Of a DNA stretch of 64,000 nt, positions 1 to 64,000 are shown in pieces. Below the pieces are notes generated by a model. It was not told the origin of the DNA. It saw nothing but the letters and a program-made list of their open reading frames with translations, and made no database searches. A program made the position numbers and the translations under genes. How positions within the stretch are numbered: position 1 is the stretch's first letter; every line of letters starts with the position of its first letter. This DNA comes from Candidatus Chazhemtobacterium aquaticus (lineage in GTDB: Bacteria; Patescibacteriota; Microgenomatia; UBA1400; Chazhemtobacteraceae). The stretch covers positions 695,927 to 759,926 of the forward strand of contig NZ_CP047901.1 in NCBI RefSeq assembly GCF_009936135.1, read 5' to 3'.

Positions 1-1
1 A

Positions 2-475
2 GCCTACCTATCTGGTGGACAAAATCAAGGATTTAACCAACAAGGCCAACTTGAACTTGGTCGTCAAGGCAACATCATTCCTGACATTGCCGAAATCATT
101 ATCGATATCCGGCCAGCCAATCAATCACTCACCGCCAAACAGGTTGTCAAACTTCTACGATCAGAGCTTGAAAAAAATGGGCTTAAGCTTATCCAAACCA
201 AGATTCGCCATGATTTAGGTGCATGGATAACCAAGAAACAGGATCTCTTAAAAGTTACCCGGTTGGTAAATAATCCCAAATTCATCAACCCCAACAATCG
301 AGGTTACGTAGATCTGCAAATGCTCTGGCAAACGTTTAACCAAATTGCTTGTACCACCTATGGACCTGGTGATCCTGCTTGCCCTCACCAGCCTAATGAA
401 TATGTTCCAATTAAAAATATTAACCAAGCCTCAAAATTTTATAAATTACTTATCAGTTCTCCTGATACAATCTAA
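2..475 (+). CDS. C-terminal fragment of an M42/M20-clan metallopeptidase (5' end outside window)
   Basis: Frame 2 is open from the window start to TAA at 473-475; the tail ...TTYGPGDPACPHQPNEYVPIKNI...KFYKLLI resembles the conserved C-terminal metal-ligand region of M42/M20 aminopeptidases. Confidence 0.45.
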   Translation, partial: AYLSGGQNQGFNQQGQLELGRQGNIIPDIAEIIIDIRPANQSLTAKQVVKLLRSELEKNGLKLIQTKIRHDLGAWITKKQDLLKVTRLVNNPKFINPNNRGYVDLQMLWQTFNQIACTTYGPGDPACPHQPNEYVPIKNINQASKFYKLLISSPDTI

Positions 476-477
476 AC

Positions 478-1698
478 ATGACCAACAACAATCTCAAAGC
501 CACTACTCTTAAAGGTTTCCGTGACTTTCCACCCAGCCAAGCTCTCCAAAGACAATGGCTAGAAAAGAAGATCCGCCGCATCTTTGAACTCTGGGGATAT
601 GATCCTATCGAAACTCCTACCCTTGAATCCCTAGGTCTATTCTCAGGTCAAATTGGTGAGGATGAAAAACTTTTCTTTTCCTTCGAGGATCAGGGAGGCC
701 GACAAGTCGCCCTTCGCTACGACCAAACCGTTCCCACCTGCCGCTTTGTTGGCCAAAACCGTCAACAACTAGCCTTCCCTTTCAAACGTTATCAAATCCA
801 ACCCGCCTTTAGAGCCGAAAAGCCACAGAAAGGCCGCTATCGCGAATTTCTCCAATGCGATGCCGATATCTTTGGTCTTGACTCCCCTCTTGCCGATGCA
901 GAGCTTATTGCCTTAAGTCTTGATATCTTCAGACGCCTTGGTTTCCCTAAGGCCAAAGTTCTTATCAACGACCGTCAACTCCTTAAGGATATCCCCTACC
1001 CCGCTATCGCCGCTATCGACAAATTGAACAAAATTGGACCATCCGGTGTTATCAAAGAAATGATTGGCAAAGGTATTAACGAAAACGACGCCAAGCAGTA
1101 TCTACAAACCATTCAAAATCTTAAGCCTAATCAAACCATTAACACCATTCTCGATTATCTAAAACAGCTTGGATTCCCCAGCGACTGGTATCAATTCGAC
1201 CCAACCATTGCTCGATCCTTCTCCTACTCCACAGGCCCAATCTGGGAAGTAGTTATTCCAGGATTTGATGGAGGCTCAGTTCTAGGCGGTGAGCGTTTTG
1301 ACAAATTAGTGCTAGATATTTCAGGGCAAGAAGTACCTGCCACCGGATTTGGTCTTGGTTTTGATCGCACTCTGGAAGCCGCCATTCAACTTGGCATAGC
1401 TCCTCAGTTTTCAACGCTATCCTCTGTTCTCATATCCCCTCTAGACTCTAATAGCTTGAGTTACTCACTTGCTGTCTCTCAACAACTAAGAGATGCTGGC
1501 ATCAACACAGAACTCTATCCAGACCCCAACACCAAAATACAAAAACAACTTAAATATGCCAACAAAAAAGGCATCCCCTTCGTTGCCATCATCGGCGACC
1601 AGGAGCTTAAAGACAAGACAGTCACTCTTAAAGATATGACCAAAGGTGCTCAAGAAACTCTATTAGTGTCTGAATTGGTGTCAAAGCTTTCTTCATAA
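478..1698 (+). CDS. hisS: histidyl-tRNA synthetase
   Basis: 406 aa; N-terminal TLKGFRDFPP and ALRYDQTVP motifs of class II HisRS. Confidence 0.85.
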   Translation: MTNNNLKATTLKGFRDFPPSQALQRQWLEKKIRRIFELWGYDPIETPTLESLGLFSGQIGEDEKLFFSFEDQGGRQVALRYDQTVPTCRFVGQNRQQLAFPFKRYQIQPAFRAEKPQKGRYREFLQCDADIFGLDSPLADAELIALSLDIFRRLGFPKAKVLINDRQLLKDIPYPAIAAIDKLNKIGPSGVIKEMIGKGINENDAKQYLQTIQNLKPNQTINTILDYLKQLGFPSDWYQFDPTIARSFSYSTGPIWEVVIPGFDGGSVLGGERFDKLVLDISGQEVPATGFGLGFDRTLEAAIQLGIAPQFSTLSSVLISPLDSNSLSYSLAVSQQLRDAGINTELYPDPNTKIQKQLKYANKKGIPFVAIIGDQELKDKTVTLKDMTKGAQETLLVSELVSKLSS

Positions 1699-2618
1699 TG
1701 GCAAAGTCGACTAAATCTAGATCTCTGGCTTATCTTGCTCTTCTGGGTAACGCTCTGCTTTGGGGTCTGGCTACTCCAATTGTCAAAAAGGGCTACTCTC
1801 AAGGCCTTGATCCATATCTCTTCCTCTTTGGCCGCATGTTTGTTGCCTTTCTTTTCTCTCTACCTCTAATAGCTATTCTTAAACGCTCTCCCGGGTTTGC
1901 CAAATCCTTCACCCCCAAAAACTTAATCAAAACCATTCCTCTTGAAATATTAGGCACTGTTATAACCCTAGTCCTCCTTTACGAAGGTCTCCGTCTCACC
2001 ACTGCGGTCGAAGCGTCCCTAATTACCATGGCCCTACCCATTTTTATCACCATTGGCGGTCTGATTTTTTTAAAGGAAATCATCACCACCAAAGAGTGGT
2101 TTGGACTAGCCCTTGCCTTACTGGGCACTTTCCTTCTAGTTATCAAGCCACTACTAACTCAAGAAATTAACGGGGATACCCTAGGCAATCTACTTGTACT
2201 CATCCAAAACCTGACTGCAGCCGCCTACTATCTACTTGCCAAAAAACACTACCAAAATCAAAACAAACTTGCCATTACTCATATCAGCTTCATTATCGGT
2301 TCAATTTGCTTTTTAGTGCCCTTTTTAGTTTTTAATCCAACTCCCATCAGTTCCATGCTTGCCCTTTTTTCACTCACCCAACCCTGGCCACTACTCGCCA
2401 TCCTCTATATGGCCATCCCCGGCTCTATCCTTGGCCTCACTCTCTACCTCTACGGCCAAGACAAAATCGAAGCCAGCGAAGCCTCTCTTTTTACCTACCT
2501 ACAACCAGCTTTTGCCATCCCCGCCTCTATCCTCCTTCTCTCAGAATCAATCTCGCTGCTTGAGCTTCTAGCCACAGGTATCATCATCACCGGAGTTATC
2601 ATTGCCGAAAAACATTAA
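1698..2618 (+). CDS. EamA/DMT-family membrane transporter
   Basis: 306 aa; about 10 predicted TM helices in two halves; ATGA overlap with hisS. Confidence 0.6.
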   Translation: MAKSTKSRSLAYLALLGNALLWGLATPIVKKGYSQGLDPYLFLFGRMFVAFLFSLPLIAILKRSPGFAKSFTPKNLIKTIPLEILGTVITLVLLYEGLRLTTAVEASLITMALPIFITIGGLIFLKEIITTKEWFGLALALLGTFLLVIKPLLTQEINGDTLGNLLVLIQNLTAAAYYLLAKKHYQNQNKLAITHISFIIGSICFLVPFLVFNPTPISSMLALFSLTQPWPLLAILYMAIPGSILGLTLYLYGQDKIEASEASLFTYLQPAFAIPASILLLSESISLLELLATGIIITGVIIAEKH

Positions 2619-2654
2619 GCCCAATTTATCGCCTAACATGGTATAATTCTCGTC

Positions 2655-2945
2655 ATGCAAACATCAATTCACCCAAAATACCATAACGACACCAAAGTAA
2701 CCTGCGCTTGTGGTAACAGCTTCACCACTGGCTCAACTCTTCCGGAAATTAAAGTCGAGATCTGCTCAGCTTGCCACCCCTTCTTCACTGGTGAAATGAG
2801 ATTTGTTGACGTTCAAGGTCGGGTCGAAAAATTCCAAGCCAAACAAAAAGCCGCTACCAGCTACACCAAGAAAAACAAGAAACGTTCAACTCCTACCACC
2901 TCTCAACCGACCAAGACTCTCAAGGAAATGCTTTCCGGCAACTAA
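2655..2945 (+). CDS. rpmE: 50S ribosomal protein L31
   Basis: [28 protein letters not shown] signature, with a K-rich C-terminal extension. Confidence 0.85.
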
Positions 2946-2998
2946 CCACCTGTTCATATCTTCCCTTTATCCCCCACACTTTAAGGTAAACTGCTTCT

Positions 2999-3937
2999 AT
3001 GGACCACCAACTTGACTATCTCCAGAAACAAATTGATCAACTTGATCAGCAAATTGCCGATAACCAAAAACTTCTCCAAGACCCCACCCTCAAGGATCTG
3101 GCCTCAACTGAAATAACATCTCTAACTGAACAAAAGCAGTCTTTACTCCAAGCTCTAACAGAGCTAAAAAATAGTCTTAATCAAAAACAAAACTCCCCCA
3201 CCTCAAACTATGACAACAGTCCCGCCACCATTGAAATTAAAGGCGCCGCTGGTGGAGATGAGGCCAAAATCTTTGCCCAAGATCTCCAAGAAATGTACAC
3301 TCGTTTTGCCAACTCCTTAGGCTTCAAAGTCGAATCCATTGACGACGGTATCATCAAGATCTCCGGTAAAGCCAACCCTCCTTGGAAATTAGGCCCTTAC
3401 GCCACCTTTAAACACGAGGCAGGTGTTCATCGAGTTCAACGTGTTCCCAAAACCGAGTCCCAAGGCCGTATCCACACCTCTACCGCTACCGTCGCCGTTT
3501 TACCCCAAATCAAACCATCAGAGGTTGTCATCAAGGAGTCCGATCTAGAATGGCAATTTAGCCGAGCTGGCGGCCCAGGCGGCCAGAATGTCAACAAAGT
3601 CAGTACAGCTGTTAGACTAACCTACAAACCAACCGGAGAAGTCATCTCAGTCCGTGAAGAACGTTACCAACAGCGCAACCGCGACATTGCCCTAGAACTT
3701 CTTCGTCAACGACTCTGGCAAAGAGAACAAGACGAAAAACAAAAACAGCTTGAAACCACCAGATCCCAAGCCGTTGGTTCCGGTCAAAGAGCTGAAAAGA
3801 TAAGAACCTACAACTTCCCCCAAAACCGAGTTACTGATCACCGTCTCAATCAATCCTGGCACGATCTTGATCTAGTCATCCAAGGCAAACTCGACAAAAT
3901 CATCACCACCCTGCACCAACAACCACTCGAGTCGTAA
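2999..3937 (+). CDS. prfA: peptide chain release factor 1
   Basis: GGQ motif (GPGGQNVNK) and a PxT-type tripeptide (PKT); [15 protein letters not shown] block. Confidence 0.8.
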
Positions 3938-3985
3938 CTACCTCACTCATTCCCATTCCCTTACTTATCTCCTTCTTTTTTTCTT

Positions 3986-5158
3986 CTATTGATCAACCTG
4001 TTCCTTTAGTATTACCGCAAACTCCCTCATCTCACCCTCTCTCCACAGTTTCACACTTACCTGATCTCCTACCTTCTTGGTATTAATCACATTAGCCAAT
4101 CCTCCCCTAATCTCCCCCACCCTTTGTCCATCTACCTCGGTGATGATATCGCCAGGCTTAATTCCAGCTTCATCAGCACTTGAACCAGCCATCACGTCAA
4201 TTACATAAGCACCCTCAGTCACCTCATTAAGAATCGCTGTATCCTTACTAACCATTCTGTAACTCACCCCCAGCATTGGTCGACTAAATCTACCCGTCGC
4301 CTCAAAATTCTCCAAGCTTTCTCTAACTACGTTAATAGGCAGAGCAAAACCAATATTCTCACCGCTACTTGATACTGCCACATTTACACCAATCACCTGA
4401 CCCGCTGAGTTAAGCAACGGGCCACCAGAATTACCTGGGTTAATTGCCGCATCCGTCTGAATCACATTATCCAACTGTTCAAAGTCACTAAAACCATCTC
4501 CTGCCACAATTCCTCTGCCCAATCCAGACACCACACCAGTTGTCACTGTGTGTCTAAACTCACCCAAAGCCGTACCAATCGCAATCACAAACTGACCCAC
4601 CTTAAGCGAATCAGAATCACCCAACTCCAAGGTCTTCAGCTTATCCCCACCGGCAATTTGCAAAATAGCCAAGTCATTAATCGGATCACGATAAATCTTC
4701 TCCACCACATACTCTTCATCGTTGTAATCAATCACCTTGTAACTAGCCTGCGTGTCCGATACCACATGCTTGTTTGTCACCACCATTCCCCCTTCAACCA
4801 CGAAACCAGAGCCAATATCCTGCTCAATCACCTCAGTCTTACCACTATCCAACCCAAATCCAAAAAAACCAAATGGTGACTCTATTGGCTCTATTACCCG
4901 CTGCTCTCGCTCTACGGCTACTGTCACCACACCCACCGATGCCTTATCAGCCACATCAATTACCACTCCCTCCTCATTTAAGATCTTCTGTGTTACCAAG
5001 TTACTCTTCTCTGGCAAATGAAACCCACCTATACCCTCCCCAAGTAAATAATCCAAAGGCTTGATCACAAACACCCGATCAGCCACTGCTCCGCCAATGG
5101 CGCTAAACAACACCAATACCGAAACTGATAAACCCATTAAAAAAGACTTCATCTTCAC
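3986..5158 (-). CDS. HtrA/DegP-family serine protease with PDZ domain
   Basis: GNSGGPLLN catalytic-serine motif, signal/TM N-terminus, C-terminal PDZ-like region. Confidence 0.85.
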   Translation of the reverse strand: MKMKSFLMGLSVSVLVLFSAIGGAVADRVFVIKPLDYLLGEGIGGFHLPEKSNLVTQKILNEEGVVIDVADKASVGVVTVAVEREQRVIEPIESPFGFFGFGLDSGKTEVIEQDIGSGFVVEGGMVVTNKHVVSDTQASYKVIDYNDEEYVVEKIYRDPINDLAILQIAGGDKLKTLELGDSDSLKVGQFVIAIGTALGEFRHTVTTGVVSGLGRGIVAGDGFSDFEQLDNVIQTDAAINPGNSGGPLLNSAGQVIGVNVAVSSSGENIGFALPINVVRESLENFEATGRFSRPMLGVSYRMVSKDTAILNEVTEGAYVIDVMAGSSADEAGIKPGDIITEVDGQRVGEIRGGLANVINTKKVGDQVSVKLWREGEMREFAVILKEQVDQ

Positions 5159-5189
5159 TCCTTCATTAAATCTCTATCTGCCACAAATT

Positions 5190-6488
5190 TCAACCCTTAA
5201 GCACCTCAACCGCTTTAATAAGCTGCTCATCTACCTCCTCCTCACCTTCGGGTTGGAACACACTCTCAACCACTACATCAGGCTCAATTCCATCCAAATG
5301 AATATTATATCCACTTGGCAGTAACCATTTAGCTACAGTTACGTGCAAACCAGCTCCGCCAGGTAACTCCTGAGCCTCTTGCACTGTACCCTTACCAAAA
5401 GTGTGTTCACCAACTAGTTTTACCTTCAACTGGTCTCTTAAAGCTCCCGCCAAAATCTCACTGGCTGACGCTGAACCTCTGTTAACCAACACCACCAACG
5501 GCTCACCAATCAGCTTGCCTCTTCGACTCACACTATATTTCTCTGTTCTAAACTTACCCTGTTGTTGGACCACCACCCCAGATGATATAAACTCACTGGC
5601 CAAATCAATCGCTCCTTGTAAGTATCCCCCGGGATTATCTCTCACATCAACAACTACACCGCCCAGATTTGGCTTAGCCGATATCTCTCTTACTGCCTCT
5701 TCCCATTCCTCCAACGTCTTATCTCCAAATCTAACCACTCGCAGATGGGCAAATCTACCATTCTCATCTACCCTACCCTGATCATTCACGAAAGCCAACT
5801 CAACAGAAGGCACCACAATTGTGTCTCTAATTAATGTTACTTCTCGACTATCCACATCTCCCTCTGTATACAGTGTCAAAGTTATCGGTTTACCCTTTTC
5901 TCCCCGTATCGTCTGCACCGCCTCAGGCAAACTCATCCCATCTGTATCTATATCAATTCCCTGCTCCTCATCCTTAATATGCAGTATCAAATCACCCGCC
6001 TTTACTCCAGCTTTCTGTGCTGGTTGATCAGGTAAAGGCGCCATTACAGCTAAAGTTTTTTCAACATATCCAAGTTGAATTCCCACCCCTGCAAACTCAC
6101 CAGCCAAATCTTCCTTTGTCTGAGTATTCTCTTCTGGTGGCAAAAACACAGTATAAGGATCATCCAAGGCTGCCGTCATTCCCTTAATTGATCCATAAAC
6201 CATCTCCTGAGCATCTATTTTTTCGCTCTCCAAATAGCCTTGCTCAAGCCGCTCCCACACCTCCCAGAACAAATCAAAGTCTACCTGGCTTTTATCACCA
6301 GCCTTACCTATCACCGCCTCAAGTACCGACCCTCCTTCGTATGCCCTCGACTCCCCTGCTCTTACCCCCAACTGATATCCTCCAATACCTCCAAATGCTA
6401 GCAACAACAAAGCCACCAACAAAGCTCTCACTCTCATAAGGTTAGATGATGTTTCTTTAGAAGGTTTTTCCATAAGACAATTCCTCAT
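5190..6488 (-). CDS. S41 carboxyl-terminal processing peptidase
   Basis: VVDVRDNPGGYL (DxRxNxGG) tail-specific protease motif; PDZ region; N-terminal TM. Confidence 0.8.
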   Translation of the reverse strand: MRNCLMEKPSKETSSNLMRVRALLVALLLLAFGGIGGYQLGVRAGESRAYEGGSVLEAVIGKAGDKSQVDFDLFWEVWERLEQGYLESEKIDAQEMVYGSIKGMTAALDDPYTVFLPPEENTQTKEDLAGEFAGVGIQLGYVEKTLAVMAPLPDQPAQKAGVKAGDLILHIKDEEQGIDIDTDGMSLPEAVQTIRGEKGKPITLTLYTEGDVDSREVTLIRDTIVVPSVELAFVNDQGRVDENGRFAHLRVVRFGDKTLEEWEEAVREISAKPNLGGVVVDVRDNPGGYLQGAIDLASEFISSGVVVQQQGKFRTEKYSVSRRGKLIGEPLVVLVNRGSASASEILAGALRDQLKVKLVGEHTFGKGTVQEAQELPGGAGLHVTVAKWLLPSGYNIHLDGIEPDVVVESVFQPEGEEEVDEQLIKAVEVLKG

Positions 6489-6525
6489 TGTACGTAAACT
6501 CTAAAAACCAAACAACCCCAACCAT

Positions 6526-6912
6526 CTATTCCTCCACATCCCGCCTCTGCAACACAACTCCTCCATCTCCCCACATAAACTCAACCTCAGCAAAACCACC
6601 TGGATATACAAAGTTAAACTTACCTCCAGGGCCCAAATCCATAGTAATCTCCCTATCTAGCATATACGTTAATCTCACTACCTCCTCACTACTATTAACA
6701 AACAACACGTCCTGGCCAGCACTCACCCTCACTGGTACCGCGATTTCATCAGTCACTGCCACATCTATTTCTCCCACCGCCTCAATATCCACCACTGATT
6801 GTTGCGTTGGCACACCACTCTCCTCCTTTACCTTCTCAACACTTGGTACTCCACCAATCTGGCAACCAGACAAAAACACTCCCAACACAATCAATACCAT
6901 CAAATTCCTCAT
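6526..6912 (-). CDS. putative lipoprotein
   Basis: Signal peptide followed by a lipobox (LSGC). Confidence 0.45.
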   Translation of the reverse strand: MRNLMVLIVLGVFLSGCQIGGVPSVEKVKEESGVPTQQSVVDIEAVGEIDVAVTDEIAVPVRVSAGQDVLFVNSSEEVVRLTYMLDREITMDLGPGGKFNFVYPGGFAEVEFMWGDGGVVLQRRDVEE

Positions 6913-7178
6913 ATACCCAATCTATCATCTTCAACAACTCGATACTAGAGTTTATTCCAGTTATCTCTAGACACACATTTAGACGATACGAGAAAAACTC
7001 ACCTCACCGATCCGCAATACCACCAAAAAACCTCGTCGAGCATTGAGCATAGACGAGGCGTGAATACCAACATTGTATTACACAACACAAAATCCGTCAA
7101 TATCTTATAGGACAACAAAGAGGGTCTTTCCAATCAAGAAACGATACGAAGCGTTACAATAAACATACCCAGACAACG

Positions 7179-7823
7179 ATGAGCATTCGAAACAGAATCA
7201 GAAAAACCAAACATCTACGCAACCGCCATCTTATCTGCGTCCTCGAGAACCCAAACGACATCAAAAATGTCGCTACTGTAATCAGAAACCTTTCAGCTTT
7301 CGGCGTAGAAAAACTATATATCATCAGTGACAAAAAAGGGGTACCCTACAACCTAGAATCATCAAGGAAAAATAAATATCTTACTAGACTCAGCGTTGGT
7401 GCAAACAAATGGATATTCATCAAGCGTTTCACCACCACTGACGAATGTGCTCTTCACCTAAAAAAGAATCTATACACCAACGCTATCACCTCACCTCATC
7501 AAAAAGATGCCAATAACATCAATCTCTATGAGGGCACATTTACTCAAAAAAGGCTGGCAGTTTGGTTCGGTAACGAATCACACGGGATCTCAAAAAAGGC
7601 GATCAAGCATGCAGATATGTGTATTCAAGTTCCCATGAGAGGCGTAGTCGAAAGCCTAAACCTGGCTACTAGTACAGGGATTATCTTAAGCTTTATCAGC
7701 TATCAGCGACTAAAATTTATCTTCACACATAGCCAAAACCGCTTCAAACCTCAAGGTTTCGCCAAACTAATTACTCGTTCCTGGCACAATTTTTTAAATT
7801 GGCCCCACGATAACATTGCCTAA
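7179..7823 (+). CDS. SpoU/TrmH-family RNA 2'-O-methyltransferase
   Basis: LICVLENPNDIKNV and VWFGNESHGIS...VPMRGVVESLNLATSTGI motifs of the SPOUT methylase family. Confidence 0.65.
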   Translation: MSIRNRIRKTKHLRNRHLICVLENPNDIKNVATVIRNLSAFGVEKLYIISDKKGVPYNLESSRKNKYLTRLSVGANKWIFIKRFTTTDECALHLKKNLYTNAITSPHQKDANNINLYEGTFTQKRLAVWFGNESHGISKKAIKHADMCIQVPMRGVVESLNLATSTGIILSFISYQRLKFIFTHSQNRFKPQGFAKLITRSWHNFLNWPHDNIA

Positions 7824-7914
7824 CCACTACAGGTTTATACTAACACCCCCCTATTTGCTACAATCTAACCAAGCCCATTAGACAAAGGCACCCACATTAA
7901 AAAGGAGGTTGTCA

Positions 7915-8091
7915 TGCCCGACTCCAAGAATCGCCAGGCCAATCGAAAGGCCAGAAACGCTGGTAAAGAAGCTGGCTTGACCAATGAGCAACAAAGACAG
8001 CTTCACGAAGAGTTAGGAAAAATCCCCAACAAAGACGATCTCCCCTATCGTGAAATCGTCGAAATCGCTAGGGATATCAAGGCTAAGTAGC
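7915..8091 (+). CDS. small basic hypothetical protein (58 aa; missed by the 60-aa ORF track)
   Basis: Strong SD AAAGGAGG 5 nt upstream of ATG; MPDSKNRQANRKARNAGKEAGL... Confidence 0.5.
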
Positions 8092-8565
8092 CACCACCAG
8101 AAAATGTCTAATGGGCTACTACCTATGAAAAACAGGTCAAACATCCTCCAGCTGGCCGTAGGCAAAAAATGTTTTAGAGCATCCAGAAGCATTGGCTCAT
8201 GTCTACTTCTTGAGTTCGGCAAACAAATTCCATATCTTAATCACAAGAACCAAAAAAGGACAAAAGGAGAATATGGACTACTCATAGAAATGGGAGAGTG
8301 GATACTTTCTAAGCAAGATGCACAAATCCTCTCCTCTGAAAGTGACATTCAAAAAATCGACACAAACATCCACATTCTTGAAGACAAAGCCATCACCAAC
8401 ATCTCTCTTAATAAAAAGGGTGATCTAGAAATTTCTTTTGACACAGCTTACTCCTTACAAATCCCATTTAACTCAAGCGAGACAGACCTTTGGATCTTCT
8501 TTACCCCTTCCGTATCCTACTGGCTTGATCAGCGAGGACGTTGGCAGCAGGAAGAAAGAAAATAG
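8050..8565 (+). CDS. hypothetical protein (start uncertain; likely begins at an internal Met)
   Basis: Open frame of 171 aa overlapping the small ORF; no recognisable motifs. Confidence 0.3.
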   Translation: MKSSKSLGISRLSSHHQKMSNGLLPMKNRSNILQLAVGKKCFRASRSIGSCLLLEFGKQIPYLNHKNQKRTKGEYGLLIEMGEWILSKQDAQILSSESDIQKIDTNIHILEDKAITNISLNKKGDLEISFDTAYSLQIPFNSSETDLWIFFTPSVSYWLDQRGRWQQEERK

Positions 8566-8858
8566 ATACACCAAACATAGTCAGCCTATATATCCATAAC
8601 TACACCGCGGTGGTATATACTCATATTATGCCCTTAAACAAAAACGATCTCAGGCTAGTTCGTCAAGTAGTCAATGAGGTAATCGAAAAAATATACAAAA
8701 ACCTACCCACCAAAAACGAATTCTTCAATTCCATGGATCAGCTCATCACCGAGCTGAAAGCCAATCGTCAAGAACAAACCTTCATCGTTCACAGACTGAC
8801 CAACCACGAAAACCGAATCCAAAAAGTCGAAAAACACCTCTCACTTTCTACATCCTAA
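8541..8858 (+). CDS. hypothetical protein
   Basis: ORF only; likely start at MPLNKNDL. Confidence 0.35.
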   Translation: MAAGRKKIDTPNIVSLYIHNYTAVVYTHIMPLNKNDLRLVRQVVNEVIEKIYKNLPTKNEFFNSMDQLITELKANRQEQTFIVHRLTNHENRIQKVEKHLSLSTS

Positions 8859-8921
8859 TCACAAGCGATAGCCTCTTTCCCAACACCCAATCCACTGTTA
8901 CACCAGATTGTTTCCACCACA

Positions 8922-9071
8922 CTATCCCTCCACTTCCTGCCACCTCGTTATTGGCAATCTTACTCCATCAAAAGCTTCAATTACAAAGTCAGGCCTGAAG
9001 ATAAATAACTCACTTGGAGCTGTATTATCCACGTGTATAAATCGCGATACATTTCGGAATCTTCTTAACAA
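8922..9071 (-). pseudogene. C-terminal remnant (about 49 codons) of a paralog of the Cys-rich secreted protein gene at 10731-12449
   Basis: Minus-strand translation gives ...NTAPSELFIFRPDFVIEAFDGVRLPITRWQEVEG*, identical to the C-terminus of the 572-aa protein; an in-frame stop sits immediately upstream at 9072-9074. Confidence 0.7.
8936..9026. repeat. 91-bp direct repeat copy 1 (2 mismatches versus 10745-10835)
   Basis: cctgccacctcgttattggcaatcttactccatcaaaagc[t/c]tcaattacaaagtcaggcc[t/g]gaagataaataactcacttggagctgtatt. Confidence 0.9.
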
Positions 9072-10135
9072 TTAAAGAAGATTTAAAATGCCCAGTGACT
9101 ACCCTCATCTTAGATATTCATTTGATCGAAAGACTTGTCTGACATATCGTCGGGTAATGAAAACACTAGCCAGTTCACTTACCTTTGATACTTCTGATGT
9201 AGCTCGCTTCCGGCTCCATGTTCTGGAGCACTACTACAAGTATGGTCTTGTTCCAACCCTGGATGTCTTTGGGGTCAAGAAGAGTACTCTGTACGACTGG
9301 AAGAAGCGCTTTGAAGTCTCTGGCAAGAAACTCAACAGTCTGGTACCTGTCTCCACCAAACCAAAAGAACTCAGGAGAATGAACACAGACTGGAGACTAG
9401 TGGAGTTGATCAAGACCATGAGAAAAGAATATGGAAACGTTGGTGCCAATATACTAAAACCCTTTGTAGATGCTTTGGCGACAGACCTAAATATCCCCAC
9501 CATTAGCAAGACCACCATCACTAAGATCGTTAAGATACGAAGATTAACTTTTGAGACCAAAGTCAAGCTCAAAAAGAAGAGTAAACAACCACGGTTGCGA
9601 ACCAAAAGGTCTCCTAAAGTCACTTCTGCAGGATACGTTCAACTGGATTGTATTACCCTTTACATTAATCGCGAAAAACATTTGTTTGTGTGCTGTATTG
9701 ATGTCTTTACTAAGTTTGCTTTAGTGAGACGAGTTAAGTCCTTGTCGTCTCAATCAGCCAAACAAGTCTTGGTGACTTTTGAACAACTAACCAGTCACTC
9801 TGTCCACACTGTGCAAACAGACAATGGTAGTGAGTTTCTTGGAGTGTTTGACAGATATCTCGAAGACCAAGGTATCAAACACATCTTTACTTACCCCAGG
9901 TCTCCCAGAATCAATGGAGTGGTGGAGAGACTCAACAGAACTGTCCAAAAAGAGTTCATTAAAAGAAGTGATGAGATTTACTACAATACCAAAGCCTTTG
10001 ATGAAAAGCTGACAAAATGGTTACATTGGTACAATTACCAAAGACCACACTACGCACTTAAATATTTATCACCCGTTCAATTCATTAACACTCAGATTCC
10101 GAAAAGTGGGTGATCTATACACCACGATCCCCAAA
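9031..10135 (+). mobile_element. IS481-like insertion sequence (ends approximate)
   Basis: Single DDE transposase ORF; imperfect inverted ends around ..cacgtgtata.. (left) and ..tatacaccacg.. (right). Confidence 0.5.
9088..10113 (+). CDS. DDE transposase, rve integrase-core, IS481-like
   Basis: QLDCITLY...TDNGSEF...NGVVER catalytic triad context and HWYNYQRPHYAL..SP tail. Confidence 0.75.
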   Translation: MPSDYPHLRYSFDRKTCLTYRRVMKTLASSLTFDTSDVARFRLHVLEHYYKYGLVPTLDVFGVKKSTLYDWKKRFEVSGKKLNSLVPVSTKPKELRRMNTDWRLVELIKTMRKEYGNVGANILKPFVDALATDLNIPTISKTTITKIVKIRRLTFETKVKLKKKSKQPRLRTKRSPKVTSAGYVQLDCITLYINREKHLFVCCIDVFTKFALVRRVKSLSSQSAKQVLVTFEQLTSHSVHTVQTDNGSEFLGVFDRYLEDQGIKHIFTYPRSPRINGVVERLNRTVQKEFIKRSDEIYYNTKAFDEKLTKWLHWYNYQRPHYALKYLSPVQFINTQIPKSG

Positions 10136-10160
10136 ATTCAAAAATGTGTATAATCAAAGC

Positions 10161-10466
10161 ATGCCAAGACAAAGAATCCAATTCAACCTCCCTGTATCTA
10201 TCCTCAAAGAAGGTAAAGTTTTTGTCGCTTATTCACCCGCAATTGATATTTCCACAGTCGGCGAAACATTTGAAGAGGTACAACAGCGATTTGAGGAAGC
10301 CGCAAACATTTTTTTCGAGGAAACGATCGAACACCAAACTTTCGAAGAAGCTTTACTCGAATTAGGATGGCAGAAAGAGAACAAGCGTCTCGTACCCCCC
10401 ATCGTCATATCAAACCAAACAAAACTATTCTCCTTGAGTCACGACGCACCCACACCACATGCCTAG
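10161..10466 (+). CDS. hicB: HicB-family antitoxin (UPF0150/RNase H-like fold)
   Basis: FNLPVSILKEGKVFVAYSPAIDISTVGETFEEVQQRFEEA matches the HicB N-terminal domain; the frame is also open from GTG at 10110, overlapping the transposase stop. Confidence 0.6.
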   Translation: MPRQRIQFNLPVSILKEGKVFVAYSPAIDISTVGETFEEVQQRFEEAANIFFEETIEHQTFEEALLELGWQKENKRLVPPIVISNQTKLFSLSHDAPTPHA

Positions 10467-10689
10467 TATCACCCCCATTCACTGGAAAAAGTTTGAAAAA
10501 TTTTTAATTTACGTGGGCTGCGAATTCAAAAGGCAAAAGGGAGATCACCGTGTATACTGGAGATCAGGCCTAATAAGACCAATCATTCTCCCAACATACA
10601 AAAGTTTACCTGTATTCATCATCAGAAACAATCTCAGAACACTCGGCATTGACCATAATGATTACCTAGAAATACTAAAAACCATCTAG
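10459..10689 (+). CDS. hicA: HicA-family mRNA interferase toxin
   Basis: 76 aa; KKFEKFLIYVGCEFKRQKGDHRVYW...PIILPTYKSLPVFIIRNNLRTLGI matches the HicA/YcfA fold; 8-nt overlap with hicB. Confidence 0.65.
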   Translation: MPSITPIHWKKFEKFLIYVGCEFKRQKGDHRVYWRSGLIRPIILPTYKSLPVFIIRNNLRTLGIDHNDYLEILKTI

Positions 10690-10730
10690 CCACAATCCCT
10701 TTCCACCACTTGCCAACACACTCCCTCCTC

Positions 10731-12449
10731 CTATCCTTCTACCTCCTGCCACCTCGTTATTGGCAATCTTACTCCATCAAAAGCCTCAATTACAAAGTCA
10801 GGCCGGAAGATAAATAACTCACTTGGAGCTGTATTGTTAGTTGTTCCCCTGTCTCTGTTAAGCGAGACACTGCTCCACCCCACAAAAGTACCCTCACCCA
10901 CAAACTGTTGCTCTGTATTCTCATCACCAGTCGAAGCAATGTTTAGGGCATCTGCCATATACACCCCTTCCACTTGAGTTACATTACTAGCAAAGGAAAT
11001 TGATCCTGAAGCAACAATGCCTAAATAAGATCCTGGCTCTACATTAATATTACTGGTAATGGTTACATTACCGTCATGGATGATAAATAGCTTCTCATCT
11101 ACTCCACCACCCCCCATATTCCAATCAGAATCAATAACAATATCGCCACTACTTAAATATATGGTTCCTTCCTCACTGGCTGTTGGTTTACCCGATCCAT
11201 TCCAGGACTCTCGAGGTAGTATCCCTGTTTGAGCATAATAGTAACCATAATCAAAGACTCTACCCTGATAGGAAGACAAAGCGCTTCTCCTGTTTCCACT
11301 AGCAATGGCATTAGGTGTCTCGTAAATACTTAATGACGGTGCAAATGGTAATGCCGAGTCTCCAGTGCTTGAGTTTCTAACCAAAGGTGTATATATCGTT
11401 CCTCCAATATCAACACTTCCACAAGACGCTTGATTCTCAGCTAATATACAGGTCGATGGGATCGTCACAGCAATTCCTTGTTCGCTGGACATATCTCCTC
11501 CCTGAGTTTGGAACCATCCGCCAAAGATTCGATACAATCCCACTCTTCTGGTTACCACCTGTCCCTGAGAGCTTAAAGATATTCCACTTAAAGACCCATC
11601 ACAAAGCAACTTAGGAGGGCTAGTTACCCACAGATTCTCATCCACTGTATATGTCAGGTTGTAGCTGTCGGGTACTGGCAAATTACCTCTTGTGTATGCA
11701 CCGTTAACGTTAGTGGTAGTGGTGTATGAGCTTGAGTGATTTACCTGAGCAGTCAAGGTAACCCCAGCCCCTTCAATCTTTGGTTGAGAGGCAACAGTTG
11801 AACAGTTACTCACCGTACTGGCATCAAAGAAAGTTCCCGAAATTGTTCCTCGACAGTTCTCCGTTTCTGACAGACTTACCCCCGCACAATCATTAGTTCC
11901 ACAGTTCTCACTACAAGTTCTAGTTCTAGTCCTAGTAAAAGTAGTTGGACTACAGGCACTCCAAGCACTCCAAGCAGAAATATATGGACCACATTCAGTA
12001 CAAGTAGTTCCTACAGGTTGCCAATACCAACCGCCACAGGGATCAGCATAGGTGTTGTAGCAAGTTTGAGTTCCACAACCTGAATTACAGAAATACCCAG
12101 TCTGACTATAGTTCCCTATATCACTACTCGAACAAGTACCACCACAACCATCACTCTGACCACAATATGGGGAAGAACAAGAAGGAGTACATGGGGGTGA
12201 ACATGAATAACAATTAAAAAACGTGGGACTACCACACGTCGCAGGATCACCTGGACATGCCCCGGGACAAGAATAATATTCCACACCCTGACAATATCCA
12301 GGCCCACAACTTCCATTTGTACACCACTGGGTATCGCTACGATACATACACGAAGTCCACTTCTCACAAACATCAGCAAATAAATCACTATATCCAAATA
12401 CAACAAAAACCAACACAAAAACAAATACAAACAACCCTTTTCTTATCAT
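10731..12449 (-). CDS. large Cys-rich secreted protein with TSP1-like WSxWS motif and beta-helix-like C-terminal half
   Basis: Signal peptide MIRKGLFVFVFVLVFVVFG; more than 50 Cys in the N-terminal 200 aa; WSAWSACSPTTFTRTRTRTC resembles a thrombospondin type-1 repeat; G/S/T/N-rich repeats in the C-terminal half. Confidence 0.6.
   Translation of the reverse strand: MIRKGLFVFVFVLVFVVFGYSDLFADVCEKWTSCMYRSDTQWCTNGSCGPGYCQGVEYYSCPGACPGDPATCGSPTFFNCYSCSPPCTPSCSSPYCGQSDGCGGTCSSSDIGNYSQTGYFCNSGCGTQTCYNTYADPCGGWYWQPVGTTCTECGPYISAWSAWSACSPTTFTRTRTRTCSENCGTNDCAGVSLSETENCRGTISGTFFDASTVSNCSTVASQPKIEGAGVTLTAQVNHSSSYTTTTNVNGAYTRGNLPVPDSYNLTYTVDENLWVTSPPKLLCDGSLSGISLSSQGQVVTRRVGLYRIFGGWFQTQGGDMSSEQGIAVTIPSTCILAENQASCGSVDIGGTIYTPLVRNSSTGDSALPFAPSLSIYETPNAIASGNRRSALSSYQGRVFDYGYYYAQTGILPRESWNGSGKPTASEEGTIYLSSGDIVIDSDWNMGGGGVDEKLFIIHDGNVTITSNINVEPGSYLGIVASGSISFASNVTQVEGVYMADALNIASTGDENTEQQFVGEGTFVGWSSVSLNRDRGTTNNTAPSELFIFRPDFVIEAFDGVRLPITRWQEVEG
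10745..10835. repeat. 91-bp direct repeat copy 2 (inside the 3' end of the 10731-12449 gene)
   Basis: See copy 1. Confidence 0.9.
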
Positions 12450-13012
12450 AAACCACTACCTCTATAAATCATGATAAAACTCTCAACTTCATTGGTCTCT
12501 ATATTGCTCAATATACCAACAATATCACCAAACCTAACAACATGCATCAGTTCTAAGAAACCAACCTCTTCTGGGTCAGACAAATAAGCACCAACTAACT
12601 GCTCATTAGTAGCCAATTGAGCATTTTCTTCAACCCAACCCTTGTCAACCATAACATTAATCTTCTCCATGCTCGTTTCTACTAATTCCTCCTTAAAGTA
12701 AATCAATGACTCAATATTCTTTGCAGTGTTGTAACAATCAACGCTTTTACCACTCCAAACTAATAAACAACCTACTCTTCCCAGAAACACTCCCGGAGAT
12801 GCTGTCGTCACACCACCGGTATCACTCGACTTGTACTCATGCAAAATCGTAGAAGCATCAGCCAAACTACTATTAACCAGATCCATATGAGATCGTAAAA
12901 AAACGTGACTTTTAATCAAAACCATTCCATACCAACCAACAATAGCCAAAAATATCAAACCCGATATCAACATCAACCAATTCACCCAATCTACCTTCTT
13001 ATTCTCTTCCAC
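12446..13012 (-). CDS. membrane-anchored hypothetical protein (co-transcribed with the Cys-rich protein)
   Basis: N-terminal TM helix; ATGA overlap with the downstream gene. Confidence 0.45.
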   Translation of the reverse strand: MEENKKVDWVNWLMLISGLIFLAIVGWYGMVLIKSHVFLRSHMDLVNSSLADASTILHEYKSSDTGGVTTASPGVFLGRVGCLLVWSGKSVDCYNTAKNIESLIYFKEELVETSMEKINVMVDKGWVEENAQLATNEQLVGAYLSDPEEVGFLELMHVVRFGDIVGILSNIETNEVESFIMIYRGSGL

Positions 13013-13065
13013 ACCTTCATTTAATCACAATTCGAAAAAACAACATCATCTCCAGTCATCAATAT

Positions 13066-13437
13066 CTAACAAGGACATGTCTCGTTTAAACCCACTGTTG
13101 ATGAGAAATATCCCACACTCCAGATACCAGAGTCCAGATATATCTTCCTGATGAACTTAAATTTTTTCTTTAATCGAAAGCTGGTATATGTCTTAATCCT
13201 TTGAACCACCCTGGCTACTGATATATCTGGTGAAATCTCAATTTGTAGATGAATGTGATCACTACCCGTGTTGACAGCGTAAAGATACAGTGTGGGATAT
13301 TTCTTGATCAGTTGGTGTAACTCTAACAGCAACTCTTCCTTGACATACGACTTGATGTATTTCCGTCTGTATTTTGTTCCCCAGACTAGATGGTACTGGT
13401 GTTGATAGGCACAGTGATTAAGGCTTCTCTTTCTCAT
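13066..13437 (-). CDS. tnpA: IS200/IS605-family Y1 (HUH) transposase TnpA
   Basis: YHLVWGTKYRRK and HIHLQIEISPDISVARVVQRIK motifs. Confidence 0.8.
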   Translation of the reverse strand: MRKRSLNHCAYQHQYHLVWGTKYRRKYIKSYVKEELLLELHQLIKKYPTLYLYAVNTGSDHIHLQIEISPDISVARVVQRIKTYTSFRLKKKFKFIRKIYLDSGIWSVGYFSSTVGLNETCPC

Positions 13438-13443
13438 GCAGTC

Positions 13444-13469
13444 AGCATATCAGGTCAGCCTGATATGCT
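13444..13469. repeat. perfect 11-bp-stem hairpin next to the tnpA start (putative IS200 end hairpin)
   Basis: agcatatcagg-tcag-cctgatatgct; a second hairpin ccccgcat...atgcgggg lies at about 13477-13527. Confidence 0.55.
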
Positions 13470-13541
13470 CATTCATCCCCGCATTCCATACGCTAACTAC
13501 TCTCGTGTGACGCTATTCCATGCGGGGTTTCCTGTAAGGAA

Positions 13542-13582
13542 GAAAAAACCGCCAGTCGGGTATGGGTATACCAAAACTGGCG
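13542..13582 (-). terminator. rho-independent terminator of the 13622-13996 gene
   Basis: ccgccagt...actggcgg stem followed by a T6 run on the minus strand. Confidence 0.6.
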
Positions 13583-13621
13583 GTCAGGGCCCTTCGCAGT
13601 TGCGATGGCGCACAGGTGCGC

Positions 13622-13996
13622 TTACGAAGGGCGGACGCGGCAGAACATCTCCGGGCTGTCGGGGACAAAGCCGTCTGCGCATTCCAGGTCGAAGACCACT
13701 TCCGGCTGCTCGACGGTGTTGAAGGTGATGCGCGTGACCCCGCTCAGGGAGTAGGGCACATTGCAGGAAGCGTAAACGCTGGGCGACGGGCTGTCAGCGG
13801 GAGGAACGAACATTCCCCCAGACCAGCCGTTGTCCAACACTTCCGTTGCGCACATCACGCGAGAACCGTCGGCGTAGAAGACGATCAGTCCACCGGGTTG
13901 CGACAGATCAACCTCATCCTGCGCCTGAATGGCCGAGCCACCCAGTGCCAGCATGAGAATCACTGCCATAAAAAGTACGCGGTTAACCTTGTTCAT
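13622..13996 (-). CDS. secreted hypothetical protein on a GC-rich (about 60%) foreign segment
   Basis: Signal peptide MNKVNRVLFMAVILMLALGGSAIQA; SD AGGAGGT 6 nt upstream; local GC and G content differ from the rest of the window. Confidence 0.55.
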   Translation of the reverse strand: MNKVNRVLFMAVILMLALGGSAIQAQDEVDLSQPGGLIVFYADGSRVMCATEVLDNGWSGGMFVPPADSPSPSVYASCNVPYSLSGVTRITFNTVEQPEVVFDLECADGFVPDSPEMFCRVRPS

Positions 13997-14220
13997 CTCG
14001 TACCTCCTGTACGTCTATAGGTTATCCGATATTTATTAATATACAACAAAGTCATCCTCTTGTCAAGTGTTATGGGTCTCTAGGGGGCAAAAATCAATAC
14101 AGCTAAACTGCTACTCAACTGGTATCAGAATACCAAATCCCCTCCTCCTGTCAACTCGGGTACACATCAAGCCATTCTATGTGTCAACCCCCACGCTACT
14201 AAATAACTACTCAACCAGCT

Positions 14221-14289
14221 ACAATATTCCCTATGCAGACTGTTATTAACAACACTCTTACTCACTATCTGCTTATCAAATCCTACCGC
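14221..14289. repeat. about 70-bp imperfect direct repeat copy 1 (matches 17381-17459, the start of the hydrolase gene)
   Basis: tcaaccagctacaatattcc[c/t]tatgcagactgttattaaca[a/c]c[a/g]ctcttactcactatctgct[t/c]atcaa. Confidence 0.85.
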
Positions 14290-14302
14290 TAGACAACTAC
14301 TC
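14243..14302 (+). pseudogene. 19-codon duplicate of the N-terminus of the alpha/beta hydrolase gene (MQTVINNTLTHYLLIKSYR*)
   Basis: Sequence identity to 17403.. including 22 bp of upstream sequence. Confidence 0.65.
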
Positions 14303-14531
14303 TATCAGCCCTACACACCCAAGTAGGTGAAACATTTCTACTAAACCCTATTGGAACAAAACCCACCTTGGCTGCTTGATGTATCGTTGCACCAGCCCCA
14401 GAAGAAAAATCTACCCCAGAAAGATCATAACCAATTCTCGAGGACAACCACTCAACATCGGACCATATCCCCCGAACGCAGACTCTACCGTCCCCCATAC
14501 GACCGTTAACCTCCTCCTCAGAAGTCAACAT
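14289..14531 (-). CDS. hypothetical protein or fragment (80 aa)
   Basis: ORF only. Confidence 0.25.
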   Translation of the reverse strand: MLTSEEEVNGRMGDGRVCVRGIWSDVEWLSSRIGYDLSGVDFSSGAGATIHQAAKVGFVPIGFSRNVSPTWVCRADRVVV

Positions 14532-14593
14532 AGCTTGAGTTAATAACTGATTAATGTCAGTTTGAGCATATATGCCTCGGGCTATTGCAAATA

Positions 14594-15079
14594 TCAGTGA
14601 ATCAGATATTTTTTTAATTCTCCAACCCTGGCGTTAAAAAGACGCTTTCCATAACCAAATCCTCTAAATTTTGGGTTTACAACTACATAAGCCAACTCAC
14701 CAGCCCTATCAAACAACCTCGTACCAACTACTTTATCGACCAAATCCCCAAACTTAGCAAGCCGAAATCGCACCGTTCTCCCTAACACATCGTAACCTGG
14801 TTCTAAGTATAACTGATTTTCAATCTTACTCCATTCATATATTTTATAAGTTCCAACCCCTATCAATTCATCATCACTTATGATCACTTTTGCATGCTGT
14901 TCTCCCGAAGTAATACTCTCTCCAAAAATAGAGACACCCCCCTCAATACTCTTATGCCCATAAAATTCTTGTGCTAGAAGTATAACCGAAAGATCTTGAG
15001 CCCAAACAGGAGCATCATGAAAATCCAAAAGCTTATCATCATTACGGAGCGACTCTCTACGCTCACATCCCATCATCAT
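14594..15079 (-). CDS. GNAT-family N-acetyltransferase
   Basis: VVVNPKFRGFGYGKRLFNA acetyl-CoA-binding motif. Confidence 0.6.
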   Translation of the reverse strand: MMMGCERRESLRNDDKLLDFHDAPVWAQDLSVILLAQEFYGHKSIEGGVSIFGESITSGEQHAKVIISDDELIGVGTYKIYEWSKIENQLYLEPGYDVLGRTVRFRLAKFGDLVDKVVGTRLFDRAGELAYVVVNPKFRGFGYGKRLFNARVGELKKYLIH

Positions 15080-15112
15080 AATTTATATTATATAATAACA
15101 GACACCATTTCT

Positions 15113-16392
15113 ATGGCACCAATAACTGAACTCTTGTCACATTTAGACAAATACCCAAACACCCCATATTTATCTTATACAGAAACAAATACACGAATAG
15201 GTAGAGCCATTACAACAAAAAGAACCAGAACTTCAGATATTTGAAGATGAACCAGCTATATACATCCACTACCACAAAAAGCCGTGGCAAAGGAAAATCG
15301 TTATTGACACACATCTTGACCATCCTGGATTTGCGATCAACCATCAAAAAGAGGCAGTTGCAATCGGAACTATCATTGATGCAAGTTTTACAGCTCCAAA
15401 AAACGAGTTGACCCTACCAGTCATTTTTTATGATCCAGAAGGAAATTACATAGACCACAGCGAACTATCAGATTTCCAGGAGAAAAACGGCCGATGAGTA
15501 AGTCAACCACACACGCTTCACCCTGCAAATACCCTTCTACCAAATTCACAAGCCATTGCGTCTCTAAAGGCCTACAATGACCGAGACATGATGTTTATGA
15601 GATCTGCTGATAATCTCGCAACATCCGCCATAATGCTCGAACTAATTGAATGGCTAATAAGTACATCACCAGGGGGAAACATAACATTTATATTCAATAA
15701 ACTAGAAGAAGTAAGACAGGTTTCAGCAACTGGTATTGCCAAACGAAAGCATACAATGTCAGAGCCGATCGACCAAAACACGTTCATTATCATCTTAGAA
15801 GCTGCAAGCGTCGAACCAATACCACTTAGTGAAGCAGTGCACAAAAAAAATGACATATACTGACGGCCCCGTAATCAGGGTCTCCGACGGTGACATCGTA
15901 TATCAACAATCCGACAAAACAAATCAAGCTGAACACCTTGCCCTAAACGCGGCTGCCAACGCCAGGCTTGAGATACAACATGGACCACTTACCAATAACT
16001 GCAACTCCACACCACACATTCTTTTTGGTAACACACCACATGTGATTGGTGTTACAATACCCTGCGAACACAAACACAATTTTACAAATGAAGGAACATT
16101 TGAACACGAAGCCATCCGTATCTCTGATTTACACACCACCACAAAACTACTTCAACAGATGATAACTGACATCGATGCCCCCATCAAACGAAACACTTCA
16201 GCATTGCTAGAACAAATATACCCGGTCTACCGACTTGATCCACAATCTTTAACATCAAAGAGAAAGCTCTGGTCACAATCGTACGCATGGGCACTACCCA
16301 GACTTCAGAGCGGACAACTCTTCCCAACCAATCAACTCTCAGCAACAAGATTAAGACTAAAACATATCAAAGCATCTATACAAAGTCGCTAA
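15113..16392 (+). pseudogene. M42-family metallopeptidase pseudogene (two frameshifts and one in-frame TGA)
   Basis: Peptidase-like segments lie in different frames: ..VIDTHLDHPGFAI.. (frame 0), an in-frame TGA at 15495-15497, ..RSADNLATSAIMLELIEWL..FIIILEAASVE.., then a frameshift inside an A8 run (15843-15850) into ..IGVTIPCEHKHNF..EAIRISDL.. Confidence 0.5.
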
Positions 16393-17318
16393 TGTATCCC
16401 GTCACCTGCTACTACCCAAAACTCTATGACACCCTTGTGCACCACAATGCTGATAAAACAATAACCTATCAACTTGACCAAATTGAAAAAACCAAATGGC
16501 TCTATTACAAACTAAAAACTTCCCCAAATTACGATACCCAAGTAGTAAACAGCTCAGATGACTCAGTTTTAAACCTCTGCCACTCATCCAAATACCTAAA
16601 CTCACTCAAAACCGGCAAACCTCAACCCCTAGCTGAAACATCAGGACTCATCTGGCAAAAAAATCTATATCCCGCCCATGTTAACTCCGTCTGGTCTTCG
16701 ATAAAATCCTCCATCTCCGCCCTAAACAAAAACATCTCGATGACCTTAACCAGTGGCGGCCATCACGCAGTTGCAGACAGAGGTTATGGCTTCAACCCCA
16801 TCAACACCATTGCTCTAACTACTAAGTATCTACTAACCAACAAGATCATAAACAACATAGCCATCCTTGATCTAGACGTTCACCTCGGCAACGGCACAAT
16901 CGAACTCCTTCAGCACACCTCCAATATCCACATCTTTGACATTTACCGATACACCAAACCAGAGTGGATTACTCGACTACCATCCACACTTCCTGATAAC
17001 ATCCGTGTCTATCAAACCGATTCCACGAACCAATATTTTAAACAGCTGGAGTCGTACCTTGCCCAAATTAAAAAGCTCAATCCTGGTTTAGTTATTTACC
17101 ACCACGGAGTTGATGTTTACAAAAATGATCGCTATGGCGGCATTCTCAAATTTTCTGAAGAAAAAATTCATCTCCGCGAGCGTCTACTCCTTAAATCTCT
17201 TTACCGTCATGTCCCGATTATGATTATTCTTGGAGGTGGTTATGTTAAATACGACAATCCAAGTCTCACCACCTCACGCAAAAAACACCCTCCACCGCCT
17301 CCACACCATCTTCTTTGA
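16392..17318 (+). CDS. histone deacetylase-family (HDAC/AcuC/acetylpolyamine amidohydrolase-like) protein
   Basis: SGGHHAVADRGYGFNPIN and ILDLDVHLGNGT match the HDAC signature; start overlaps the preceding stop (TAATG). Confidence 0.7.
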   Translation: MYPVTCYYPKLYDTLVHHNADKTITYQLDQIEKTKWLYYKLKTSPNYDTQVVNSSDDSVLNLCHSSKYLNSLKTGKPQPLAETSGLIWQKNLYPAHVNSVWSSIKSSISALNKNISMTLTSGGHHAVADRGYGFNPINTIALTTKYLLTNKIINNIAILDLDVHLGNGTIELLQHTSNIHIFDIYRYTKPEWITRLPSTLPDNIRVYQTDSTNQYFKQLESYLAQIKKLNPGLVIYHHGVDVYKNDRYGGILKFSEEKIHLRERLLLKSLYRHVPIMIILGGGYVKYDNPSLTTSRKKHPPPPPHHLL

Positions 17319-17380
17319 AGAACTTGAGAAACAAACAAATGAATTATCATCAACATTCTAGAAAACTAGCCCCCCTCCCC

Positions 17381-17459
17381 TCAACCAGCTACAATATTCC
17401 TTATGCAGACTGTTATTAACACCGCTCTTACTCACTATCTGCTCATCAACCCCAAAGCC
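17381..17459. repeat. about 70-bp direct repeat copy 2 (native start of the hydrolase gene)
   Basis: See 14221-14289. Confidence 0.85.
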
Positions 17460-18164
17460 AAAAAGACTGCCATCCTTCTCCATGGTTGGGGTCACAACTC
17501 TTCACTTTGGCAACAAGCTGTTCTTGAGTTTGACTCGCGATACCGATACTATCTGCTCGATCTTCCTGGTTTTGGCAGTACTCAAAACCTTCCCCCCGGT
17601 GCCGACATCCCCGAATTTACTCAGTTTGTTTTAAGCTTCATCAAAAAAATGAAAATTAAACAACCTCTTGTTATCGGTCACTCCTTTGGCGGCCAAATTG
17701 CTATAGACCTAGCTGCCTCATATTCCAATCTGCTCTCCGCCCTCATCCTTATAGCCCCGGCTGGTATCAGGACCATAGACCCCAAACTAAATCTCAAGGT
17801 TTACCTCATAAATCACCTTGCTCGCCTCTATCGTCCAATTAAAAAGGCAATTCCTTTTCTGGCTCACACCCCCTTAACCAACAATCTCGCCTCGGCAGAT
17901 TACAAAGCTGCTTCTCCCGCCAATCGTCAGGTCTTGAAAAAAATTATCCGCCATGACCTGACTCATAAGCTTAACCAAATCTCTACTCCTACCCTCATCG
18001 TCTGGCCCGAGCTTGATCAAGAACTTCCTAATTTCTCAAGAACCTTAACAGATCATATCCCCAACTCCCGTCTGCGCGTCCTCTATGGCCAAGACCACAA
18101 CCCCCATCTAAACAACCCATCAGAGCTAATCAGTACCATCAATCACTTTCTCTCTACCCTATGA
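17403..18164 (+). CDS. alpha/beta-fold hydrolase
   Basis: GHSFGG nucleophile-elbow motif; 253 aa. Confidence 0.7.
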   Translation: MQTVINTALTHYLLINPKAKKTAILLHGWGHNSSLWQQAVLEFDSRYRYYLLDLPGFGSTQNLPPGADIPEFTQFVLSFIKKMKIKQPLVIGHSFGGQIAIDLAASYSNLLSALILIAPAGIRTIDPKLNLKVYLINHLARLYRPIKKAIPFLAHTPLTNNLASADYKAASPANRQVLKKIIRHDLTHKLNQISTPTLIVWPELDQELPNFSRTLTDHIPNSRLRVLYGQDHNPHLNNPSELISTINHFLSTL

Positions 18165-19561
18165 TCACTCTCCCCCTCACTCACCATCTTCACATCCTTC
18201 AACTCGAAGGCTACTCCCCTCTTCGTTTTCTCCGTTGGTGGCTTACCCATCCACTTGATTTCCAAGCCCCCATCAAAACCACTCTTAAATACACCCCTAA
18301 AGCCAAACGCCTTCTAGTCCTTTCTATTTTTAGCGCGTCTCTCCTCATTACCCTCTCATATATATATCTCTCTCTACCCACCACCCTGCTCATATCCTTT
18401 CTTCTTTTCTTCTTCCCCTATCCCCTTCTCTTCTTTGCTCTCTTACTCATCAAACCCTATGAGATTATTAATCTTCATCACACTATCATCAACACCAGCA
18501 AAATCCTTGCCTCTCAATCCAATCTCACCACCATCGGCATCACTGGATCCTATGGCAAAACCAGTACCAAAAACTTTCTCTATCATCTCTTAGACCATCA
18601 CCACTACTCTCTTAAAACCCCTGCTTCATACAACACCATCTTTGGTATTGCCAAAGCCATCTCTCTTGAACTAACCTCCAAAGTCGACTCCTTCATCTGT
18701 GAGTATGGCGCCTACGTCAGAGGTGAGATCAAACAACTAACCCGTATGGTTCCTCCAGACTACGCCATCCTCACCGCTATCGGACCACAACACCTTGAGC
18801 GTTTTAAATCCTTACACAACACTACCCTGGCCAAATTCGAACTCATCGACTCCGTTATTCCTCAAAACGCCCTGGTTAATCTTGACAACGAGCATATCCG
18901 CCACCATCTTGAAAAACACTCTTCATATCAAGGTCTTAACACTTACTCATTTAAGTACAAAAAGGCTACCTTTTATGTCTCTCAGTACCAACTTACCTCG
19001 ACAGGCTCCAGCTTTACCATTAAATACAAGGGGGAAAGCTATCCCTACTCCACTCATCTTTTTGGTACCAGTAATCTAGAGAACTTAGTTGCCGCCATCT
19101 CCATGTGCTTACTCCTTAAAGTCCCCCGTGCGACCATTACCAAAGCCCTTACCACCCTTAAACCCGCTCCCAATCGCCTTGAGATCAAAACCATCAACCA
19201 AGCCACCGTTATCGACAACACTTACTCCAGCAATGTAGAGGGTTTCACCAGTATTATTAATGACCTCAAACCTCTTAAAGGTAAGAAGGCCTTAATTACT
19301 CCAGGCATTGTTGAGTTAGGCCAACAAACCACACCTATCCATCACCAAGTTGGCAAGCAAGCGGCCACTGTCTTTGACACTATTATCTTAGTTGGTCAAT
19401 CCCCAAGAACATTAGCTCTAGAAAAAGCTATTAAATCCACCCACCCCTCAACCACTATTACTTACCTCACCTCGCCTTCAGATTACTGGCCCACAGTCAG
19501 AACCTTATCCCAAACCCACTCCTGGATTTTGCTTGAAAACGACTTACCAGACAACTACTAA
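18161..19561 (+). CDS. murF: Mur-ligase family protein, MurF-like, with a hydrophobic N-terminal extension of about 110 aa
   Basis: GITGSYGKTSTK P-loop of Mur ligases; convergent with ddl. Confidence 0.6.
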   Translation: MITLPLTHHLHILQLEGYSPLRFLRWWLTHPLDFQAPIKTTLKYTPKAKRLLVLSIFSASLLITLSYIYLSLPTTLLISFLLFFFPYPLLFFALLLIKPYEIINLHHTIINTSKILASQSNLTTIGITGSYGKTSTKNFLYHLLDHHHYSLKTPASYNTIFGIAKAISLELTSKVDSFICEYGAYVRGEIKQLTRMVPPDYAILTAIGPQHLERFKSLHNTTLAKFELIDSVIPQNALVNLDNEHIRHHLEKHSSYQGLNTYSFKYKKATFYVSQYQLTSTGSSFTIKYKGESYPYSTHLFGTSNLENLVAAISMCLLLKVPRATITKALTTLKPAPNRLEIKTINQATVIDNTYSSNVEGFTSIINDLKPLKGKKALITPGIVELGQQTTPIHHQVGKQAATVFDTIILVGQSPRTLALEKAIKSTHPSTTITYLTSPSDYWPTVRTLSQTHSWILLENDLPDNY

Positions 19562-20736
19562 GCCCCTCCTTTTACCCCACCCTTAGCAAATCCGCTTAAG
19601 ATATTACTCTCAAAGGTAGTCACTTTCTTTTGTTTCTTTTGCCAATCCGATACAGCTAGCTCGACCAACTCATCTACTAACTTATCAAACTTCACTCCAG
19701 TTTTTTCCCACAAGTAAAAAGCTAATGATCCTGGCATGGTGTTGATCTCATTAAAATACAATCTCTTACCGTCATACATAAAATCAACCCTAGCAATCCC
19801 CTTACCCCCAATCGCTCTAAAAAATCTTATCGCCATCTCCTCCACTGCTTTAATAATCTTTTTATCAACTCTGGCTGGCATCAATCTATCCGCAGCTGCC
19901 ATTCCCTGCGTCTTACCACTCTTCTTAGCTCCTGGCTTAATATACTTATCCTCAAATGACAGCACCTCACCGCTAGTCAATGGCTGCTCCGTAATCGAAA
20001 CTTGATATGGATCATTTCCCTTAATCGAGATGTTAACCTCAACCATATTCTTAACTGCCTTTTCCACCAAAACTCGGCTATCATACGCCAAAGCCACCTC
20101 AATCGCGTTGACCAGTTCGCTTTTACTCTTTGCTCTTGTGATTCCAATACTAGAACCCAAACTATTAGGCTTTACAAATACATCACTCCCCAGTTTGTCT
20201 ATTTCACTCAACAATCCTTTCTTATTAACACCCCACTCTTCTTCACTGACTAACACATCCTCGACTACCTCTATACCCAAATCCTTAGCAACTCTTTTAG
20301 CCAAATACTTATCCATTCCCAAAGCACTTGCCCCCACTCCACATCCCACTAAAGGCAATCCCGTCAGCTCCACCAATCCCTGCATCGTTCCATCCTCACC
20401 ATTCTTTCCATGAAATACTGGGAACACCACCCCTATCTCCTCGGCTACTCCTCCAAAACCCATCATCCCTTTTCCAAGTAGCTTTAGCTCTCTATCCGGC
20501 GGCAACACCACTCGTTTCCCGTCTTTAACCGGATTGTTTAAGTTTTGGTAGAAAGATGGCTCCAAAAATTTATCTCCTCCCATATACCATTCACCTGATT
20601 TACTAACATAAATAGGCAATACCTTATGACCCGCTCCTTTTAAGGCATGCATCACCTGCAACGCCGTCACGATCGAAACTTCATGCTCAGTACTTACACC
20701 TCCATACAATACCAAAACGTTTCTCATAAACGCCAT
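19558..20736 (-). CDS. ddl: D-alanine--D-alanine ligase
   Basis: VLVLYGGVSTEHEVS...VFPVFHGKNGEDGTMQGLLE ATP-grasp Ddl motifs. Confidence 0.85.
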   Translation of the reverse strand: MAFMRNVLVLYGGVSTEHEVSIVTALQVMHALKGAGHKVLPIYVSKSGEWYMGGDKFLEPSFYQNLNNPVKDGKRVVLPPDRELKLLGKGMMGFGGVAEEIGVVFPVFHGKNGEDGTMQGLVELTGLPLVGCGVGASALGMDKYLAKRVAKDLGIEVVEDVLVSEEEWGVNKKGLLSEIDKLGSDVFVKPNSLGSSIGITRAKSKSELVNAIEVALAYDSRVLVEKAVKNMVEVNISIKGNDPYQVSITEQPLTSGEVLSFEDKYIKPGAKKSGKTQGMAAADRLMPARVDKKIIKAVEEMAIRFFRAIGGKGIARVDFMYDGKRLYFNEINTMPGSLAFYLWEKTGVKFDKLVDELVELAVSDWQKKQKKVTTFESNILSGFAKGGVKGGA

Positions 20737-20759
20737 TATATCCTCTTTACCTCCTATCC

Positions 20760-20996
20760 TTAAACCCTTTGGGCAAACGGCAATATAGCCAACACTCTAG
20801 CTCTCTGCACTTCTCGAGTCACTCTTCGCTGGTGCTTCTGACACACACCAGTTCTCATTCTCGATACCAACCGACCCTTAGACGACAAATACTTTGACAA
20901 CACCTCAATTTCCTTATAATCAGGCTCCTTCATGTTCACACAAAAGTAACAAGGCTCCTTTGATCTTCTGATTTTCTTTTTTACTGGTGTTGCCAT
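20760..20996 (-). CDS. rpsR: 30S ribosomal protein S18
   Basis: CYFC...GRLVSRMRTGVCQKHQRRVTREVQRARVLAILPF. Confidence 0.85.
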   Translation of the reverse strand: MATPVKKKIRRSKEPCYFCVNMKEPDYKEIEVLSKYLSSKGRLVSRMRTGVCQKHQRRVTREVQRARVLAILPFAQRV

Positions 20997-21017
20997 TTTT
21001 ATTTACTACTAATTACT

Positions 21018-21554
21018 TTAAAAAGGAATATCATCGGCTACTTCCTCAGCCAAATCCTTCTCTTCTTTCTTACTCTTCTTCTCTTTCTTGTCGTCTCCAC
21101 CCTGATCATCCTGTTTCTCATCCTCAGCGGTTTCTAACTCAATTCCTTCTCCACCTTCCTCAGGCATCATCGAGCTTGTGTCTACTCCACCGCCAAACTC
21201 TTCTTCCTGCCCTTGTTTACCTTGACCAAAGGCAATCATCTCCTCGATCACTATCTCAGTGGTTTTTCTCTCAGCTCCATCCTGACCCGCCCAAGTTCGG
21301 GTAGATAGTCTTCCCTCAACATATACTTTTCTACCCTTAAAGAGTAAATTGGCACAAATCTCAGCCAACTTGTTCCACGCCACCACATTATGAAACTCAA
21401 CATCTTCCTGCTTTTGACCGCTGTTATCAACCCACTCACGATTAGTCGCAATTCCAAATGAACAAACTGGAGTTCCCTGAGGTGTATATCTAAGTTCAGG
21501 ATCTCTGGTTAGGTTTCCAATTATAATAACTTTGTTTAAGCTTCTAGCTGCCAT
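21018..21554 (-). CDS. ssb: single-stranded DNA-binding protein
   Basis: OB-fold SSB N-terminus and acidic tail ending DDIPF. Confidence 0.85.
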   Translation of the reverse strand: MAARSLNKVIIIGNLTRDPELRYTPQGTPVCSFGIATNREWVDNSGQKQEDVEFHNVVAWNKLAEICANLLFKGRKVYVEGRLSTRTWAGQDGAERKTTEIVIEEMIAFGQGKQGQEEEFGGGVDTSSMMPEEGGEGIELETAEDEKQDDQGGDDKKEKKSKKEEKDLAEEVADDIPF

Positions 21555-21582
21555 ATTCTTTTATTACCGAAAAACTAAAAAG

Positions 21583-21924
21583 TTACTCCTTCTTACTTTT
21601 AAGCTTTGCCGGCTTATTATCCTTAATAATCCGCTGATTTTTAACTACCAATAAATGTCGTAGTAATCCTTCCTCTAGTTTAATCCGCTTCTGCAACTCA
21701 GTCACCTCATCAGCCGCCAACTCCAACTCAAACAAAACATACACACCCTTCATTTGTTTTTTAATTGGATATACCAAATCTTTCTTGCCCCAAAAATCAA
21801 CACTTACCACTTTACCACCACTTTTACCCAACCACTCTTTAACCAAAGCCTCAGCCTCTTTCTGTTGCTTACCATCAGGCAATACCAACATTAACTCGTA
21901 ATTCTTTTTTGTCATCTTGTTCAA
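21583..21924 (-). CDS. rpsF: 30S ribosomal protein S6
   Basis: YELMLVL...GVYVLFELE pattern; rpsF-ssb-rpsR gene order. Confidence 0.8.
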   Translation of the reverse strand: MNKMTKKNYELMLVLPDGKQQKEAEALVKEWLGKSGGKVVSVDFWGKKDLVYPIKKQMKGVYVLFELELAADEVTELQKRIKLEEGLLRHLLVVKNQRIIKDNKPAKLKSKKE

Positions 21925-22058
21925 AATAAATATATCACACTAATTTTACTTTTAGACTCATGCTTGATCAAAAAGCCAAGTCTAAAACCGATCCATTTAT
22001 CAGTTACATCGGCCTGGAAATTTTACCTCAATATAGCTTCAAAAGCAATTATATATCC

Positions 22059-23123
22059 TTACTGACCAATCATAAACTCCACTACATCCCCCTCCTTCAT
22101 CTCATACTCTCTTCCCTCCATTCTCATTTTTCCTTCCTCAGCCACACCTTTCCAACCCTGATACTCGATAAAATCGTCATAACTACACACCTTTGCCTTA
22201 ATAAACTTCTTTTCAAAATCACTGTGAATCACCCCTGCAGCCTCAGGGGCCTTACTCCCCCTCTCTATAGTCCAGGCCCTCACTTCCTTTTCTCCAGCCG
22301 TCAGGAAACTAATCAAGTTTAGTTTTCCATAAGCCAAACTCACCAACCGATCTAGACCCGACTGGCTTACTCCCAACTCAGCCAAATAAAGTCTTGCCTC
22401 TTCCCTACCTAACTCAGCCACCTCAGCCTCTACTCGAGCCGACAGCGCCACGACTGGTATCTTTAACTTTGCCTCCACCTCAACCTCAACCTCTGTCACT
22501 TTATCCATCTGATTCTCACCAATATTCACTACCGCCACCTCATCCTTCATGGTTAACAAAAACATCTCCCCCACCCACTCCCTCTGTTTATCACTCATCT
22601 TAAGCAATCTAGCTGGTTTACCCTCATTTAGATGGTTAAATAACACCTCAGCCCACTCCCTTATCTCCGCTGTCTGTTTTCTGGCTACACTAAGCTGTCT
22701 CTCTACCGTCTCTAGATCCTTCATGATCAACTCAGCCTCAACTACTGCATAATCATCCTCAGGACTAACAGCCCCAGCTCTAACCACATCGTCATCCTCA
22801 AAAGCCCGCAACACATGACAAACCAAATCGACCTCGCGAATATTAGCCAAAAACTTATTTCCCAACCCCTCACCCTTGGCCGCCCCCTTAACCAAACCGG
22901 CAATATCATTAAATGTCACTGTCGCTGGTACTATTCGCTCAGTCCCCACTACCTTAGCAAGTTTCTCCAATCTCTCATCCGGCACCGGCACTACTCCCAC
23001 ATTAGGCTCAACTGTGGCAAATGGGTAATTAGCTGCCAACGCCTGTTGCTTACCCAACAATGCATTAAATAAAGTACTCTTCCCCACATTTGGTAACCCG
23101 ACTATGCCGACTGATAAACTCAT
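22059..23123 (-). CDS. ychF: ribosome-binding ATPase YchF
   Basis: GIVGLPNVGKSTLFNALL and FATVEPNVGVV; the ORF extends 7 codons upstream to 23144. Confidence 0.85.
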   Translation of the reverse strand: MSLSVGIVGLPNVGKSTLFNALLGKQQALAANYPFATVEPNVGVVPVPDERLEKLAKVVGTERIVPATVTFNDIAGLVKGAAKGEGLGNKFLANIREVDLVCHVLRAFEDDDVVRAGAVSPEDDYAVVEAELIMKDLETVERQLSVARKQTAEIREWAEVLFNHLNEGKPARLLKMSDKQREWVGEMFLLTMKDEVAVVNIGENQMDKVTEVEVEVEAKLKIPVVALSARVEAEVAELGREEARLYLAELGVSQSGLDRLVSLAYGKLNLISFLTAGEKEVRAWTIERGSKAPEAAGVIHSDFEKKFIKAKVCSYDDFIEYQGWKGVAEEGKMRMEGREYEMKEGDVVEFMIGQ

Positions 23124-23187
23124 GTCAGCATTATACCGCCACACCCCTCTCCTTATTCTCCTGCCAATTTGCTACCATTAACTAGAC

Positions 23188-24126
23188 ATGCTTGCCCACC
23201 TGATTATCTATTTTCTATCATTTGTCGGTGTCTGGGTCGGATCAGGCCTAGCCATTAAATCAGTCGAACGGCTTTCCCGTACTCTTAAAGTCTCCTCCTT
23301 TGCCATCTCCTTTATCACCCTAGGCTTCTTCACCTCCATTGGCGAGCTCTCTGTTGGTCTAAACTCCATCATCAAGAATGATCCAGAAATCTATGTTGGC
23401 AACCTTATCGGTGCCACCATCGTCATCTTCATGCTCATCATTCCGCTCCTGGCAATTCTTGGCAACTCCATTCGTATTACTCCTGAGTTTAAAGGCTTTA
23501 ACCTAGCTGCTTCCCTTGTCGTTATCTCTCTCCCTGTCATCTTAGCCATGGATGGCCGTGTTGGTCACACCGACAGCTACAGTGTTCTCATTCTCTTTAC
23601 TCTTCTTTTAATCAGCGTTCAAAGTCGTCGTGGTTTAATCGAAAAGCTAAAAAGCATAACTCCCAAGCCAAATATCAAGTTAGGTAAAGAACTGGTCAAG
23701 ATTGTTTTTGGTCTTGCCACCATCTTCATCTCCAGTCGTTTCATCGTTGAACAAACTCTCTACTTTTCCAATTTTTTTCACATCTCTCCCTTCCTCATCA
23801 GCCTTATGGTCATCTCGTTAGGTACTAATATTCCAGAGCTTTCACTCGTGCTTCGCTCAGCCTTCATCCGTAACCACCAGATTGCCTTTGGCAACTATGT
23901 TGGCTCAGCCGCTTTTAATACCTTTTTACTAGGCCTGCTTACCCTTATATACGGCGACACTGTTTACCTCACCAATAGCTATCTAGTAAGCCTACTCTTC
24001 CTCATCTTTGGACTGATTGCCTTCTACTACTTCGCCCGCACCAAAAACACCATCTCTCGTCTTGAAGGAGTGTTTCTCCTTTTCATCTATCTTGCTTTTA
24101 TCTCCACTGAAATAATCCTCCACTAA
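23188..24126 (+). CDS. Ca2+/cation antiporter (CaCA/YrbG-like) membrane protein
   Basis: Two GTS/GTNIPEL-type alpha-repeat motifs; multi-TM. Confidence 0.55.
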   Translation: MLAHLIIYFLSFVGVWVGSGLAIKSVERLSRTLKVSSFAISFITLGFFTSIGELSVGLNSIIKNDPEIYVGNLIGATIVIFMLIIPLLAILGNSIRITPEFKGFNLAASLVVISLPVILAMDGRVGHTDSYSVLILFTLLLISVQSRRGLIEKLKSITPKPNIKLGKELVKIVFGLATIFISSRFIVEQTLYFSNFFHISPFLISLMVISLGTNIPELSLVLRSAFIRNHQIAFGNYVGSAAFNTFLLGLLTLIYGDTVYLTNSYLVSLLFLIFGLIAFYYFARTKNTISRLEGVFLLFIYLAFISTEIILH

Positions 24127-24148
24127 TCAAGCTAAGTGATTCCATTTT

Positions 24149-24502
24149 TTGTTGATGCGCTACAATTCTAGTATGAAATTTTTGCCCAAACTTCTTCTCA
24201 TTATCTCAGTTGTTTCTGTCCTCCTAGTATCTACTCTCCTCTACTTGTATCTCAAAAACCAAACACCACTCGTCAACTCTTTTGATGATTGTGCCAAATA
24301 CTATCCCGTTATGGAAAGCTATCCCCGCCGCTGCAACACCCCCGATGGCCGCAGTTTCACCGAAACCCTCTCCCCCACTCCCACCCCCACACCAACTCCA
24401 GTCGATGACACCATCGCCTGCACCATGGAAGCCCTACTTTGTCCTGATGGTTCCTACGTTGGTCGAGTCCCTCCCAGTTGCGAGTTCGCCCTCTGTCCCT
24501 AA
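24149..24502 (+). CDS. membrane-anchored Cys-containing hypothetical protein
   Basis: N-terminal TM; TPTPTPTP linker. Confidence 0.4.
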   Translation: MLMRYNSSMKFLPKLLLIISVVSVLLVSTLLYLYLKNQTPLVNSFDDCAKYYPVMESYPRRCNTPDGRSFTETLSPTPTPTPTPVDDTIACTMEALLCPDGSYVGRVPPSCEFALCP

Positions 24503-24577
24503 AAACCGCTTTTTCCACCGCAAGTCCTATAAAATGATAAAATATACTTCTCGTACCTAATATTGTGGAGATTAATC

Positions 24578-24697
24578 ATGGTTGAAGTACTTGTGATCAT
24601 TGCTCTCTTGATCTCAGTAGGATCAGGAGTTCTCTATCTGATCAGCCGCATGCCACTTACTGAGGAAGACTTCGACGAATTCGACCTCTACCACTAA
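24578..24697 (+). CDS. 39-aa single-TM peptide
   Basis: GGAG SD; MVEVLVIIALLISVGSGVLYLISRMPLTEEDFDEFDLYH. Confidence 0.4.
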   Translation: MVEVLVIIALLISVGSGVLYLISRMPLTEEDFDEFDLYH

Positions 24698-24707
24698 GGA
24701 GATTGTC

Positions 24708-24821
24708 ATGTCGCCAGGAGCACTGTTTGTTATAGCCTTGGCTATTGTTCTAGGCTTCAACCTGTATCTGGCCTCGAAGCCAAAAAACAAACCCCCCGAC
24801 GACCGGGAGTTCTACAAGTAG
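24708..24821 (+). CDS. 37-aa single-TM peptide
   Basis: AAGGAG SD 6 nt upstream; MSPGALFVIALAIVLGFNLYLASKPKNKPPDDREFYK. Confidence 0.45.
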   Translation: MSPGALFVIALAIVLGFNLYLASKPKNKPPDDREFYK

Positions 24822-24880
24822 ACTTCCACCCACTGGCTGGTGCCATCTTCACCTTGGCACCAGCCTTCTTTCGTTAACGA

Positions 24881-26464
24881 CTATTCCTTCCCAACTAACC
24901 ACACCCCTGAATATGCCGGCAAAACAATCTTGTCTTCTTTCCTTTCTGCTCTGTTAATAGAGAGAGCTAGCTTCTTATTTTCATCCAAACTTACTACCCG
25001 TTTTTTTCTACTTAAATTAACAAACACCTCAATCTTTCTCCCTTCTCCTCCATACCGCAAGCTCAACCAGTTTCTTTTTCCTCGATTACTTCTTATAGGT
25101 TTCACCACCGCCAACTCTGGATACTTCAACCTTGTTCTAAAAATCTTACTCAACTCATCTCGAACCAACTTAGCTTTTTTGCTTCCCAACTCAGTCTCGG
25201 TCAACCATCCCCTATTTCCATCACGGGCATCGATCCTGATATATCGCCTGTTTGTCACTTTTCCTACTTCATCACCATAGACCACCGCACAAGCCCCATT
25301 CACCGAGGCTAACAAAAAATGTGCTAAGACAATCTTGCGCGGATCTTTTTTCAAGAAAGAGGCTGTTCTTCCAGCCAACCCATACTCCCCCCTAAACTCA
25401 ACTCCATTTTTAACCAAAGAATCATAAACCAATCTCCTCACTTTAGGCTGCGCATACTCCAAACTCAGCTCATCATGATTCCTCAAAAAACTCACCCACC
25501 CAGCATGACTAGGAATATCTCTCGTTCTCCTTAAGGCCTTCCAGATATAGCTACCCTTTCTTGACACTATCGTTGCCCACAACCCTCGCATTAACTCAAA
25601 GTTATATGCCATCTCTGCCTCAGGCTGTTCATCGCTACCAAAATACTTTTTCATCTTATACATCGGCTGACACGCCTCAATCAACAACACTCCATCCTTA
25701 TTTACCTCCTTAACCATTCGGCGCAACTCTCTTACTACCTTATGACTACCCATCTGACCTTCTCTAATATTACTTAAATTCTTTCCCGCAAACGGTGCCG
25801 CATCAATCCGAAAGCTTAAACCCTTACCTCCCCAGAAACTTATTACCTCCCCAAATGCCTTTACTACTTCAGGATTAGTCCAGTTCAAATCTATCTGGTG
25901 TTTATAGAATGTGTGGTAATACCAAAAACCATCCTCACCCCTAAACCAGTGAGGCAACTCTCCATTTTGATTTAAGAATATGATTCGCGATCTTAACTCC
26001 CTCCTATTCAACCTGTACCTCGCCCACTTACCCCACCGATCATCCTCAACCTCAATCAGTTTAGGTTGCACTGGGGTATGTATAAAAAAGTTGCGGTAGT
26101 ACTCATCTCCTGATACCGCCTTTTTGAACCACTCATGCTCCACTGACACATGGTTTACCACCAAGTCCATAAACACCTTCATCTTTAGTCTCCCAACCTC
26201 TCTTAAAAACACCTCAAAACCTTCATTGCCACCCAACCTCTTTCTTACTTTAAAAAAATCACTTACATCAAATCCGGCATCCTGCATTGGTGACTCCAAA
26301 AACGGTAACACATGAATTACATCAAACCCTGTCTCTTTTATATACTCCAAGTTTTTAGCCAGACTAAAAAAATCTCCTCTCTTACCATTACGAAACGCGT
26401 CAGCGTAAACCACATACAAATTCATTCTCTTGTACCACTCCACCTGCTTTCCAATATCCACCAT
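24881..26464 (-). CDS. GH13 alpha-amylase-family enzyme (trehalose synthase/amylosucrase-like)
   Basis: DLVVNH (region I), GLSFRIDAAPF (region II), N-terminal EWYK..GDFFSL..FDVSDFFKV. Confidence 0.7.
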   Translation of the reverse strand: MVDIGKQVEWYKRMNLYVVYADAFRNGKRGDFFSLAKNLEYIKETGFDVIHVLPFLESPMQDAGFDVSDFFKVRKRLGGNEGFEVFLREVGRLKMKVFMDLVVNHVSVEHEWFKKAVSGDEYYRNFFIHTPVQPKLIEVEDDRWGKWARYRLNRRELRSRIIFLNQNGELPHWFRGEDGFWYYHTFYKHQIDLNWTNPEVVKAFGEVISFWGGKGLSFRIDAAPFAGKNLSNIREGQMGSHKVVRELRRMVKEVNKDGVLLIEACQPMYKMKKYFGSDEQPEAEMAYNFELMRGLWATIVSRKGSYIWKALRRTRDIPSHAGWVSFLRNHDELSLEYAQPKVRRLVYDSLVKNGVEFRGEYGLAGRTASFLKKDPRKIVLAHFLLASVNGACAVVYGDEVGKVTNRRYIRIDARDGNRGWLTETELGSKKAKLVRDELSKIFRTRLKYPELAVVKPIRSNRGKRNWLSLRYGGEGRKIEVFVNLSRKKRVVSLDENKKLALSINRAERKEDKIVLPAYSGVWLVGKE

Positions 26465-27894
26465 TACCTTCTCCTTACCAGCCTACTTTCCTCACCATCA
26501 TCCTCTACTTTCCAACCTTGTTTCTCAATTTTCTCTCTCACCGCATCTGCCTCCTCCCACTTTTTCTCCTCTCTTAATCTGTTTCGTTTCTCAAGCATTT
26601 TAGTTAACTCCTCAGGGGCTTGCTCCTCACTCAACCCTTCTACTGATTTTCGCAAATCAAGGCCCAATACCTCATCAAACTCTAAAATCAGATCATATTT
26701 ATCATAATCAGCCACATTACTCTTAACTACCTCCCAAACTACTGCCAATGCCTCTGGCATATTAAGATCATCTCCAATTGCGTGTAAAAACTTCTCTCGA
26801 TAGTCGTTAATCTTTTTAAGCTTATCCTCTCGCAAATTAGTTCTCTCGCTTCCCTTCTTGTATCCTGACAGCATTCTCACCAACCTATCTCTTGCTTCAC
26901 TGGCTGCTTTCAACGCCTCCCAGGTGAAGTTGAGTTGTTTGCGATAATGACCACTCAAGTAAAAATACTTTAAGTCCATTGCTCCAAAATCTTTTCCTCT
27001 TAAGTCATTAAGACCATACGCGTTACCCAAACTCTTACCCATTCTTCCCCCATCAACTAAAAGAAAGGCACCGTGTACCCAGTACTTAACAAAAGGTCCC
27101 TTACCTGTTGACGCCTCGCTCTGAGCTATCTCATTAGGGTGATGTGTCGACCGCAAGTCCTCCCCCCCTACATGGATATCAAATTGTTCACCCAAATACT
27201 TCATCCCCATAGCAGAACACTCAATATGCCATCCAGGAAACCCTACCCCCCAAGGACTCTCCCACTCCATATCTCTTTTCTCATTCTTAGGTGAAAACTT
27301 CCACAAAGCAAAGTCTCGCTTATCTCTCTTCTCAGGATTAACCTCCACTCTCGCTCCCTCCTTAATCTCAGTTAAATTGGACAACTCCCCATACTTACTC
27401 CCCGCCGCCTCAAACGCCTTAACATCAAAATACACACCATCGCTTATACGATAAGCAAATCCTTTTTCCTCAATTCTTTTAATCAACTCAATCTGTTCCC
27501 TAATATGATCAGTCGCCTTACAAAACACCATCGGCTTGCTTAAGTTAAGCTCAGCAAAACCCTCCAAAAACTCATCTGTGTATGCCTGAGCAACCTGCCA
27601 AGCTGTTTTTCGCTCTCTCTTAGCCGCCTTTTCCAGTCTATCCTCACCCGTATCAGCATCTCCCAGGTTATCTCCAGTCAAATGCCCCACATCTGTAATG
27701 TTCATTACATACGAAACCTCAAGACCTAAGTACTGCAAAGCTCTAACCAACCAATCAGCTAGTACATATGTTCGCCAGTTCCCAATTGTTACTGTAGAGT
27801 AAACCGTCGGTCCACAAGTATACATACCCACCTGACCTTCCTTGATAGGAACAATCTCTTCAATCTGTCTACTCAACGAGTTATATATCTTCAT
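26464..27894 (-). CDS. cysS: cysteinyl-tRNA synthetase
   Basis: CGPTVYS...HIGN-type region and RMGKSLGN (KMSKS) motif. Confidence 0.85.
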   Translation of the reverse strand: MKIYNSLSRQIEEIVPIKEGQVGMYTCGPTVYSTVTIGNWRTYVLADWLVRALQYLGLEVSYVMNITDVGHLTGDNLGDADTGEDRLEKAAKRERKTAWQVAQAYTDEFLEGFAELNLSKPMVFCKATDHIREQIELIKRIEEKGFAYRISDGVYFDVKAFEAAGSKYGELSNLTEIKEGARVEVNPEKRDKRDFALWKFSPKNEKRDMEWESPWGVGFPGWHIECSAMGMKYLGEQFDIHVGGEDLRSTHHPNEIAQSEASTGKGPFVKYWVHGAFLLVDGGRMGKSLGNAYGLNDLRGKDFGAMDLKYFYLSGHYRKQLNFTWEALKAASEARDRLVRMLSGYKKGSERTNLREDKLKKINDYREKFLHAIGDDLNMPEALAVVWEVVKSNVADYDKYDLILEFDEVLGLDLRKSVEGLSEEQAPEELTKMLEKRNRLREEKKWEEADAVREKIEKQGWKVEDDGEESRLVRRR

Positions 27895-27915
27895 ACTTCT
27901 TTAAGTATATCAACC

Positions 27916-28341
27916 CTACCCCACCTGCTTCACCACCTCACCCGTTCCCCCACCTCTCTTCGCTTTAAGCAACAAATCACGCAATCTCTTTTTTCGACTA
28001 CTTTCCTGCTGGTCACTTACGGCCTCCTCTCTCGCCTCTCGCTGAATCGCTTCCTCTCTAACCCTCTCCTTATTCCTAACTACTGCCGCCAGCTCCTGAC
28101 GCAGCTGTTCTATCCTAGCTCTAGCCTGCCTCTCCTTCATCATTCGCCTTTCTGCCTCCTCATGATTCACAGACTGTGACTGGCCACCACTATCAACATT
28201 TTCTTTCAACTCACCACCGCCTGTAACCACCTCACCAGCCATTTTCTTACCAGCATCAACCAAACCCTCAACCACATCACTCGAAGCCGCTTTTCCTGCA
28301 TCTGCCAATCCTTGTTGTAACTGTTTTCCTAGTGTAGCCAT
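27916..28341 (-). CDS. hypothetical coiled-coil protein
   Basis: ORF only; charged and coiled-coil-like. Confidence 0.35.
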   Translation of the reverse strand: MATLGKQLQQGLADAGKAASSDVVEGLVDAGKKMAGEVVTGGGELKENVDSGGQSQSVNHEEAERRMMKERQARARIEQLRQELAAVVRNKERVREEAIQREAREEAVSDQQESSRKKRLRDLLLKAKRGGGTGEVVKQVG

Positions 28342-28348
28342 ACTCCTA

Positions 28349-28966
28349 TTATTCCATTTCCTTTCTACCCTCCATAGCCCTACTTAAGGTCGTGTCATCC
28401 GCATACTCGAGGTCTGCTCCGGTCGGCAAACCTCTCCCGATTCGCGTTACCCTTACTTTTTCTCCCATCTCCTTAACTTTGTCGGCAATGTACATCGCTG
28501 TCGCCTCCCCCTCCATCGAAGGGTTGGTGGCAATAATCAATTCATCTACCTGCTCCTCCTTAATCCGTTTTAACAATTGAGGTAAATAAATGTCATTCGG
28601 TCCAATATTATTTAAGGGATTAATCACTCCGTGTAAAACGTGATACACCCCAGTGTATCCATCAGATCGCTCCAAAGCCAACAAATCAAGCGGTGTCTCC
28701 ACCACACAAATCTGACTACTGTTTCTACCCCTATCACTACAAATCCGACACGGACTCTCCTCATCCACATTGAAACATCTCTCACACATCTTGGTATCCT
28801 TCTTTAATCTTTCCACCGCCTCAGCAAATCTCTCTAATCGATCCTGCGGAAACCTAAGCATATAGTAAGCCAATCTCTGGGCAGTTTTAGGCCCAATTCC
28901 CGGCAACCCCTCCAATTGATCCACCAATCTTTGTATCGGTCGTATACTTCTCATAGCAACTACCAA
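28349..28966 (-). CDS. recR: recombination protein RecR
   Basis: HhH (GIGPKTAQRLA), C4 zinc finger (CERC..CRIC) and Toprim domain. Confidence 0.85.
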   Translation of the reverse strand: MVVAMRSIRPIQRLVDQLEGLPGIGPKTAQRLAYYMLRFPQDRLERFAEAVERLKKDTKMCERCFNVDEESPCRICSDRGRNSSQICVVETPLDLLALERSDGYTGVYHVLHGVINPLNNIGPNDIYLPQLLKRIKEEQVDELIIATNPSMEGEATAMYIADKVKEMGEKVRVTRIGRGLPTGADLEYADDTTLSRAMEGRKEME

Positions 28967-29019
28967 GTATATCTCTTAATCAAACAAAAACGAAGGATAA
29001 TTCCAAACCCACTACAAAA

Positions 29020-29295
29020 CTACTTAAACATCTTACCTAGATCACCCATCATTCCCTGCATCTCACTAGCTGCCCATTTCTGTGCTCGCTCAATCGCTTG
29101 ATTCACCACCTTTGACAGCTCTTTCATCTCCTCACCTGCCACCTCAATCCGCTTCACCTTACCATCACCACTCACTATTACCTTAACATCACCTTCTTCA
29201 TGAACAATCTTCTTTTTACTTATCCTTCTCTGCAACATCACCAACTTAGCTGCTGCTGCTCCTTTTGATCCGATTCCTCCCAGTTTATCTAGCAT
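29020..29295 (-). CDS. ybaB: nucleoid-associated protein YbaB/EbfC
   Basis: MLDKLGG...VKVIVSGDGKVKRIEV; the ORF extends upstream to 29337. Confidence 0.8.
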   Translation of the reverse strand: MLDKLGGIGSKGAAAAKLVMLQRRISKKKIVHEEGDVKVIVSGDGKVKRIEVAGEEMKELSKVVNQAIERAQKWAASEMQGMMGDLGKMFK

Positions 29296-29309
29296 TACCC
29301 CATTATACC

Positions 29310-29347
29310 AAAAAAAACGGCGAGTCGTTTTTAACAAAACTCGCCGT
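29310..29347 (-). terminator. rho-independent terminator
   Basis: acggcgagt/actcgccgt 9-bp stem with a T8 run on the minus strand. Confidence 0.6.
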
Positions 29348-29365
29348 CAACACGAAACGGTCTGC

Positions 29366-29647
29366 TCAGATGTAGGCAGGCTCCCAGGTTAACAGTTCCA
29401 ACCACTGTTCATCACTGTCAGGCTGGACACTGACTGTCACCTCAGAACACATGCGAGTCACTATCTCTAGCAACTCATCCCGAGTGACAGCTTTACCGAA
29501 AGGAACTCCGGCCTTAACCGCTCTGGCGACCACTTCACGGGCCATTGCTGCAATCTGGTCTGGAGGCAGATAGTTAAATTCCACTGACTCCACCATCAGC
29601 TTAATGACCCTGACCTTAAAGTACTCCTCGCTTATTACGTACAGCAC
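29366..29647 (-). CDS. hypothetical 93-aa protein on a compositionally atypical cassette
   Basis: GTG start with AAAGGAG SD; own terminator; inserted between dnaX and ybaB. Confidence 0.5.
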   Translation of the reverse strand: MLYVISEEYFKVRVIKLMVESVEFNYLPPDQIAAMAREVVARAVKAGVPFGKAVTRDELLEIVTRMCSEVTVSVQPDSDEQWLELLTWEPAYI

Positions 29648-29703
29648 GGCAGAACTCCTTTCTACCTTAAGTTACCAGTATTTTACCACTATATAGGATA
29701 CTT

Positions 29704-31236
29704 TTACACCTCTACTCCAAACACATCCTCTACTGCTTCAACCAGCTTGTCATCCTTCTCTGGAGCAGTGACATTATCATGCTCCTCCATTACTTTTGCC
29801 GCTCTCACCGCCTTCTCTCCCAACACAAACTTAACTGCTGGCAAACCCACTTCCCTTTTTAGTGTTTCCTCAAGCATTCGCCTTCTCGTCTCCTGTTCCA
29901 ACTGCTCCTTATGAAACTTGTAATATGCCTCTATCACCAAAAAATGATTTTCAACCCTTTTTGGTCTACAGGACCTAAGTAACCCAGCCACACTATGATT
30001 TAAAGGTGACAATGACTTAATCACCTCATCCCATTTACTCATCACCTCATCCAAAGACACCTTCTCTCGAACCTGTACCATATCTGCCTTAATCTCGTCT
30101 CGACCTGTCTCGTTCTTTTCACCCATCTCATCCCTTTTCTCATCTAGTTTGCCAACCTCAGCTTTTTGCTCCTTAGCTACCCTCACGCTTCCACCACTTA
30201 TTTCCACTTCCCTATCTAGCTCAACTGCCACCATTTCTAAAGGTAAAGCCGGTACCACTGCTGTCTTGATCTCTCCGCATGCTCGTGCCACCAACATTGT
30301 CACCACTCGCAATCTCTCAATCTCCGCCTCTATCTCCACCTTACCTATCCCGTATTTTGCTTTTAGCTGACCTCTTACATAATCAAGTAGCTTCTCGGCA
30401 AAGTTACTCCAATCCACACCACCTTTCTCCATACTCTCAAGCTTCTCTAAAACCAACTTAGTTTTACCACTAATCAATAACTGGGCAACTTGCTTAACCT
30501 CTCCACCTCTCACACTTCCCAGTATCTCCTCAACTTTCTTCAAACTAACCTCTTTTCCAAAACTAGCCAGTTGCTCCAACAACTTGTGTCCCTCCCGAAA
30601 ACTCCCATCCACCGACTCAGCCAATAACTCAAGCACCCCTTCCTCAAGTTTTAGCCCTTCACCTTTAACCACTTTACTCAAACTTTTAATCACCTCATCC
30701 TTACCTGCCTTTACAAAACCAACTCGAGTACACCTACTCACTATCGTCTCAGGTACCTTATGCTCCTCAGTTGTACACAACACAAACATTGCATGCTCTG
30801 GTGGCTCCTCCAAAGTCTTAAGCAAAGCGTTAAAAGCCTCTACCGTCAACATGTGTACCTCATCGATGATATACACCTTCTTTCTACCAGCTACCGGTGA
30901 CAAACCAATCTTATCTCTTAACTCCCTGATTGCATCAATCCCTCGATGCGACGCTGCATCAATCTCCATTACATCTACAAAACTTCCCTGTTCTATAGCC
31001 CTACAGTTATCACACTCTAAACACGGCTCACCACTAGCGGTTGGCTTCTCACAATTAACCACCTTAGCCAGTATTCTAGCCGCCGAGGTTTTACCCGAAC
31101 CCCTTGGGCCCACAAACAAATATGCATGGGCCAACTCACCCTTCTTTAACCCCGCCGCCAAAGTATTCCTTACCTCCTCAAGGTCAAGTTCCTCAATTCT
31201 TCTTGGTCGATATTTACGATAGAAACTACTCATCAA
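29704..31236 (-). CDS. dnaX: DNA polymerase III subunit gamma/tau
   Basis: AYLFVGPRGSGKTS P-loop, C4 zinc module, DEVHML box. Confidence 0.85.
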   Translation of the reverse strand: MMSSFYRKYRPRRIEELDLEEVRNTLAAGLKKGELAHAYLFVGPRGSGKTSAARILAKVVNCEKPTASGEPCLECDNCRAIEQGSFVDVMEIDAASHRGIDAIRELRDKIGLSPVAGRKKVYIIDEVHMLTVEAFNALLKTLEEPPEHAMFVLCTTEEHKVPETIVSRCTRVGFVKAGKDEVIKSLSKVVKGEGLKLEEGVLELLAESVDGSFREGHKLLEQLASFGKEVSLKKVEEILGSVRGGEVKQVAQLLISGKTKLVLEKLESMEKGGVDWSNFAEKLLDYVRGQLKAKYGIGKVEIEAEIERLRVVTMLVARACGEIKTAVVPALPLEMVAVELDREVEISGGSVRVAKEQKAEVGKLDEKRDEMGEKNETGRDEIKADMVQVREKVSLDEVMSKWDEVIKSLSPLNHSVAGLLRSCRPKRVENHFLVIEAYYKFHKEQLEQETRRRMLEETLKREVGLPAVKFVLGEKAVRAAKVMEEHDNVTAPEKDDKLVEAVEDVFGVEV

Positions 31237-31364
31237 TCACCACTCTAGAATAGCCCCATCAGTGATATCAACTACCAATTAATAGATCAAAATACTACTC
31301 CTCATCCACATACTATGAAGTATCAGGCAAAACTCAATTCACTAAATTCCTTTCATTAACCCCG

Positions 31365-31393
31365 TTGCAAAATTATTTTTATCATGTTATACT
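31365..31393 (+). promoter_or_regulatory. sigma70-like promoter (TTGCAA-17-TATACT)
   Basis: Near-consensus -35/-10 with 17-nt spacing, 48 nt upstream of the 31442 ATG. Confidence 0.45.
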
Positions 31394-31441
31394 ATAGGTC
31401 CGCAACCAGCGGATTGCACATATATTGCTAAGGAGCACAGA

Positions 31442-31630
31442 ATGGCTAAGAATGCTCACGGTGAAAAGCTCTGCAGGTGTGGGGTGCCGTTAAGATGGCA
31501 TCCAGCAGGCTGCCCCTCCGCGAAGGACCTGCCCAAGGTTCTCGCCAAAATCGAGAAAGAACGGCAAGCAAGAGAGGCCCAAGAAGCCGCTCGAACCACC
31601 GTTCCTGAAGCAGCCGCTGCAACAGACTGA
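31442..31630 (+). CDS. hypothetical 62-aa Cys-containing protein (GC-rich cassette)
   Basis: AAGGAG SD; CRCG...HPAGC; about 58% GC and G-rich, unlike native plus-strand genes. Confidence 0.5.
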   Translation: MAKNAHGEKLCRCGVPLRWHPAGCPSAKDLPKVLAKIEKERQAREAQEAARTTVPEAAAATD

Positions 31631-31662
31631 TCACCACTCCCCTAGCTCTTCTTTCTTTTTTC

Positions 31663-31704
31663 AGCCACCCTGCGAAATACTTTCAAAGGGTGGCTCCTTT
31701 TTTT
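31663..31704 (+). terminator. rho-independent terminator
   Basis: agccaccc/gggtggct stem followed by T7. Confidence 0.65.
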
Positions 31705-31711
31705 CTAGAAT

Positions 31712-32119
31712 CTAATCGTGATGAATCCCCATCAAGTGAAGCAGCCCGTGTTTAACCAAGAAGTCGACTTCCTCATCTACTGTAATCTGTCTCTCTAATG
31801 CTTGCTTCATTGCCTGTGGCCAACTTACAATCACTTCTCCCAAATACAATCCGTTATCAGTGGGTTCAATAAACTCACTTACCTTCTCACTAGTCTCCGT
31901 TTGCGAAAAACTTAATACATCAGTCGTTCCCTCCACCTTTAAATATTTCATATTTAACTCCTTCATCTTCCGATCTCCCACCATCACCACACCTACCTGC
32001 ATCTCGCCCTCCACCCCCATCTCACGCAAAAAATCTCTCACTAATTTTCTAATTCGCTTTCGATCAATCGGATATCGACTATCCGCCCTTATATGAACCT
32101 TAATCTCTTTGTCTCCCAT
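31712..32119 (-). CDS. ybeY: rRNA maturation endoribonuclease YbeY
   Basis: TDVLSF...HGLLHLMGIHHD zinc-binding motif. Confidence 0.8.
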   Translation of the reverse strand: MGDKEIKVHIRADSRYPIDRKRIRKLVRDFLREMGVEGEMQVGVVMVGDRKMKELNMKYLKVEGTTDVLSFSQTETSEKVSEFIEPTDNGLYLGEVIVSWPQAMKQALERQITVDEEVDFLVKHGLLHLMGIHHD

Positions 32120-32123
32120 ACCC

Positions 32124-32558
32124 TTACTTCACCAACTCATTAACAATCCTTGCCACCAAGTTACCATCTACCTTTTCTTTACCAATCTTGCCAATTACCT
32201 TACCAATCACCATTCCTTTATTTACTCCCTCACCAGCTTCCCCTACTACTTCTTTAACCACCTTTCTTACCTCATCCTCACCCACCTGCTCTGGCATATA
32301 CTCCATTAACACCTTCATCTCATCCTCCTCATCCTTAACTCTCTCCTGCTCACCTACCTGACCAAAGGCTTCAATTGCTTCCTTACGTTTCTTTATCTCC
32401 AACTTAACCGCTGCCATCTCATCCTCAGTAGTTACCTGACTACCTCTTTTTTCCAAATACTCCAAAGAAGAAATTAGCATCCGCAAAGCCCTCACCCTGG
32501 GCAAATCTCTCGCCTTGGTAGCTTGATACAAATCTGTTCGAACTTTCTCTATCAACAT
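32124..32558 (-). CDS. GatB/YqeY-domain protein
   Basis: Overall YqeY-like pattern. Confidence 0.55.
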   Translation of the reverse strand: MLIEKVRTDLYQATKARDLPRVRALRMLISSLEYLEKRGSQVTTEDEMAAVKLEIKKRKEAIEAFGQVGEQERVKDEEDEMKVLMEYMPEQVGEDEVRKVVKEVVGEAGEGVNKGMVIGKVIGKIGKEKVDGNLVARIVNELVK

Positions 32559-32785
32559 TAGCGCTTTAATGTCCCTCGACGACGCGCTGCTCTGCGCCTC
32601 TCTCGAGCTTGTTCTTTCTTTTTGATGATTCTCTCTCGTTTTCGCAGTTCAGATGGTGGTACAAAACCCTCCATCAGTCTCTGTTTCATCTTTTCCAACA
32701 CCTCATCAAACATAGTTTCTCTACGAAACTCGCTTAAGACTTGTTGGTTAGAATCACCTGGTTTTTTCCTAATAACTACTGGCAC
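32558..32785 (-). CDS. rpsU: 30S ribosomal protein S21
   Basis: MPVVIRKK...RRRAARRRGTLKR basic tail. Confidence 0.65.
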   Translation of the reverse strand: MPVVIRKKPGDSNQQVLSEFRRETMFDEVLEKMKQRLMEGFVPPSELRKRERIIKKKEQARERRRAARRRGTLKR

Positions 32786-32815
32786 TTACAGTGCACCTCC
32801 TTTCTTATATTACGT

Positions 32816-33172
32816 TTATGTTTCTCCACCGGGCTCGGTTTCTGATCCACCCATCACATGTATATGTTCATGGTCAAAGTGGTTATACCCTCCCCCGTTG
32901 TTCACTAATTTATATCCCCGCTTATCCAAACCTTTCTCGCGCACCACCTCGTAAACCGCCTCCATTAATCCCTGGTAAAGATCTAAACCTTTACCTTGAA
33001 CTAACGCCAATTTACTTCGGTGTTCTTTCGGCATTACCAAAATATGCACCGGGGCTTTCGGATACTTGTTCAATATCGCGAGAAAAGACTGATTCTCCCA
33101 GACTTTAACAGACGGTTCTTCACCATCAATTATCTTACAAAAAAGACAATCCGGGTCCTTTGTCATCGCCAT
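32816..33172 (-). CDS. HIT-family hydrolase
   Basis: HEHIHVMGG histidine triad. Confidence 0.8.
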   Translation of the reverse strand: MAMTKDPDCLFCKIIDGEEPSVKVWENQSFLAILNKYPKAPVHILVMPKEHRSKLALVQGKGLDLYQGLMEAVYEVVREKGLDKRGYKLVNNGGGYNHFDHEHIHVMGGSETEPGGET

Positions 33173-33208
33173 AAGTATATCAGGTCATCCACCTCCAACT
33201 CAACCCCA

Positions 33209-34321
33209 TCAAAACCAACTCTGCAGTTTTTCCTGAATCCCCATCCACCCTCCAGTTATTCTCGCCACATCATTAAAGGTAATCACCACCATTAGTCCCA
33301 ACAAAAGCATCATTCCTGCCATGTTAATCCATCCCTCGACATCCTCTCTAAGCTTCCTTCCCCTAACCAACTCTATCCCTAAAAACAACAATCTTCCTCC
33401 ATCTAAACCAGGGAAAGGCAGTAAGTTAAGAATCATTAAATTAACTGACAAAATTCCCACAAACTGAAGCACCGCCATCCAACCAGCCTCTCTCGCCTGA
33501 TTACTAATCTGATAAATACCCACCGGCCCAGCAATGTCCTTAGGCAATCCCTGACCTGTTACCAACTGATACACCATTCCTCCCAGCCCCACCACTATCT
33601 CTCTTCCCCAAGCAAAAGCCTCCTGAAATCCCACCCAAACACCTCTAAACGGCATTTGATACCAAGGATACTTAGTTAGTTCCGTATCCGTCACCACCGC
33701 CCCCAGTGCCCCTTCATTGGGCCCTGGATCACTTCTTAGTGTTACTTTCTTTTCAACTACTCCCTCCCCCTCCTTTATCTTCAGCACTACCTCCTCACCC
33801 AAGTTTTCTCGTAACTTCTCAACAAACCCTTCACTCCCCTCGATTACCAGCTCCCCCTCATTGGTCACTAAAGAAGTCACAATCACCCCCTCCTCAAGAC
33901 CAGCGGTCTGAGCCGGACTTCCCTCACTTACTTCCAAAACCCTTACTCCATCAATCATCGCCGGCACCCCAAGAATCGAGTAAACAGTTCCAAACAATAC
34001 CACTGCCAATACCAAGTTCATTGTTACTCCCGCCACCAATACCACCGCTCTCTGCCAAACCGGCTTGCTCCAAAAAGCCCTCTCATCCTTAACCTCCTGA
34101 CCCTCACCGTTCTCTCCATAGATCTTCACAAAACCACCAATCGGCAACCAGTTAATCGTATACTCCGTCTCTCCTCTCTTAAACAGTCTCAACATTCTCG
34201 GCGGGAAACCGATTCCAAACTCCTCTACCTTGATCTTGAAAAACCTAGCTGCTGCAAAATGACCCCACTCGTGTACCAACACCACCACCGTCAAAATCAG
34301 TAAAAACAACAAAACCTGCAT
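33209..34321 (-). CDS. rseP: RIP site-2 metalloprotease RseP (M50)
   Basis: HEWGH zinc motif in TM1, PDZ domain, C-terminal TM region. Confidence 0.8.
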   Translation of the reverse strand: MQVLLFLLILTVVVLVHEWGHFAAARFFKIKVEEFGIGFPPRMLRLFKRGETEYTINWLPIGGFVKIYGENGEGQEVKDERAFWSKPVWQRAVVLVAGVTMNLVLAVVLFGTVYSILGVPAMIDGVRVLEVSEGSPAQTAGLEEGVIVTSLVTNEGELVIEGSEGFVEKLRENLGEEVVLKIKEGEGVVEKKVTLRSDPGPNEGALGAVVTDTELTKYPWYQMPFRGVWVGFQEAFAWGREIVVGLGGMVYQLVTGQGLPKDIAGPVGIYQISNQAREAGWMAVLQFVGILSVNLMILNLLPFPGLDGGRLLFLGIELVRGRKLREDVEGWINMAGMMLLLGLMVVITFNDVARITGGWMGIQEKLQSWF

Positions 34322-34345
34322 GCACTCTATCCTAGCACAATTTAC

Positions 34346-36007
34346 CTACATCCTCTCCGGTACTCCAATACCCAACAACCCTAGTCCTTGCTCCAAAACC
34401 TCAACCACTCCCTTGGCCAAAAACCACCGCAAAGGCTCTACCTCACCCTCATCAATCACCCGATGCTTGCTGTAGAAATCATTGAATGACTTAGCCAAAT
34501 CAAAAACATAATCGGCCAGCAAGTTGGGTGAATAATCTAGTGTCGCCTCCTTGACTACCTCTGGAAACTTATCAAGCAACTTGATAACCCTTACTTCCTC
34601 TATATCAAGATTCTTTCTTAAACTTATGTCTTGATTCACCTCACTTGAGGTATCAATTATCCGCCTGGCCCTCACTGTCGCATACTGCACATATGGTCCA
34701 GAATACCCATCCAGTCTTAAAGCCTCCTCCTGATCAAATCGGTACGCTGTTACAGGGCTATGCTTAAGATCAAAAAACTTCACCGCTCCAATACCCACCA
34801 TCTCAGCTGAGTGTTTGTTAATCTCACCCGCTCTCTTCACAATTTCATCAAGCCACTCTGCCATTCTCACTCCCGTTCCTTTCCTGGTACTCATCTTTTT
34901 TCCATCCTCTCCCAAAACCATCCCATGTGCCACATGAACCAGATTATCCCGCTTCACCCAGCCCAGTTTATCCACCGCCGCAAACACTTGTTTAAAATGT
35001 AAACTCTGCTCCCCACCAACTTCGTAAACATACAAATCCGATTTCAATCCCTGCGTCCTGCTTCTATATCTAACTGTCGCCAAATCTCTGGTAAAGTAGG
35101 TTGTCCCCCCGTCTGACTTAACCAGCATTCCAACTGGTAGTCCATCACCTAGATCCATCACCAGTGCTCCCTCACTCTCTCTTGCCAGTCCCTTCTCCTT
35201 TACCTCTCTGATTACCTCCTTCATCTCCTCTTCATAAAAACTCTCTCCATATGCATGCTCTATCTCTACCCCCAGTTGTTTGTATATCTTCTCAAAATCG
35301 GCCTTTGACTTATCTATCGCCACCTGCCAAATACTTCTTGCTCCCTCATCTCCTTGCTCGAGTCTTACAAACGCTTCTTTTGCCTTTTCTCGCAAACTTT
35401 CATCTTCCTTAGCTCTCTGGTTGTACTCCACATACAGTCTCTCCATCTCCTCTACCGTCATTTCACTCAAATCAAGACCTCCTTCCTCAACTGCAGCGAT
35501 AATCATGCCAAACTGAGTTCCCCAATCACCCAAATGATTATCTCCCACTGTCTTCCATCCAGAAAACTCAAACAAATTCCTGATACTTTGCCCAATAATG
35601 GTGCTTCTAAGATGCCCTACCGAGAAATTCTTGGCAATATTCGGACTACTGTACTCAATCAATACCTGCCTACCCTTTCCCCAATCACCACTACCCCAAT
35701 CCTTTCCTTGTTTAACTATTTCCTGTAATCTTTCTACCCACCATTCGGTTTTTATCGTAAAGTTAATAAAACCAGGACCAGCTATCTCTATTCCATCCAA
35801 ACTCTTCATCAAATCTGAATTCTTTAGTTCACTCACAATCTTTTCAGCTTTTTCTATCGGATTACCAGCACCAACAAGCGCTACATTACTGGCCCAATCT
35901 CCATGACCTTCCTCTCTTGGTCTCTCAACAACATAACTCTCTACTGCCAGCTTGAGCTTATGTAAAACCTCATCTATCGCCTTCCTTATCTCTCTCTCCA
36001 TGCCCAT
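34346..36007 (-). CDS. argS: arginyl-tRNA synthetase
   Basis: 553 aa; ...FSVGHLRSTIIG class I motif. Confidence 0.8.
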   Translation of the reverse strand: MGMEREIRKAIDEVLHKLKLAVESYVVERPREEGHGDWASNVALVGAGNPIEKAEKIVSELKNSDLMKSLDGIEIAGPGFINFTIKTEWWVERLQEIVKQGKDWGSGDWGKGRQVLIEYSSPNIAKNFSVGHLRSTIIGQSIRNLFEFSGWKTVGDNHLGDWGTQFGMIIAAVEEGGLDLSEMTVEEMERLYVEYNQRAKEDESLREKAKEAFVRLEQGDEGARSIWQVAIDKSKADFEKIYKQLGVEIEHAYGESFYEEEMKEVIREVKEKGLARESEGALVMDLGDGLPVGMLVKSDGGTTYFTRDLATVRYRSRTQGLKSDLYVYEVGGEQSLHFKQVFAAVDKLGWVKRDNLVHVAHGMVLGEDGKKMSTRKGTGVRMAEWLDEIVKRAGEINKHSAEMVGIGAVKFFDLKHSPVTAYRFDQEEALRLDGYSGPYVQYATVRARRIIDTSSEVNQDISLRKNLDIEEVRVIKLLDKFPEVVKEATLDYSPNLLADYVFDLAKSFNDFYSKHRVIDEGEVEPLRWFLAKGVVEVLEQGLGLLGIGVPERM

Positions 36008-36032
36008 ATTGTAACTTAAATCTACTCAAGCC

Positions 36033-36074
36033 AAAAAAAGAACCGCCAAGAGGTATGTTGCTGCCACTTGGCGG
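36033..36074 (-). terminator. rho-independent terminator
   Basis: ccgccaag/cttggcgg stem with T-run on the minus strand. Confidence 0.6.
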
Positions 36075-36264
36075 TCGGTACAACTTTCAGATACTTCCAC
36101 GCGCCAAAGGCATTATGTTTGCAATAGTTTGCTACGCGCCGACGCGTGAACATCGGGCGAGCCCGTATCCTAGACCTAGAAGGTCATCCTGCCCCCGCGT
36201 GTTTTCTCCGAAAGTCAAAAGAACCCCTACATTGTCTCTCCACATCAAATTACTGTCAAGCTAA

Positions 36265-36304
36265 CAAAAAAAGCCGCCGGATTTAAGTAAAAAATCTCGG
36301 CGGC
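36265..36304 (-). terminator. rho-independent terminator downstream of the minus-strand tRNA cluster
   Basis: gccgccgg/tcggcggc stem with T8 on the minus strand. Confidence 0.55.
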
Positions 36305-36489
36305 CTGCCAAGCGGTTCAAACTTGGCGCAGAATAGGATCACCCCCTTTCAGCTCGACGACAATGTGATTGTCAACGTCTCTTTCATTGGGCAATCCTCC
36401 TTTCTCTTCCCCCACCATACCACAAAAAAACCGGTAGCAAAATCACTTAAAGGGGGTGTCCCAAAAAGCCGCTACCGGTAACCAATACA

Positions 36490-36564
36490 TGCGCACAAGA
36501 GGATTCGAACCTCTAATTTCGACTCTCGTCATCTGTCGACGTTTTGCCGTTAAACTATGTGCGC
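36490..36564 (-). tRNA. atypical tRNA-like gene (perfect acceptor, D- and T-arms; anticodon stem TCGAC/GTCGA closes an 11-nt loop)
   Basis: GCGCACA-TA-GTTT-AACGGCA-AAAC-G-TCGAC-AGATGACGAGA-GTCGA-AATT-AGAGG-TTCGAAT-CCTCT-TGTGCGC-A. Confidence 0.5.
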
Positions 36565-36582
36565 CCAAACCACGTGGGGGGA

Positions 36583-36652
36583 GGGACTCGAACCCTCAAC
36601 CTTGGATTGACAGTCCATGCTCGTCCATTGAGCTTCCCCCAACATATAAAAG
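36583..36652 (-). tRNA. tRNA-Asp(GUC), with non-canonical acceptor and 8-9 positions
   Basis: D-arm GCTC/GAGC; anticodon loop CUGUCAA; T-arm GAGGG-TTCGAGT-CCCTC; discriminator G; 5 G versus 6 C at the acceptor homopolymers. Confidence 0.6.
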
Positions 36653-36660
36653 AACAAACA

Positions 36661-36767
36661 AGCGGGTAGGAGGACTCGAACCCCCAACCGTCGGTTTCCA
36701 TCAGAAAGCCTGCAGACCTCCCATGAAAACTGGAAAGCGCCGCTCTATCCAATTGAGCTATACCCGC
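36661..36767 (-). tRNA. 107-nt tRNA-like gene with an internal insertion or duplication in the anticodon arm (possibly Arg-UCU or Lys-UUU)
   Basis: Acceptor GCGGGTA/TACCCGC, D-arm GCTC-AATTGGATA-GAGC, T-arm GGGGG-TTCGAGT-CCTCC; 55 nt between D- and T-arms containing near-duplicate TTTTCATGGGA / TTTCTGATGGAAA. Confidence 0.5.
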
Positions 36768-36820
36768 ATGTCAACTTACGCGCCGATTATTATATTATAA
36801 GACTCTCTCTTGTCAAGCTC

Positions 36821-37378
36821 TTAAACCCTCATTACCTCCGCTTCCTTCTCCTGCGCCATCTGCTCTAACCGATCGTTATACTCTCCTGTCAATTTATCAA
36901 GTTCCTCATACAACCTCTTCACATCATCCTCACTCACTCCAGCCTCCTCCTCCAGTTTCTCAATCTCTTCCCTGCCCTCTTGCCTAACTCCTCGAAGCAT
37001 TACTCTACCACTCTCCAATTTCTGCCCCACTAGTTTTACAAAATCCCTTCTCCTCTCCTCAGTTAAAGGTGGTACTACAATCCTTATTACCTCTCCCGAC
37101 ACGTTAGGCATAAACCCTAAATTAGCCTCAATTATTCCCTTTTCAATATCCTTAATCACACTCTTATCCCACGGGCTGATCACGATCTGATTCGGATCAG
37201 GTGCTGATATAGAAGCTACCTCCATCAGTCTCATCCTCTGACCGCCATAAGCACTAATCTCTACACTCTCTACCATTTTTGGATTTGCTCCACCCACTCT
37301 GATCGTCGCCATGTCTTCTGCCACAACCGCCAACACCTTATCCATCTTTGAACCTATACCTTCAATCAGTTTATCCAT
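36821..37378 (-). CDS. frr: ribosome recycling factor
   Basis: 185 aa; typical RRF pattern. Confidence 0.8.
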   Translation of the reverse strand: MDKLIEGIGSKMDKVLAVVAEDMATIRVGGANPKMVESVEISAYGGQRMRLMEVASISAPDPNQIVISPWDKSVIKDIEKGIIEANLGFMPNVSGEVIRIVVPPLTEERRRDFVKLVGQKLESGRVMLRGVRQEGREEIEKLEEEAGVSEDDVKRLYEELDKLTGEYNDRLEQMAQEKEAEVMRV

Positions 37379-37398
37379 AACCTAAATATATTTAACCA

Positions 37399-37848
37399 TT
37401 ACTCGCCACCCAACTCAAATCGCACGAACCTTCTCACTTGGATATTCTCACCGATTTTTCCAATTAAGTTGGTAACCAGATCCTTGATCTTCTTACCTCC
37501 ATCACGAATATAATCTTGCTCAAGAAGCTCCTCCACGTCTTTTGGCTCCATGCTCGCCACCTGCAAAGCAACCTCCTTACACAAAGCCTCAAACTCAGGA
37601 TTTTTGGCCACAAAATCAGTCTCACAACTCACCTCAACCAATACCCCCACTCGACCCTGATGAGTGTATCCATAAACCAAACCAGATTTCACCTCTCTAT
37701 CAGCCTTTTTTTCAGCCTTAACGATTCCCTTAGCTGCAATAATCTCCTCTGCCTTTTTCATGTCTCCTCCACTTTCTTCCAAAGCTTTCTTTGCATCCAT
37801 TACTCCAGCTCCAGTCTTTTCTCGAAGTTGCTTAATTTTTTCCATCAT
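37399..37848 (-). CDS. tsf: elongation factor Ts (short form)
   Basis: N-terminal UBA-like LREKTGAGVMDAKKAL; 149 aa. Confidence 0.75.
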   Translation of the reverse strand: MMEKIKQLREKTGAGVMDAKKALEESGGDMKKAEEIIAAKGIVKAEKKADREVKSGLVYGYTHQGRVGVLVEVSCETDFVAKNPEFEALCKEVALQVASMEPKDVEELLEQDYIRDGGKKIKDLVTNLIGKIGENIQVRRFVRFELGGE

Positions 37849-38560
37849 TTACTTTTTTAGAATTTTTAACTCCTAATTCCAACGCCTCACCCACTGTCTC
37901 CACAATTATCTTAATACTTCTTACCGCATCATCATTAGCTGGAATCACATAATCAACCAAGGCTGGATCAGCATTGCTATCAATCACTCCCACTACCTTA
38001 ATACCCCTACTCTTAGCTTCTCTTACCGCAATTCTTTCCTTCTGAGTATCTACCACAAACAACACATCAGGTAAACTATTCAATCCAACCAAACCACCAA
38101 AGAAGCGTTCCAATCGATCAATTTCTCGATCAATCAATACCTGCTCTCTTTTGGTATATTTCTTAAACTCACCCGCCTCTCGACCAGCTTTCAAATCCTC
38201 AAGTTTCTTAACTCTACCCTTAATCTGACCCCAGTTAGTGATCGTTCCCCCAAGCCATCTCTCTGTTACATAAAACACGCCAGCTTTTTTTGCCGCTTCC
38301 TTAACGATCTCAGATGCTTGCCTCTTGGTTCCCACCATCACAATTTTTTTACCCTCACTCGCTGCCTTACTTAAAAACTCGCATGCCTCCTCAAGTTTCT
38401 CAGCTGTAACCGCCAAATCAAAAATGTGCACTCCATCTCTGGCTGCCCAAATGTACTCATGCATTCTCGGGTTCCATCGCTTTACCTGATGTCCAAAGTG
38501 AGCACCTGCCTCTAGTAACGCCTCTAAATCAACACTGAACTTCTTTTGTTTTGTAGCCAT
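37832..38560 (-). CDS. rpsB: 30S ribosomal protein S2
   Basis: LLEAGAHFGHQVKRWNPRM motif. Confidence 0.85.
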   Translation of the reverse strand: MATKQKKFSVDLEALLEAGAHFGHQVKRWNPRMHEYIWAARDGVHIFDLAVTAEKLEEACEFLSKAASEGKKIVMVGTKRQASEIVKEAAKKAGVFYVTERWLGGTITNWGQIKGRVKKLEDLKAGREAGEFKKYTKREQVLIDREIDRLERFFGGLVGLNSLPDVLFVVDTQKERIAVREAKSRGIKVVGVIDSNADPALVDYVIPANDDAVRSIKIIVETVGEALELGVKNSKKVNDGKN

Positions 38561-38672
38561 TTTATATCTCCTTTACTGGTTTTGAGTTAATTCAAAAACC
38601 GATATCCTCCCTTGGCTAATATATCAGGAGAAATCTGCCAAGGTGTGTAATTAATGAACAAATTATATCACT

Positions 38673-39074
38673 CTACTCCTCATTTTCCAACTCACTAGCC
38701 TCAACATATTCAAACTCAACTGGCGCCATTATCCCTTCCCCATCTTTTGTTGAAATCAACATCCCCACCTTACCCACCTCCTCAGCTGGCGGTAATATTG
38801 CCACCACCACCGTTTCGTCATAACGCAATACTTCTTCAGCCTTTCTATCTCCAAACCATACCTCAACATCCTCCGGAAAATTTTCTCCCAAAAACACTAT
38901 CGACTCACCTCCCTCGATCGGGCCGCGTACTGGTTCAACCTGATTGATAACCATATCCGTCTCAACTACCTCAGACTCAGTACTCACCTCTCTAGGCTGC
39001 ATCCACCAAAACAAACCGACAAATATGGCTATCACCCCCAAGACCGTTATACTCCAATACTTTCTCTCACTCAT
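38673..39074 (-). CDS. membrane-anchored protein with IPT/TIG-like domain
   Basis: N-terminal TM; IVFLGENFPEDVEVWFGDRKAEEV...VVVAILPP. Confidence 0.4.
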   Translation of the reverse strand: MSERKYWSITVLGVIAIFVGLFWWMQPREVSTESEVVETDMVINQVEPVRGPIEGGESIVFLGENFPEDVEVWFGDRKAEEVLRYDETVVVAILPPAEEVGKVGMLISTKDGEGIMAPVEFEYVEASELENEE

Positions 39075-39867
39075 TCTCTACTGATCTTACTAAATTCTCA
39101 AACAAACACACTACCGTCATTGGCCCTACTCCTCCAGGCACAGGTGTCACAAAACTAGCCACTTGATCTATACCCTCCTCAAAATCACCCTTCGGAAAAC
39201 CAACATCAATCGCCACCACTCCCTTCTTCACCATCGATTTCTTAATTAATCCAGTCTGTCCAGTTGCGGAAATCACCACGTCATACTCACCTAACTCCAA
39301 TCCATCACCTAAATCAAACTCACCTACCTCAAAACCAAATCGTTTTAATTGAGATACTAAAGGCTTGCCTACCATCCCTTTACTTCCCACCACTGCCACC
39401 TTCATTCGCTCAATGTCTAAACCAACTTCCCTAATTGCCTCATCCATTATCTTACCCACTGCCATCACCGTTGCCGGTAAAAATTCTTGTTCTCCTGTCG
39501 CAATCAGCCTTAGATTCTCACTACTCAATCCATCCACATCCTTAGCTACCGGTATTATCTCAAGTAGCTCCCTTACTTTATCCGGATCAATTCCCGGCAC
39601 TGGTAACTGTACCATTACCCCATCAATATTCTTATCATCTACAAGCTTCTTAAGCCTATCCTCCAATTCAACAGCCTCTACTCTCTCAACTCTTACCTCA
39701 GCTCCAATCCGCTCTCCTAGCCCTTTCTTATTCTCAATATACTTAGCACTTGCCTGATTATCACCTACCCATAGAATTGCCAAAACTGGCTTTCTTCCCA
39801 AATCAGCTACTCTTTGCTTTAAACCTACCTCAATCTCACCCGCCTTCTTCCTTCCTTCAAATACCAT
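39067..39867 (-). CDS. folD: methylenetetrahydrofolate dehydrogenase/cyclohydrolase
   Basis: 266 aa; typical FolD N-terminus (AILWVGDNQAS..Y) and Rossmann region. Confidence 0.8.
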   Translation of the reverse strand: MVFEGRKKAGEIEVGLKQRVADLGRKPVLAILWVGDNQASAKYIENKKGLGERIGAEVRVERVEAVELEDRLKKLVDDKNIDGVMVQLPVPGIDPDKVRELLEIIPVAKDVDGLSSENLRLIATGEQEFLPATVMAVGKIMDEAIREVGLDIERMKVAVVGSKGMVGKPLVSQLKRFGFEVGEFDLGDGLELGEYDVVISATGQTGLIKKSMVKKGVVAIDVGFPKGDFEEGIDQVASFVTPVPGGVGPMTVVCLFENLVRSVENE

Positions 39868-39868
39868 A

Positions 39869-40135
39869 TCAGTGAAAGCCTCCTCCTCGGTTAAACGCCT
39901 TTCTCCCCTCAGAAGTACTAATCACCGGCGCAGTCCATGCACTAGTTTGTTCCTCTTCCTCTCGCAACATCTCCTCCAAAATCAAAGCCACCTCCTCCTC
40001 ATCCTCAATTCCCTGATCCTGTAAAGCTCGTAAAATATCCTCCTCAGTCTCGGGTTTTTTTACCCCCACCACTCTCCTCCAGAAAAAATCATCTCTCCAC
40101 CTACTCAAATCCCTATTAAGTGTTTCCCTGCTCAT
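39869..40135 (-). CDS. acidic hypothetical protein
   Basis: ORF only. Confidence 0.3.
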   Translation of the reverse strand: MSRETLNRDLSRWRDDFFWRRVVGVKKPETEEDILRALQDQGIEDEEEVALILEEMLREEEEQTSAWTAPVISTSEGRKAFNRGGGFH

Positions 40136-40178
40136 AACAACTTAATATATCCCAAAATACCAGAGCCGCCAACCCACC

Positions 40179-40841
40179 TCATATCCTCACCAACCCATAC
40201 TCACAAAGCACCTCAAGACAGTCCTGCACCACCTTATCTCTACTTTGTGATGCATCAATTACTCTCCAATGGTCTACTTGCTCTCCAAGTTCAAGATACG
40301 CCTGCCTTACCCGAGCAAAAAAATCAATCGCTTGAAGGTCATACCGATCCAGATCATCTTTTGCCCCCCTTCTTTCTAGCACTACCTCAGGTACCAAGTC
40401 AAAAAACAAAGTCAAAGGTACCAACCCCCTAGTAACCTTAAGACTTACTGTCCTAATAAATCCACGATCTAAACCTTCTCCCCCTCCTTGGTATGCATAA
40501 CTGCTATACCACCACCGATCAGAGATAACACTCTTACCATCAACTAGCTCAGGTAAAATCACCTCACTCACCAGCTGTGCCCTAGAGGCACTGTATCCCA
40601 AAAACGCTGCCAACGGGTCAACCGGATGCCCAAACTCAGTCTGTTGTACAACCGTTCTGATCAAGTCGCCAAACTCAGTCCCTCCAGGCTCTCTTACCTT
40701 CACCCAATCAACCAAGTATTTATCCATGCCTCTAACCGCTGTACTTTTACCCGAAGAAGACATTCCCTCCACTACCACAAATGGTCTGACCAACTCACTT
40801 TTCATTGTTGCCATAATAACTAGCCAATTACCCAAACACAA
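40179..40841 (-). CDS. tmk: thymidylate kinase (likely starts at the internal Met, about 40805)
   Basis: VVEGMSSSGKST P-loop and DRWWYSSYAYQGG motif. Confidence 0.75.
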   Translation of the reverse strand: MCLGNWLVIMATMKSELVRPFVVVEGMSSSGKSTAVRGMDKYLVDWVKVREPGGTEFGDLIRTVVQQTEFGHPVDPLAAFLGYSASRAQLVSEVILPELVDGKSVISDRWWYSSYAYQGGGEGLDRGFIRTVSLKVTRGLVPLTLFFDLVPEVVLERRGAKDDLDRYDLQAIDFFARVRQAYLELGEQVDHWRVIDASQSRDKVVQDCLEVLCEYGLVRI

Positions 40842-40886
40842 TATAAGATAAATCGACTCGCACTATACACAACAGGAGGCATATCC

Positions 40887-41606
40887 ATGGAAATCCTTAA
40901 ATCCTCAGGCACCTATCGCATCCTCACTCCAACCGAAGTACTCCTAAACCAGCTTCTCATCATCGAGGAAGCTGGACGGACCAGTTACCAATCGCAAAAA
41001 GGGTCAATCACTCTGGCTACCGCTACCAAGTTTGTCCGCATGCTCATCCGCAATGGACACGAAAGTGTCATTGAGCACGGATCACTTTCCGTCAAATTCA
41101 CTGGCGTCTCCCGGGGCTTCACTCACGAAGACGTCCGCCACCGCCTCTCCTCATTCACCCAGGAGTCAACCAGATATGTTGACTACACCAGAGGTGGAGA
41201 TGAACCAGACCTAGAACGCTTTCAGGCCCGATTCATTCTTCCTCCCCACCGCGATGAACAAGAACTCATGACCCGACCAGACGGTAGGCAGATCACCCCA
41301 GCACAGATGTTTGAGGAAGCAGAACAAAACTACCGTACCCTCAGACTTCACGGCTGGAAGCCTCAAGATGCCCGTCAAGTTCTCCCCATAGGCATCGAAT
41401 CCGATCTTGTTCACACCGCCAACTTTAGGGAGTGGCGCCACATCTTTAAGCTAAGAACCGCCAAGGACGCCCACTGGGAAATTCGTCTCGTCATGTGCGC
41501 CCTCCTCCAAGAACTGCAAACTGTTCTACCCGCAGTTTTTGACGACCTCCAATACGCTGGCCAGGACCAAGATGGTCATCCCTACTTTAAAACCGTCAAG
41601 ATCTAG
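40887..41606 (+). CDS. thyX: flavin-dependent thymidylate synthase
   Basis: RHRLSSFTQESTRY (RHRxxSxxxxSxRY) ThyX signature. Confidence 0.85.
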   Translation: MEILKSSGTYRILTPTEVLLNQLLIIEEAGRTSYQSQKGSITLATATKFVRMLIRNGHESVIEHGSLSVKFTGVSRGFTHEDVRHRLSSFTQESTRYVDYTRGGDEPDLERFQARFILPPHRDEQELMTRPDGRQITPAQMFEEAEQNYRTLRLHGWKPQDARQVLPIGIESDLVHTANFREWRHIFKLRTAKDAHWEIRLVMCALLQELQTVLPAVFDDLQYAGQDQDGHPYFKTVKI

Positions 41607-41625
41607 GAGGTGCCACAAACACAAA

Positions 41626-41661
41626 CCCCGTCAGGACATGTTGCCTCACGGGGTTTATTTT
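41626..41661. terminator. bidirectional stem-loop between convergent thyX and dcd
   Basis: ccccgtcagg...cctcacgggg followed by a T-run. Confidence 0.45.
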
Positions 41662-42212
41662 TACTCACTATCCCAGAACCGGCTCTCAGTTGGACCCATC
41701 TGTCCTTGATAGCGGTTGCCAGCAGTTCCATATGGTCGATTGACCGGACTGCTCATCACAAAAAAGCAGATCTGAGCTACCTTGATTCCCGGACGCAGGA
41801 CGATTGGTACCACGTTGACATTACTCATCTCGAAGGTGATCTGCCCCTCAAAGCCGGGATCAATATATCCAGCAGTCGCGTGGACCACCAGTCCCAACCT
41901 CCCCAGGCTACTCTTTCCCTCAAGTTTAGCCGCCAAATCAATCGGTATCCTGAAACGCTCTACCGTCGAGGCCAGCGCAAACTCGCCAGGATGAAGTACA
42001 AAGCCCAACTCATCAACCTCAACCAACTGAGTCTCCACACGCCTTTTTTGAGCCAAGTCGATATGAGTCATATCATGGCTGGAAAAAAGACGAAACTGAC
42101 TACCCAGACGAACATCATAAGTTGACGGCTGGACACACTCCGGGTCAAACGGGTCAATCAGTAACGAATGAGTCGCCACTCGCTCCAGCATATCCCTGTC
42201 AGACAGTATCAT
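41661..42212 (-). CDS. dcd: dCTP deaminase
   Basis: 183 aa; dUTPase-superfamily pattern (..YDVRLG..GYIDPGFEGQITFE..). Confidence 0.8.
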   Translation of the reverse strand: MILSDRDMLERVATHSLLIDPFDPECVQPSTYDVRLGSQFRLFSSHDMTHIDLAQKRRVETQLVEVDELGFVLHPGEFALASTVERFRIPIDLAAKLEGKSSLGRLGLVVHATAGYIDPGFEGQITFEMSNVNVVPIVLRPGIKVAQICFFVMSSPVNRPYGTAGNRYQGQMGPTESRFWDSE

Positions 42213-42251
42213 TGCCCTGCTCCTATTTTGGCTAGATTTCCAAGGTTCTCT

Positions 42252-44270
42252 TTAAGATTCTACCCCAGCGCTCTCCTTATCCTCCTTTTTACCCTTCACT
42301 TTCGGTCTCTTCCAGGTAGCCCACTTACATTTAGGATAATTCTCACAACCATAAAACTCTCTCCCAAAACGAGTCCGCTTAATCACCACACCCGCACCAC
42401 ATTCCTCACATTTTGCTCCCTCAACATACTCTTTGTAATTCTCCGTATACTTACACTCCGGAAATCGACTACAACTTAAAAACTTGCCAAATCTTCCCTC
42501 TCTGATCACTACCTCTCCTTCCTTACACTCAGGACATTTTTCTCCCGTCCTCTCCACTGGCACCTCCACTCGTTTCGCCTTCTCTGTCACTTCCTCAACC
42601 TTTTTCTCAAACGGACCGTAAAAGTCAGACAAATACTTCTGCCAATCCTTCTCGCCCATAGCTATCTCATCCAAACCATCCTCCATTCGTGCCGTGAAAT
42701 CGTAATCCATCTCTTCTTTAAAGTTACCAACCAAAAAGTCACTCACTGCCATTCCCACCTTTGTCGCAAAAAACCGCCTACTTTCTCTGTTTACATACGC
42801 CCGGGCCAAAATCGTACTGATAATCGAGGCATAGGTAGACGGCCTACCAATCCCTCTCTTTTCCAGCTCCTTAACCAAAGAAGCATCGTTATATCTTGGT
42901 GGTGGTTGGGTAAATTTTTGCTCAGCTACCACCCCTTCATTCTTTAAACTCTCTCCTTTTCCTACTTGAGGTAAGACTACCTCACCATCAATCTTCTTAT
43001 ACAACCTTCTCCATCCATCAAACTTAATTATCTCCCCCGTCACCCGCAACTCATAATTTCTCTCTCCCCTTGCCTCCACTACCACCGTTGTTGCATCAAA
43101 TACAGCTGGTCTCATCTGACAAGCTATCGTTCTTCTCCAAATCAACCCATACAACTTCTCCTGATCACGAGCCATCTTACCCTCACCCTTGTAGCTGTTA
43201 GTCCCCATCTCTAAGTTAGTCGGTCTGATTGCCTCATGAGCTTCCTGAGCCACCACCTTACCCTTCGTTTTATAAAACACTCCCCTGTCAGGTAAATACT
43301 CATTTCCAAACTCACTTACTATAAATTTTCTTACCCCCTCAACCGCGCTTTCCACTAAATTAAGAGAGTCGGTTCGATGATAAGTAATATCACCTTGTTC
43401 ATAAAGTTTCTGCGCTACCTGCATCGTCTTTTTCGAAGACCACCCCAACACATTTGCCGCCGCCTGCTGCAAGGTGGATGTTTTAAATGGCGGATGAGGC
43501 CAGCTCCTTCTCTCTTTTTTTTCAACATCACTTATCACCAAATCAGCACCTGACAAATCAGCCTCGATCTCTCTCATCTCTTTCTCGTTCTTCACCTCAA
43601 CCTTTTTCCCATTCATTTTCTTAAGCAACAACAACATCTCCTCACCACCACTCGTTTCTGCCTTAACATTAATCAACCAGTACTCATCAGGTTTGAACGC
43701 CTCAATCTCTCTTTCTCTCTCCACAATCATTCGTAGTGCCACACTCTGCACCCGACCTGCTGACAAACCCCTTCTTACTTTCTTCCACAACACTGGTGAC
43801 AATTTGTATCCCACCAAACGGTCCAACACTCTTCTGGCTTGCTGGGCATCAACCAAGTCCTGACTCACTTGTTTAGGTGATTTCAATGCCTCCAATACCG
43901 ACTCCTTGGTAATTGAATGAAAACTAATTCTCTTAAACTTATCCTTCTTCTCTCCCTTTAGTATCTCCTGCACATGCCAGGCAATCGCCTCTCCCTCTCG
44001 ATCTGGGTCAGTTGCCAGAAAAACCTCATCTGCCTTTTTAGCTGCCGCTTTTAGCTTACTTACCTCTTTACCCTTACCACGAACCAAAACATACTCCGGC
44101 TTAAAGCTATATTTACCACCCTTCTCCTCTATCTCCACCCCCATCTTGCTCTTGGGCAAATCGCTTACATGACCCATACTTGCCAACACCTCAAAACCCT
44201 TACCCAAATACTTAGATAAGGACTTTGTTTTCGTTGGAGACTCAACAATCACTAATTTCATCCTCCCCAT
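42252..44270 (-). CDS. topA: DNA topoisomerase I
   Basis: Toprim N-terminus LVIVESPTKTKSL; C-terminal C4 zinc ribbons. Confidence 0.85.
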   Translation of the reverse strand: MGRMKLVIVESPTKTKSLSKYLGKGFEVLASMGHVSDLPKSKMGVEIEEKGGKYSFKPEYVLVRGKGKEVSKLKAAAKKADEVFLATDPDREGEAIAWHVQEILKGEKKDKFKRISFHSITKESVLEALKSPKQVSQDLVDAQQARRVLDRLVGYKLSPVLWKKVRRGLSAGRVQSVALRMIVEREREIEAFKPDEYWLINVKAETSGGEEMLLLLKKMNGKKVEVKNEKEMREIEADLSGADLVISDVEKKERRSWPHPPFKTSTLQQAAANVLGWSSKKTMQVAQKLYEQGDITYHRTDSLNLVESAVEGVRKFIVSEFGNEYLPDRGVFYKTKGKVVAQEAHEAIRPTNLEMGTNSYKGEGKMARDQEKLYGLIWRRTIACQMRPAVFDATTVVVEARGERNYELRVTGEIIKFDGWRRLYKKIDGEVVLPQVGKGESLKNEGVVAEQKFTQPPPRYNDASLVKELEKRGIGRPSTYASIISTILARAYVNRESRRFFATKVGMAVSDFLVGNFKEEMDYDFTARMEDGLDEIAMGEKDWQKYLSDFYGPFEKKVEEVTEKAKRVEVPVERTGEKCPECKEGEVVIREGRFGKFLSCSRFPECKYTENYKEYVEGAKCEECGAGVVIKRTRFGREFYGCENYPKCKWATWKRPKVKGKKEDKESAGVES

Positions 44271-44330
44271 TTAACTGTAATTACTTCTAAAACGCAAAGG
44301 TCAACTCTATCCCAACAAATTTAAATTCGC

Positions 44331-44927
44331 CTAAAACGACCACTCATCCACCCCTTCATTAATCAACAAATCAGTTCCCGGCGATCCTCTTACTACCCAT
44401 ACTTTTCTATTTAACTCTGCAGCCCAGTTTGCTGTTGTCATTGTCCCCGACTTAATTTCTGCTTCGATCACCACCACTCCCAAACACATTCCCACAATCA
44501 ACCTATTTCTTAACGGAAAAAAGTATCTCTCCGGTCTTACTCCTTCTTCTAACTGGCTCACCAAAGCCCCACCTGCTTCAACTATTTTTTCAGCCAATCC
44601 AGCATTCTCTCTTGGATACACCCAATCCAATCCATGTGCTAATACTGCTACCGTCCTACCCCCCAAACGCAAACACTCTCTATGTGCCACGCTATCAACT
44701 CCTCTAGCCAACCCAGAAACCACTACCATCTCCATATCCACCAACTGCTTAACCACTCTTCTAGTCACTTCCTCACCCTTAACACTCATCTTTCTTGATC
44801 CCACTACCGCTACCATTTTTTCAAGCAAAACCTTACTCTCACCCCTTACATACAACCTGTCTGGATGATTAACCACCTCCAACAACAACGGTGGATACAC
44901 CTGACTATCTACATCAATTTCCCTCAC
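44331..44927 (-). CDS. dprA: DNA processing protein DprA/Smf (short form)
   Basis: VVGSRKMS..GEEV...SGLARGVDSVAH Rossmann-like DprA core. Confidence 0.7.
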   Translation of the reverse strand: MREIDVDSQVYPPLLLEVVNHPDRLYVRGESKVLLEKMVAVVGSRKMSVKGEEVTRRVVKQLVDMEMVVVSGLARGVDSVAHRECLRLGGRTVAVLAHGLDWVYPRENAGLAEKIVEAGGALVSQLEEGVRPERYFFPLRNRLIVGMCLGVVVIEAEIKSGTMTTANWAAELNRKVWVVRGSPGTDLLINEGVDEWSF

Positions 44928-45291
44928 TCCTTTAATTTATCAAATATCCATATCCCAAGGTCAAAAAAAGACCTGGTTATATTGGGAAAAGCTGTGTGTG
45001 AGTCGCCCCACTTCTCCACGGCGGTTGCCGCTGCGTTTCTATCCCTAACCAGGTCAATCTTCAAATAAGAGGCTGCAATGCTCTTCGTCCAGATCCCTCT
45101 GGGCAATTTGCATTTTTGCAGGTTCAGTCAAGAGTTCAAGCAAACCGCAGATTATCTGCCAGAGTCATCCTTTTGAGGAAATCGTCTGTTTGCAGGTTCA
45201 CCAAACTACTTGAAAAAACCACAGCCTCACATCTTTCAATGTATGGATGTAATATACCAAAAATAGTCTTAAATGTCAATAATATAGGCTG

Positions 45292-46914
45292 CTATATCCC
45301 CTTCTCCACTATATATCTAGCAATCTGTGTCGCCACTGGACCAGCCTCAGCACTACCCTCTCCACTTGCTTCAAGCAACACCGTTATCACCACACCATTA
45401 GCATAATCATCATCTCTGTTTCCCTCACTGTTCTCTGCCGGAACCACCGCCGTAATCCACGCATGTGGATCATCCTCCTCACCACCCTGTTGTGCTGTCC
45501 CTGTCTTACATGCAACTCTAACAGGGAAATCAAAAAAACTGGCAGCAGTCCCCCCCTCACTACAAGCTCCTACCATTCCCTCCACAATCATCTCTCTCCC
45601 CACCTCGCTTAAGGATAGATCCTCACACCTTCCTTCCTCACCCACAACCAATCCAGGCTTACACAACTTACCCGACACCACCGCTGCCGTCATCAAGTTT
45701 CCCTGTAATGGCGTAACTGTTAAGTCGCCCTGCCCAATCGCCATGTGATACGTGTTTCCCAAAAACCAACGCTCACCTGTCAATTTTTCCTTCCACAATG
45801 GATCAGGTACTCTACCAGTTCCTTCAGCCTCCAACCCAATCCCCGTTCTTCTACCCAAACCCAGTTTTCTTGACCACTCACCTAACTTCTCTACTCCAAC
45901 CCACTCACCCACTTTGTAAAAAAAGATATCGTTACTTCTTGCCAAAGCTCTCTGTAAACCAATCTCCCCCTCTGTCTTACCATACTGATCAAAATACCAG
46001 TTGCCGTAACGATAACTATCGATTTTAATTTCACCCTCATCTATTACACTAGTTTCACTATTCACCTTTCCTTCCTCAACTCCAGCCACTGCCGTTACCA
46101 GTTTATATATCGACCCAGGGGGATAATTTCCACCCACCGCTCTATCAAACATCGGCTGCCTTTCACCATCACCCAACACCTCTTCTACCTTTTTGTATTT
46201 TCCCTCACCCGGAAGTCCAGAAAACAAGTTATTATCAAAACTTGGCCAACTTACCAAAGCCAACAACTCTCCTGTTCCTGCCCGACTCACCACCACCGCC
46301 CCTTTATATTCCCCCTTCTCTTCCTCTCGTACTGCCAAAATTCTCCCTATCTCCTTTGACAACTCAGCATCAATATTAAGCTTAACCAACTGACCCGCCA
46401 CTGCCTCCCTCTTTCCGATCAGATCTACTCTTTTACCAGTTGCATCTACCTCAACCAACTCCTCACCAAACTCTCCTCGCAATCTCTCATCCTCACTCCG
46501 TTCCACCCCCATTTTTCCCGATCTTGAACCCAATACCAAACCCTGACTAACCTCCTCCTCACCAACCTCACCAACATACCCAATCACATGCGCCACCACC
46601 TCACCATACGGATACTCCCTTACCACCTCTCCATCCATATCAACATTACGAGCCAATATCCTATCCTCTCGGTCTTTAATCACCCCCCTATCTGCCATCA
46701 CTATCACTCGCTCTAACCGATTACCCTCAGCCACCATCACCTGCTGTTCTCCCAACACTACCTGCAAAAACACCATTCTAGCCAATATCATCCCTACCAC
46801 TGCAAACACCATTACCCTCATCCACCATCCAATCTTCACATCATCTCTAGTCTTAGGCTGACCATCTCTCCACACATTTTCCATCACTAATTTCCAGTCA
46901 CTCTGCCTCATCAT
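45292..46914 (-). CDS. mrdA: class B penicillin-binding protein (PBP2/FtsI-type transpeptidase)
   Basis: SIYK (SxxK), SRSN-like ARSND, KTGTAQ motifs. Confidence 0.8.
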   Translation of the reverse strand: MMRQSDWKLVMENVWRDGQPKTRDDVKIGWWMRVMVFAVVGMILARMVFLQVVLGEQQVMVAEGNRLERVIVMADRGVIKDREDRILARNVDMDGEVVREYPYGEVVAHVIGYVGEVGEEEVSQGLVLGSRSGKMGVERSEDERLRGEFGEELVEVDATGKRVDLIGKREAVAGQLVKLNIDAELSKEIGRILAVREEEKGEYKGAVVVSRAGTGELLALVSWPSFDNNLFSGLPGEGKYKKVEEVLGDGERQPMFDRAVGGNYPPGSIYKLVTAVAGVEEGKVNSETSVIDEGEIKIDSYRYGNWYFDQYGKTEGEIGLQRALARSNDIFFYKVGEWVGVEKLGEWSRKLGLGRRTGIGLEAEGTGRVPDPLWKEKLTGERWFLGNTYHMAIGQGDLTVTPLQGNLMTAAVVSGKLCKPGLVVGEEGRCEDLSLSEVGREMIVEGMVGACSEGGTAASFFDFPVRVACKTGTAQQGGEEDDPHAWITAVVPAENSEGNRDDDYANGVVITVLLEASGEGSAEAGPVATQIARYIVEKGI

Positions 46915-47339
46915 TTTCGTAGTCTAATTTCCCTCCCCCAACTTCTCCAACTAGACATCAACACCACTACTACACTTATACCCAAAAGTAACCCCATTCC
47001 CATTACTCCTCTCACTCCCCCAAAAAACCAACCCCACACCAAGCTATTTACTACCACCCAGACTCTCTCTACCCCACTCTCCCCAGCAAACCACCTTTGC
47101 AGCAACATGGCTACTACAATCACCAACCACAACCAAATCGCCGCTATGCCCACCAGCCTGCCCAACATCACATCAAGCAAAACCCCGGTTATTACAGCCA
47201 GCCATAGCAATACTCGATCATCAACCCTACCCAACCACCACCACATCACCCACAAACTCCACGGCCACAACCAAACACTACTCTCTACCAGCACCGACAC
47301 CATCAAACTTAAAAACAACCAAAAAACCTTACCTTTCAT
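46911..47339 (-). CDS. mreD: rod shape-determining protein MreD
   Basis: Polytopic Trp-rich membrane protein with a GVLLDVMLG motif; ATGA overlap with the pbp2 gene. Confidence 0.55.
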   Translation of the reverse strand: MKGKVFWLFLSLMVSVLVESSVWLWPWSLWVMWWWLGRVDDRVLLWLAVITGVLLDVMLGRLVGIAAIWLWLVIVVAMLLQRWFAGESGVERVWVVVNSLVWGWFFGGVRGVMGMGLLLGISVVVVLMSSWRSWGREIRLRK

Positions 47340-47395
47340 CTCCTTCCCATCTTACCACTTTAGCCACCACAACTTGATACAATACTCTCTAAACC

Positions 47396-48172
47396 ATGGC
47401 CACCAATCAACCATCACTCTCCACCCACCTCATCCTCACCTTACTTGTCAGCACCATCATCACCAGTCTGTCATATCAACAGCGGCTTAACTTCATTGTC
47501 TCACCCATCTCTCAACTTACTACTCCAATTCGCCAACCTTTTTTTAGTCTTCGCCGTAATCTAGATAATCAACTCCGGTTCATATCCAATCTACCTCACC
47601 AACAACGCATCATCGATGATCTCAAGCGTCAAAACGCCCAACTAAGTCTCCTGGCCCAAAAAACCAAACAACTCGAAGCTGAAAACCAAGCTCTCAAGGA
47701 TGTCTTGTCAGCCAACATCACTCCCAATCATCAGGTACTTCCCGTCCAAGTTATCAGCCTTTCCCGCTATGCCATCATTAACCAGGGCACATCAAATGGT
47801 CTTACCCAAGGCATGCCCATTGTCACAGACGACATTCTTCTAGGAATCATTACCCGAACCTCTGCCAATACCTCCCAAGTTCGTCTCTTAACTGATCCTG
47901 ACACCAATATACCTGCCACCACCCTTAATCAAGATTCAGGTAATCTAATTTTCACCCATAACACTCTTCAGCTAACCCAAGTTACCCAAAAACAAGTCCT
48001 CAACCCAGAAGAACCTGTCTTCACTACTGGTTCAGAAACTATTCCCCCAGGCCTACTCATCGGCACCATTAAACAAATCACCTCCAATGATAGTGATGTC
48101 TATCAAACCGCCACCATCACTCCAGCCGCGACCATCACCCAACACCAACATCTTTTTGTCATCATCAACTAA
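47396..48172 (+). CDS. mreC: rod shape-determining protein MreC (opposite strand to mreB/mreD/pbp2)
   Basis: N-terminal TM, coiled-coil, ..ETIPPGLLIGTIKQI.. MreC beta-domain motif. Confidence 0.6.
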   Translation: MATNQPSLSTHLILTLLVSTIITSLSYQQRLNFIVSPISQLTTPIRQPFFSLRRNLDNQLRFISNLPHQQRIIDDLKRQNAQLSLLAQKTKQLEAENQALKDVLSANITPNHQVLPVQVISLSRYAIINQGTSNGLTQGMPIVTDDILLGIITRTSANTSQVRLLTDPDTNIPATTLNQDSGNLIFTHNTLQLTQVTQKQVLNPEEPVFTTGSETIPPGLLIGTIKQITSNDSDVYQTATITPAATITQHQHLFVIIN

Positions 48173-48197
48173 ATCAACTAACAGATTTTTCAATACC

Positions 48198-48779
48198 CTA
48201 ACCAAACCACTGTAGCCCCAAACTCACCCACACCAAAGCCAAAGTCGCCCCCACTAACACCTGAGCCCAAGTATGTTTTTTAATCTCAACCCTACTCCAC
48301 AACACTACTATTAGTACTAAAACCAACCACCAAAACCTATCCCACCCATAATAGTGATTAAAGAAAGCTACCACTGCTGCGTTGGTACCAGCATGCACCG
48401 AGATCTTCCAAAACAAGGTCACCACTGCAAAAACTACCGCCATCGTCCAAAACACCAACAAAATCTCAAACAGATCAGTTTTACCAACTGCATAAGCTGC
48501 CACCACCCCAAACAAATGAGCGAAAATGGTGAAAAAATACAACCCCATCCTCTCCTCCCTCCTTGTTATATCCCAGTCTCTAATTTTCCCCTTCATCAAG
48601 CCATACACCATATACAAAGCAGGCAGTAATGCATCGACTACCAACAACATCACCAAAAAACGCCACCGCAGACCATTAGACAGAGCATAATACACTGACC
48701 CAGCCAGTAGTATCGGAATCTCAATTACCGGATCAAACACTCGAGAAATAGCCCAAGCCAACTTACGCTTCATACTCAC
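48198..48779 (-). CDS. PAP2-family membrane phosphatase
   Basis: KISVHAG (SxH) and SRVEIKKHTWAQV (SRx5Hx3) motifs. Confidence 0.5.
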   Translation of the reverse strand: MSMKRKLAWAISRVFDPVIEIPILLAGSVYYALSNGLRWRFLVMLLVVDALLPALYMVYGLMKGKIRDWDITRREERMGLYFFTIFAHLFGVVAAYAVGKTDLFEILLVFWTMAVVFAVVTLFWKISVHAGTNAAVVAFFNHYYGWDRFWWLVLVLIVVLWSRVEIKKHTWAQVLVGATLALVWVSLGLQWFG

Positions 48780-48801
48780 ATACTAACCCATACTTAGGTA
48801 A

Positions 48802-49866
48802 CTAGTCCAAACCTCTTACTACTCTCACCTGTCGCAACAGCTTCTCGTTTTCTAACACCATTCCACAACCCCTCACCACCGCCTCCATTGGCTTCTCTGT
48901 CACCCACACCGGCATCCCTGTCTCCTCGGCTATCAGCTTATCAATCCCTCTAAGTAAAGACCCACCTCCAGCCAGAATCATTCCTCGCTCCAATATATCA
49001 CTCACCAACTCAGGCGGTGTCTCCTCAATCACTAACGCAATCTCATTTAATATCTGTCTTACTACCGAAGCCAAAGCCTCCCGCAGCTCCACACTATTAA
49101 TCTGCTGGCTTTTTGGCAATCCATTTTCCAAACTTCTTCCCCTTACCACCATCGACAACGGCTTACCTTCGCTCTCTGACTTAACAGGATAAGCCGAACC
49201 TACCGCAATCTTGACCTGTTCAGCAGTAGCATCACCCAAAAGTAAGTTGTACTTTAATCTAGCAAAATTAATCACTGCCTCAGTCAATTCGTCACCAGCA
49301 ATTCGCAAACTTCTATTTAACACCAAACCACCCAGACTGATCACCCCTATCTCACTCGTTCCGCCCCCAATATCTACCACCATCTGTCCTGTCGGCTCCA
49401 TCACCGGCAATCCCGCCCCTATCGCTGCCGCCATTGGCTCCTCAATCAGAAAAGCCTGCCTAGCCCCAGCATTAACTGTCGCTTCATGAACCGCCCGCCT
49501 CTCCACCTCAGTCACCCCAGAAGGTATTCCCACTACTACCTTTGGTCTTCCTAAACTTGCCTTTAGTCCACCCATCATTTGCTGCACTTCCTTGATGTAG
49601 TACTTCAACATCGCCTCTGCAGCATCAAAATCAGCAATCACCCCATCACGTAGTGGTCTTACCACCTCGATATTCTCCGGCGTCTTACCTGTCATTTTTT
49701 TCGCCTCTGTTCCTATTGCCAAGATCTCCTTAGTTTTCAAGTGTCTCGCCACCACTGATGGTTCTCTAATCACCACACCCATCCCCTTAACATGAACCAC
49801 TGTGTTGGCTGTCCCCAAATCCACCCCAATATCATGACTTAAAATACTCCACAATCGATCTAACAT
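48802..49866 (-). CDS. mreB: rod shape-determining protein MreB
   Basis: IGVDLGTANTVV actin-fold phosphate-1 motif; 354 aa. Confidence 0.9.
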   Translation of the reverse strand: MLDRLWSILSHDIGVDLGTANTVVHVKGMGVVIREPSVVARHLKTKEILAIGTEAKKMTGKTPENIEVVRPLRDGVIADFDAAEAMLKYYIKEVQQMMGGLKASLGRPKVVVGIPSGVTEVERRAVHEATVNAGARQAFLIEEPMAAAIGAGLPVMEPTGQMVVDIGGGTSEIGVISLGGLVLNRSLRIAGDELTEAVINFARLKYNLLLGDATAEQVKIAVGSAYPVKSESEGKPLSMVVRGRSLENGLPKSQQINSVELREALASVVRQILNEIALVIEETPPELVSDILERGMILAGGGSLLRGIDKLIAEETGMPVWVTEKPMEAVVRGCGMVLENEKLLRQVRVVRGLD

Positions 49867-49962
49867 CGCCCGAAGTATATCAAGCCAATACGCACCCGTC
49901 TATCACCACCACAATTTTACAAATCCACTAGCATCAATCTCCATCCTTGTTACAATATCTCC

Positions 49963-52197
49963 ATGTTCAAACACCCTTGGAACAAACCACTTGATATCAT
50001 CATTACTTTTTCTTTCGCTGCACTCCTTTTCTTTGTACCTCTTTTCTTCTACCCCACCTCCAGCGAACTCTTTGAATTTAACAAGATGATTCTCACTTAT
50101 ATCCTTACCGGTTTTATAACTACTTTCTGGTTAATTAAAATTATTATCAACAAACAACTTGTCTTAAGAAAATCCTTTCTTAACCTAACGGTCCTTCTCT
50201 TTCTATTAGGTCAACTCATAACCACTTTATTTTCTATCAACCCCCACACCTCTATCTGGGGCTACTACTCCAGGTTCCACGGAGGTCTAGCCTCAACCAT
50301 TTCCTACAGCCTACTCTTCTATATCGCCTTAAATCATTTCTCGCAAGACTCACAAAAACCCAAACTTAAACTCCTCCTCTACTCGGCTTTATCTACCTCT
50401 ACTCTTATCTCACTTTATGGCATTCTCGAACACTTCGGCATTGACAAGCACCTCTGGGTTCAGGATGTTCAAAACCGTGTTTTTTCCACTCTAGGACAAC
50501 CCAACTGGCTCTCAGCTTATCTTGTCGCCATTCTCCCCTTCCCTCTACTTATAGCCCTAAACTCAAAAGAAAAGAAAATCTCACTTCTTCTCGGGTTAGT
50601 TGCTTTCGCCAACTTCATTACTATCCTCTATACCAAATCCCGCTCCGGTATTGGCACTACCTTTATCATTCTTTTTCTCATCATTCTTTACCAACTGACT
50701 AAGCTAAAAAAAGCCACCCACACCCGTTCTCGTTTTCTAGGGTTACTACTTCTTCTTGTCACCTCGCTAGCCATCATTGGCTCCCCCTGGTCACCTAATC
50801 CTCAAAATATCCAAGACAGCTTAAAAGTAGGCGGTCCTCTCTGGCCACAGCTCGAACCCTACCTAAACCAAGTTAATCTAACCACTCAGTTAAAACCCCT
50901 AGATATTTCAGCCCTACCAGAAGAAAATCAAAAACAACTCATCGCCCAAGCAGATGGTCGTCCGTACGGCGGCTCAAACTCCTGGGATATCCGCCAGGTC
51001 GTCTGGCAAGGTGCTGTTAATTTATTTAAAAGTCACCCTCTTACTGGTACTGGACCGGAAACCTTTGCCTACGCCTATTACTGGACCAGGCCAGCCGCTC
51101 ACAACCTTCTCTCTGAATGGGATTTCCTCTACAACAAAGCCCACAATGAGTACCTTAACTTCCTTGCTACTACCGGACTTATCGGTATCTCTACTTACCT
51201 AATTCTCATCCTCTCTACTCTCATCTTACTTATCAGACTCTATCGGCAATACCCAGCTCACCAAACCATCACCATCAGTTTTATCCTAAGCTACCTCTCC
51301 ATCCTCATCACCAACTACTTCGGTTTCTCCGTCGTCACTGTCGCCACTTTCTTTTTTCTAACCCCTGCTCTTGCCCTTGCCTACACCTCATCCCAATTCA
51401 ACACCTTCAGTTTCGGACCTGGATGGAGTTTTAGTAAAAAAGACCTCAAGAAACTTAAGAATAATGTTACTACCCCTTCTTTATCTATGCTCCAATATAT
51501 AGCCATCACTCTTCTCACTCTTATCTTTGTTTTTTGGTTCTCTCTAATCCTTAAACACTGGTTGGCCGATCGTCACTATGCTAAAGGCAAAGCTTTAAGC
51601 CAAAACGGTTACTTAAGCCAAGCCATTCCCTCTCTTGAGTCAGCCGTTAATCTCTACCCCGGTGAACCTACTTTTCGCTCCATTCTGGCCGAAACCTACG
51701 CCAACGCTGCTCTGGCCACCAAACAACAATATGACTCCCTTGACCAAGAACAGGCCAAATTACTCCAGAAAGCTGCTCTTGCCCAGCAGCAAAACTACAC
51801 CAAACTTGCTCTGGATAACATCAATCAGACCCTAGACCAAAACCCACACCACCTGAATTTCATTAAGTCCAAAGCCAAGGTGTATCTTTCTCTCGCCCAA
51901 ATCGATCCTCAGTACTACCAACTCACCCTTGACACACTCCTACGCGCTACTCAACTCGCCCCCACCGACCCCAAGCTTCTCTATAACATTGGCCTTCTCT
52001 ACATCCAACTCGACAATCTCCCTCAAGCCAAAATCGCTCTTCGACAGGCCATCGATCTAAAACCCAACTATGACCATGCTATTGCCGAACTTATCAAGCT
52101 CTATCAACAAGAAGACAATCAAGATCACATCCAAAAACTAAAAGACCAACTTCTATTTTACTACCCCGACCATCCCTTTGCCGCAACCCTAGAGTAA
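49963..52197 (+). CDS. O-antigen ligase/polymerase-like (Wzy_C) membrane protein with C-terminal TPR repeats
   Basis: About 12 TM helices and a TPR-like C-terminal third. Confidence 0.55.
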   Translation: MFKHPWNKPLDIIITFSFAALLFFVPLFFYPTSSELFEFNKMILTYILTGFITTFWLIKIIINKQLVLRKSFLNLTVLLFLLGQLITTLFSINPHTSIWGYYSRFHGGLASTISYSLLFYIALNHFSQDSQKPKLKLLLYSALSTSTLISLYGILEHFGIDKHLWVQDVQNRVFSTLGQPNWLSAYLVAILPFPLLIALNSKEKKISLLLGLVAFANFITILYTKSRSGIGTTFIILFLIILYQLTKLKKATHTRSRFLGLLLLLVTSLAIIGSPWSPNPQNIQDSLKVGGPLWPQLEPYLNQVNLTTQLKPLDISALPEENQKQLIAQADGRPYGGSNSWDIRQVVWQGAVNLFKSHPLTGTGPETFAYAYYWTRPAAHNLLSEWDFLYNKAHNEYLNFLATTGLIGISTYLILILSTLILLIRLYRQYPAHQTITISFILSYLSILITNYFGFSVVTVATFFFLTPALALAYTSSQFNTFSFGPGWSFSKKDLKKLKNNVTTPSLSMLQYIAITLLTLIFVFWFSLILKHWLADRHYAKGKALSQNGYLSQAIPSLESAVNLYPGEPTFRSILAETYANAALATKQQYDSLDQEQAKLLQKAALAQQQNYTKLALDNINQTLDQNPHHLNFIKSKAKVYLSLAQIDPQYYQLTLDTLLRATQLAPTDPKLLYNIGLLYIQLDNLPQAKIALRQAIDLKPNYDHAIAELIKLYQQEDNQDHIQKLKDQLLFYYPDHPFAATLE

Positions 52198-52243
52198 ACC
52201 AGCAAAACACGGCAGAATCAGTCAAAAGTGCTAAAATATACCC

Positions 52244-52807
52244 ATGAAAGTTCTCACTACCCCCCATCCATTTCTGCGACACACCGCCAAATCCATTAAC
52301 CAACTTACTACTAAGACTATAAGGGAAGCTCTACAGATGATCGATACTCTCAAACAGGCTCGTGATCCAGAAGGTGTCGGACTAGCTGCCACTCAAGTCG
52401 GCTTAGACAAACGCATTTTTATACTTCTAAAACCCGACAAACAAGCCACTATATACATCAACCCTCAGATCATCTCCACCTCCAAGTTAACCACCTCACA
52501 AAAATATCCCCAAGACCAAGATCGCCCTCTAGAAGGTTGTCTTTCTATACCCCGCATCTGGGGTTTTGTTGACCGACCATATCGCATCAAAGCCAGGTAT
52601 CAAACCTTCAACCCCGATCAATCCAATCCGACACTTACCACTGTTACCAAAACTCTTGAGGGTTTTCGTGCCATTGCCTTCCAACACGAAACCGATCACC
52701 TTAACGGCATTCTCTTTACTGACCACATTCTCAAACAAAACGGCACCATCCTTAAAGAAACACCGTCCGGACTTCAACCTATTAAACCAGAATTTTTATT
52801 AAGTTAA
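52244..52807 (+). CDS. def: peptide deformylase
   Basis: GVGLAATQVG, EGCLSIP, QHETDHLNG motifs. Confidence 0.85.
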   Translation: MKVLTTPHPFLRHTAKSINQLTTKTIREALQMIDTLKQARDPEGVGLAATQVGLDKRIFILLKPDKQATIYINPQIISTSKLTTSQKYPQDQDRPLEGCLSIPRIWGFVDRPYRIKARYQTFNPDQSNPTLTTVTKTLEGFRAIAFQHETDHLNGILFTDHILKQNGTILKETPSGLQPIKPEFLLS

Positions 52808-52810
52808 TCC

Positions 52811-53743
52811 ATGGTATTTAATCTCGTCTATTTCGGGTCCCCCTCCTTTTCTGCTGACATCCTTAAGTCTCTAATTACCAAACCTATTGGAAATATTAAA
52901 GTAGTTGCCGTTGTTACCAATCCCGATCGACCTACCGGCAGACACCAACTCCTTACCCCATCCCCCATTGCTCAGTTGGCTCAACAACATCACCTGCCTG
53001 TATTCAAACCAGACAAACTTGACTCATCCAATCTTGCCCACTTAAAACTTCTTAATCCTCATCTTTTCTTAATAGCCGCCTACGGCAAAATTATCCCCCC
53101 CGAGTGGTTAGATTTACCTCAAATTGCTCCTCTTAACCTACACTTCTCACTTCTACCTCAATATCGAGGCGCTCTATGTATCCATCAGGCTATTAAGAAC
53201 CAAGATCGCCACACCGGCGTTACTCTTATGGAAGTTGATCCAGAACTAGACCACGGTCCCATTATCGCTCAAGTCAAACAGTCCATTTCCATATCCGATG
53301 ACACAGCTAGTTTAACCAAAAAACTTACCAGAAAAGCAATTCAATTAACTAAAGTGGTCTTACCTGCATATCTTAACTGGCATCAACATAAAAAAACTAC
53401 TCCAAACACTCCGGGTATAAAAATCTATCTCCCTCCCAAAACCCAAGACCACACTCAAGCCTCCTATACTCCTTCCACTTCATTTCTTAATCACGCCAAC
53501 GCTCACATTCCCTGGTCAAACCTTCAACAAGCTATCAATGGATACCAATCAGCCGCCACTCATGCCTTAATTCGCTCACTCAATCCACAACCAGGAGCCT
53601 GGACCGACATTGACCAACAACCACTAAAAATTCTTTCAACCACTCTTAATCAAGACCATTTAAGAATAGACAAAGTTCAACTCCCCGGCAAAAATCCCAT
53701 TACCTGGACTCAGTTCCTCTCCGGCCACCCCCTAAAAATTTAA
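52811..53743 (+). CDS. fmt: methionyl-tRNA formyltransferase
   Basis: LVYFGSPSFS N-terminus; def-fmt gene order. Confidence 0.8.
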   Translation: MVFNLVYFGSPSFSADILKSLITKPIGNIKVVAVVTNPDRPTGRHQLLTPSPIAQLAQQHHLPVFKPDKLDSSNLAHLKLLNPHLFLIAAYGKIIPPEWLDLPQIAPLNLHFSLLPQYRGALCIHQAIKNQDRHTGVTLMEVDPELDHGPIIAQVKQSISISDDTASLTKKLTRKAIQLTKVVLPAYLNWHQHKKTTPNTPGIKIYLPPKTQDHTQASYTPSTSFLNHANAHIPWSNLQQAINGYQSAATHALIRSLNPQPGAWTDIDQQPLKILSTTLNQDHLRIDKVQLPGKNPITWTQFLSGHPLKI

Positions 53744-53745
53744 GT

Positions 53746-54003
53746 TTACTTCTCGCTCTTTCCTCGACCTGGTCTATTAGCTTTGCGCAAACAACTAGTA
53801 CACAATCTCACCTTAACCTTCTTGCCACTCTTTAAGACGGTGACAGCATGAAGATTTGGTTTTCTTACTCTTTTAACCCGATTCTTTGCATGAGACACCA
53901 AATTCCCTCTCTGAATTCCCTTACCGCAACTATCACACACATAAGCTCCTGTATTCATGCCTGTCATTATATCAAACAAACCGTCAAGCGTCGACCTTCC
54001 CAT
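53746..54003 (-). CDS. rpmB: 50S ribosomal protein L28 (probably starts at an internal Met)
   Basis: CDSCGKG...VSHAKNRVKRV..PNLH..RLCTSCLR. Confidence 0.7.
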   Translation of the reverse strand: MGRSTLDGLFDIMTGMNTGAYVCDSCGKGIQRGNLVSHAKNRVKRVRKPNLHAVTVLKSGKKVKVRLCTSCLRKANRPGRGKSEK

Positions 54004-54041
54004 TTAAAAACCACTTACCATCACCTGATACAATAATAGCC

Positions 54042-54671
54042 ATGCTAGAAACCTTGTTCACTAACCCACTCCTCTTTTTTGTCTGGATTCTCTCGCTCCT
54101 AATCGCCATCAGTGTCCACGAAGCCGCACATGCCTACAGCGCCGAATACCTCGGTGACCCCACCCCCAGACTCCAAGGACGTACTACTCTCAATCCCCTA
54201 GCCCATCTTGATCCCTTAGGAACCCTTATGCTTCTACTCTTCCGCTTTGGCTGGGGTCGACCGGTTCAGTTTGATCCCTACAATCTCGCCAATCCTCGCC
54301 GTGATGCCGCTCTCATCTCTCTGGCCGGACCTGTAAGCAATCTTGTTCTAACTACCATAGCTAGTTTACTCATTCACTTTATTCTTCCTTCCTACTACGC
54401 TCCACTTCTTTACCCCTTTGTCTTTCTCAATGTTGGTCTTGCTATCTTCAATCTTATCCCTGTTCATCCCCTCGACGGTGGCAAGATCCTTATCGGCATT
54501 CTTCCCCAAGACCTCGCCTATGAATGGCAATCCATTATGAACCGTTACGGCACCATCATCCTAATCCTCCTTATCTTTCCTATCAACGGTGTTTCCCCTG
54601 CTATCAGCCTAATTACCCCCGTCATCGACTTTCTCATCAACCTCCTTCTCCCCACCGGTGGGTTAATATGA
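54042..54671 (+). CDS. M50 site-2-protease-family zinc metalloprotease
   Basis: SVHEAAHAY HExxH motif within a TM helix. Confidence 0.7.
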   Translation: MLETLFTNPLLFFVWILSLLIAISVHEAAHAYSAEYLGDPTPRLQGRTTLNPLAHLDPLGTLMLLLFRFGWGRPVQFDPYNLANPRRDAALISLAGPVSNLVLTTIASLLIHFILPSYYAPLLYPFVFLNVGLAIFNLIPVHPLDGGKILIGILPQDLAYEWQSIMNRYGTIILILLIFPINGVSPAISLITPVIDFLINLLLPTGGLI

Positions 54672-55297
54672 CCAAACCAAACCTCGATTTTGAATCCCAA
54701 CTCTGGAAACAATATCGCTATATCGCTGGTATAGATGAAGTCGGTCGTGGTGCCTTAGCTGGACCAGTAGTCACTGCAGCTGTTGTGTTACCCACACACT
54801 TCTCTTCCCAGCTTCTTCCTAATATTAACGACTCCAAACTCCTTACCTCCAACAAACGACTACAACTGGCCCAACTTATTTCTCAACACGCTATCTATAC
54901 CTCAATTAACACTACCTCTGTTTCAATCATAAATCGTCTTGGTATTAACAAGGCCATCTTTATCTCCATGAGAAAAAGTCTTAAACAACTGCCCCATTGC
55001 GATCATGTCTTAGTCGATGGCTACCGCATTCCTCATCTTCCCCGTCTTTCTAACCACCAAACACCAATTATTAAAGGAGACTCCATCAGCATCTCGATTG
55101 CAGCCGCCTCCATCCTAGCCAAAGTCTATCGCGATCATCTTATGGATCAGCTCCATCTTCAAATCCCCCACTATTTCTGGAATCAAAACAAGGGTTACGG
55201 GACAACTAAACACGCCCAAGCTTTACAACAATACGGCCCCACTCAATACCACCGCCACCTATTTATTCGAAAAATCTTTAAACCTCAAAACCCTTAA
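54668..55297 (+). CDS. rnhB: ribonuclease HII
   Basis: IAGIDEVGRGALAGPVV motif; ATGA overlap with the preceding gene. Confidence 0.85.
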   Translation: MTKPNLDFESQLWKQYRYIAGIDEVGRGALAGPVVTAAVVLPTHFSSQLLPNINDSKLLTSNKRLQLAQLISQHAIYTSINTTSVSIINRLGINKAIFISMRKSLKQLPHCDHVLVDGYRIPHLPRLSNHQTPIIKGDSISISIAAASILAKVYRDHLMDQLHLQIPHYFWNQNKGYGTTKHAQALQQYGPTQYHRHLFIRKIFKPQNP

Positions 55298-55926
55298 ATC
55301 TGCTCTTTCCTACGAGTCACAATCGTCATCACCACCACACCCACTAGTAACAACAAGAAACCAATTCCCACAATTCTTCCCACCGTGGCCAAGAACTTAG
55401 CCACTCCGCTTTTCTCACCCTCATCCTCAATTACTACCTCAGTTGTAGCTTTCTTCTCAGTCGGGCTTGGAGTCAAGCTCACCAAAGGACCTGAATCAAT
55501 TTTATTTTCCTCCCCCTCCAAGGGTACCGCCTGCCAATCTCCCTTAACCACCACGAACTCACTCGGTTTTCTAGCAGTCGATTTCTCCTCAGCTGTCACC
55601 ATCAAGCTCACAAATTTCTTCGACACTGACGCCTCAATCTTGCCATACTTCACCTCACCAATTCTCACACTTTCTCCCTCATCATTAATTGCCCACAATA
55701 CATAACGATTTAACTCGGCTGAGTAAGGTGTCATCAACTCTCTACAAGTTCCATTCACCTTATATCTCCCCGATCCAAAAACACTCAAGGCATAACAACT
55801 TGCACCCGAGTCATTAACAGAATCAAGTTTAAACACGCCCTCACTTGCCACCACTTCACTAACCGACAAACCTAGCCACAATATACCTGCCAATATTGAC
55901 ACCAATATTCCTTTTTTCATGGCCAT
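55294..55926 (-). CDS. secreted or membrane-anchored hypothetical protein
   Basis: Signal peptide and C-terminal TM anchor. Confidence 0.4.
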   Translation of the reverse strand: MAMKKGILVSILAGILWLGLSVSEVVASEGVFKLDSVNDSGASCYALSVFGSGRYKVNGTCRELMTPYSAELNRYVLWAINDEGESVRIGEVKYGKIEASVSKKFVSLMVTAEEKSTARKPSEFVVVKGDWQAVPLEGEENKIDSGPLVSLTPSPTEKKATTEVVIEDEGEKSGVAKFLATVGRIVGIGFLLLLVGVVVMTIVTRRKEQI

Positions 55927-55981
55927 AAGTATACCATATTAGTCCGATAGTATAAAGCTGGCTGTCTTAATAATCCTTCAT

Positions 55982-57193
55982 TTGCCTTTATACGTAAATT
56001 TAGGCTATATTAAAATCATGCCCGACCAACCCGATCCCCACAGCCTTAATCTACCACCTGGTTTTGGTGACACAGACTCCGACACGCCATCCAGTTCTTC
56101 GGATGATACCCCACCAACTCCTTCATCCAATCAAGACGCAGACAAATCATCAAAATCAGATCAAGACAAAAATACCTCCAACCCCCCTACTTTCTCTACA
56201 TCCTCATATCCACCACCTCCACCTCCACCCCCACCGGCATCCTCAACCCCATCCTCGTCTCCTACCTCAACCCCACCCGCTAATCCAACCCCAACACCAC
56301 CTACTCCACCATCTTTATCTCGAGATGAGAGCTCAACCCCCAATCGACCCAGCCTCATTGGATCCTACTCACCTCCTACTGATCTTAAAGCCAATCCTGA
56401 CCCAGTCTCTGATCACCTTAAGCCAGCCTCAACAAACAATCTTCATCCCAAACCTGTATCTAGCCTTTTTATCCTAGCTCTTGCCGGCATTGCCATCCTC
56501 ACCATCGCCCTCTCCGCCTTTCTCTACCTTCAAAACAACGCCCTTAAAAAGCAAGTTAACATTCTTCAGTCAACAGAAGCGGGTAGACAACTTTCTCCCA
56601 CCGATCAAGACTCACCCCCTGAAAACGATCAAACACCAGAAACTCAACCCACAGAATCATCTACTACCGAACCAGTCACCCTCTCATCTGCCTTCACTAA
56701 CTTAGCCAAAGTTATCGACATCGCCCGCCAAAAATACTCTACCGCCCAGCTTCTAATGATTACCACCGACAATCTATTAACCCTTGAAAACAACGTCTAT
56801 CGTTACTGGTTCCGCCAGGCCCCTGATGCCAAAAGCTACTTCTATATCCAATACTCACAAAACGAAGATCCCCAGCTAGTTATCAACGCCATCATTAATC
56901 CTGATAATAATATTCCTGACCTTATTCCACTCTTTGAACAAAACCAACTCGGAGTTTCCGATATAGATGCCCACGCCATTGCTTGGTCCAAGGCTATCTC
57001 ACCCACTATCACAAATCTTACCCCATCATCTGTCAAAGCCAAATTCATCCGCGCTATTCCCAGCAACACCACCACAACTGAGACCACCAACATCTGGCAA
57101 CTCACCTACTCATTTCCGCAGCAGGCCAATCAAAAAGACATCGTTGTTCAGATCGACTCCACCACTCAAGAAGTCCTTTACTCCACCCTTTAA
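55982..57193 (+). CDS. Pro/Ser/Thr-rich membrane protein
   Basis: Low-complexity PPPPPPPPPAS N-terminal half, one TM, extracellular C-domain. Confidence 0.4.
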   Translation: MPLYVNLGYIKIMPDQPDPHSLNLPPGFGDTDSDTPSSSSDDTPPTPSSNQDADKSSKSDQDKNTSNPPTFSTSSYPPPPPPPPPASSTPSSSPTSTPPANPTPTPPTPPSLSRDESSTPNRPSLIGSYSPPTDLKANPDPVSDHLKPASTNNLHPKPVSSLFILALAGIAILTIALSAFLYLQNNALKKQVNILQSTEAGRQLSPTDQDSPPENDQTPETQPTESSTTEPVTLSSAFTNLAKVIDIARQKYSTAQLLMITTDNLLTLENNVYRYWFRQAPDAKSYFYIQYSQNEDPQLVINAIINPDNNIPDLIPLFEQNQLGVSDIDAHAIAWSKAISPTITNLTPSSVKAKFIRAIPSNTTTTETTNIWQLTYSFPQQANQKDIVVQIDSTTQEVLYSTL

Positions 57194-57220
57194 CTCTTAT
57201 TCTCCAAACATTCAAATTTG

Positions 57221-57293
57221 AGCCGAGACAGGGAATCGAACCCTGGACCCCGATCTTACCATGATCGTGCTCTACCGACTGAGCTATCTCGGC
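57221..57293 (-). tRNA. tRNA-Thr(GGU)
   Basis: Canonical cloverleaf; anticodon loop AUGGUAA. Confidence 0.85.
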
Positions 57294-57330
57294 CAATTAC
57301 TATGTTAAAAGTAGAATCATATCTCTACTG

Positions 57331-57413
57331 TGCTGGGGGAGGGATTCGAACCCCCGTAGGCTTAAGCCAGCGGATTTACAGTCCGCCCCCGTTGACCGCT
57401 TGGGTACCCCAGC
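57331..57413 (-). tRNA. tRNA-Tyr(GUA)
   Basis: Class II with long variable arm GGCTTAAGCC; anticodon loop CUGUAAA. Confidence 0.85.
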
Positions 57414-57469
57414 ATGCCCTTCAATTTTAACATGTTACAAGCACAAAATGTTAAAATTAATAGGCCTAA

Positions 57470-57545
57470 GCCGGCATAGCTCAGCAGGTAGAGCAACGCT
57501 TTTGTAAAGCGAAGGTCAGAGGTTCGATTCCTCTTGCCGGCTCCA
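57470..57545 (+). tRNA. tRNA-Thr(UGU)
   Basis: Canonical cloverleaf with encoded CCA; anticodon loop UUUGUAA. Confidence 0.85.
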
Positions 57546-57601
57546 AAAAGTAATAGACACCACAAATCAACTCTTACAACAAAGTTATAATAAATCTAGT
57601 A

Positions 57602-57907
57602 ATGAACACACTTATATCCGGCACAATCGCGGGCCTCATTTTCGGAGTTGTTGACGTTTTGTTAATGGTTCCACTTCCCATAAGGGATAAGCCGGTTGCG
57701 ATGCTTGGCTCCTTTATAAATCGCTTTGCAATCGGTTTCCTTATCGCCACCACCAACATCCCTCTACCACCCTGGCTTAAGGGTGCATCAATTGGATTGC
57801 TTCTCAGTCTACCTGATGCGATTATCACCAAAACATACCTTCCCATCATCGGAGTGGGGACTACAGGTGGACTAATTATTGGTAGCCTGCTTGGCGCGCT
57901 TAACTAA
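57602..57907 (+). CDS. small polytopic membrane protein
   Basis: Three hydrophobic segments. Confidence 0.4.
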   Translation: MNTLISGTIAGLIFGVVDVLLMVPLPIRDKPVAMLGSFINRFAIGFLIATTNIPLPPWLKGASIGLLLSLPDAIITKTYLPIIGVGTTGGLIIGSLLGALN

Positions 57908-58037
57908 ATATCAAAATTCACAAAACTTCACACCCAAAACATTTTCCCGATGGATCGGACTATAAAGTCAATTAAGCCACACAACTCAACACGTTATAAC
58001 TATGAACAACTCACAATATTTACAGTGTCAACCACAA

Positions 58038-58826
58038 CTATCTACTCCAACCCATCGCCATCACATTAACCGCCTCCCATAGGTTTGCAACCACTCTTAC
58101 TCCATCGGGCAACTCAACCTCACCAACAGGGACACTCTTGGCATTTATCCAAAATATATTCTCACCAGGAACCCCTGCCTCAACAGCGGTTAAGACATCA
58201 GATCTTAAGCTATCACCCACAACCACCACCTCGTTTGGGCCAACACCCAAACTACTAAGCACACTCCCACACTCCTTTGGCTTATCAACATCTACCGCAT
58301 ACACCCCACCACTAAAAACCCGCTCCAACCCTAGATGCATCATCATCTTCCTTCCAGTCCAATCTGTGTCAGCGTGAGTCCAGGCTGCCACCCGAATACC
58401 CCTCAAGCCCTTCAAAACAGGCCAACTCATCTCCGCCTCAGCATAAAGTGGCAAGAAGTCATCAAATATCTCCAGTATTGAACCATATGCCATTGCCAAC
58501 GCCATCTTATCCTCCAGCCCATACCTTCTATACAAATCAGCCACCGCAGCTGGCATAATCAAAGGATTAACCTCCATCACCGACCGTCTCGCCAATATCG
58601 CTGACAGCAAATCATCAAACACCTGCTCAGTCTCCTTACCAGCCATCGGCGCAAATACTTGGGCTACCTCACTCATCCTTCTCTCATATACCTCACTAGT
58701 CCTAAACCAAACATCATCCAAGTCAGTGATCACCACCCCTGCACTACCCAACTGCTTCTCCAGGCTTTGCTCCAAGCCTAAACTCAAACCTTCCACCTTT
58801 ATCAAACCCTCGGTTTTCATTCCCAT
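58038..58826 (-). CDS. HAD-superfamily hydrolase
   Basis: VVVVGDSLRSDV motif IV; N-terminal DxD-type motif. Confidence 0.55.
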   Translation of the reverse strand: MGMKTEGLIKVEGLSLGLEQSLEKQLGSAGVVITDLDDVWFRTSEVYERRMSEVAQVFAPMAGKETEQVFDDLLSAILARRSVMEVNPLIMPAAVADLYRRYGLEDKMALAMAYGSILEIFDDFLPLYAEAEMSWPVLKGLRGIRVAAWTHADTDWTGRKMMMHLGLERVFSGGVYAVDVDKPKECGSVLSSLGVGPNEVVVVGDSLRSDVLTAVEAGVPGENIFWINAKSVPVGEVELPDGVRVVANLWEAVNVMAMGWSR

Positions 58827-58900
58827 AATTTACCAGAAAAAGGCATCCTTGTCTCCATGATCCACCCCAAACTAAAAAACTTACTCAAGCCTATATATCC

Positions 58901-59572
58901 CTACTCACCCAAAACTATCCTCGCAATTATCTCACCATCATCTTCCAACTCACCAGATATTGTGGCAATCTCCAGTTCATCCAACACATCGTCCATTAGT
59001 ACCTCAATCTTGTCCTCATAACCAGACCTAACATACAACTCATTACCCGGTACCGTCTCAGCATTACCCACACTAATCTCTTCATAACCCAACCCCTCAA
59101 AAGCAACCATAGTCTCCGCCGCCAATCCAGCCACCCCAGATCCATTCAATATCTCCAAGCTTATCTCATTTCTCTCAAGCTGCTCAGTCTCAGTAACCTC
59201 AATCTCATCCTCTACTACGGGCTCTTGAACTGTCTGCTCCTCACTTTCCATCTGATTTGCCGCCAACTCCTGTCTTCTCATCCATTCGCTTCGAACATAC
59301 ATCATCCAACCAGTTACTGACAAGATTAGTAAAGCAATCACAGCAATCATCAACATCCCCGAACCATTCTTCCCACTATCACTCACTCCACTCATAGCAG
59401 ACCCATTACTACCAGACATACCTACCACCTCACCGATAGGGGAGGTGTCCTCTTCTACTCCTTCATCCTTAGTCTTCTCATCATCTGCATTATCCTCATC
59501 CTTAACTACTTCCACCACCAACCTTCTTCCAGTCTCAAGTTCTTTTGTATCAGATTCCTTATCTTTCTTCAT
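58901..59572 (-). CDS. LytR_C-domain cell-envelope protein
   Basis: TM anchor and C-terminal ISLEILNGSGVAGLAAETMVAFEGLGYE LytR_C-like domain. Confidence 0.55.
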   Translation of the reverse strand: MKKDKESDTKELETGRRLVVEVVKDEDNADDEKTKDEGVEEDTSPIGEVVGMSGSNGSAMSGVSDSGKNGSGMLMIAVIALLILSVTGWMMYVRSEWMRRQELAANQMESEEQTVQEPVVEDEIEVTETEQLERNEISLEILNGSGVAGLAAETMVAFEGLGYEEISVGNAETVPGNELYVRSGYEDKIEVLMDDVLDELEIATISGELEDDGEIIARIVLGE

Positions 59573-60791
59573 ATATGACTAGATTAGCACACACCGCCTG
59601 CCATAACCACTTTATCGTCTCCATCCCTATCGTATTTATTTTTCCAACGACAAATATAAATATCCCATACAAATATATACACACCAATCACACATAATAC
59701 TCGTAATTAATACCAAAGTATCTATATTCAAGCAAATACAACTTGCCTATTTTCTATTATCAACCCAAATAACTACAATGATAAAAACCTAGAATAATAT
59801 ATTCACGATCCCTAAAAACTACCCAATCAAGCAATAAAATATTAATTATCTGCACGTCCCAAGCAGGGGAGAAAGCGTACATACCATCATCTAACATCCC
59901 TCATCCCCAAATAATCAATTATTAAATCATCATCAACATCAAACCGGCAGCAAGATCTCCCGATAAAATAGCCACAAAAACCTATAATATGAAAGTCTGC
60001 CACCTATTAAAATCACAAATACAGCTAAAAAAATAGCAAACAACCTATATAATTCCAACCGAAACTTGACAAACTATCAACCAAAGCCAGATCTAATCTG
60101 ATTAATCACACAAACAACATAACCATCACTCAATCATATATACAAACATTAACCAACAACTCAACTCAATCATAATCACAAAACTTTTTTAATTTACTGC
60201 CTTTCTACACGAGTAAACATAAGTTGTTCAAAATCCCGCCCAATATTCAAAAATCGAATTCTCATTCACTACAGCTATTCATCAACCAACTCACATCCGC
60301 GATTCAATAATCAAAAACCCAGGTCAACTCCCCTTATCTATCATCAAATCCCCAACTCCAGGCACAAAAACAGCAGATATTTGAGGCTGAAAACGCTTCT
60401 AGTGGCCCTAGAAACCTCTCTCATAAGAAACTCGAATATCAGGAAGGTCATTATTCCATACAAGATTGCAGTTTTCCCTCGTTTGTTATCTTCGTAACTC
60501 GAACCACCTTTATATTATGTCGCACAATGTTGTAAACCACTTATTGTCAGAAACAAATGTCCACTATCAACTAATACATCACCGACTCTTCATCAACTAT
60601 TGCCGTCTTAACCCAATCTAGGTTTACAATTAACACCTCCTTCCACCTACCCCAGCTCTACCAAGGCCCGTTATCTTAAGAAAATATTAATATACTCATT
60701 TATTTAATAATCACCTCTTAATCAAGACAAACATCACGGAGCCTACATCCACTAACTAGAGAAAAACCTCACTCTCTGCTAAAATACCAAC
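59573..60791. other. 1.2-kb ORF-free, A+C-rich, low-complexity noncoding region
   Basis: No ORF of 60 aa or more in any frame; strong C>G and A>T skew; CA-rich short repeats. Confidence 0.8.
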
Positions 60792-60965
60792 ATGGCCAAA
60801 AAAGGACCCCGACAACTAGCAGGTTTGCGATGTTCTGAATGCAAGAATTTCAACTACATCTCTGAACGCAACCGCACCAACACTCCAGACAAAATCGAAC
60901 TCAAGAAGTACTGTCCTCGTTGTCGTAAACACACCACCCACAAAGAAGTCTCCAAACTAAAGTAA
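60792..60965 (+). CDS. rpmG: 50S ribosomal protein L33 (57 aa; missed by the ORF track)
   Basis: [52 protein letters not shown]; followed by tRNA-Trp as in many bacteria. Confidence 0.85.
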
Positions 60966-61008
60966 ATTCATCCTCAAGACATTTTCACCCTTGTTAAGAT
61001 ACAATATA

Positions 61009-61079
61009 GACCTTAGTTAGGCCCGTAGTGAAACGGCATCACAACTCTCTCCAAAAGAGTTATTCCAGGTTCGAATCCT
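61009..61079 (+). tRNA. tRNA-Trp(CCA)
   Basis: Canonical cloverleaf; anticodon loop CUCCAAA. Confidence 0.85.
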
Positions 61080-61136
61080 GGCGGGCCTGCCCCAATACCT
61101 CTTCCCGAACTAATCTATCCCAAAACACCTCAAAAC

Positions 61137-61149
61137 CCTATAATCTTGA
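61137..61149. repeat. 13-bp direct repeat CCTATAATCTTGA (copy 1)
   Basis: Identical copy at 61563-61575; together they bracket the 61217-61483 cassette. Confidence 0.8.
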
Positions 61150-61216
61150 ATTATCTCCCTCTTTTGAGTAAAATATTACTCGCACACTTTTGTGCCAGTT
61201 CTAAAAGGAGAACATT

Positions 61217-61483
61217 ATGTACCTTTTGCGGCGCAATGAATTTGCCGACCTCCAACCTGGCGAGGAACTCCTCATCCAGGCTGGATGCCCCACCGCCAAC
61301 GGACCCCTGGCTGAAAACAAAACAGTGGTCGTAGCCGCTGTTGACGGCTTCTCCTTCCTCACCACCGAAGGAGATGGGTTCGGGGCCTGTCATTCTGAGG
61401 GTTTTGTCCTCAAGACCGGCAACACTCAGGAAGTCGCCTTGAGCGACAAAGCTCGTCAAATCCTGGACGAACTCGGCCTCTAA
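61217..61483 (+). CDS. hypothetical 88-aa protein (GC-rich cassette)
   Basis: AAAGGAG SD 6 nt upstream of the ATG; about 55% GC and G-rich; strong terminator downstream. Confidence 0.5.
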   Translation: MYLLRRNEFADLQPGEELLIQAGCPTANGPLAENKTVVVAAVDGFSFLTTEGDGFGACHSEGFVLKTGNTQEVALSDKARQILDELGL

Positions 61484-61503
61484 CCTTTCCCCTTCCCTAT
61501 TCA

Positions 61504-61540
61504 CTGGCTACCAGCCACAAAACTGGTGGCCAGTTTTTTA
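61504..61540 (+). terminator. rho-independent terminator
   Basis: 11-bp stem ctggctaccag/ctggtggccag followed by T6. Confidence 0.7.
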
Positions 61541-61562
61541 TATACACCCACCCCTTTTCTAA

Positions 61563-61575
61563 CCTATAATCTTGA
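61563..61575. repeat. 13-bp direct repeat CCTATAATCTTGA (copy 2)
   Basis: See copy 1. Confidence 0.8.
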
Positions 61576-61853
61576 CTTTCGTGCCTAAATTTGATACAAT
61601 TCCCCTATCGCATTTTTAACAGAAAGACGAAGACACGTGTCGCCTTCCACCCAATATCCCGTATACGAAGTAACTAAGTTTTATATCGACAAAGATGATA
61701 ACGAACATCTTGTCGGTGAAATCATCGTCGCAGTAACTTCTGACCAAGAGCAAAAACTAACGGGGCTTGAGGTCAAGGATTTTGTTCGATTCATTGGTTG
61801 GTCAAGACCAGGTCTGTAGCAAAAAGAGCAAGAACAGAAAGGAGTACAAAACA

Positions 61854-61970
61854 ATGGAGATATACGAGGTGGAAGAAACAAACAAAGTGGGGGGCGTGCT
61901 GATCGTCATCATGATCATCAGTGGTCTCTTCACCTGTTCGTGTGGCCTCCTGGCCGCACTCCTTCTCTAA
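61854..61970 (+). CDS. 38-aa single-TM peptide
   Basis: AAAGGAG SD 8 nt upstream; MEIYEVEETNKVGGVLIVIMIISGLFTCSCGLLAALLL; own terminator. Confidence 0.45.
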   Translation: MEIYEVEETNKVGGVLIVIMIISGLFTCSCGLLAALLL

Positions 61971-61989
61971 AGCTCTCTGTCCCTGCTTA

Positions 61990-62026
61990 GGCAGCGTTTC
62001 CTTAAACCAAGGGCGCTGCCTTTTTT
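61990..62026 (+). terminator. rho-independent terminator
   Basis: ggcagcg/cgctgcc stem followed by T6. Confidence 0.6.
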
Positions 62027-62046
62027 GGTCTGGTATAACATAAGGT

Positions 62047-63087
62047 ATGGTAAGTCACCCCCACACACCCAAGATACCCAAGTTTCCAGCGCTTAAAACC
62101 AAAGCTCTCGCCTGGCCAAAAAACTCAGCTGGACACCACCTCACTACCAAGGTTCCTCTAGCCACCAGTCAACAGACTCTATCCTCAATCCGATCATATC
62201 TCACCGACCACATTGATCAGTTTGACACCATCAACTACGTCTACATCATCACTGGTAGCCATCGACTTGTTGGCATTCTTTCTATTCGAGAACTTCTAAA
62301 ACACCCTCCCGAAACCAAGGTCTCTTCGATCATGACTAAATCAAATCTTCTCACTGCCAGGCCCGATACTCTCCCCAACCAACTTGCTCATCAAGCCATC
62401 AAAAACAGCATTAAAGCTGTCCCCGTCATTGATCAACATCGCACCCTCATCGGTGTCGTTCCCTCAGACCGTATCCAAACCATTCTTCAGCACGAAACTC
62501 AACAAAAATTGCTTAACCTGGCTGGTGTCTTACCTCAAGACATCTCCCATCTCTCTACGCTCGAAACCCCTCTTCTTAAATCCTTTATCTCCAGACTACC
62601 CTGGATCCTAGTTGGCCTGCTTGGTGGTCTCTTTGTCGCTCAAGTCATCAACTTCTTCTCCCCCACTTTAGAGCAAAACTTGATTCTTGCCGCTTTTATA
62701 CCCCTAGTCGCTTACCTTGCCAACGCAGTTGGCACCCAGACCCAAACACTCTTCATTCGTGACCTCATCTTGAACCACCAACTCAACTTTACTACCTACC
62801 TCCTCCGCCAAACCCTCATCTCCACCCTTATTGGCCTAACCTGCTTTGCCAGCATTACCCTCATCACTACCCTATTCTGGTCAGCCCCATTTCTAGGAAC
62901 CATCATCGGCATCTCGGTATTCACCTCAATTCTCATCGCCTCGTACTCTGCGCTGATCATCCCTCATCTAATCTCCCGACTTAACCATGACCCTGCCCTA
63001 GGCTCAGGGCCCTTTGCTACCATTATTCAAGACTTACTCAGTGTTATCGTCTACTTCCTCATCGCCAACCTTTTTCTTGCCAAGTAG
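62047..63087 (+). CDS. mgtE: magnesium transporter MgtE (CBS pair and MgtE TM domain)
   Basis: CBS region followed by five TM helices with a ..AVGTQTQTLFIRDL.. motif. Confidence 0.7.
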   Translation: MVSHPHTPKIPKFPALKTKALAWPKNSAGHHLTTKVPLATSQQTLSSIRSYLTDHIDQFDTINYVYIITGSHRLVGILSIRELLKHPPETKVSSIMTKSNLLTARPDTLPNQLAHQAIKNSIKAVPVIDQHRTLIGVVPSDRIQTILQHETQQKLLNLAGVLPQDISHLSTLETPLLKSFISRLPWILVGLLGGLFVAQVINFFSPTLEQNLILAAFIPLVAYLANAVGTQTQTLFIRDLILNHQLNFTTYLLRQTLISTLIGLTCFASITLITTLFWSAPFLGTIIGISVFTSILIASYSALIIPHLISRLNHDPALGSGPFATIIQDLLSVIVYFLIANLFLAK

Positions 63088-63109
63088 GTATAATCGAGGG
63101 TACTAAAAA

Positions 63110-64000
63110 ATGAAGCAACCAAACATCGTTACTTTTGGCGGCGGCACTGGCTCCCCTGTTATCATCAAAAGTCTGATTGAAGCTGGCTTTACCAACATCA
63201 AAGCCATCTCCTCCGCCACTGACTCCGGTGGCAAGACTGGTTCTATCCGCTCCGATGAGCGAGACCGTGTTATTGCCGTCTGCGACCTATTACGCAACCT
63301 ACTTGCCCTTATTCCCAATCATCGCCACACCAAACAACTTACTACCTTCACTGATCTCTTCTCCTACACCGATGGACGCAACCGCAATCTAGGTTACACC
63401 ATCTACTATGCTCTACTAGAAAAGTACAACAATGACTTTTTAAGTGTTCAAAAACATTTAGAACAACTTCTCTCCATCCGTTTTGCAGGTACCGCCATTC
63501 CCGTTACCTTATCCCCCGCCAATCTCCACTTCACTACTAACTCAGGTAAGCTTTTCTATGGCGAACACGAACTGGATCGTCAAAGTATGTCCAAAGACTC
63601 AGTCAAAAGCATCTGGCTTAAACCATCTGTTCCAGCTACCCCTCTAGCCCTTGAAGCAATCAGCTCAGCCGACTATCTTATCTACTCTCCCGGCAGCCTC
63701 TATGGTTCCATCATTGCCAATTTCCTCCCCACTGGCATTATCAAAGCTCTTCAGCAATCCTCTGCCCACAAAATCCTTATCACCAATCTTGTCTCCACCC
63801 GCAACGAAACCCACCGCTTCACTCCTCTAGATTACCTCCACCTCTTCCGTCTCTATACTCGCCTAGACCAACCTTTTGACACCATCATCACCCCATATCT
63901 CTCCACCAAAGAATTCAACCACCGTTATCCAAACATTGCTCACAGCTACGCCCAAGAACACTCTCACTTCCTAGGCTGGACCAAAGCTCAATCTAACAAA
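63110..64000 (+). CDS. YvcK/CofD-family (UPF0052) protein, 3' end outside window
   Basis: IVTFGGGTGSPVIIKSLIEAG N-terminal glycine-rich motif; frame open to the window end. Confidence 0.6.
   Translation, partial: MKQPNIVTFGGGTGSPVIIKSLIEAGFTNIKAISSATDSGGKTGSIRSDERDRVIAVCDLLRNLLALIPNHRHTKQLTTFTDLFSYTDGRNRNLGYTIYYALLEKYNNDFLSVQKHLEQLLSIRFAGTAIPVTLSPANLHFTTNSGKLFYGEHELDRQSMSKDSVKSIWLKPSVPATPLALEAISSADYLIYSPGSLYGSIIANFLPTGIIKALQQSSAHKILITNLVSTRNETHRFTPLDYLHLFRLYTRLDQPFDTIITPYLSTKEFNHRYPNIAHSYAQEHSHFLGWTKAQSNK

What the first reader, a model, noticed from the sequence alone, without database searches (positions are those of the whole stretch)
8917..10840. An IS481-like transposase and a hicB-hicA pair are bracketed by a 91-bp near-identical duplication of the 3' end of the Cys-rich protein gene
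Copies at 8936-9026 and 10745-10835 differ at only two positions. The upstream copy is an in-frame C-terminal remnant (...RLPITRWQEVEG*) of a paralog truncated by a stop at 9072-9074. Between the copies sit a DDE transposase and a hicBA module. IS481 elements make target-site duplications of only a few base pairs, so a 91-bp flank implies insertion into, or recombination within, a tandem paralog array with most of one paralog lost. The event looks recent because the copies are about 98% identical.
Basis: seen in the sequence. Interest (0 to 1): 0.6.

Follow-up and report, generated by a model that had tools for sequence, protein, structure and literature searches.

The report
Orphaned gene end beside inserted hicBA
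A 105-base copy of the end of a variable cysteine-rich protein gene is the leftover original gene end, stranded when a toxin-antitoxin cassette and a replacement gene end were recombined into this uncultured (CPR) bacterium; the transposase next to it is a separate, ordinary insertion.

Summary
The repeat is real. It is 105 nt long (8922-9026 and 10731-10835, 5 mismatches): the stop codon plus the last 34 codons of the 572-aa gene. There are only two copies in the window.

The IS481-like element did not cause it. Relatives in other contexts fix its ends at 9034-10121 (1088 bp, TGT...ACA termini). It is flanked by a perfect 5-bp target duplication, CCACG, so it is a simple insertion about 40 nt upstream of hicB.

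The same layout occurs in every other contig examined that carries the transposase or hicB. The block 8888-10278 is almost invariant among them.

Four contigs (L029, L030, L072, L073) show an empty site: flank, one copy of the 105 nt, then the gene body. They have no IS, no hicBA and no second paralog. L030's gene end matches the remnant at 105 of 105 positions.

Every empty site and the remnant have T at 8934. Every hicBA-linked gene end has C there.

Best reading: a segment carrying hicBA and a different allele's gene end was imported. It joined by homology on the gene side and illegitimately at 9026/9027, orphaning the resident 3' end.

The tandem-paralog model is not supported. This is an ordinary genome-plasticity scar.

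The parts
8922..9026 (-). Orphaned 3' fragment of the resident Cys-rich gene: the stop codon plus 34 codons. It is non-functional.
   Evidence: It is a 105-nt direct repeat of 10731-10835. It is 100% identical in the window and in L001-L010. It matches the intact gene end of empty-site contig L030 at 105 of 105 positions.
9027..9028 (.). The two bases (AT) between the end of gene homology and the IS target duplication. They are the first bases of the imported DNA, so 9026/9027 is the illegitimate junction.
   Evidence: Alignment of the remnant with intact and empty-site copies. Empty sites continue GTTAGTTGTTCC where the window reads AT-CCACG.
9029..9033 (.). Left copy of the 5-bp target-site duplication, CCACG.
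   Evidence: It is the same pentamer as 10122-10126. Relatives make 5-bp duplications: TTGGC in L016 and AAATT in L021.
9034..10121 (+). IS481-like insertion sequence, 1088 bp, with TGT...ACA termini. IRL is 9034-9062 and IRR is 10094-10121; 23 of 29 aligned positions match.
   Evidence: The ends were fixed by comparing copies of relatives P0055 and P0116 in different contexts. Many relatives lie on contigs of about 1.08-1.2 kb.
9088..10113 (+). Transposase ORF, 341 aa, DDE/rve.
   Evidence: Pfam rve_3 7.5e-17 and rve 9.4e-8. The best NCBIfam hit is the IS481 family at 162 bits, below the 224-bit cutoff; IS3 scores 105 bits. The exact protein is indexed in 35 blocks, and all 10 places shown are at this locus.
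10122..10126 (.). Right copy of the 5-bp target-site duplication, CCACG.
10127..10160 (+). hicB upstream region, with TATAAT at 10149-10154, 6 nt before the ATG. Together with AT and CCACG it forms the pre-IS left edge of the imported cassette.
   Evidence: Read from the sequence. The same geometry is seen at four other insertion sites of related IS. The consensus promoter scan did not call a -35/-10 pair here.
10161..10466 (+). hicB-like antitoxin gene, 101 aa.
   Evidence: It overlaps hicA by 8 nt. PF15919 gives weak hits in 14 of 17 family members, best E 2.5e-4, all below the cutoff. PDB 2yzt matches at E 0.007. JGI names homologues 'HicB family'.
10459..10689 (+). hicA toxin gene, 76 aa.
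   Evidence: PF07927 HicA_toxin, 34.8 bits against a cutoff of 27.
10690..10730 (.). 41-nt spacer between hicA and the gene's stop codon. It came in with the imported segment and its source is unknown.
   Evidence: It shows no similarity to the native downstream flank 8859-8921. It is found only in occupied contigs.
10731..10835 (-). hicBA-linked copy of the repeat: the functional last 34 codons plus stop of the 572-aa gene.
   Evidence: It carries C at repeat position 13 (10743), where the remnant and all empty sites have T.
10731..12449 (-). Intact 572-aa Cys-rich secreted protein gene. It is hypervariable between strains.
   Evidence: ORF. The family has 29 proteins, and the 30 genomic loci found are almost all titled Patescibacteria, with placeholder titles on the rest. 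Strains differ by 9-22% in this gene, against about 0.1-1.1% in the adjacent island 7020-8615 and roughly 1-5% further left at 3000-6800.

Best explanation
**Starting state (shown).** In the ancestral chromosome, the Cys-rich gene ended directly against the small 105-aa ORF at 8541-8858. L030 still shows this layout.

**The import (inferred).** A foreign or other-strain DNA segment was recombined in. It carried a hicB-hicA cassette lying just downstream of a homologous but different allele of the gene.
- On the gene side it joined by homologous recombination.
- On the hicB side it joined illegitimately, between bases 9026 and 9027.

This is a homology-facilitated illegitimate recombination, comparable to 'C-terminal displacement'. 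The imported gene end (10731-10835) now finishes the functional gene. The resident gene's last 105 nt (8922-9026) were left behind as a dead remnant on the far side of hicBA.

**The IS (shown).** The IS481-like element is a separate, simple transposition with the 5-bp duplication CCACG. It landed about 40 nt upstream of the hicB start. Its order relative to the import is unresolved.

**Spread (inferred).** The block remnant + IS + hicBA then spread through the population by ordinary homologous recombination. The left flank and the conserved gene end served as the arms.

**Reversal (inferred).** The two repeats share uninterrupted identities of 41 and 30 nt. In principle they allow RecA-mediated loss of the block.
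For: 1. **The IS has its own target duplication.** Its ends were defined from relatives in different contexts. The perfect pentamer CCACG flanks 9034-10121. The chance of a 5-nt match is 1 in 1024, so there was no IS-mediated deletion.
2. **Empty sites exist.**
   - L029 (1066 bp) came from the metagenome scan.
   - L030 (5153 bp) is from the MAG carrying contig CAYVAJ010000027.1.
   - L072 (9,984 bp) and L073 (34,933 bp) came from a protein look-up.
   - Each has the flank, one copy of the 105 nt, and the gene body.
3. **The remnant matches a living allele.** L030's gene end equals the remnant at 105 of 105 positions.
4. **Divergence jumps at the junction.** L030 and occupied L002 differ at 5 of 1305 nt in the flank plus remnant. 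They differ at 54 of the next 700 nt after repeat position 105.
5. **A fixed marker separates the two kinds of gene end.** The remnant and all four empty sites have T at repeat position 13. All hicBA-linked ends, paralog L011 and homologue L015 have C.
6. **Homology stops exactly at the stop codon.** That is expected if the second copy came from a homologous gene in a different genomic context.
7. **Diversity points to the direction of the event.** Block 8888-10278 has one SNP across the aligned occupied contigs. Their flanks differ by up to 6.8% and the gene by 9-22%. The empty sites fall into three haplotypes.
8. **hicBA wanders.** Relatives at about 74% nucleotide identity sit in unrelated contexts.
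9. **The site is a variable islet in a distant relative.** There, an AbiEi/AbiEii pair occupies the same position.
10. **Precedent.** Orphaned 3' gene ends produced this way are described for T6SS and Rhs loci (PMC5361080).
Against: - **No donor was found.** I did not recover a Cys-rich homologue followed directly by hicBA without a remnant.
- **No IS-free occupied site was found**. The order of import and IS insertion is therefore unknown.
- **The junction is very close to the IS.** It lies only 7 nt from the IS end. That could be coincidence plus the IS's preference for about -40, or it could hint at IS involvement.
- **The right-hand crossover cannot be located**, because the gene is mosaic and hypervariable.
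- **The empty sites could in principle be secondary deletions** between the repeats.
- **Natural competence or another DNA-uptake route is not shown** for this organism.
Confidence: 0.62

Rival explanations
1. Tandem paralogs followed by deletion. Two full paralogs once lay in tandem with hicBA between them. A later deletion removed all but the last 105 nt of the left paralog.
For: Homology that stops exactly at the stop codon would also fit two paralogs. The genome does carry a second paralog elsewhere: P0004, 75% identical.
Against: - No syntenic contig of this species shows two adjacent copies. That covers the occupied contigs and four empty-site contigs. Three homologue loci checked for 3'-end duplicates (L011, L013, L015) have none. 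The 29 other-species loci (L031-L059) were not screened for adjacent second copies.
- The model needs two events where one suffices.
- The IS cannot have made the deletion, because its target duplication is intact.
- The remnant equals a living allele at the same locus (L030), not a distinct paralog.
Confidence: 0.12
2. Campbell-type or site-specific integration. A small circular molecule carrying hicBA and a copy of the gene's last 105 nt integrated by a single crossover in the gene end. The result would be attL/attR-like repeats.
For: Direct repeats bracket a short cassette of 611 nt once the IS is removed. Integrative elements commonly carry a replacement 3' end of their target gene; this is my own knowledge, not tested here.
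Against: - There is no tyrosine or serine recombinase in or beside the block. The only enzyme is a DDE transposase with its own target duplication.
- A single crossover would make both repeats chimeric. Instead the remnant is 105 of 105 identical to one natural allele, L030.
- No 3'-end duplication was found beside homologues in L011, L013 or L015.
Confidence: 0.1
3. Duplication made at the moment of insertion. The two copies began identical, for example by fill-in of ends staggered 105 nt apart or by template switching. The functional copy later diverged through allele exchange.
For: The gene is highly recombinogenic, so later replacement of the functional end is conceivable.
Against: - Every hicBA-linked end sampled differs from the remnant, by 5, 9 or 16 mismatches, and all carry C at position 13.
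- The duplicated stretch begins exactly at the stop codon. Under this model that would be a coincidence.
- Reported IS481-family duplications are 2-15 bp (PMC10045372).
Confidence: 0.08
4. Assembly artefact. Either the occupied layout or the empty sites are mis-joins at the 105-nt repeat, or they arise from strain mixtures.
For: Several contigs of about 1.8 kb break exactly at the repeats: L027, L064 and L065. L029 has coverage of only 1.3.
Against: - The occupied layout was recovered by different assemblers and archives (NCBI MAGs, JGI, ENA, Logan), in contigs of up to 107 kb.
- Empty sites were recovered in four contigs of up to 34.9 kb, falling into three haplotypes.
- The longest identical stretches between the copies are 41 and 30 nt. 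These are shorter than the k-mers usually used for final assembly graphs; that comparison is my inference.
Confidence: 0.03

Closest known systems
Homology-facilitated illegitimate recombination and 'C-terminal displacement' scars (Rhs and T6SS effector-immunity arrays; PMC5361080, PMC3240628)
   Same: An incoming segment is anchored by homology in a conserved part of a variable gene and joined illegitimately at its other end. The 3' end of the old gene is left stranded downstream of the newly arrived small cassette.
   Different: - The conserved anchor here is the C-terminal coding end itself, not a conserved N-terminal body.
- The stranded piece is only 105 nt and carries no orphan immunity gene.
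- The cargo is a hicBA pair on the opposite strand, not a toxin tip with its immunity gene.
- The mechanism is inferred from sequence only.
IS481-family insertion sequences
   Same: A single rve/DDE transposase ORF, a length of 1088 bp, imperfect inverted repeats of about 29 nt, TGT...ACA termini, and a short target duplication of 5 bp. The family makes 2-15 bp duplications, mostly 6 bp (PMC10045372).
   Different: - The transposase scores 162 bits against an NCBIfam cutoff of 224.
- The nearest relative is only 63% identical.
- It is single-copy and fixed at one site in this species.
- This element and its relatives sit 39-40 nt upstream of the start codon of a co-oriented gene in 5 of 5 contexts.
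HicAB type II toxin-antitoxin modules
   Same: A HicA toxin domain scoring above the Pfam threshold, a small partner gene overlapping it by 8 nt, and a patchy, mobile distribution.
   Different: The gene order is hicB then hicA, whereas the E. coli prototype has hicA first (my own knowledge). The HicB-like partner gives only weak profile hits. No activity has been tested.
Integrative elements that duplicate the 3' end of their target gene (att repeats)
   Same: Direct repeats made of a gene's 3' end bracket the inserted DNA, and the gene stays intact.
   Different: There is no site-specific recombinase. The repeats are not identical (5-16 mismatches). The remnant equals one natural allele in full rather than being a crossover chimera.

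Membership tests
IS481 family insertion sequence | A single DDE (rve-type) transposase that matches the family profile. | tested here: inconclusive
   Pfam rve_3 and rve both pass their cutoffs. NCBIfam NF033577 (IS481) is the best hit at 162 bits but falls below its 224-bit cutoff. IS3 is second at 105 bits.
IS481 family insertion sequence | Terminal inverted repeats with TGT...ACA ends and a length of about 1-1.3 kb. | tested here: met
   IRL 9034-9062 and IRR 10094-10121 match at 23 of 29 positions. The ends read TGTATA...TATACA and the element is 1088 bp. The expected termini are taken from PMC10045372.
IS481 family insertion sequence | A short target-site duplication (2-15 bp). | tested here: met
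   CCACG at 9029-9033 and 10122-10126. Relatives also make 5-bp duplications.
HicAB type II toxin-antitoxin | A HicA toxin domain. | tested here: met
   PF07927, 34.8 bits against a cutoff of 27, E 1.7e-8.
HicAB type II toxin-antitoxin | A HicB antitoxin encoded next to it in the same operon. | tested here: inconclusive
   The adjacent gene overlaps hicA by 8 nt. PF15919 hits are below the cutoff (window protein E 0.068; 14 of 17 family members hit, best 2.5e-4). PDB 2yzt matches at E 0.007.
HicAB type II toxin-antitoxin | Toxin activity that is neutralised by the partner. | not testable with these tools
   This needs expression experiments.
Homology-facilitated illegitimate recombination / displacement scar | An abrupt junction between resident and imported DNA, with a stranded fragment of the replaced gene. 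| tested here: met
   The remnant equals the L030 allele at 105 of 105 positions. Divergence jumps from 5 of 1305 nt to 54 of 700 nt at the junction.
Homology-facilitated illegitimate recombination / displacement scar | An unoccupied ancestral site exists in the same population. | tested here: met
   L029, L030, L072 and L073.
Homology-facilitated illegitimate recombination / displacement scar | An identifiable donor arrangement, with the gene followed directly by hicBA. | tested here: not met
   It was not found among the loci fetched or in the viral contigs.
Site-specific integrative element (att duplication of a gene's 3' end) | A tyrosine or serine recombinase associated with the element. 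| tested here: not met
   The only enzyme between or beside the repeats is the DDE transposase, which has its own target duplication.
Tandem paralog array | Two adjacent full-length copies in some related genome. | tested here: not met
   The syntenic contigs of this species carry a single copy at this locus. L011, L013 and L015 have no 3'-end duplicate. The second paralog lies on another contig. The 29 other-species loci (L031-L059) were not screened for adjacent second copies.

The most novel reading that the evidence does not exclude
The hicBA cassette may not be a passive passenger. It could belong to a recurring 'allele-swap' mechanism. In this reading, the conserved C-terminal 34 codons of this CPR-specific, hypervariable Cys-rich surface protein family act as a landing pad for incoming alleles. 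The linked toxin-antitoxin pair then makes the newly acquired allele hard to lose. That would resemble Rhs/CDI C-terminal displacement, but acting on a conserved gene end in an episymbiotic bacterium.
Probability: 0.08. Interest if true: 0.55.

Novelty: new member of a known kind. Interest (0 to 1): 0.27.

Why it matters
- **A cleanly reconstructed event in an uncultured lineage.** Both the occupied and the empty allele are sampled in a Microgenomates-group CPR bacterium. The event can therefore be read base by base. This shows that gene-end scars and toxin-antitoxin acquisition occur in these small genomes.
- **A cautionary example for annotation.** A transposase sitting between long direct repeats was not their cause.
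- **No new mechanism or function.** The practical value is correct annotation: a pseudogene fragment, the IS boundaries and the true hicB start. It also flags the Cys-rich gene as a recombination hot spot.

Tried and rejected
- **Exact-protein look-up of the 572-aa protein.** It is not on record.
- **IS-mediated adjacent deletion.** Considered, then rejected because of the perfect 5-bp duplication.
- **ISEcp1-like mobilisation of hicBA plus the gene end as one unit.** Considered, then rejected. The pentamer after 10835 is GTTAG, not CCACG, and the IS has its own right-hand duplication.
- **L029 as a product of excision between the repeats.** Its single copy switches type within the 41-nt identical stretch (Fisher p = 0.003 against L006). 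I dropped this as unnecessary once L072 and L073 showed the same pattern as a natural allele. It is not excluded.
- **Search for a donor or for IS-free hicBA.**
  - The HicB look-ups returned only occupied sites that carry the IS.
  - HicB relatives L060 and L061 lie in unrelated contexts.
  - The viral scans gave nothing close.
- **3'-end duplications next to homologues L011, L013 and L015.** None found.
- **RNA genes and signals.** The tRNA and Rfam scans of the region were empty. The consensus promoter and terminator scan was uninformative.
- **AlphaFold2 model of the Cys-rich protein.** Mean pLDDT was 44, too poor for a fold search.
- **Genome scan with the wider alignment.** It failed for lack of a conserved stretch and was repeated with closer sequences.


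Full report
**1. Observation**

The window has a direct repeat at 8922-9026 and 10731-10835. It is 105 nt long with 5 mismatches. A self-BLAST gives E = 1e-42 and finds no third copy. tblastn finds no other paralog in the 64 kb.

The repeat is exactly the stop codon plus the last 34 codons of the minus-strand 572-aa gene at 10731-12449. On the stop-codon side, similarity ends at the stop codon itself. On the other side it ends at 9026/10835.

**2. Anatomy of what lies between the copies**

- *Transposase.* The ORF at 9088-10113 has rve domains. Its best NCBIfam match is IS481, at 162 bits against a cutoff of 224.
- *Relatives.* It has hundreds of relatives. The nearest is 63% identical, and many lie on contigs of about 1.08-1.2 kb.
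- *IS ends.* I compared copies of two relatives, P0055 and P0116, in different genomic contexts. The element ends 8 nt after the transposase stop (..TATACA) and begins TGT/TGA-ATA. It makes 5-bp target duplications: TTGGC in L016 and AAATT in L021.
- *The window element.* Transferred to the window, the IS is 9034-10121 (1088 bp). IRL is 9034-9062 and IRR is 10094-10121, matching at 23 of 29 positions. It is flanked by a perfect CCACG at 9029-9033 and 10122-10126.
- *Consequence.* The IS is a simple insertion and cannot have deleted neighbouring DNA.
- *hicBA lies outside the IS.* The hicB-like gene runs 10161-10466; the GTG at 10110 lies inside the IS. hicA runs 10459-10689 and matches PF07927 above threshold. 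The hicB-like protein gives only weak HicB signals.
- *Pre-IS layout.* With the IS removed, the two repeats bracket 611 nt that hold only hicBA. The junction reads ...GCTGTATT|AT CCACG ATCCCC...TATAAT-6 nt-ATG (hicB).

**3. Related genomes**

The exact transposase protein is indexed in 35 blocks, and 23 contigs were read. All ten places shown are this same locus. They come from NCBI MAGs (including GCA_002069875.1, Microgenomates group bacterium ADurb.Bin238), JGI, ENA and Logan assemblies.

All ten have the remnant, the IS, hicBA and the gene in the same order. Three patterns stand out.

- *The remnant is frozen.* It is 100% identical in all of them. The functional gene end differs from it by 5 mismatches in the window, 9 in most strains and 16 in L004.
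- *The block is nearly invariant.* 8888-10278 carries one SNP across the aligned occupied contigs.
- *The surroundings are not.* The left flank differs by up to 6.8% between strains. The Cys-rich gene differs by 9-22%, in mosaic blocks.

A second paralog exists (P0004, 623 aa, 75% identical). It lies on another contig, in a glycosyltransferase cluster.

In a distant relative (L013), the same intergenic position holds an AbiEi/AbiEii pair and methyltransferases. The position lies between the homologue's 3' end and the S41 peptidase. This site is therefore a variable islet.

**4. Empty sites**

Four contigs lack the insertion.

- L029 came from a metagenome scan with the left-flank sequence.
- L030 came from the genome scan. 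It is a 5153-bp contig of the MAG carrying CAYVAJ010000027.1.
- L072 (9,984 bp) and L073 (34,933 bp) came from a look-up of homologue P0001.

Each has the left flank, one copy of the 105 nt, and then the gene body. None has the IS, hicBA or a second copy.

What they show:
- L030's gene end equals the remnant at 105 of 105 positions, including the T's at repeat positions 55, 61 and 75.
- L030 and occupied L002 differ at 5 of 1305 nt across the flank plus remnant. They differ at 54 of the next 700 nt.
- The remnant and all four empty sites have T at repeat position 13. Every hicBA-linked end, the paralog and homologue L015 have C.
- The empty sites form three haplotypes, while the occupied block is invariant. 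I infer that empty is the older state and occupied the derived, recently spread one.

**5. Mechanism**

*Shown.*
- The IS is an independent simple insertion.
- The remnant is the resident gene's own former 3' end.
- A single-gene empty allele exists.
- The hicBA-linked end is a different allele.

*Inferred.* One import brought in hicBA together with a homologous gene end or allele. The right end recombined homologously, and the left end joined illegitimately at 9026/9027. This corresponds to homology-facilitated illegitimate recombination. That mechanism has been proposed for orphaned 3' ends in T6SS and Rhs loci (PMC5361080; PMC3240628).

Homology that stops exactly at the stop codon fits a donor gene in a different context. 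It is hard to explain by a staggered-cut duplication.

*Unresolved.*
- The donor was not found.
- No IS-free occupied allele was found, so the order of import and IS insertion is open.
- The IS lies 7 nt from the junction. Related IS copies sit 39-40 nt upstream of a co-oriented gene's ATG in 5 of 5 contexts. That preference would by itself place the IS here.

**6. Rivals**

- *Tandem paralogs plus deletion.* This needs two events and an intermediate that was never seen.
- *Campbell or site-specific integration.* There is no recombinase, and it predicts chimeric repeats. The remnant instead equals one natural allele in full.
- *Duplication at the moment of insertion.* The fixed C/T difference at position 13 and the stop-codon boundary argue against it.
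- *Assembly artefact.* Both states were recovered independently in long contigs.

**7. Comparison with known systems, novelty and verdict**

All three components are ordinary: an IS481-like element, a hicBA pair, and a displacement scar. The combination is a new example of known kinds.

The Cys-rich protein family is small (29 proteins) and looks CPR-restricted: most of the 30 genomic loci are titled Patescibacteria, and the rest carry placeholder titles. Its function is unknown. The AlphaFold2 model was unusable.

Interest is low to moderate. The value lies in a clean reconstruction and correct annotation.

Noticed in passing
window 10114-10163; L016 2527-2590; L017 1068-1116; L021 2530-2577; L023 1948-1996: This IS and its relatives sit at a nearly fixed distance from the next gene in all five distinct contexts seen. 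The IS end lies 39-40 nt upstream of the ATG of a co-oriented gene: hicB, an NDK gene, an rpmG-like gene, a peptidyl-prolyl isomerase gene, and rpmF. In each case a TATAAT-like box lies 6-7 nt before the ATG. This suggests either targeting of the -35 region of leaderless-type promoters or strong selection on where insertions survive.
   Followed up: partly
L021-L024 (MAGs GCA_027342215.1, GCA_027424635.1, GCA_021784535.1): The flanks of the P0116 IS copies are swapped between contigs. L022's left flank and L023's right flank share the duplication CTTCT, while L021 has AAATT on both sides. This indicates either recombination between two IS copies or chimeric assembly through the repeat.
   Followed up: no
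window 13079-13542: A 464-bp insertion is absent from L001-L003, L008 and L030. It holds an IS200-like Y1 transposase ORF (13066-13437, minus strand, NF033573 E 2e-26). The last codons of that ORF come from the flank. It also holds a GC-rich stretch of about 105 nt. This insertion is specific to the window strain.
   Followed up: partly
window 1-64000: The whole window has an extreme strand asymmetry. GC skew is -0.4 to -0.55 in most 1-kb bins, meaning C outnumbers G about three to one on the plus strand. It rises to about -0.04 over the IS (9001-10000).
   Followed up: no
window 10731-13012: The Cys-rich gene and the overlapping upstream 188-aa gene are hypervariable between strains of one species. 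They differ by 10-50% per 200 nt, in mosaic blocks. They lie next to an island at 6800-10600 that is almost invariant. The pattern suggests diversifying selection or frequent allele exchange on a secreted or surface protein pair.
   Followed up: partly
window 7017-8615 versus L001 5477-5529: L001 (GCA_022705705.1) lacks 1.6 kb that holds the SpoU-family methylase gene and two small ORFs. This is a second insertion/deletion polymorphism in the same islet.
   Followed up: no
window 10714; L004 and L006 about 7634: L004 and L006 carry a 6-bp tandem duplication in the spacer between hicA and the gene end.
   Followed up: no
L031, L037-L041 and other loci: Many contigs that carry CPR-type homologues have record titles such as 'uncultured Pseudomonadales' or 'uncultured Gammaproteobacteria'. 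Their gene content and nearest relatives are Patescibacteria, so these titles look like placeholder mislabels.
   Followed up: no

What the first reader, a model, noticed from the sequence alone, without database searches (positions are those of the whole stretch)
10731..13012. A large secreted Cys-rich protein with a thrombospondin-like WSxWSxCS..RxRxRxC motif and a beta-helix-like half, co-transcribed with a membrane protein
The protein has more than 50 cysteines in its first roughly 200 residues, many in CxxC and CGxG contexts. It contains the segment WSAWSACSPTTFTRTRTRTC, which matches the core of a TSP1 repeat; TSP1 repeats are rare in bacteria. The C-terminal half has G/S/T/N-rich repeats consistent with a parallel beta-helix adhesin or lyase fold. 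Its 3' end is the duplicated 91-bp segment, and a paralog remnant lies nearby, suggesting a rapidly evolving surface or adhesion gene family. The upstream membrane protein (ATGA overlap) may be its partner.
Basis: partly seen in the sequence, partly recalled or inferred. Interest (0 to 1): 0.6.

Follow-up and report, generated by a model that had tools for sequence, protein, structure and literature searches.

The report
Cys-rich secreted CPR surface protein
This gene encodes a secreted, disulfide-rich protein of an ultra-small "candidate phyla radiation" bacterium that carries a thrombospondin-like module and a strain-variable tip, belongs to a large unannotated family, and is probably a cell-surface attachment protein working with the small membrane protein encoded just upstream.

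Summary
The ORF pair is real: 572 aa (10731-12449, minus) preceded by a 188-aa single-pass membrane protein (12446-13012) with an ATGA overlap. There are 26 Cys in the first 200 residues, not more than 50, and few CxxC/CGxG. The repeat is 105 nt, not 91.

The WSAWSAC...TRTRTRTC segment is predicted to fold as a thrombospondin type 1 repeat: modelled alone, almost all top PDB fold matches are TSRs. It fails Pfam TSP_1 and lacks one canonical disulfide, though relatives carry canonical TSRs.

Downstream come a CnaB-like beta-sandwich and a roughly 290-aa beta-rich domain, distantly linked to DUF7305 and weakly resembling ice-binding-protein solenoids. No pectate-lyase support was found.

The family is large (4,599 clusters at 50% identity), unannotated, and almost entirely Patescibacteria.

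Residues 28-86 and the partner's ectodomain are replaced between strains whose flanks are 97-99% identical. The partner position is conserved phylum-wide and sometimes fused to the secreted protein.

The "paralog remnant" is the stranded ancestral 3' end, left by a 1.7-kb insertion carrying a transposase and HicAB.

Best reading: a strain-variable surface adhesin with a membrane partner. Function is inferred, not shown.

The parts
10731..12449 (-). 572-aa secreted Cys-rich protein (whole ORF). Domain order: signal peptide, hypervariable Cys tip, conserved CxPSC..CGQxxGCGGxC knot, two TSR-like units, CnaB-like sandwich, conserved C-terminal beta-rich domain.
   Evidence: ORF and translation. 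29 close homologs and 4,599 family clusters. AF2 model with pLDDT 79.
12369..12449 (-). Signal peptide, aa 1-27 (MIRKGLFVFVFVLVFVVFGYSDLFA|DV).
   Evidence: Sequence shows an n-region, h-region and AxA-like end. 84 of 141 family members start with the same short hydrophobic leader directly before the Cys-rich part. The cleavage site is inferred.
12192..12368 (-). Hypervariable Cys-rich tip, aa 28-86 (10 Cys).
   Evidence: About 20% identity to P0001 while aa 87-572 are 90-100% identical. DNA is not alignable between strains whose flanks are 97-99% identical. AF2 pLDDT is below 50.
12120..12191 (-). Conserved knot CTPSCSSPYCGQSDGCGGTCSSSD, aa 87-110.
   Evidence: This is the most conserved N-terminal block of the family, 67-88% identical even in the most distant members. 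Its structure is not confidently predicted.
11985..12119 (-). Degenerate TSR-like / beta-hairpin unit, aa 111-155.
   Evidence: The family profile aligns across this unit plus the next to the two TSR-like domains of pleiotrophin and midkine at E 0.08-0.5. AF2 gives beta-hairpins with pLDDT 72-79.
11853..11984 (-). TSR-like module, aa 156-199: W160/W163, R173/R175/R177, and C166, C179, C183, C188, C199.
   Evidence: Modelled alone, the segment has pLDDT 87. Nearly all of the top 50 PDB fold hits are TSR domains, TMq 0.40-0.75. The top BFVD hit is a phage 'TSP1 repeat' protein. W and R counts co-vary in the family.
11595..11852 (-). CnaB / CarboxypepD_reg-like beta-sandwich, aa 200-285 (conserved GTxFDAS, C216, C283).
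   Evidence: PF13620 at E 3e-5, 24.7 bits, below the gathering score of 32.3; it matches 18 of 27 relatives. Foldseek hits to SdrD B, BcpA and SpaA pilin domains at E 3e-4 to 2e-3. pLDDT above 90.
10731..11594 (-). Family-defining C-terminal beta-rich domain, aa 286-572 (GWFQ..GG, FVGEGTFVGW, RDRG.TNN..PSE.F.FRPDF, W.E at the very end).
   Evidence: Invariant W312, G495, G520 and R532 across 110 members. It is always C-terminal in the 150 best representatives. Relatives hit DUF7305; P0017 scores 27.6 bits against a cut-off of 27. There is weak fold similarity to ice-binding-protein solenoids (E 5e-3, TMt 0.42-0.45). No solved relative was found by sequence.
12446..13012 (-). 188-aa partner: N-terminal single transmembrane helix (aa ~11-33) plus a ~150-aa ectodomain. 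GTG start; its stop overlaps the ATG of the big gene (ATGA).
   Evidence: Only 5 homolog clusters and no Pfam, NCBIfam or PHROG hit. The ectodomain is 22-44% identical to the L009 allele while the TM part is 78% identical. An analogous overlapping TM ORF is present in 9 distant loci. Fused forms exist.
13622..13996 (-). 124-aa small secreted protein with a signal peptide and 5 Cys. It is the first gene of the conserved three-gene arrangement.
   Evidence: The same order (small, TM, big) is seen in L009/L010, L007, L005 and L008. It is 98% identical to the L009 copy. A promoter-like site, TTGACA-17-TATATT, lies at 14066-14038.
13079..13542 (-). IS200-type (Y1 transposase) fragment inserted between the small gene and the partner gene.
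   Evidence: PF01797 at E 5e-27. It is absent at exactly this point in L009, L008 and L011.
9027..10730 (+). 1.7-kb insertion immediately downstream of the gene. It carries an rve-family transposase (9088-10113), a HicB-like ORF (10110-10466; assignment inferred from position next to HicA, no Pfam hit) and the HicA toxin (10459-10689).
   Evidence: Pfam. Absent in L005, L009 and L011; present in L007 and L008. The transposase gene has GC skew -0.05 against about -0.45 in neighbouring genes.
8922..9026 (-). Stranded ancestral 3' end of the gene (35 codons plus stop).
   Evidence: 95% identical to 10731-10835, and all 5 differences are synonymous. It is 105/105 identical to the functional 3' end in L011 and to the remnants in L007 and L008. 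It is contiguous with the downstream synteny of L005/L011.

Best explanation
The 572-aa protein is a Sec-exported, disulfide-rich, modular surface or extracellular protein of a Patescibacteria (Microgenomates-type CPR) bacterium.

Its constant part is a CnaB-like stalk domain plus a roughly 290-aa beta-rich C-terminal domain. This part defines a large, unannotated, essentially CPR-specific family and probably docks or assembles the protein on the cell envelope.

Its N-terminal part is the variable 'business end'. It has a short hypervariable Cys-knot tip, a conserved Cys knot and two TSR-like units, one with a Trp/Arg ladder. This end most likely binds a ligand on another cell or surface.

The single-pass membrane protein encoded immediately upstream is translationally coupled. 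It is its dedicated partner, either a tether or an assembly factor.

Strain-to-strain replacement of the tip together with the partner ectodomain, by recombination, changes specificity or surface appearance.

Shown here: the architecture, the predicted folds, the family size and taxonomy, the gene pairing and fusions, and the allelic mosaic. Inferred: export, disulfides, adhesion and the partner's role.
For: Export and Cys content:
- A hydrophobic leader precedes a region with 15.1% Cys, against 0.45% background.

TSR-like module:
- The only PDB sequence matches are TSRs or TSR-like proteins: BAI1, F-spondin, UNC5, pleiotrophin, midkine.
- The segment modelled alone has pLDDT 87. Nearly all of the top 50 fold hits are TSR domains, TMq 0.40-0.75 overall; the best-fitting hits have rmsd 1.6-2.6 A.
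- The top viral fold hit is a phage TSP1-repeat protein.
- W and R counts co-vary in the family as a W/R ladder requires.
- Relatives carry canonical TSRs; P0061 scores 37.1 bits on Pfam TSP_1 against a cut-off of 21.6.

Stalk and body:
- The stalk shows CnaB/SdrD-B/pilin-like fold hits and sub-threshold PF13620 matches in 18 of 27 relatives.
- The family has 4,599 clusters at 50% identity, and the conserved part is always C-terminal.
- N-terminal modules in relatives are typical binding modules: F5/8C, LamG, Big_2, fn3, TSP_1.

Taxonomy:
- Named records are Collier-, Woese- and Chisholmbacteria, Paceibacterota and Microgenomates.

Variable tip:
- aa 28-86 are about 20% identical where the rest is 90-100% identical.
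- Partner and tip types go together in 7 loci.
- The mosaic dS pattern shows recombination.
- L008 keeps a truncated window-type partner gene upstream of a different cassette.

Partner:
- ATGA overlap.
- An overlapping upstream N-terminal-TM ORF of 170-250 aa in 9 distant loci.
- About 13 family members have a TM helix plus a 150-270 aa domain fused in front of the Cys-rich part, with an AYA-type signal-peptidase site retained at the junction.

Literature:
- CPR genomes are reported to encode large, Cys-rich, strain-variable extracellular proteins proposed to act in attachment (PMC4736985).
Against: - No experimental or annotated relative exists. Every homolog is 'hypothetical'.
- The C-terminal domain has no confident structural or sequence assignment. 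The ice-binding-protein similarity is only TMt 0.42-0.45, and there is no PDB sequence hit.
- This protein fails Pfam TSP_1. It also lacks the second and sixth canonical TSR cysteines.
- The tip and the conserved knot are not confidently modelled.
- Partner and tip are adjacent, so their joint replacement may reflect physical linkage alone rather than interaction.
- Upstream partners of different lineages share no detectable sequence similarity, so homology of the partners is unproven.
- dN/dS in the tip is about 0.5, not above 1, and dS is saturated. Positive selection is therefore not demonstrated.
- There is no cell-wall anchoring motif.
Confidence: 0.55

Rival explanations
1. The conserved C-terminal beta-rich domain is an enzyme, such as a polysaccharide lyase or hydrolase acting on a host or own cell-wall polymer. 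The N-terminal Cys-rich/TSR modules would then be substrate-targeting modules, as carbohydrate-binding modules are in CAZymes.
For: - The beta-solenoid-like prediction.
- Invariant or near-invariant polar residues (R532, N538, R549, D551) in the conserved C-terminal block.
- Relatives carry lectin-type modules (F5/8C, LamG) that often accompany glycan-active enzymes.
Against: - No hit to any Pfam or NCBIfam catalytic family.
- No pectate lyase or glycosidase among the top 50 PDB fold hits.
- No PDB sequence relative.
Confidence: 0.15
2. The pair is a contact-dependent competition or effector system. The variable N-terminal tip would be a small disulfide-rich effector or toxin, and the co-varying upstream membrane protein its cognate immunity or receptor protein.
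For: - Joint replacement of tip and partner ectodomain between strains.
- Hint / PT-HINT domains in 4 of 53 relatives.
- The locus is flanked by mobile elements and a HicAB module.
Against: - Polymorphic toxins place the variable toxin at the C-terminus with immunity downstream. Here the order is the mirror image.
- The tip is only about 60 aa and has no toxin-family hit.
- No PADLOC search was run. There is no PHROG hit.
- The HicAB/IS insertion is absent in close relatives, so it is not part of the system.
Confidence: 0.1
3. It is an accessory or tip protein of a filament such as a type IV pilus. The C-terminal DUF7305-related domain would dock onto pilus subunits. From memory, not verified here, DUF7305 may occur in pilin-like proteins.
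For: - A weak DUF7305 link in relatives.
- CnaB-like stalk domains are typical of pilus-associated adhesins.
- The CPR literature proposes pili in inter-organism interaction.
Against: - No class III (prepilin) signal sequence is present; the leaders are ordinary Sec type.
- No pilus genes lie next to the gene in the window or in L001, L003, L005 and L007-L010.
Confidence: 0.1
4. The hypervariability of the tip is generated by a diversity-generating retroelement (DGR), which is frequent in CPR genomes.
For: CPR genomes are known to be rich in DGRs (general knowledge, not tested here).
Against: - No second copy (template repeat) of the variable region exists in the 64-kb window, and no reverse-transcriptase-like long ORF was found.
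- Variation includes indels, non-alignable DNA and the neighbouring gene.
- dS is saturated, which points to replacement by recombination rather than adenine mutagenesis.
Confidence: 0.03

Closest known systems
Thrombospondin type 1 repeat (TSR; Pfam TSP_1 PF00090), as in thrombospondin-1, properdin, complement C6-C9, F-spondin, BAI1, UNC5 and apicomplexan TRAP/MIC2
   Same: - WSxWSxC followed by an RxRxRxC ladder at the right spacing.
- Predicted elongated three-strand fold whose top structural matches are TSRs.
- An extracellular, disulfide-rich, modular context.
- Canonical TSRs occur in other members of the same family.
   Different: - It does not reach the Pfam TSP_1 threshold.
- The CSxxCG second cysteine and the sixth cysteine are absent, so one canonical disulfide is missing.
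- An extra Cys (C183) is present.
- The host is a CPR bacterium, not a eukaryote.
- Nothing is known about C-mannosylation or O-fucosylation.
Midkine / pleiotrophin (two tandem TSR-like beta-sheet domains)
   Same: The family profile aligns over two consecutive units (profile positions 125-204) to the two domains of pleiotrophin and midkine. Midkine also appears among the fold hits.
   Different: E-values are only 0.08-0.5. There are no heparin-binding basic clusters. The overall protein is entirely different.
Gram-positive MSCRAMM / pilin stalk domains (CnaB, SdrD B repeats, BcpA, SpaA) and the CarboxypepD_reg domain
   Same: The fold of aa 200-285 and sub-threshold PF13620, PF17210 hits. The likely role is as a stalk between a binding head and an anchoring part.
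   Different: - There is a single domain, not a repeat array.
- A conserved disulfide pair (C216, C283) is present, and no isopeptide-bond residues were identified.
- No LPXTG sortase signal.
Large Cys-rich, strain-variable extracellular proteins of CPR bacteria (Peregrinibacteria; Anantharaman et al. 2016, PMC4736985)
   Same: CPR origin, signal peptide, very high Cys content, strain variation, and a proposed attachment role.
   Different: Those proteins average about 1,650 aa and show weak similarity to Myxococcus Cys-rich repeats. This family is defined by a different conserved C-terminal domain and a paired membrane protein, which are not described there.
Ice-binding-protein-type beta-solenoid (DUF3494; FfIBP, Colwellia IBP) and Pfam DUF7305
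   Same: Weak fold similarity of the C-terminal domain (E 5e-3, about 270 aligned columns). DUF7305 matches the solenoid part of relatives.
   Different: - TMt is only 0.42-0.45.
- There is no sequence-level relation to solved ice-binding proteins.
- The window protein itself does not hit DUF7305.
- Neither family has a defined general function.

Membership tests
TSP1 repeat (Pfam PF00090) | Trp motif WxxW(xxW) in the first strand | tested here: met
   W160 and W163 in WSAWSAC. The Trp is conserved in the family.
TSP1 repeat (Pfam PF00090) | RxRxR motif in the second strand that interleaves with the Trp residues | tested here: met
   R173, R175 and R177 are present; R177 is nearly invariant. 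In the family, 1 W goes with 2 R/K in 42 of 47 cases and 2 W with 3 R/K in 18 of 27. The stacking itself was not inspected because no model coordinates were available.
TSP1 repeat (Pfam PF00090) | Six conserved cysteines forming three disulfides, including CSxxCG | tested here: not met
   Only C166, C179, C188 and C199 align to canonical positions. The CSxxCG second Cys and the sixth Cys are absent, and C183 is extra.
TSP1 repeat (Pfam PF00090) | Profile score at or above the Pfam gathering threshold (21.6 bits) | tested here: not met
   No TSP_1 hit for this protein at E up to 10. The relative P0061 scores 37.1 bits; P0171 scores 20.9 and P0046 18.8.
TSP1 repeat (Pfam PF00090) | Elongated three-stranded TSR fold | tested here: met
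   This is a prediction only. The AF2 model of aa 152-202 has pLDDT 87. Foldseek PDB top 50 hits are nearly all TSR domains; for example MIC2 8j64 has TMt 0.70 and rmsd 1.8 A, and F-spondin 1vex has TMt 0.59.
Right-handed parallel beta-helix, pectate-lyase-like | Sequence or fold match to pectate lyase / pectin lyase-like families | tested here: not met
   No Pfam or NCBIfam hit. None is among the top 50 PDB fold matches.
Beta-solenoid of ice-binding-protein type (DUF3494) | Fold similarity over the whole domain | tested here: inconclusive
Pfam DUF7305 (PF23981) | Profile score at or above the gathering threshold (27 bits) | tested here: inconclusive
   The window protein has no hit. Relative P0017 scores 27.6 bits at residues 653-751; 5 of 53 relatives match at E up to 1e-3.
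CarboxypepD_reg / CnaB-type beta-sandwich | Profile hit and fold match | tested here: inconclusive
   PF13620 scores 24.7 bits, below the cut-off of 32.3, at E 3e-5; 18 of 27 relatives match. Fold hits to SdrD, BcpA, SpaA and CnaB2 at E 3e-4 to 1e-2.
Polymorphic toxin / immunity pair | C-terminal variable toxin domain followed by a downstream immunity gene | tested here: not met
   The variable part is N-terminal and the co-varying gene is upstream. No toxin-family hit.
DGR target gene | Variable repeat with a cognate template repeat and a reverse transcriptase nearby | tested here: not met
   No second copy of 12101-13012 and no RT-like long ORF in the window. The rest of the genome could not be tested.
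Sortase-anchored (LPXTG) surface protein | C-terminal LPXTG motif plus a hydrophobic tail | tested here: not met
   The C-terminus is ...RLPITRWQEVEG with no hydrophobic tail.

The most novel reading that the evidence does not exclude
The pair could be a phylum-wide, two-component host-attachment module of CPR episymbionts. A membrane-anchored partner would hold or assemble a secreted adhesin. The adhesin's TSR-type Trp/Arg-ladder modules and exchangeable Cys-knot tip would determine which host cell is recognised, and cassette swapping at this locus would set strain-level host range.

A bolder extension is that the WxxW Trp ladder is glycosylated by the GT-C-type membrane glycosyltransferases found next to one paralog (L001), in analogy to eukaryotic C-mannosylation of TSRs.
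Probability: 0.2. Interest if true: 0.8.

Novelty: new variant of a known kind. Interest (0 to 1): 0.5.

Why it matters
How ultra-small CPR/Patescibacteria cells recognise and hold on to their hosts is largely unknown, and very few of them are cultivated.

A large family (thousands of clusters) of unannotated secreted proteins with these properties is a concrete candidate for the specificity determinant:
- a constant body,
- exchangeable binding heads,
- a conserved membrane partner,
- a strain-variable tip.

This gives defined targets for localisation, binding and knockout experiments in tractable relatives.

It also documents TSR-type modules, usually regarded as an animal and apicomplexan adhesion domain, as a recurrent building block in CPR surface proteins.

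Tried and rejected
Searches that found nothing for the window proteins:
- Pfam, NCBIfam and PHROGs on both proteins gave nothing above threshold.
- A PDB sequence search with the C-terminal-domain profile gave only a chance hit to AMBP at E 0.45.
- A tblastn against 50,697 phage records gave no match, so a prophage tail-fibre origin was dropped.
- The literature search for DUF7305 found 0 papers. Searches for thrombospondin plus CPR or Patescibacteria found only type 3 repeats or irrelevant papers.
- The last word-indexed protein search, with the C-terminal profile, returned only 'hypothetical protein' names.

Hypotheses tested and dropped:
- DGR: no template repeat or RT in the window.
- 'Paralog remnant': rejected in favour of a stranded ancestral 3' end.
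- Homology among upstream partners of different lineages: not detectable by phmmer and no Pfam hit.
- Positive selection: dS is saturated, so dN/dS is not informative beyond showing a relaxed tip against a constrained body.
Full report
**1. What is in the sequence**

On the minus strand, a 188-aa ORF (12446-13012, GTG start) and a 572-aa ORF (10731-12449) overlap by ATGA. A GAGG-type ribosome-binding site precedes the second start.

The cysteine count is wrong. There are 30 Cys in all, 26 of them in the first 200 residues. Only two are in CxxC and one in CGxG contexts.

The enrichment is still striking: 15.1% Cys in aa 28-199, against 0.45% in 26 other ORFs of the window.

**2. Organism and setting**

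The window is ordinary chromosome. It carries HisRS, RF-1, an HtrA-like protease, an S41 peptidase, SpoU, Mur ligase, Ddl, SSB, CysRS and RecR.

A member of the cluster of homolog P0004 is OQA83545.1 from 'Microgenomates group bacterium ADurb.Bin238'. Other named relatives are Collierbacteria, Woesebacteria, Chisholmbacteria, Paceibacterota and 'Patescibacteria group' MAGs. There is one Anaerolineales hit, one short 'Spirochaetia' contig, and a number of TPA records labelled Pseudomonadales or Gammaproteobacteria, labels that are probably unreliable. The gene therefore belongs to a CPR/Patescibacteria bacterium.

**3. Architecture of the 572-aa protein**

An AlphaFold2 model built on 27 homologs has mean pLDDT 79. 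Residues 18-105 are low confidence and residues 110-560 are mostly confident. Combining the model, the alignments and the searches gives the following order.

- **aa 1-27:** Sec-type signal peptide.
- **aa 28-86:** hypervariable Cys-rich tip.
- **aa 87-110:** the block CTPSCSSPYCGQSDGCGGTCSSSD. It is the most conserved N-terminal element of the whole family.
- **aa 111-155:** Cys-rich beta-hairpins.
- **aa 156-199:** the TSR-like module.
- **aa 200-285:** a CnaB/CarboxypepD_reg-like beta-sandwich. PF13620 gives E 3e-5, below threshold, but matches 18 of 27 relatives. Foldseek hits SdrD B, BcpA and SpaA at E 3e-4 to 2e-3.
- **aa 286-572:** a beta-rich domain with short strands in groups of three and a few helices.

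**4. The TSR question**

Pfam TSP_1 does not hit this protein, even at E 10. The evidence in favour comes from other sources.

- The only PDB sequences that phmmer finds with the whole protein are two TSRs: BAI1 (7r84, E 0.41) and F-spondin (1vex, E 0.89). Both align over aa 157-199.
- A profile of this segment from 12 relatives finds BAI1, UNC5A, UNC5D and pleiotrophin at E 0.1-0.8.
- The whole-family profile finds pleiotrophin and midkine across two consecutive units.
- None of these is individually significant, but together they are 10 of the 12 matches reported from 177,635 distinct PDB sequences; the other two were 21-residue amyloid-beta peptides.
- The 51-residue segment modelled alone has pLDDT 87. 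Its top 50 Foldseek PDB matches are almost exclusively TSR domains: complement C6/C8/C9, MIC2, semaphorin-5A, thrombospondin-1, properdin and F-spondin. TMq is 0.40-0.75 across the 50 hits; the best-fitting hits have rmsd 1.6-2.6 A.
- The best BFVD match of the whole model is a phage protein named 'Thrombospondin type-1 (TSP1) repeat' (E 2.9e-4).
- Within the family the numbers of ladder residues co-vary. One Trp goes with two Arg/Lys in 42 of 47 instances. Two Trp go with three in 18 of 27 (many instances are related, so these are not independent counts).
- Six of 176 fetched family members carry fully canonical TSRs (WSxWGxCSxxCGGG...). P0061 passes the Pfam TSP_1 threshold at 37.1 bits against 21.6.

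My reading is that this is a degenerate TSR-type module. The fold and the W/R ladder are there, but one canonical disulfide is missing: the CSxxCG second Cys and the sixth Cys are absent. It works like a TSR but fails strict membership.

**5. The C-terminal half**

No pectate-lyase or other catalytic family is detected.

Foldseek places the C-terminal domain weakly with ice-binding-protein beta-solenoids (E 5e-3, TMt 0.42-0.45, about 270 columns). Relatives give borderline hits to Pfam DUF7305 over the solenoid part; P0017 scores 27.6 bits against a cut-off of 27.

A profile of the domain finds no solved structure and only 'hypothetical protein' names.

**6. Family size and modularity**

A profile search of 1.84 billion representatives finds 4,599 clusters at E up to 1e-3 and 1,171 at E up to 1e-30. 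The conserved part is always at the C-terminus, and proteins range from about 260 to about 2,000 aa.

In 53 diverse members the N-terminal parts carry TSP_1, F5/8 type C, LamG, Big_2, fn3 and Hint/PT-HINT modules. This is the pattern of a constant body with exchangeable binding heads.

The protein is not a singleton. One MAG (GCA_020724745.1) has two paralogs at different loci. The window itself has only one copy.

**7. The hypervariable cassette**

Relatives with collinear flanks at 95-99% DNA identity (L005, L007, L008, L009, L011) differ abruptly in two places: the partner gene and the first ~85 codons of the big gene.

At the protein level, aa 28-86 are about 20% identical to P0001 while aa 87-572 are 90-100% identical.

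Three cassette types are seen, and partner type and tip type always go together:

| Cassette type | Loci |
|---|---|
| Window type | window, L011, L007, L009/L010 |
| Second type | L005, L008 |
| Third type | L001 |

Between the window and L009 the identities are:

| Element | Identity |
|---|---|
| Small upstream secreted protein | 98% |
| Partner protein | 44% |
| Tip of the big protein | 50% |
| Body of the big protein | 90% |

Synonymous divergence is saturated (dS about 1) through the big gene, even where flanks are nearly identical. The body is under strong purifying selection (dN/dS about 0.05). The tip is relaxed (dN/dS about 0.5).

L005 versus L008 is a clear mosaic. The partner genes are nearly identical (one nonsynonymous difference, dS 0). 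The tip has dS of about 1. The 3' half has dS of 0.1-0.4.

L008 even retains a truncated window-type partner gene upstream of a different complete cassette.

No template repeat or reverse transcriptase exists in the window. The variation therefore comes from recombinational replacement of old allelic cassettes, not from a DGR.

The window allele also lacks one 27-aa CxECGP...W.Q.Y.C repeat unit that L011, P0001, P0004 and P0005 have.

**8. The partner**

The 188-aa protein has a basic N-terminus, one transmembrane helix and a roughly 150-aa ectodomain. It has five homolog clusters and no family assignment.

In nine distant family loci (27-34% identity of the big protein) an ORF of 170-250 aa with an N-terminal hydrophobic helix overlaps the start of the big gene by 4-13 nt. 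These partners share no detectable sequence similarity across lineages and have no Pfam hit.

About 13 of 141 examined family members instead begin with a TM helix and a 150-270-aa domain. This extension ends in a hydrophobic stretch plus an AYA-type signal-peptidase motif, directly before the Cys-rich part. In other words, partner and secreted protein are fused.

Conserved position, translational coupling and fusion together argue for a functional pair. Whether the partner is a tether, a chaperone or something else is inference.

**9. The duplicated 3' end**

8922-9026 and 10731-10835 are 105 nt and 95% identical, and all five differences are synonymous.

The downstream copy is 105/105 identical to the functional gene end of the insertion-free relative L011, and to the remnants in L007 and L008. 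It is also contiguous with the conserved downstream synteny.

Between the copies lie an rve transposase, a HicB-like ORF and HicA. These are absent in L005, L009 and L011. The transposase gene has a GC skew of -0.05, against about -0.45 in neighbouring genes.

The remnant is therefore the ancestral gene end, stranded by an insertion that brought its own copy of the last 35 codons. How a 105-nt duplication arose with a DDE transposase is unexplained.

A second insertion is an IS200-type fragment at 13079-13542. It separates the small secreted gene from the partner gene in this strain only.

**10. Mechanism, rivals and novelty**

The best-supported reading is a secreted, disulfide-stabilised adhesin-type surface protein with three parts:
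- a constant stalk and body,
- TSR-type binding modules with a strain-exchangeable tip,
- a dedicated membrane partner.

This fits the published general observation that CPR genomes encode large Cys-rich, strain-variable extracellular proteins proposed to act in attachment (PMC4736985). That paper describes different proteins.

Rivals remain possible but less supported:
- an enzyme in the C-terminal domain,
- an effector/immunity pair,
- a pilus-associated protein.

I found no description of this family, of its partner, or of TSR type 1 modules in CPR in the searchable literature.

I rate it a new variant of a known kind (modular bacterial surface adhesins), of moderate interest. Its function is inferred, not shown.

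Noticed in passing
window 1-64000: Extreme strand asymmetry. The window has C 20,095 against G 8,423, a GC skew of -0.41 that does not depend on gene orientation. Related loci show the same magnitude (0.26-0.46). This is far above the strand skews I recall as typical for bacteria (recollection, not checked). The rve transposase gene (skew -0.05) stands out as recently acquired.
   Followed up: partly
window 9027-10730: A polymorphic 1.7-kb insertion carries an rve-family transposase, a HicB-like ORF and the HicA toxin. It is bounded by 105-nt direct copies of the target gene's 3' end. It is present in L007 and L008 and absent in L005, L009 and L011. How such a long duplication arose is unexplained.
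   Followed up: partly
window 13079-13542: An IS200-type Y1 transposase fragment (PF01797, E 5e-27) is inserted between the small secreted gene and the partner gene. It is absent at this exact point in L008, L009 and L011. It lies just downstream of a terminator-like hairpin seen by eye (CCGCCAGT...ACTGGCGG followed by a T run, about 13583-13543).
   Followed up: partly
window 14210-14279 and 17380-17449: A 70-nt intergenic direct repeat, 94% identical. The same element sits at the junction between the truncated and the complete cassette in L008, so it may be a recombination joint.
   Followed up: no
window 13390-14020, plus strand: Long plus-strand ORFs (110 and 152 aa, Arg/Ala/Gly-rich translations) overlap the minus-strand 124-aa secreted-protein gene (13622-13996). 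They are probably spurious antisense ORFs; local base composition was not computed.
   Followed up: no
L001 9878-17411 (relative, GCA_020724745.1): A second paralog (P0004) sits next to several glycosyltransferases and membrane proteins of the PMT_2 and PTPS_related type. This hints that some family members may be glycosylated.
   Followed up: no
window 11982-12003: The window allele lacks one 27-aa (81-nt) CxECGPYGSQSCGNWTQTYDCRSSVSG repeat unit that is present in L011, P0001, P0004 and P0005. This is repeat-number variation inside the Cys-rich region.
   Followed up: partly
window 36490-36767 and 57221-57542, 61019-61089: Seven tRNA genes lie in two clusters plus one single gene. One match (36661-36767) is unusually long at 107 nt.
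   Followed up: no

Follow-up and report, generated by a model that had tools for sequence, protein, structure and literature searches.

Lineage-restricted small protein genes at fixed positions in Candidatus Chazhemtobacterium aquaticus, and their probable division among three evolutionary regimes

Scattered small genes of unusual base composition in Candidatus Chazhemtobacterium aquaticus, a CPR/Microgenomates bacterium, are best regarded, with a probability of about 0.6, as real small protein genes that are restricted to this lineage, hold fixed positions, and evolve in three different regimes, rather than as one family or as mobile cassettes. The first regime would consist of hypervariable expression slots (ORF124, ORF62, ORF60/ORF38 and TM39/TM37), in each of which promoter, 5' UTR, Shine-Dalgarno (SD) site and terminator would form an invariant scaffold around a coding core with several allele classes, old and mosaic, that are subject to purifying selection. 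ORF93, lodged between dnaX and ybaB, would represent the second, and ORF88 the third.

Composition of the window and of the units

The extreme G/C strand disparity of this genome has already been published. In the window scanned here, by which we mean the whole 64-kb stretch out of the 801-kb genome, the plus strand is extremely G-poor throughout, independently of gene strand. The initial annotation had described native genes in just these terms, and the third codon positions of 45 reference genes bear it out (median skew, or skew3, -0.68, range -0.92 to -0.40; GC3 0.45). It had also called four small ORFs compositionally foreign. Measured against the same genes, ORF124, ORF62 and ORF93 are indeed strong outliers, but ORF88 is one in GC and GC3 only, its skew3 being native. 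Genes for L31, S6, EF-Ts and RRF carry the full skew, so expression or codon selection is an unlikely cause of slot composition. Larger low-skew genes occur in the window as well (thyX, dcd, an rve-type IS, IS200 and a 572-aa gene), and skew is also lost in tRNA regions; in a hicA/hicB-like pair only the overall skew is low, the third-position skew lying inside the native range.

Strand-biased substitution pressure appears to be ongoing. The native flanks of ORF124 remain fully skewed across the divergence to a relative in which they are 66-73% identical, and a 188-aa neighbour of ORF124 is hypervariable (dS > 2) and yet still has a skew of about +0.5 to +0.6.

The four flagged ORFs were placed correctly, coordinates and strands alike, and each has an SD site and an intrinsic terminator (fold z -2.1 to -5.6); three of the four (ORF124, ORF62 and ORF88) have a promoter-like site of their own. 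Nor was the initial annotation mistaken in finding their function unrecognizable: searches of the flagged small proteins against Pfam, PHROG, PADLOC and NCBIfam matched no family, and predicted models of ORF124 and ORF93 matched no PDB fold. The units exceed four, for ORF60/ORF38 (61637-61970), TM39/TM37 (24578-24821) and a 101-aa ORF (57602-57907) can be added.

Hypervariable slots

The slots, the remnant that adjoins the first of them and the additional unit are laid out as follows.

13066-13542, minus strand: IS200/IS605 remnant, directly after the T-run of the ORF124 terminator
13543-14165, minus strand: ORF124 unit, with upstream region, promoter, SD site, CDS and terminator
13585-13543, minus strand: ORF124 terminator, hairpin and T-run, fold z = -5.3
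13622-13996, minus strand: ORF124 CDS, a 124-aa secreted protein with four invariant Cys
14008-14003, minus strand: ORF124 SD site, AGGAGG
14066-14038, minus strand: ORF124 promoter, TTGACA-N17-TATATT, 11/12
14121-14137, minus strand: palindrome GGTAT-N4-ATACC within the conserved upstream region of ORF124
14154-14127, minus strand: second promoter-like site of the ORF124 unit
24520-24870, plus strand: TM39/TM37 slot, with constant upstream region, constant 3' end and terminator
24578-24697 and 24708-24821, plus strand: TM39/TM37 ORFs, two tiny membrane peptides
31365-31705, plus strand: ORF62 slot, between ybeY and dnaX
31365-31393, plus strand: ORF62 promoter, TTGCAA-N17-TATACT, 9/12
31397-31416, plus strand: hairpin in the ORF62 5' UTR
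31430-31435, plus strand: ORF62 SD site, AAGGAG
31442-31630, plus strand: ORF62 CDS, 62 aa, Cys-x(1-2)-Cys...His...Gly-Cys core and charged tail
31663-31705, plus strand: ORF62 terminator, hairpin and T-run, fold z = -5.6
57602-57907: 101-aa membrane ORF, an additional small unit
61563-62029, plus strand: ORF60/ORF38 slot, adjoining ORF88
61572-61600, plus strand: ORF60/ORF38 promoter, TTGACT-N17-TACAAT
61637-61819, plus strand: ORF60
61854-61970, plus strand: ORF38, a small Cys-rich membrane peptide
about 61989-62029, plus strand: ORF60/ORF38 terminator

All four slots combine a variable core with a promoter, UTR and terminator that hardly vary, and strains whose flanks are about 94-99% identical differ in the core they carry. 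Synonymous divergence within the slots runs from a dS of about 1 to saturation, with dN/dS of 0.05-0.35, and every slot allele examined is unskewed; most are GC-rich. ORF124 is the extreme case (GC3 0.74, skew3 +0.17, z about +7.5). Its coding sequence ranges from 98 to 49% aa identity while the flanks of the unit are about 100% conserved, its dS is 0.97, where the adjacent gene has 0.12, and its dN/dS is about 0.3. Recombinant alleles are present (e.g. P0078 and P0079), the signal peptide and Cys framework are conserved, and all alleles have a GC content of 0.55-0.61 and a sense-strand skew of about 0. Its promoter, the near-consensus one that had been credited to a single ORF, is the top match in its 20-kb chunk.

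ORF62 (skew3 -0.09, z +5.1) has, next to a YbeY protein that is identical, at least three in-frame allele classes separated by deep divergence. Within one class dS reaches 0.67 at a dN/dS of 0.05; between classes it is saturated. Here too all alleles are unskewed, at a GC content of 0.52-0.60. ORF60/ORF38 has two allele classes that differ at about 26-29% of nucleotides between a constant promoter and a constant 3' end. For ORF38, dS is 1.29 and dN/dS 0.15; in the other class ORF60 carries a frameshift, and the combinations of ORF88 with ORF60/ORF38 alleles are mosaic among strains. TM39/TM37 has at least three core alleles, along with deletion variants, in strains with about 95% identity in the flanks.

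The neighbours of ORF124 are the IS200 remnant, the 188-aa membrane protein and the 572-aa Cys-rich secreted protein, and the gene interrupts no dnaX neighbourhood. The tnpA ORF of the remnant (13066-13437; Pfam Y1_Tnp, E = 5e-27) is truncated, a deletion having removed 128 bp that other strains have. The element is in L002, L004 and L108 and is missing from L003, L106 and L107, and this variation makes it incidental to the ORF124 unit; that ORF124 is a passenger gene, carried between the subterminal hairpins of the IS, is ruled out by the latter three strains, which have the unit without it.

A homologue of ORF124 occupies the syntenic site in the distant relative L120/L121, the one with 66-73% identical flanks, and is still unskewed and GC-rich. 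The expectation of recent arrival thus fails for this gene, and its candidacy as a recent transfer was rejected: ORF124 is old. That all of the units are recent, moron-like foreign cassettes, drawn from a GC-richer, unskewed donor and not yet ameliorated, is accordingly unlikely, although strong outliers devoid of homologues outside the lineage are what such cassettes should look like, and the clearly accessory IS elements, thyX and dcd likewise lack skew. Allele dS of about 1 contradicts it for ORF124; strains agree in their promoters and UTRs, which look native on inspection; and searches of IMG/VR, GenBank phages and PHROG found no viral, phage or foreign relatives from which a donor might be recognized. 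Only for ORF93, the diversity trough and isolation of which (see below) favor it, is a recent foreign origin still a good reading.

In every strain recovered, each unit is found at a single, fixed syntenic position; every contig is chromosomal, and no empty site was found among the strains compared. The sole absence, in L096, is a secondary deletion that retains the promoter, SD site and ATG; this variant, like L117 and L010/L012, comes from a low-coverage assembly. Comparison of syntenic loci, which had been suggested as a check, thus found the same genes at the same positions in related strains, with the difference that the ORF124 and ORF62 alleles are not native in composition. Unit-against-unit comparison disclosed no common sequence, ends or protein similarity, no attC-like or shared inverted-repeat site was found among the units, and the window ORFs scanned include no integrase, the only rve match being an IS transposase. 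The proposal of a new, mobile family of acquired cassettes finds no support in these results.

The direct repeats said to bracket two of the ORFs are real, but they overlap promoters, or a terminator and a palindrome. TTTGGTAT-N4-ATACC is found twice, at 13559 and 14121 (expected 0.05), where it overlaps the terminator loop and the upstream palindrome of the ORF124 unit. CCTATAATCTTGA is present in two exact copies, at 61137 and 61563, which coincide in part with the -35 regions of two neighbouring promoters; other strains have CCTATAGCCTTGA in place of the first of these 13-mers flanking ORF88. The repeats do not look like insertion scars.

By sequence inspection, the promoters, UTRs and terminators of ORF124 and ORF62 are native-like in composition, and only the coding cores are anomalous. 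This coincidence of odd composition with hypervariability, set within invariant and native-like flanks, could also arise if the slots were recombination hot spots in which GC-biased mismatch repair (biased gene conversion) raised GC3 and erased skew. The alleles are visibly mosaic, third positions regain the depleted base both in minus-strand ORF124 and in plus-strand ORF62, and the window ORF124 and L008-type ORF62 alleles share a GC3 of about 0.74-0.77 with a sense-strand skew3 that is only slightly negative. We nevertheless consider gene conversion doubtful as the explanation: the 188-aa neighbour is equally hypervariable but fully skewed, ORF93 is unskewed though invariant, and rare variants of ORF62 and ORF88, in polarised substitution spectra too sparse to be decisive, show an excess of S-to-W over W-to-S changes (24 against 11). 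We know of no report of so large an effect in bacteria.

Structured or dual-function RNAs, in which G about equals C from base pairing and the ORFs are incidental, would resemble the tRNA regions, which also lose skew, and the window ORF124, ORF88 and ORF93 fold better than shuffles (z = -3.4, -2.6 and -2.3). Folding is not conserved across alleles, however (z -0.1 and -1.0 for L108 and L120), and ORF62 gives z = -0.6, which makes selection on RNA structure an inconsistent cause of the composition. None of the four ORFs matched Rfam, even at E <= 1, and dN/dS below 1 (0.05-0.35), in-frame indels, the conserved Cys framework and the signal peptide argue strongly against an RNA gene, a candidate that we rejected and regard as scarcely credible. 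Targets of diversity-generating retroelements, another candidate set aside, accumulate adenine-templated changes in a 3' variable repeat and have a template repeat and a reverse transcriptase nearby. Here the entire CDS varies, with indels as well as every type of substitution, and no repeat copy of the slot cores came to light when the unit regions were searched for repeats and compared unit against unit.

ORF93 and ORF88

These two genes lie outside the hypervariable regime.

29311-29662, minus strand: ORF93 unit, between dnaX and ybaB
about 29348-29311, minus strand: ORF93 terminator, hairpin and T-run, fold z = -2.1
29366-29647, minus strand: ORF93 CDS, GTG start, 93 aa, predicted helical
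29662-29655, minus strand: ORF93 SD site, GAAAGGAG, with AAGGAG at 29660-29655
61137-61540, plus strand: ORF88 unit, downstream of tRNA-Trp
61146-61174, plus strand: ORF88 promoter, TTGAAT-N17-TAAAAT, 9/12
upstream of 61217, plus strand: ORF88 SD site, AAGGAG
61217-61483, plus strand: ORF88 CDS, 88 aa
61503-61540, plus strand: ORF88 terminator, hairpin and T-run, fold z = -5.6

ORF93 (GC3 0.57, skew3 -0.22, z +3 to +4) gave no promoter of its own in the promoter scan. Among 5.8 billion proteins it forms a single cluster at 90% identity, with no relatives beyond, and the 15 aligned members are at least 97% identical. The gene is present in all strains of the species and sits in a local trough of diversity, with a pS of 0.011 versus 0.035-0.126 in neighbouring genes, a value for which the first set of loci was picked by exact protein match, a bias only partly offset by later loci and prevalence counts. 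Recent foreign acquisition, followed by a sweep through the species by recombination, is the best reading, and on it the composition is off equilibrium because the gene is young; constraint at the nucleotide level could also account for the low diversity.

ORF88 is unexceptional and belongs to a rare, wider family; other metagenomes contain distant homologues of 93-101 aa at 35-41% identity. Its divergence is ordinary (dS 0.16-0.20 versus 0.13 for mgtE). GC3 is an outlier (0.63, z +4.6) while skew3 (-0.50) is within the native range; the low overall skew stems from codon positions 1 and 2, and the GC richness is mainly a matter of amino-acid content.

Known systems and a proposed mechanism

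Phage morons, a concept of Hendrix and Juhala, are single ORFs of atypical composition that carry their own promoter and terminator and lie between unrelated genes. ORF124, ORF62, ORF88 and ORF60/ORF38 resemble them as autonomous promoter-ORF-terminator units; ORF93 has no detectable promoter. Unlike morons, the units have housekeeping neighbours and not a phage or prophage setting, they have no relatives in PHROG or among viruses, and the site of each is shared by all strains and, in the case of ORF124, by the distant relative too. Integron gene cassettes, which are promoterless ORFs with a 3' attC site arrayed beside intI/attI, are likewise small, of unknown function and variable from strain to strain, and most contain a single ORF. 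The units here differ in having promoters and terminators, in lacking an attC-like site, shared ends, or an integrase among the window ORFs scanned, and in being dispersed over 48 kb instead of arrayed.

Polymorphic pherotype and antigen loci under balancing selection, such as comC, agrD and the genes for pneumococcal surface proteins, also comprise discrete, old allele classes between conserved flanks, recombine within genes, and show purifying selection inside each class. The slots, in contrast, have no adjacent cognate receptor or processing genes, encode unrelated proteins, and form four independent micro-loci in 64 kb with a compositional signature. In the amelioration model of Lawrence and Ochman, horizontally acquired ORFans are small, lack homologues, and are atypical in GC and skew. 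ORF93 agrees with this model, as thyX, dcd and the IS elements probably do. It does not describe ORF124, unameliorated across family-level divergence, or the ORF62 and ORF38 alleles, unskewed within one species despite dS of about 1 to saturation.

A further likeness is to the minimal mobile elements of Neisseria (Saunders & Snyder 2002), in the definition quoted in PMC3787668. In that account these are segments that vary between specific conserved flanks among close relatives, as the content of the four slots does, and that have no mobility genes or terminal repeats of their own; natural transformation, together with homologous recombination between flanks, is given as the means by which they are exchanged. 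So far as that definition goes, the slots differ in that their arms are their own promoter/UTR and terminator (tens of bp) and not flanking genes, they alternate between divergent alleles of a single small protein and not between unrelated gene sets, and their cores keep a composition foreign to the rest of the genome. In the host, DprA is encoded in the window, and ComEC, ComEA and type IV pili are reported for the genome (PMC7143001).

From the mosaicism and this gene content, we infer that slot alleles may be swapped between strains when DNA that has been taken up recombines homologously, with the invariant scaffold as its anchor. The unskewed composition, GC-rich as well in most alleles, would mark coding DNA out of equilibrium with the strand-biased substitution pressure; in the slots, active upkeep or renewal would have preserved this composition over family-level time. 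Cores that live mostly on an unsampled, symmetrically replicated phage, plasmid or episome, and are repeatedly re-imported into the scaffold, would explain how composition persists despite such dS, and why allele classes are discrete; the lineage's own IS elements are unskewed too. We think such a reservoir very improbable, since it must bear the same native-like promoter and terminator arms, all recovered contigs are chromosomal and syntenic, and viral contigs and phage genomes gave no matches. If alleles are instead exchanged among the strains themselves, as we propose, balancing or diversifying selection would keep these secreted, membrane or Zn-binding small proteins diverse, and they probably play a role in the cell-cell or phage interactions of a symbiont or scavenger.

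Strand skew and the genes that depart from it

Candidatus Chazhemtobacterium aquaticus, a member of the CPR/Microgenomates, has a closed genome of 801,504 bp. One strand consists of 29.8% C and 15.0% G over the entire chromosome, a disparity attributed to mostly unidirectional replication, and the genome paper states that mobile-element genes are absent and does not discuss horizontal transfer, islands or small-ORF genes (PMC7143001). Measured per kb of the window, GC skew on the plus strand runs at about -0.4 to -0.5; the third-position skew of 45 native reference genes on both strands, taken in plus-strand sense, has a median of -0.68 (range -0.92 to -0.40), and their median GC3 is 0.45. To our knowledge, strand-specific mutation pressure here is among the strongest in bacteria. 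A disparity so extreme and uniform serves as a built-in clock and tracer, by which DNA that has not equilibrated becomes visible at single-gene resolution. Features of the window are as follows.

Small-ORF units, accessory genes and candidate RNAs in the window
13622-13996 (minus): ORF124, QHO63714, annotated hypothetical
29366-29647 (minus): ORF93, QHO63736, annotated hypothetical
31442-31630 (plus): ORF62, QHO63738, annotated hypothetical
61217-61483 (plus): ORF88, QHO63775, annotated hypothetical
61637-61970: ORF60/ORF38, small-ORF unit beside ORF88
24578-24821: TM39/TM37, small-ORF unit of two tiny membrane ORFs
57602-57907: 101-aa membrane ORF, small-ORF unit
9088-10113 (plus): rve-family IS transposase, unskewed and AT-rich
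10110-10689 (plus): HicA toxin and putative HicB partner, third-position skew in the native range
13066-13542 (minus): truncated IS200/IS605 TnpA, unskewed and AT-rich transposase gene
10731-13012 (minus): 188-aa membrane and 572-aa Cys-rich secreted proteins, downstream of ORF124
40887-41606 (plus): thyX, next to tmk, GC-rich with reduced skew
41661-42212 (minus): dcd (dCTP deaminase), next to tmk, GC-rich with reduced skew
14210-14279 and 17380-17449: 70-bp inverted repeat
36661-36767 (minus): tRNA gene with a 35-nt insertion or intron
about 36030-36232 (minus): candidate sRNA
about 44950-45245 (minus): candidate structured leader or sRNA

The four small ORFs singled out by the initial annotation exist as it described them, each with a Shine-Dalgarno (SD) site and a hairpin/T-run terminator (fold z -5.3 for ORF124, -2.1 for ORF93, and -5.6 for both ORF62 and ORF88). 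The near-consensus promoter it saw for one of them is that of ORF124, TTGACA-N17-TATATT, the top sigma-70-like match in its 20-kb chunk; ORF62, ORF88 and ORF60 have matches of 9–10/12, and the promoter scan found none for ORF93. Taken in the correct frame against the 45 reference genes, ORF124 (GC3 0.74, third-position skew +0.17, z about +7.5), ORF62 (-0.09, z +5.1) and ORF93 (GC3 0.57, skew -0.22, z +3 to +4) are the clear compositional outliers they were said to be; ORF88 is one in GC3 only (0.63), its third-position skew of -0.50 lying inside the native range. The window holds more such units than these four: ORF60/ORF38, TM39/TM37 and the 101-aa membrane ORF. Larger low-skew genes are thyX, dcd, the rve-type IS, the IS200 remnant and the gene for the 572-aa protein; in the hicA/hicB-like pair only the overall skew is reduced.

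Thus the skew exposes accessory DNA—IS elements, thyX and dcd—in a genome whose paper leaves such DNA undiscussed and states that mobile elements are absent. The last two genes (GC 0.51–0.52 together) are likely to be horizontally acquired nucleotide-metabolism genes, and whether dCTP/dUTP metabolism relates to the G/C disparity of this genome is possibly a question worth asking. More interesting are the tiny hypervariable loci, the frozen expression signals and the cores that resist the compositional drive, which the skew also exposes.

Because of the skew, mRNA folding potential differs greatly by strand: the C-rich, G-poor sense RNAs of plus-strand genes are predicted to be nearly unstructured (-26 to -67 kcal/mol per 375 nt), and those of minus-strand genes fold at a predicted -65 to -108 kcal/mol. 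Since the skew has polarity, rearrangements are easy to spot. In one relative (L108, GCA_048500475.1, an 850-kb contig) its sign flips between positions 1-3600 and 4800-8400, on either side of an rve-type IS that lies just upstream of the ORF124 unit; this points to an inversion or rearrangement associated with the IS in L108.

Rfam scans at gathering and permissive thresholds returned only tRNAs, and the permissive scan of each small-ORF unit was empty. The interrupted tRNA gene scores 41.7 bits over 107 nt; ARAGORN misses it by default and, once introns are allowed, reads it as tRNA-Ser(gga) with an intron of 35 nt, an identity that is uncertain. Upstream of the tRNA cluster, a promoter (TTGACA-N17-GACAAT) and a terminator bound a transcript of about 200 nt at 36030-36232, in which G about equals C (fold z = -3.1); its strand carries no ORF as long as 60 aa, Rfam gives no match, and it is a candidate novel sRNA. 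Just upstream of it, at about 36300-36400, lies an SD-led 12-codon ORF with its own terminator. The top promoter match in its 20-kb chunk (TTGACA-N17-TATATT with TG, 11/12) drives a transcript of about 290 nt, low in skew and immediately 5' of dprA, at about 44950-45245. With fold z = -4.6 (0/200 shuffles) and nothing matching in Rfam, this is a candidate sRNA or structured leader, and a 60-aa ORF (44924-45106) overlaps it.

Relatives, positions and mobility

The small units share no nucleotide or protein similarity with one another, save one 13-mer common to two adjacent promoters (ORF88 and ORF60/38), and no small protein has a family match in Pfam, PHROG, PADLOC or NCBIfam. Single-protein and profile scans of IMG/VR contigs gave no viral relatives of ORF124, ORF93, ORF88 or ORF62, and three tblastn searches of GenBank phage genomes gave none either; with PHROGs and PADLOC also negative, a phage origin is rejected on these searches. 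A structured RNA near dnaX (SRP, 6S or RNase P RNA) is likewise rejected, on the empty Rfam scans and on clear coding signatures.

Each unit keeps one syntenic position in every metagenomic or genomic contig recovered: ORF93 between dnaX and ybaB, ORF62 between ybeY and dnaX, ORF88 with ORF60/38 between tRNA-Trp and mgtE, and ORF124 upstream of the 188-aa and 572-aa genes. Whether syntenic loci of relatives lack the cassettes was a check named by the initial annotation; the recovered strains are occupied at the same sites, apart from one deletion allele. Nor does ORF124 lie in a dnaX neighbourhood, as had been supposed, its neighbours being different ones that include the 188-aa and 572-aa genes. 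The sole absence allele, L096 at the ORF88 locus, keeps the promoter, the SD site and the first 11 nt including the ATG, and continues directly at the last terminator's T-run. This is a secondary deletion, not an unoccupied site. An IS200 copy, where present, directly follows the terminator T-run of ORF124; as the IS is missing in three strains (L003, L106 and L107), it is ruled out as the vehicle and its presence is incidental. The short direct repeats said to bracket two of the units are real, yet since they overlie expression signals (promoter -35 regions, or a terminator loop and an upstream palindrome), and one differs in other strains, they are unconvincing as insertion scars.

Much of what the initial annotation observed therefore stands, and its interpretation—a mobile-cassette family from a GC-rich donor—does not: there is no common sequence, there are no phage relatives, positions are fixed and ORF124 is old. 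The flagged set is a heterogeneous collection of lineage-restricted small genes, not one mobile family. The DnaX scan of GTDB species genomes was saturated by universal motifs (best match 45% identical), and the word-indexed search for ORF62 missed divergent alleles, which were recovered via the neighbour gene.

Around ORF124, the accessory content also varies. The 188-aa and 572-aa proteins are strain-variable (35% and 83% aa identity to L108, respectively), and the N-terminal two-thirds of the 572-aa gene is low-skew in all strains. Different genes replace the region downstream of ORF124 in L003, and a distant relative (L120) has an additional 256-aa secreted protein in a low-skew upstream segment. 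The 70-bp inverted repeat (94% identity, copies about 3.1 kb apart) flanks a region of GNAT, small-ORF and histone-deacetylase-like genes beside the ORF124 unit.

Constant scaffolds, divergent cores

Two of the four small genes have histories of their own. ORF93 forms a single 90%-identity cluster among 5.8 billion proteins, and its 15 aligned members are at least 97% identical. Its synonymous diversity, 0.011, compares with 0.035 (ybaB), 0.063 (ybeY), 0.098 (a 141-aa gene) and 0.126 (recR). Recent acquisition and then a gene-specific sweep would account for this local dip, for the gene's intermediate composition and for its site within the dnaX-ybaB-recR neighbourhood, which is widely conserved; nucleotide-level constraint is an alternative account of the low diversity. 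The single-sequence model of ORF93 is helical (pLDDT 72) and has no significant PDB fold match. ORF88 diverges to an ordinary degree (dS 0.16–0.20, against 0.13 for mgtE; dN/dS 0.2–0.3), has distant homologues of 93–101 aa in other metagenomes, at 35–41% identity, and is a resident member of a rare family. The neighbouring tRNA-Trp gene (61018-61092) has a second allele in two strains (L099 and L103), with multiple paired, compensatory stem changes between flanks that are about 96% identical.

The remaining units form four slots of one architecture. When strains with flanking genes about 94–99% identical are aligned, promoter, 5' UTR, SD site and terminator are near-invariant, and the core they enclose consists of deeply divergent in-frame alleles. 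ORF62 has at least three allele classes beside an identical YbeY protein, all with a Cys-x(1-2)-Cys...His...Gly-Cys core and a charged tail; dS is saturated between classes and reaches 0.67 within a class (dN/dS 0.05), compared with 0.13–0.21 for dnaX. The 12 relatives of ORF124 span identities of 98% to 57%, share a signal peptide and four invariant cysteines, and include obvious recombinants; between the window and L106 the dS of ORF124 is 0.97 and its dN 0.34 (dN/dS about 0.3), against 0.12 and 0.04 for the adjacent gene. The ORF124 model is beta-rich (pLDDT 74), with no significant PDB fold match. ORF60/ORF38 occurs in two classes (ORF38 dS 1.29, dN/dS 0.15), and the allele combinations of ORF60/38 and ORF88 are mosaic among strains. 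TM39/TM37 is the fourth slot, again with near-invariant arms and a divergent core. The divergent in-frame alleles and these dN/dS values show that the slot ORFs are real proteins under purifying selection, and the alignments indicate that the alleles are old lineages that recombine. By inspection, the scaffolds of ORF124 and ORF62 look native in composition, the anomaly being confined to the cores.

Strains would most likely exchange alleles by taking up DNA and recombining it homologously, with the scaffolds as anchors. The window encodes DprA, and the genome paper (PMC7143001) reports ComEC, ComEA and type IV pili. Balancing or diversifying selection would keep the diversity of these secreted (ORF124), membrane (ORF38, TM39/TM37) and putative Zn-binding (ORF62) proteins, which plausibly mediate interactions with host cells or phages. 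CRISPR and restriction-modification systems are reported to be lacking in this organism, a setting in which such small proteins are candidate interaction factors of either kind.

The nearest concept is the minimal mobile element of Neisseria (PMC3787668), in which specific conserved flanks enclose a variable region that moves by transformation and recombination. The slots differ in that each unit supplies its own arms, promoter and terminator, and what alternates between them is the allele of a single small gene. Morons, integron cassettes, IS passengers, structured RNAs and DGR targets each fail in at least one tested defining feature.

Persistence of the composition

Every ORF124 allele has a GC content of 0.55–0.61 (GC3 0.65–0.74 in those analysed by codon position) and a sense-strand skew of about 0, between same-strand flanking genes at about +0.5; all ORF62 alleles have GC 0.52–0.60 and skew about 0. 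In a profile scan of JGI metagenomes, the ORF124 family was found in this lineage only, and in this slot only. A distant relative (L120/L121), with flanks just 66–73% identical to the window, carries the unit in the same design—TTGACA-N17-TATATT, GGAGG and a hairpin terminator—and its 124-aa homologue, at 49% identity, is still unskewed (-0.11) between skewed flanks. The classical amelioration picture fits ORF93 but not ORF124. On these comparisons, slot composition is maintained and not simply recent.

The native flanks of the ORF124 unit keep full skew across that 66–73% divergence, and the hypervariable 188-aa neighbour (dS > 2, window against L108) is still skewed at about +0.5 to +0.6, so the strand bias appears to be ongoing. 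If it is, something must either protect the slot cores from it or keep renewing them. Selection on expression level or codons is an unlikely cause, because the genes for L31, S6, EF-Ts and RRF carry full native skew. Transcription-associated mutation is ruled out, as skew is lost from genes of either strand and, in sense-strand terms, the two shifts run in opposite directions. Selection for RNA structure was also rejected, since structure is not conserved across alleles (z = -3.1, -2.6, -0.1 and -1.0; native controls, mean -0.35, sd 1.3). Polarised substitution spectra, read for amelioration against equilibrium, are too sparse in sites to tell the two apart, and a comparable S-to-W excess occurs in some native segments. 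Two candidates could maintain the cores, biased gene conversion at polymorphic hot spots and re-import from an unsampled episome, although each has evidence counted against it.

A bolder reading, to which we give a probability of roughly 15%, is that this CPR lineage carries micro-scale 'expression slots': within invariant promoter/UTR/terminator scaffolds, a dedicated or strongly biased process would diversify small payloads, exchange them and hold them at a distinct composition over family-level time. Targeted gene conversion might be that process, as might strong GC-biased repair or the return of cores from an unsampled episome. In this 64-kb window, a recurring micro-architecture is present among lineage-restricted small genes, visible because the strand skew of the genome is so extreme. 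We know of no earlier description of its combination of invariant expression scaffold, hypervariable core and persistent non-native composition. Should this combination recur across the genome and in sister lineages (the skew is also found in Collierbacteria and Beckwithbacteria), three questions would become tractable: by what means small secreted and membrane proteins are diversified in uncultured CPR symbionts equipped for competence, whether these organisms use biased gene conversion or harbour hidden episomes, and whether mutation produces the skew and is still doing so.
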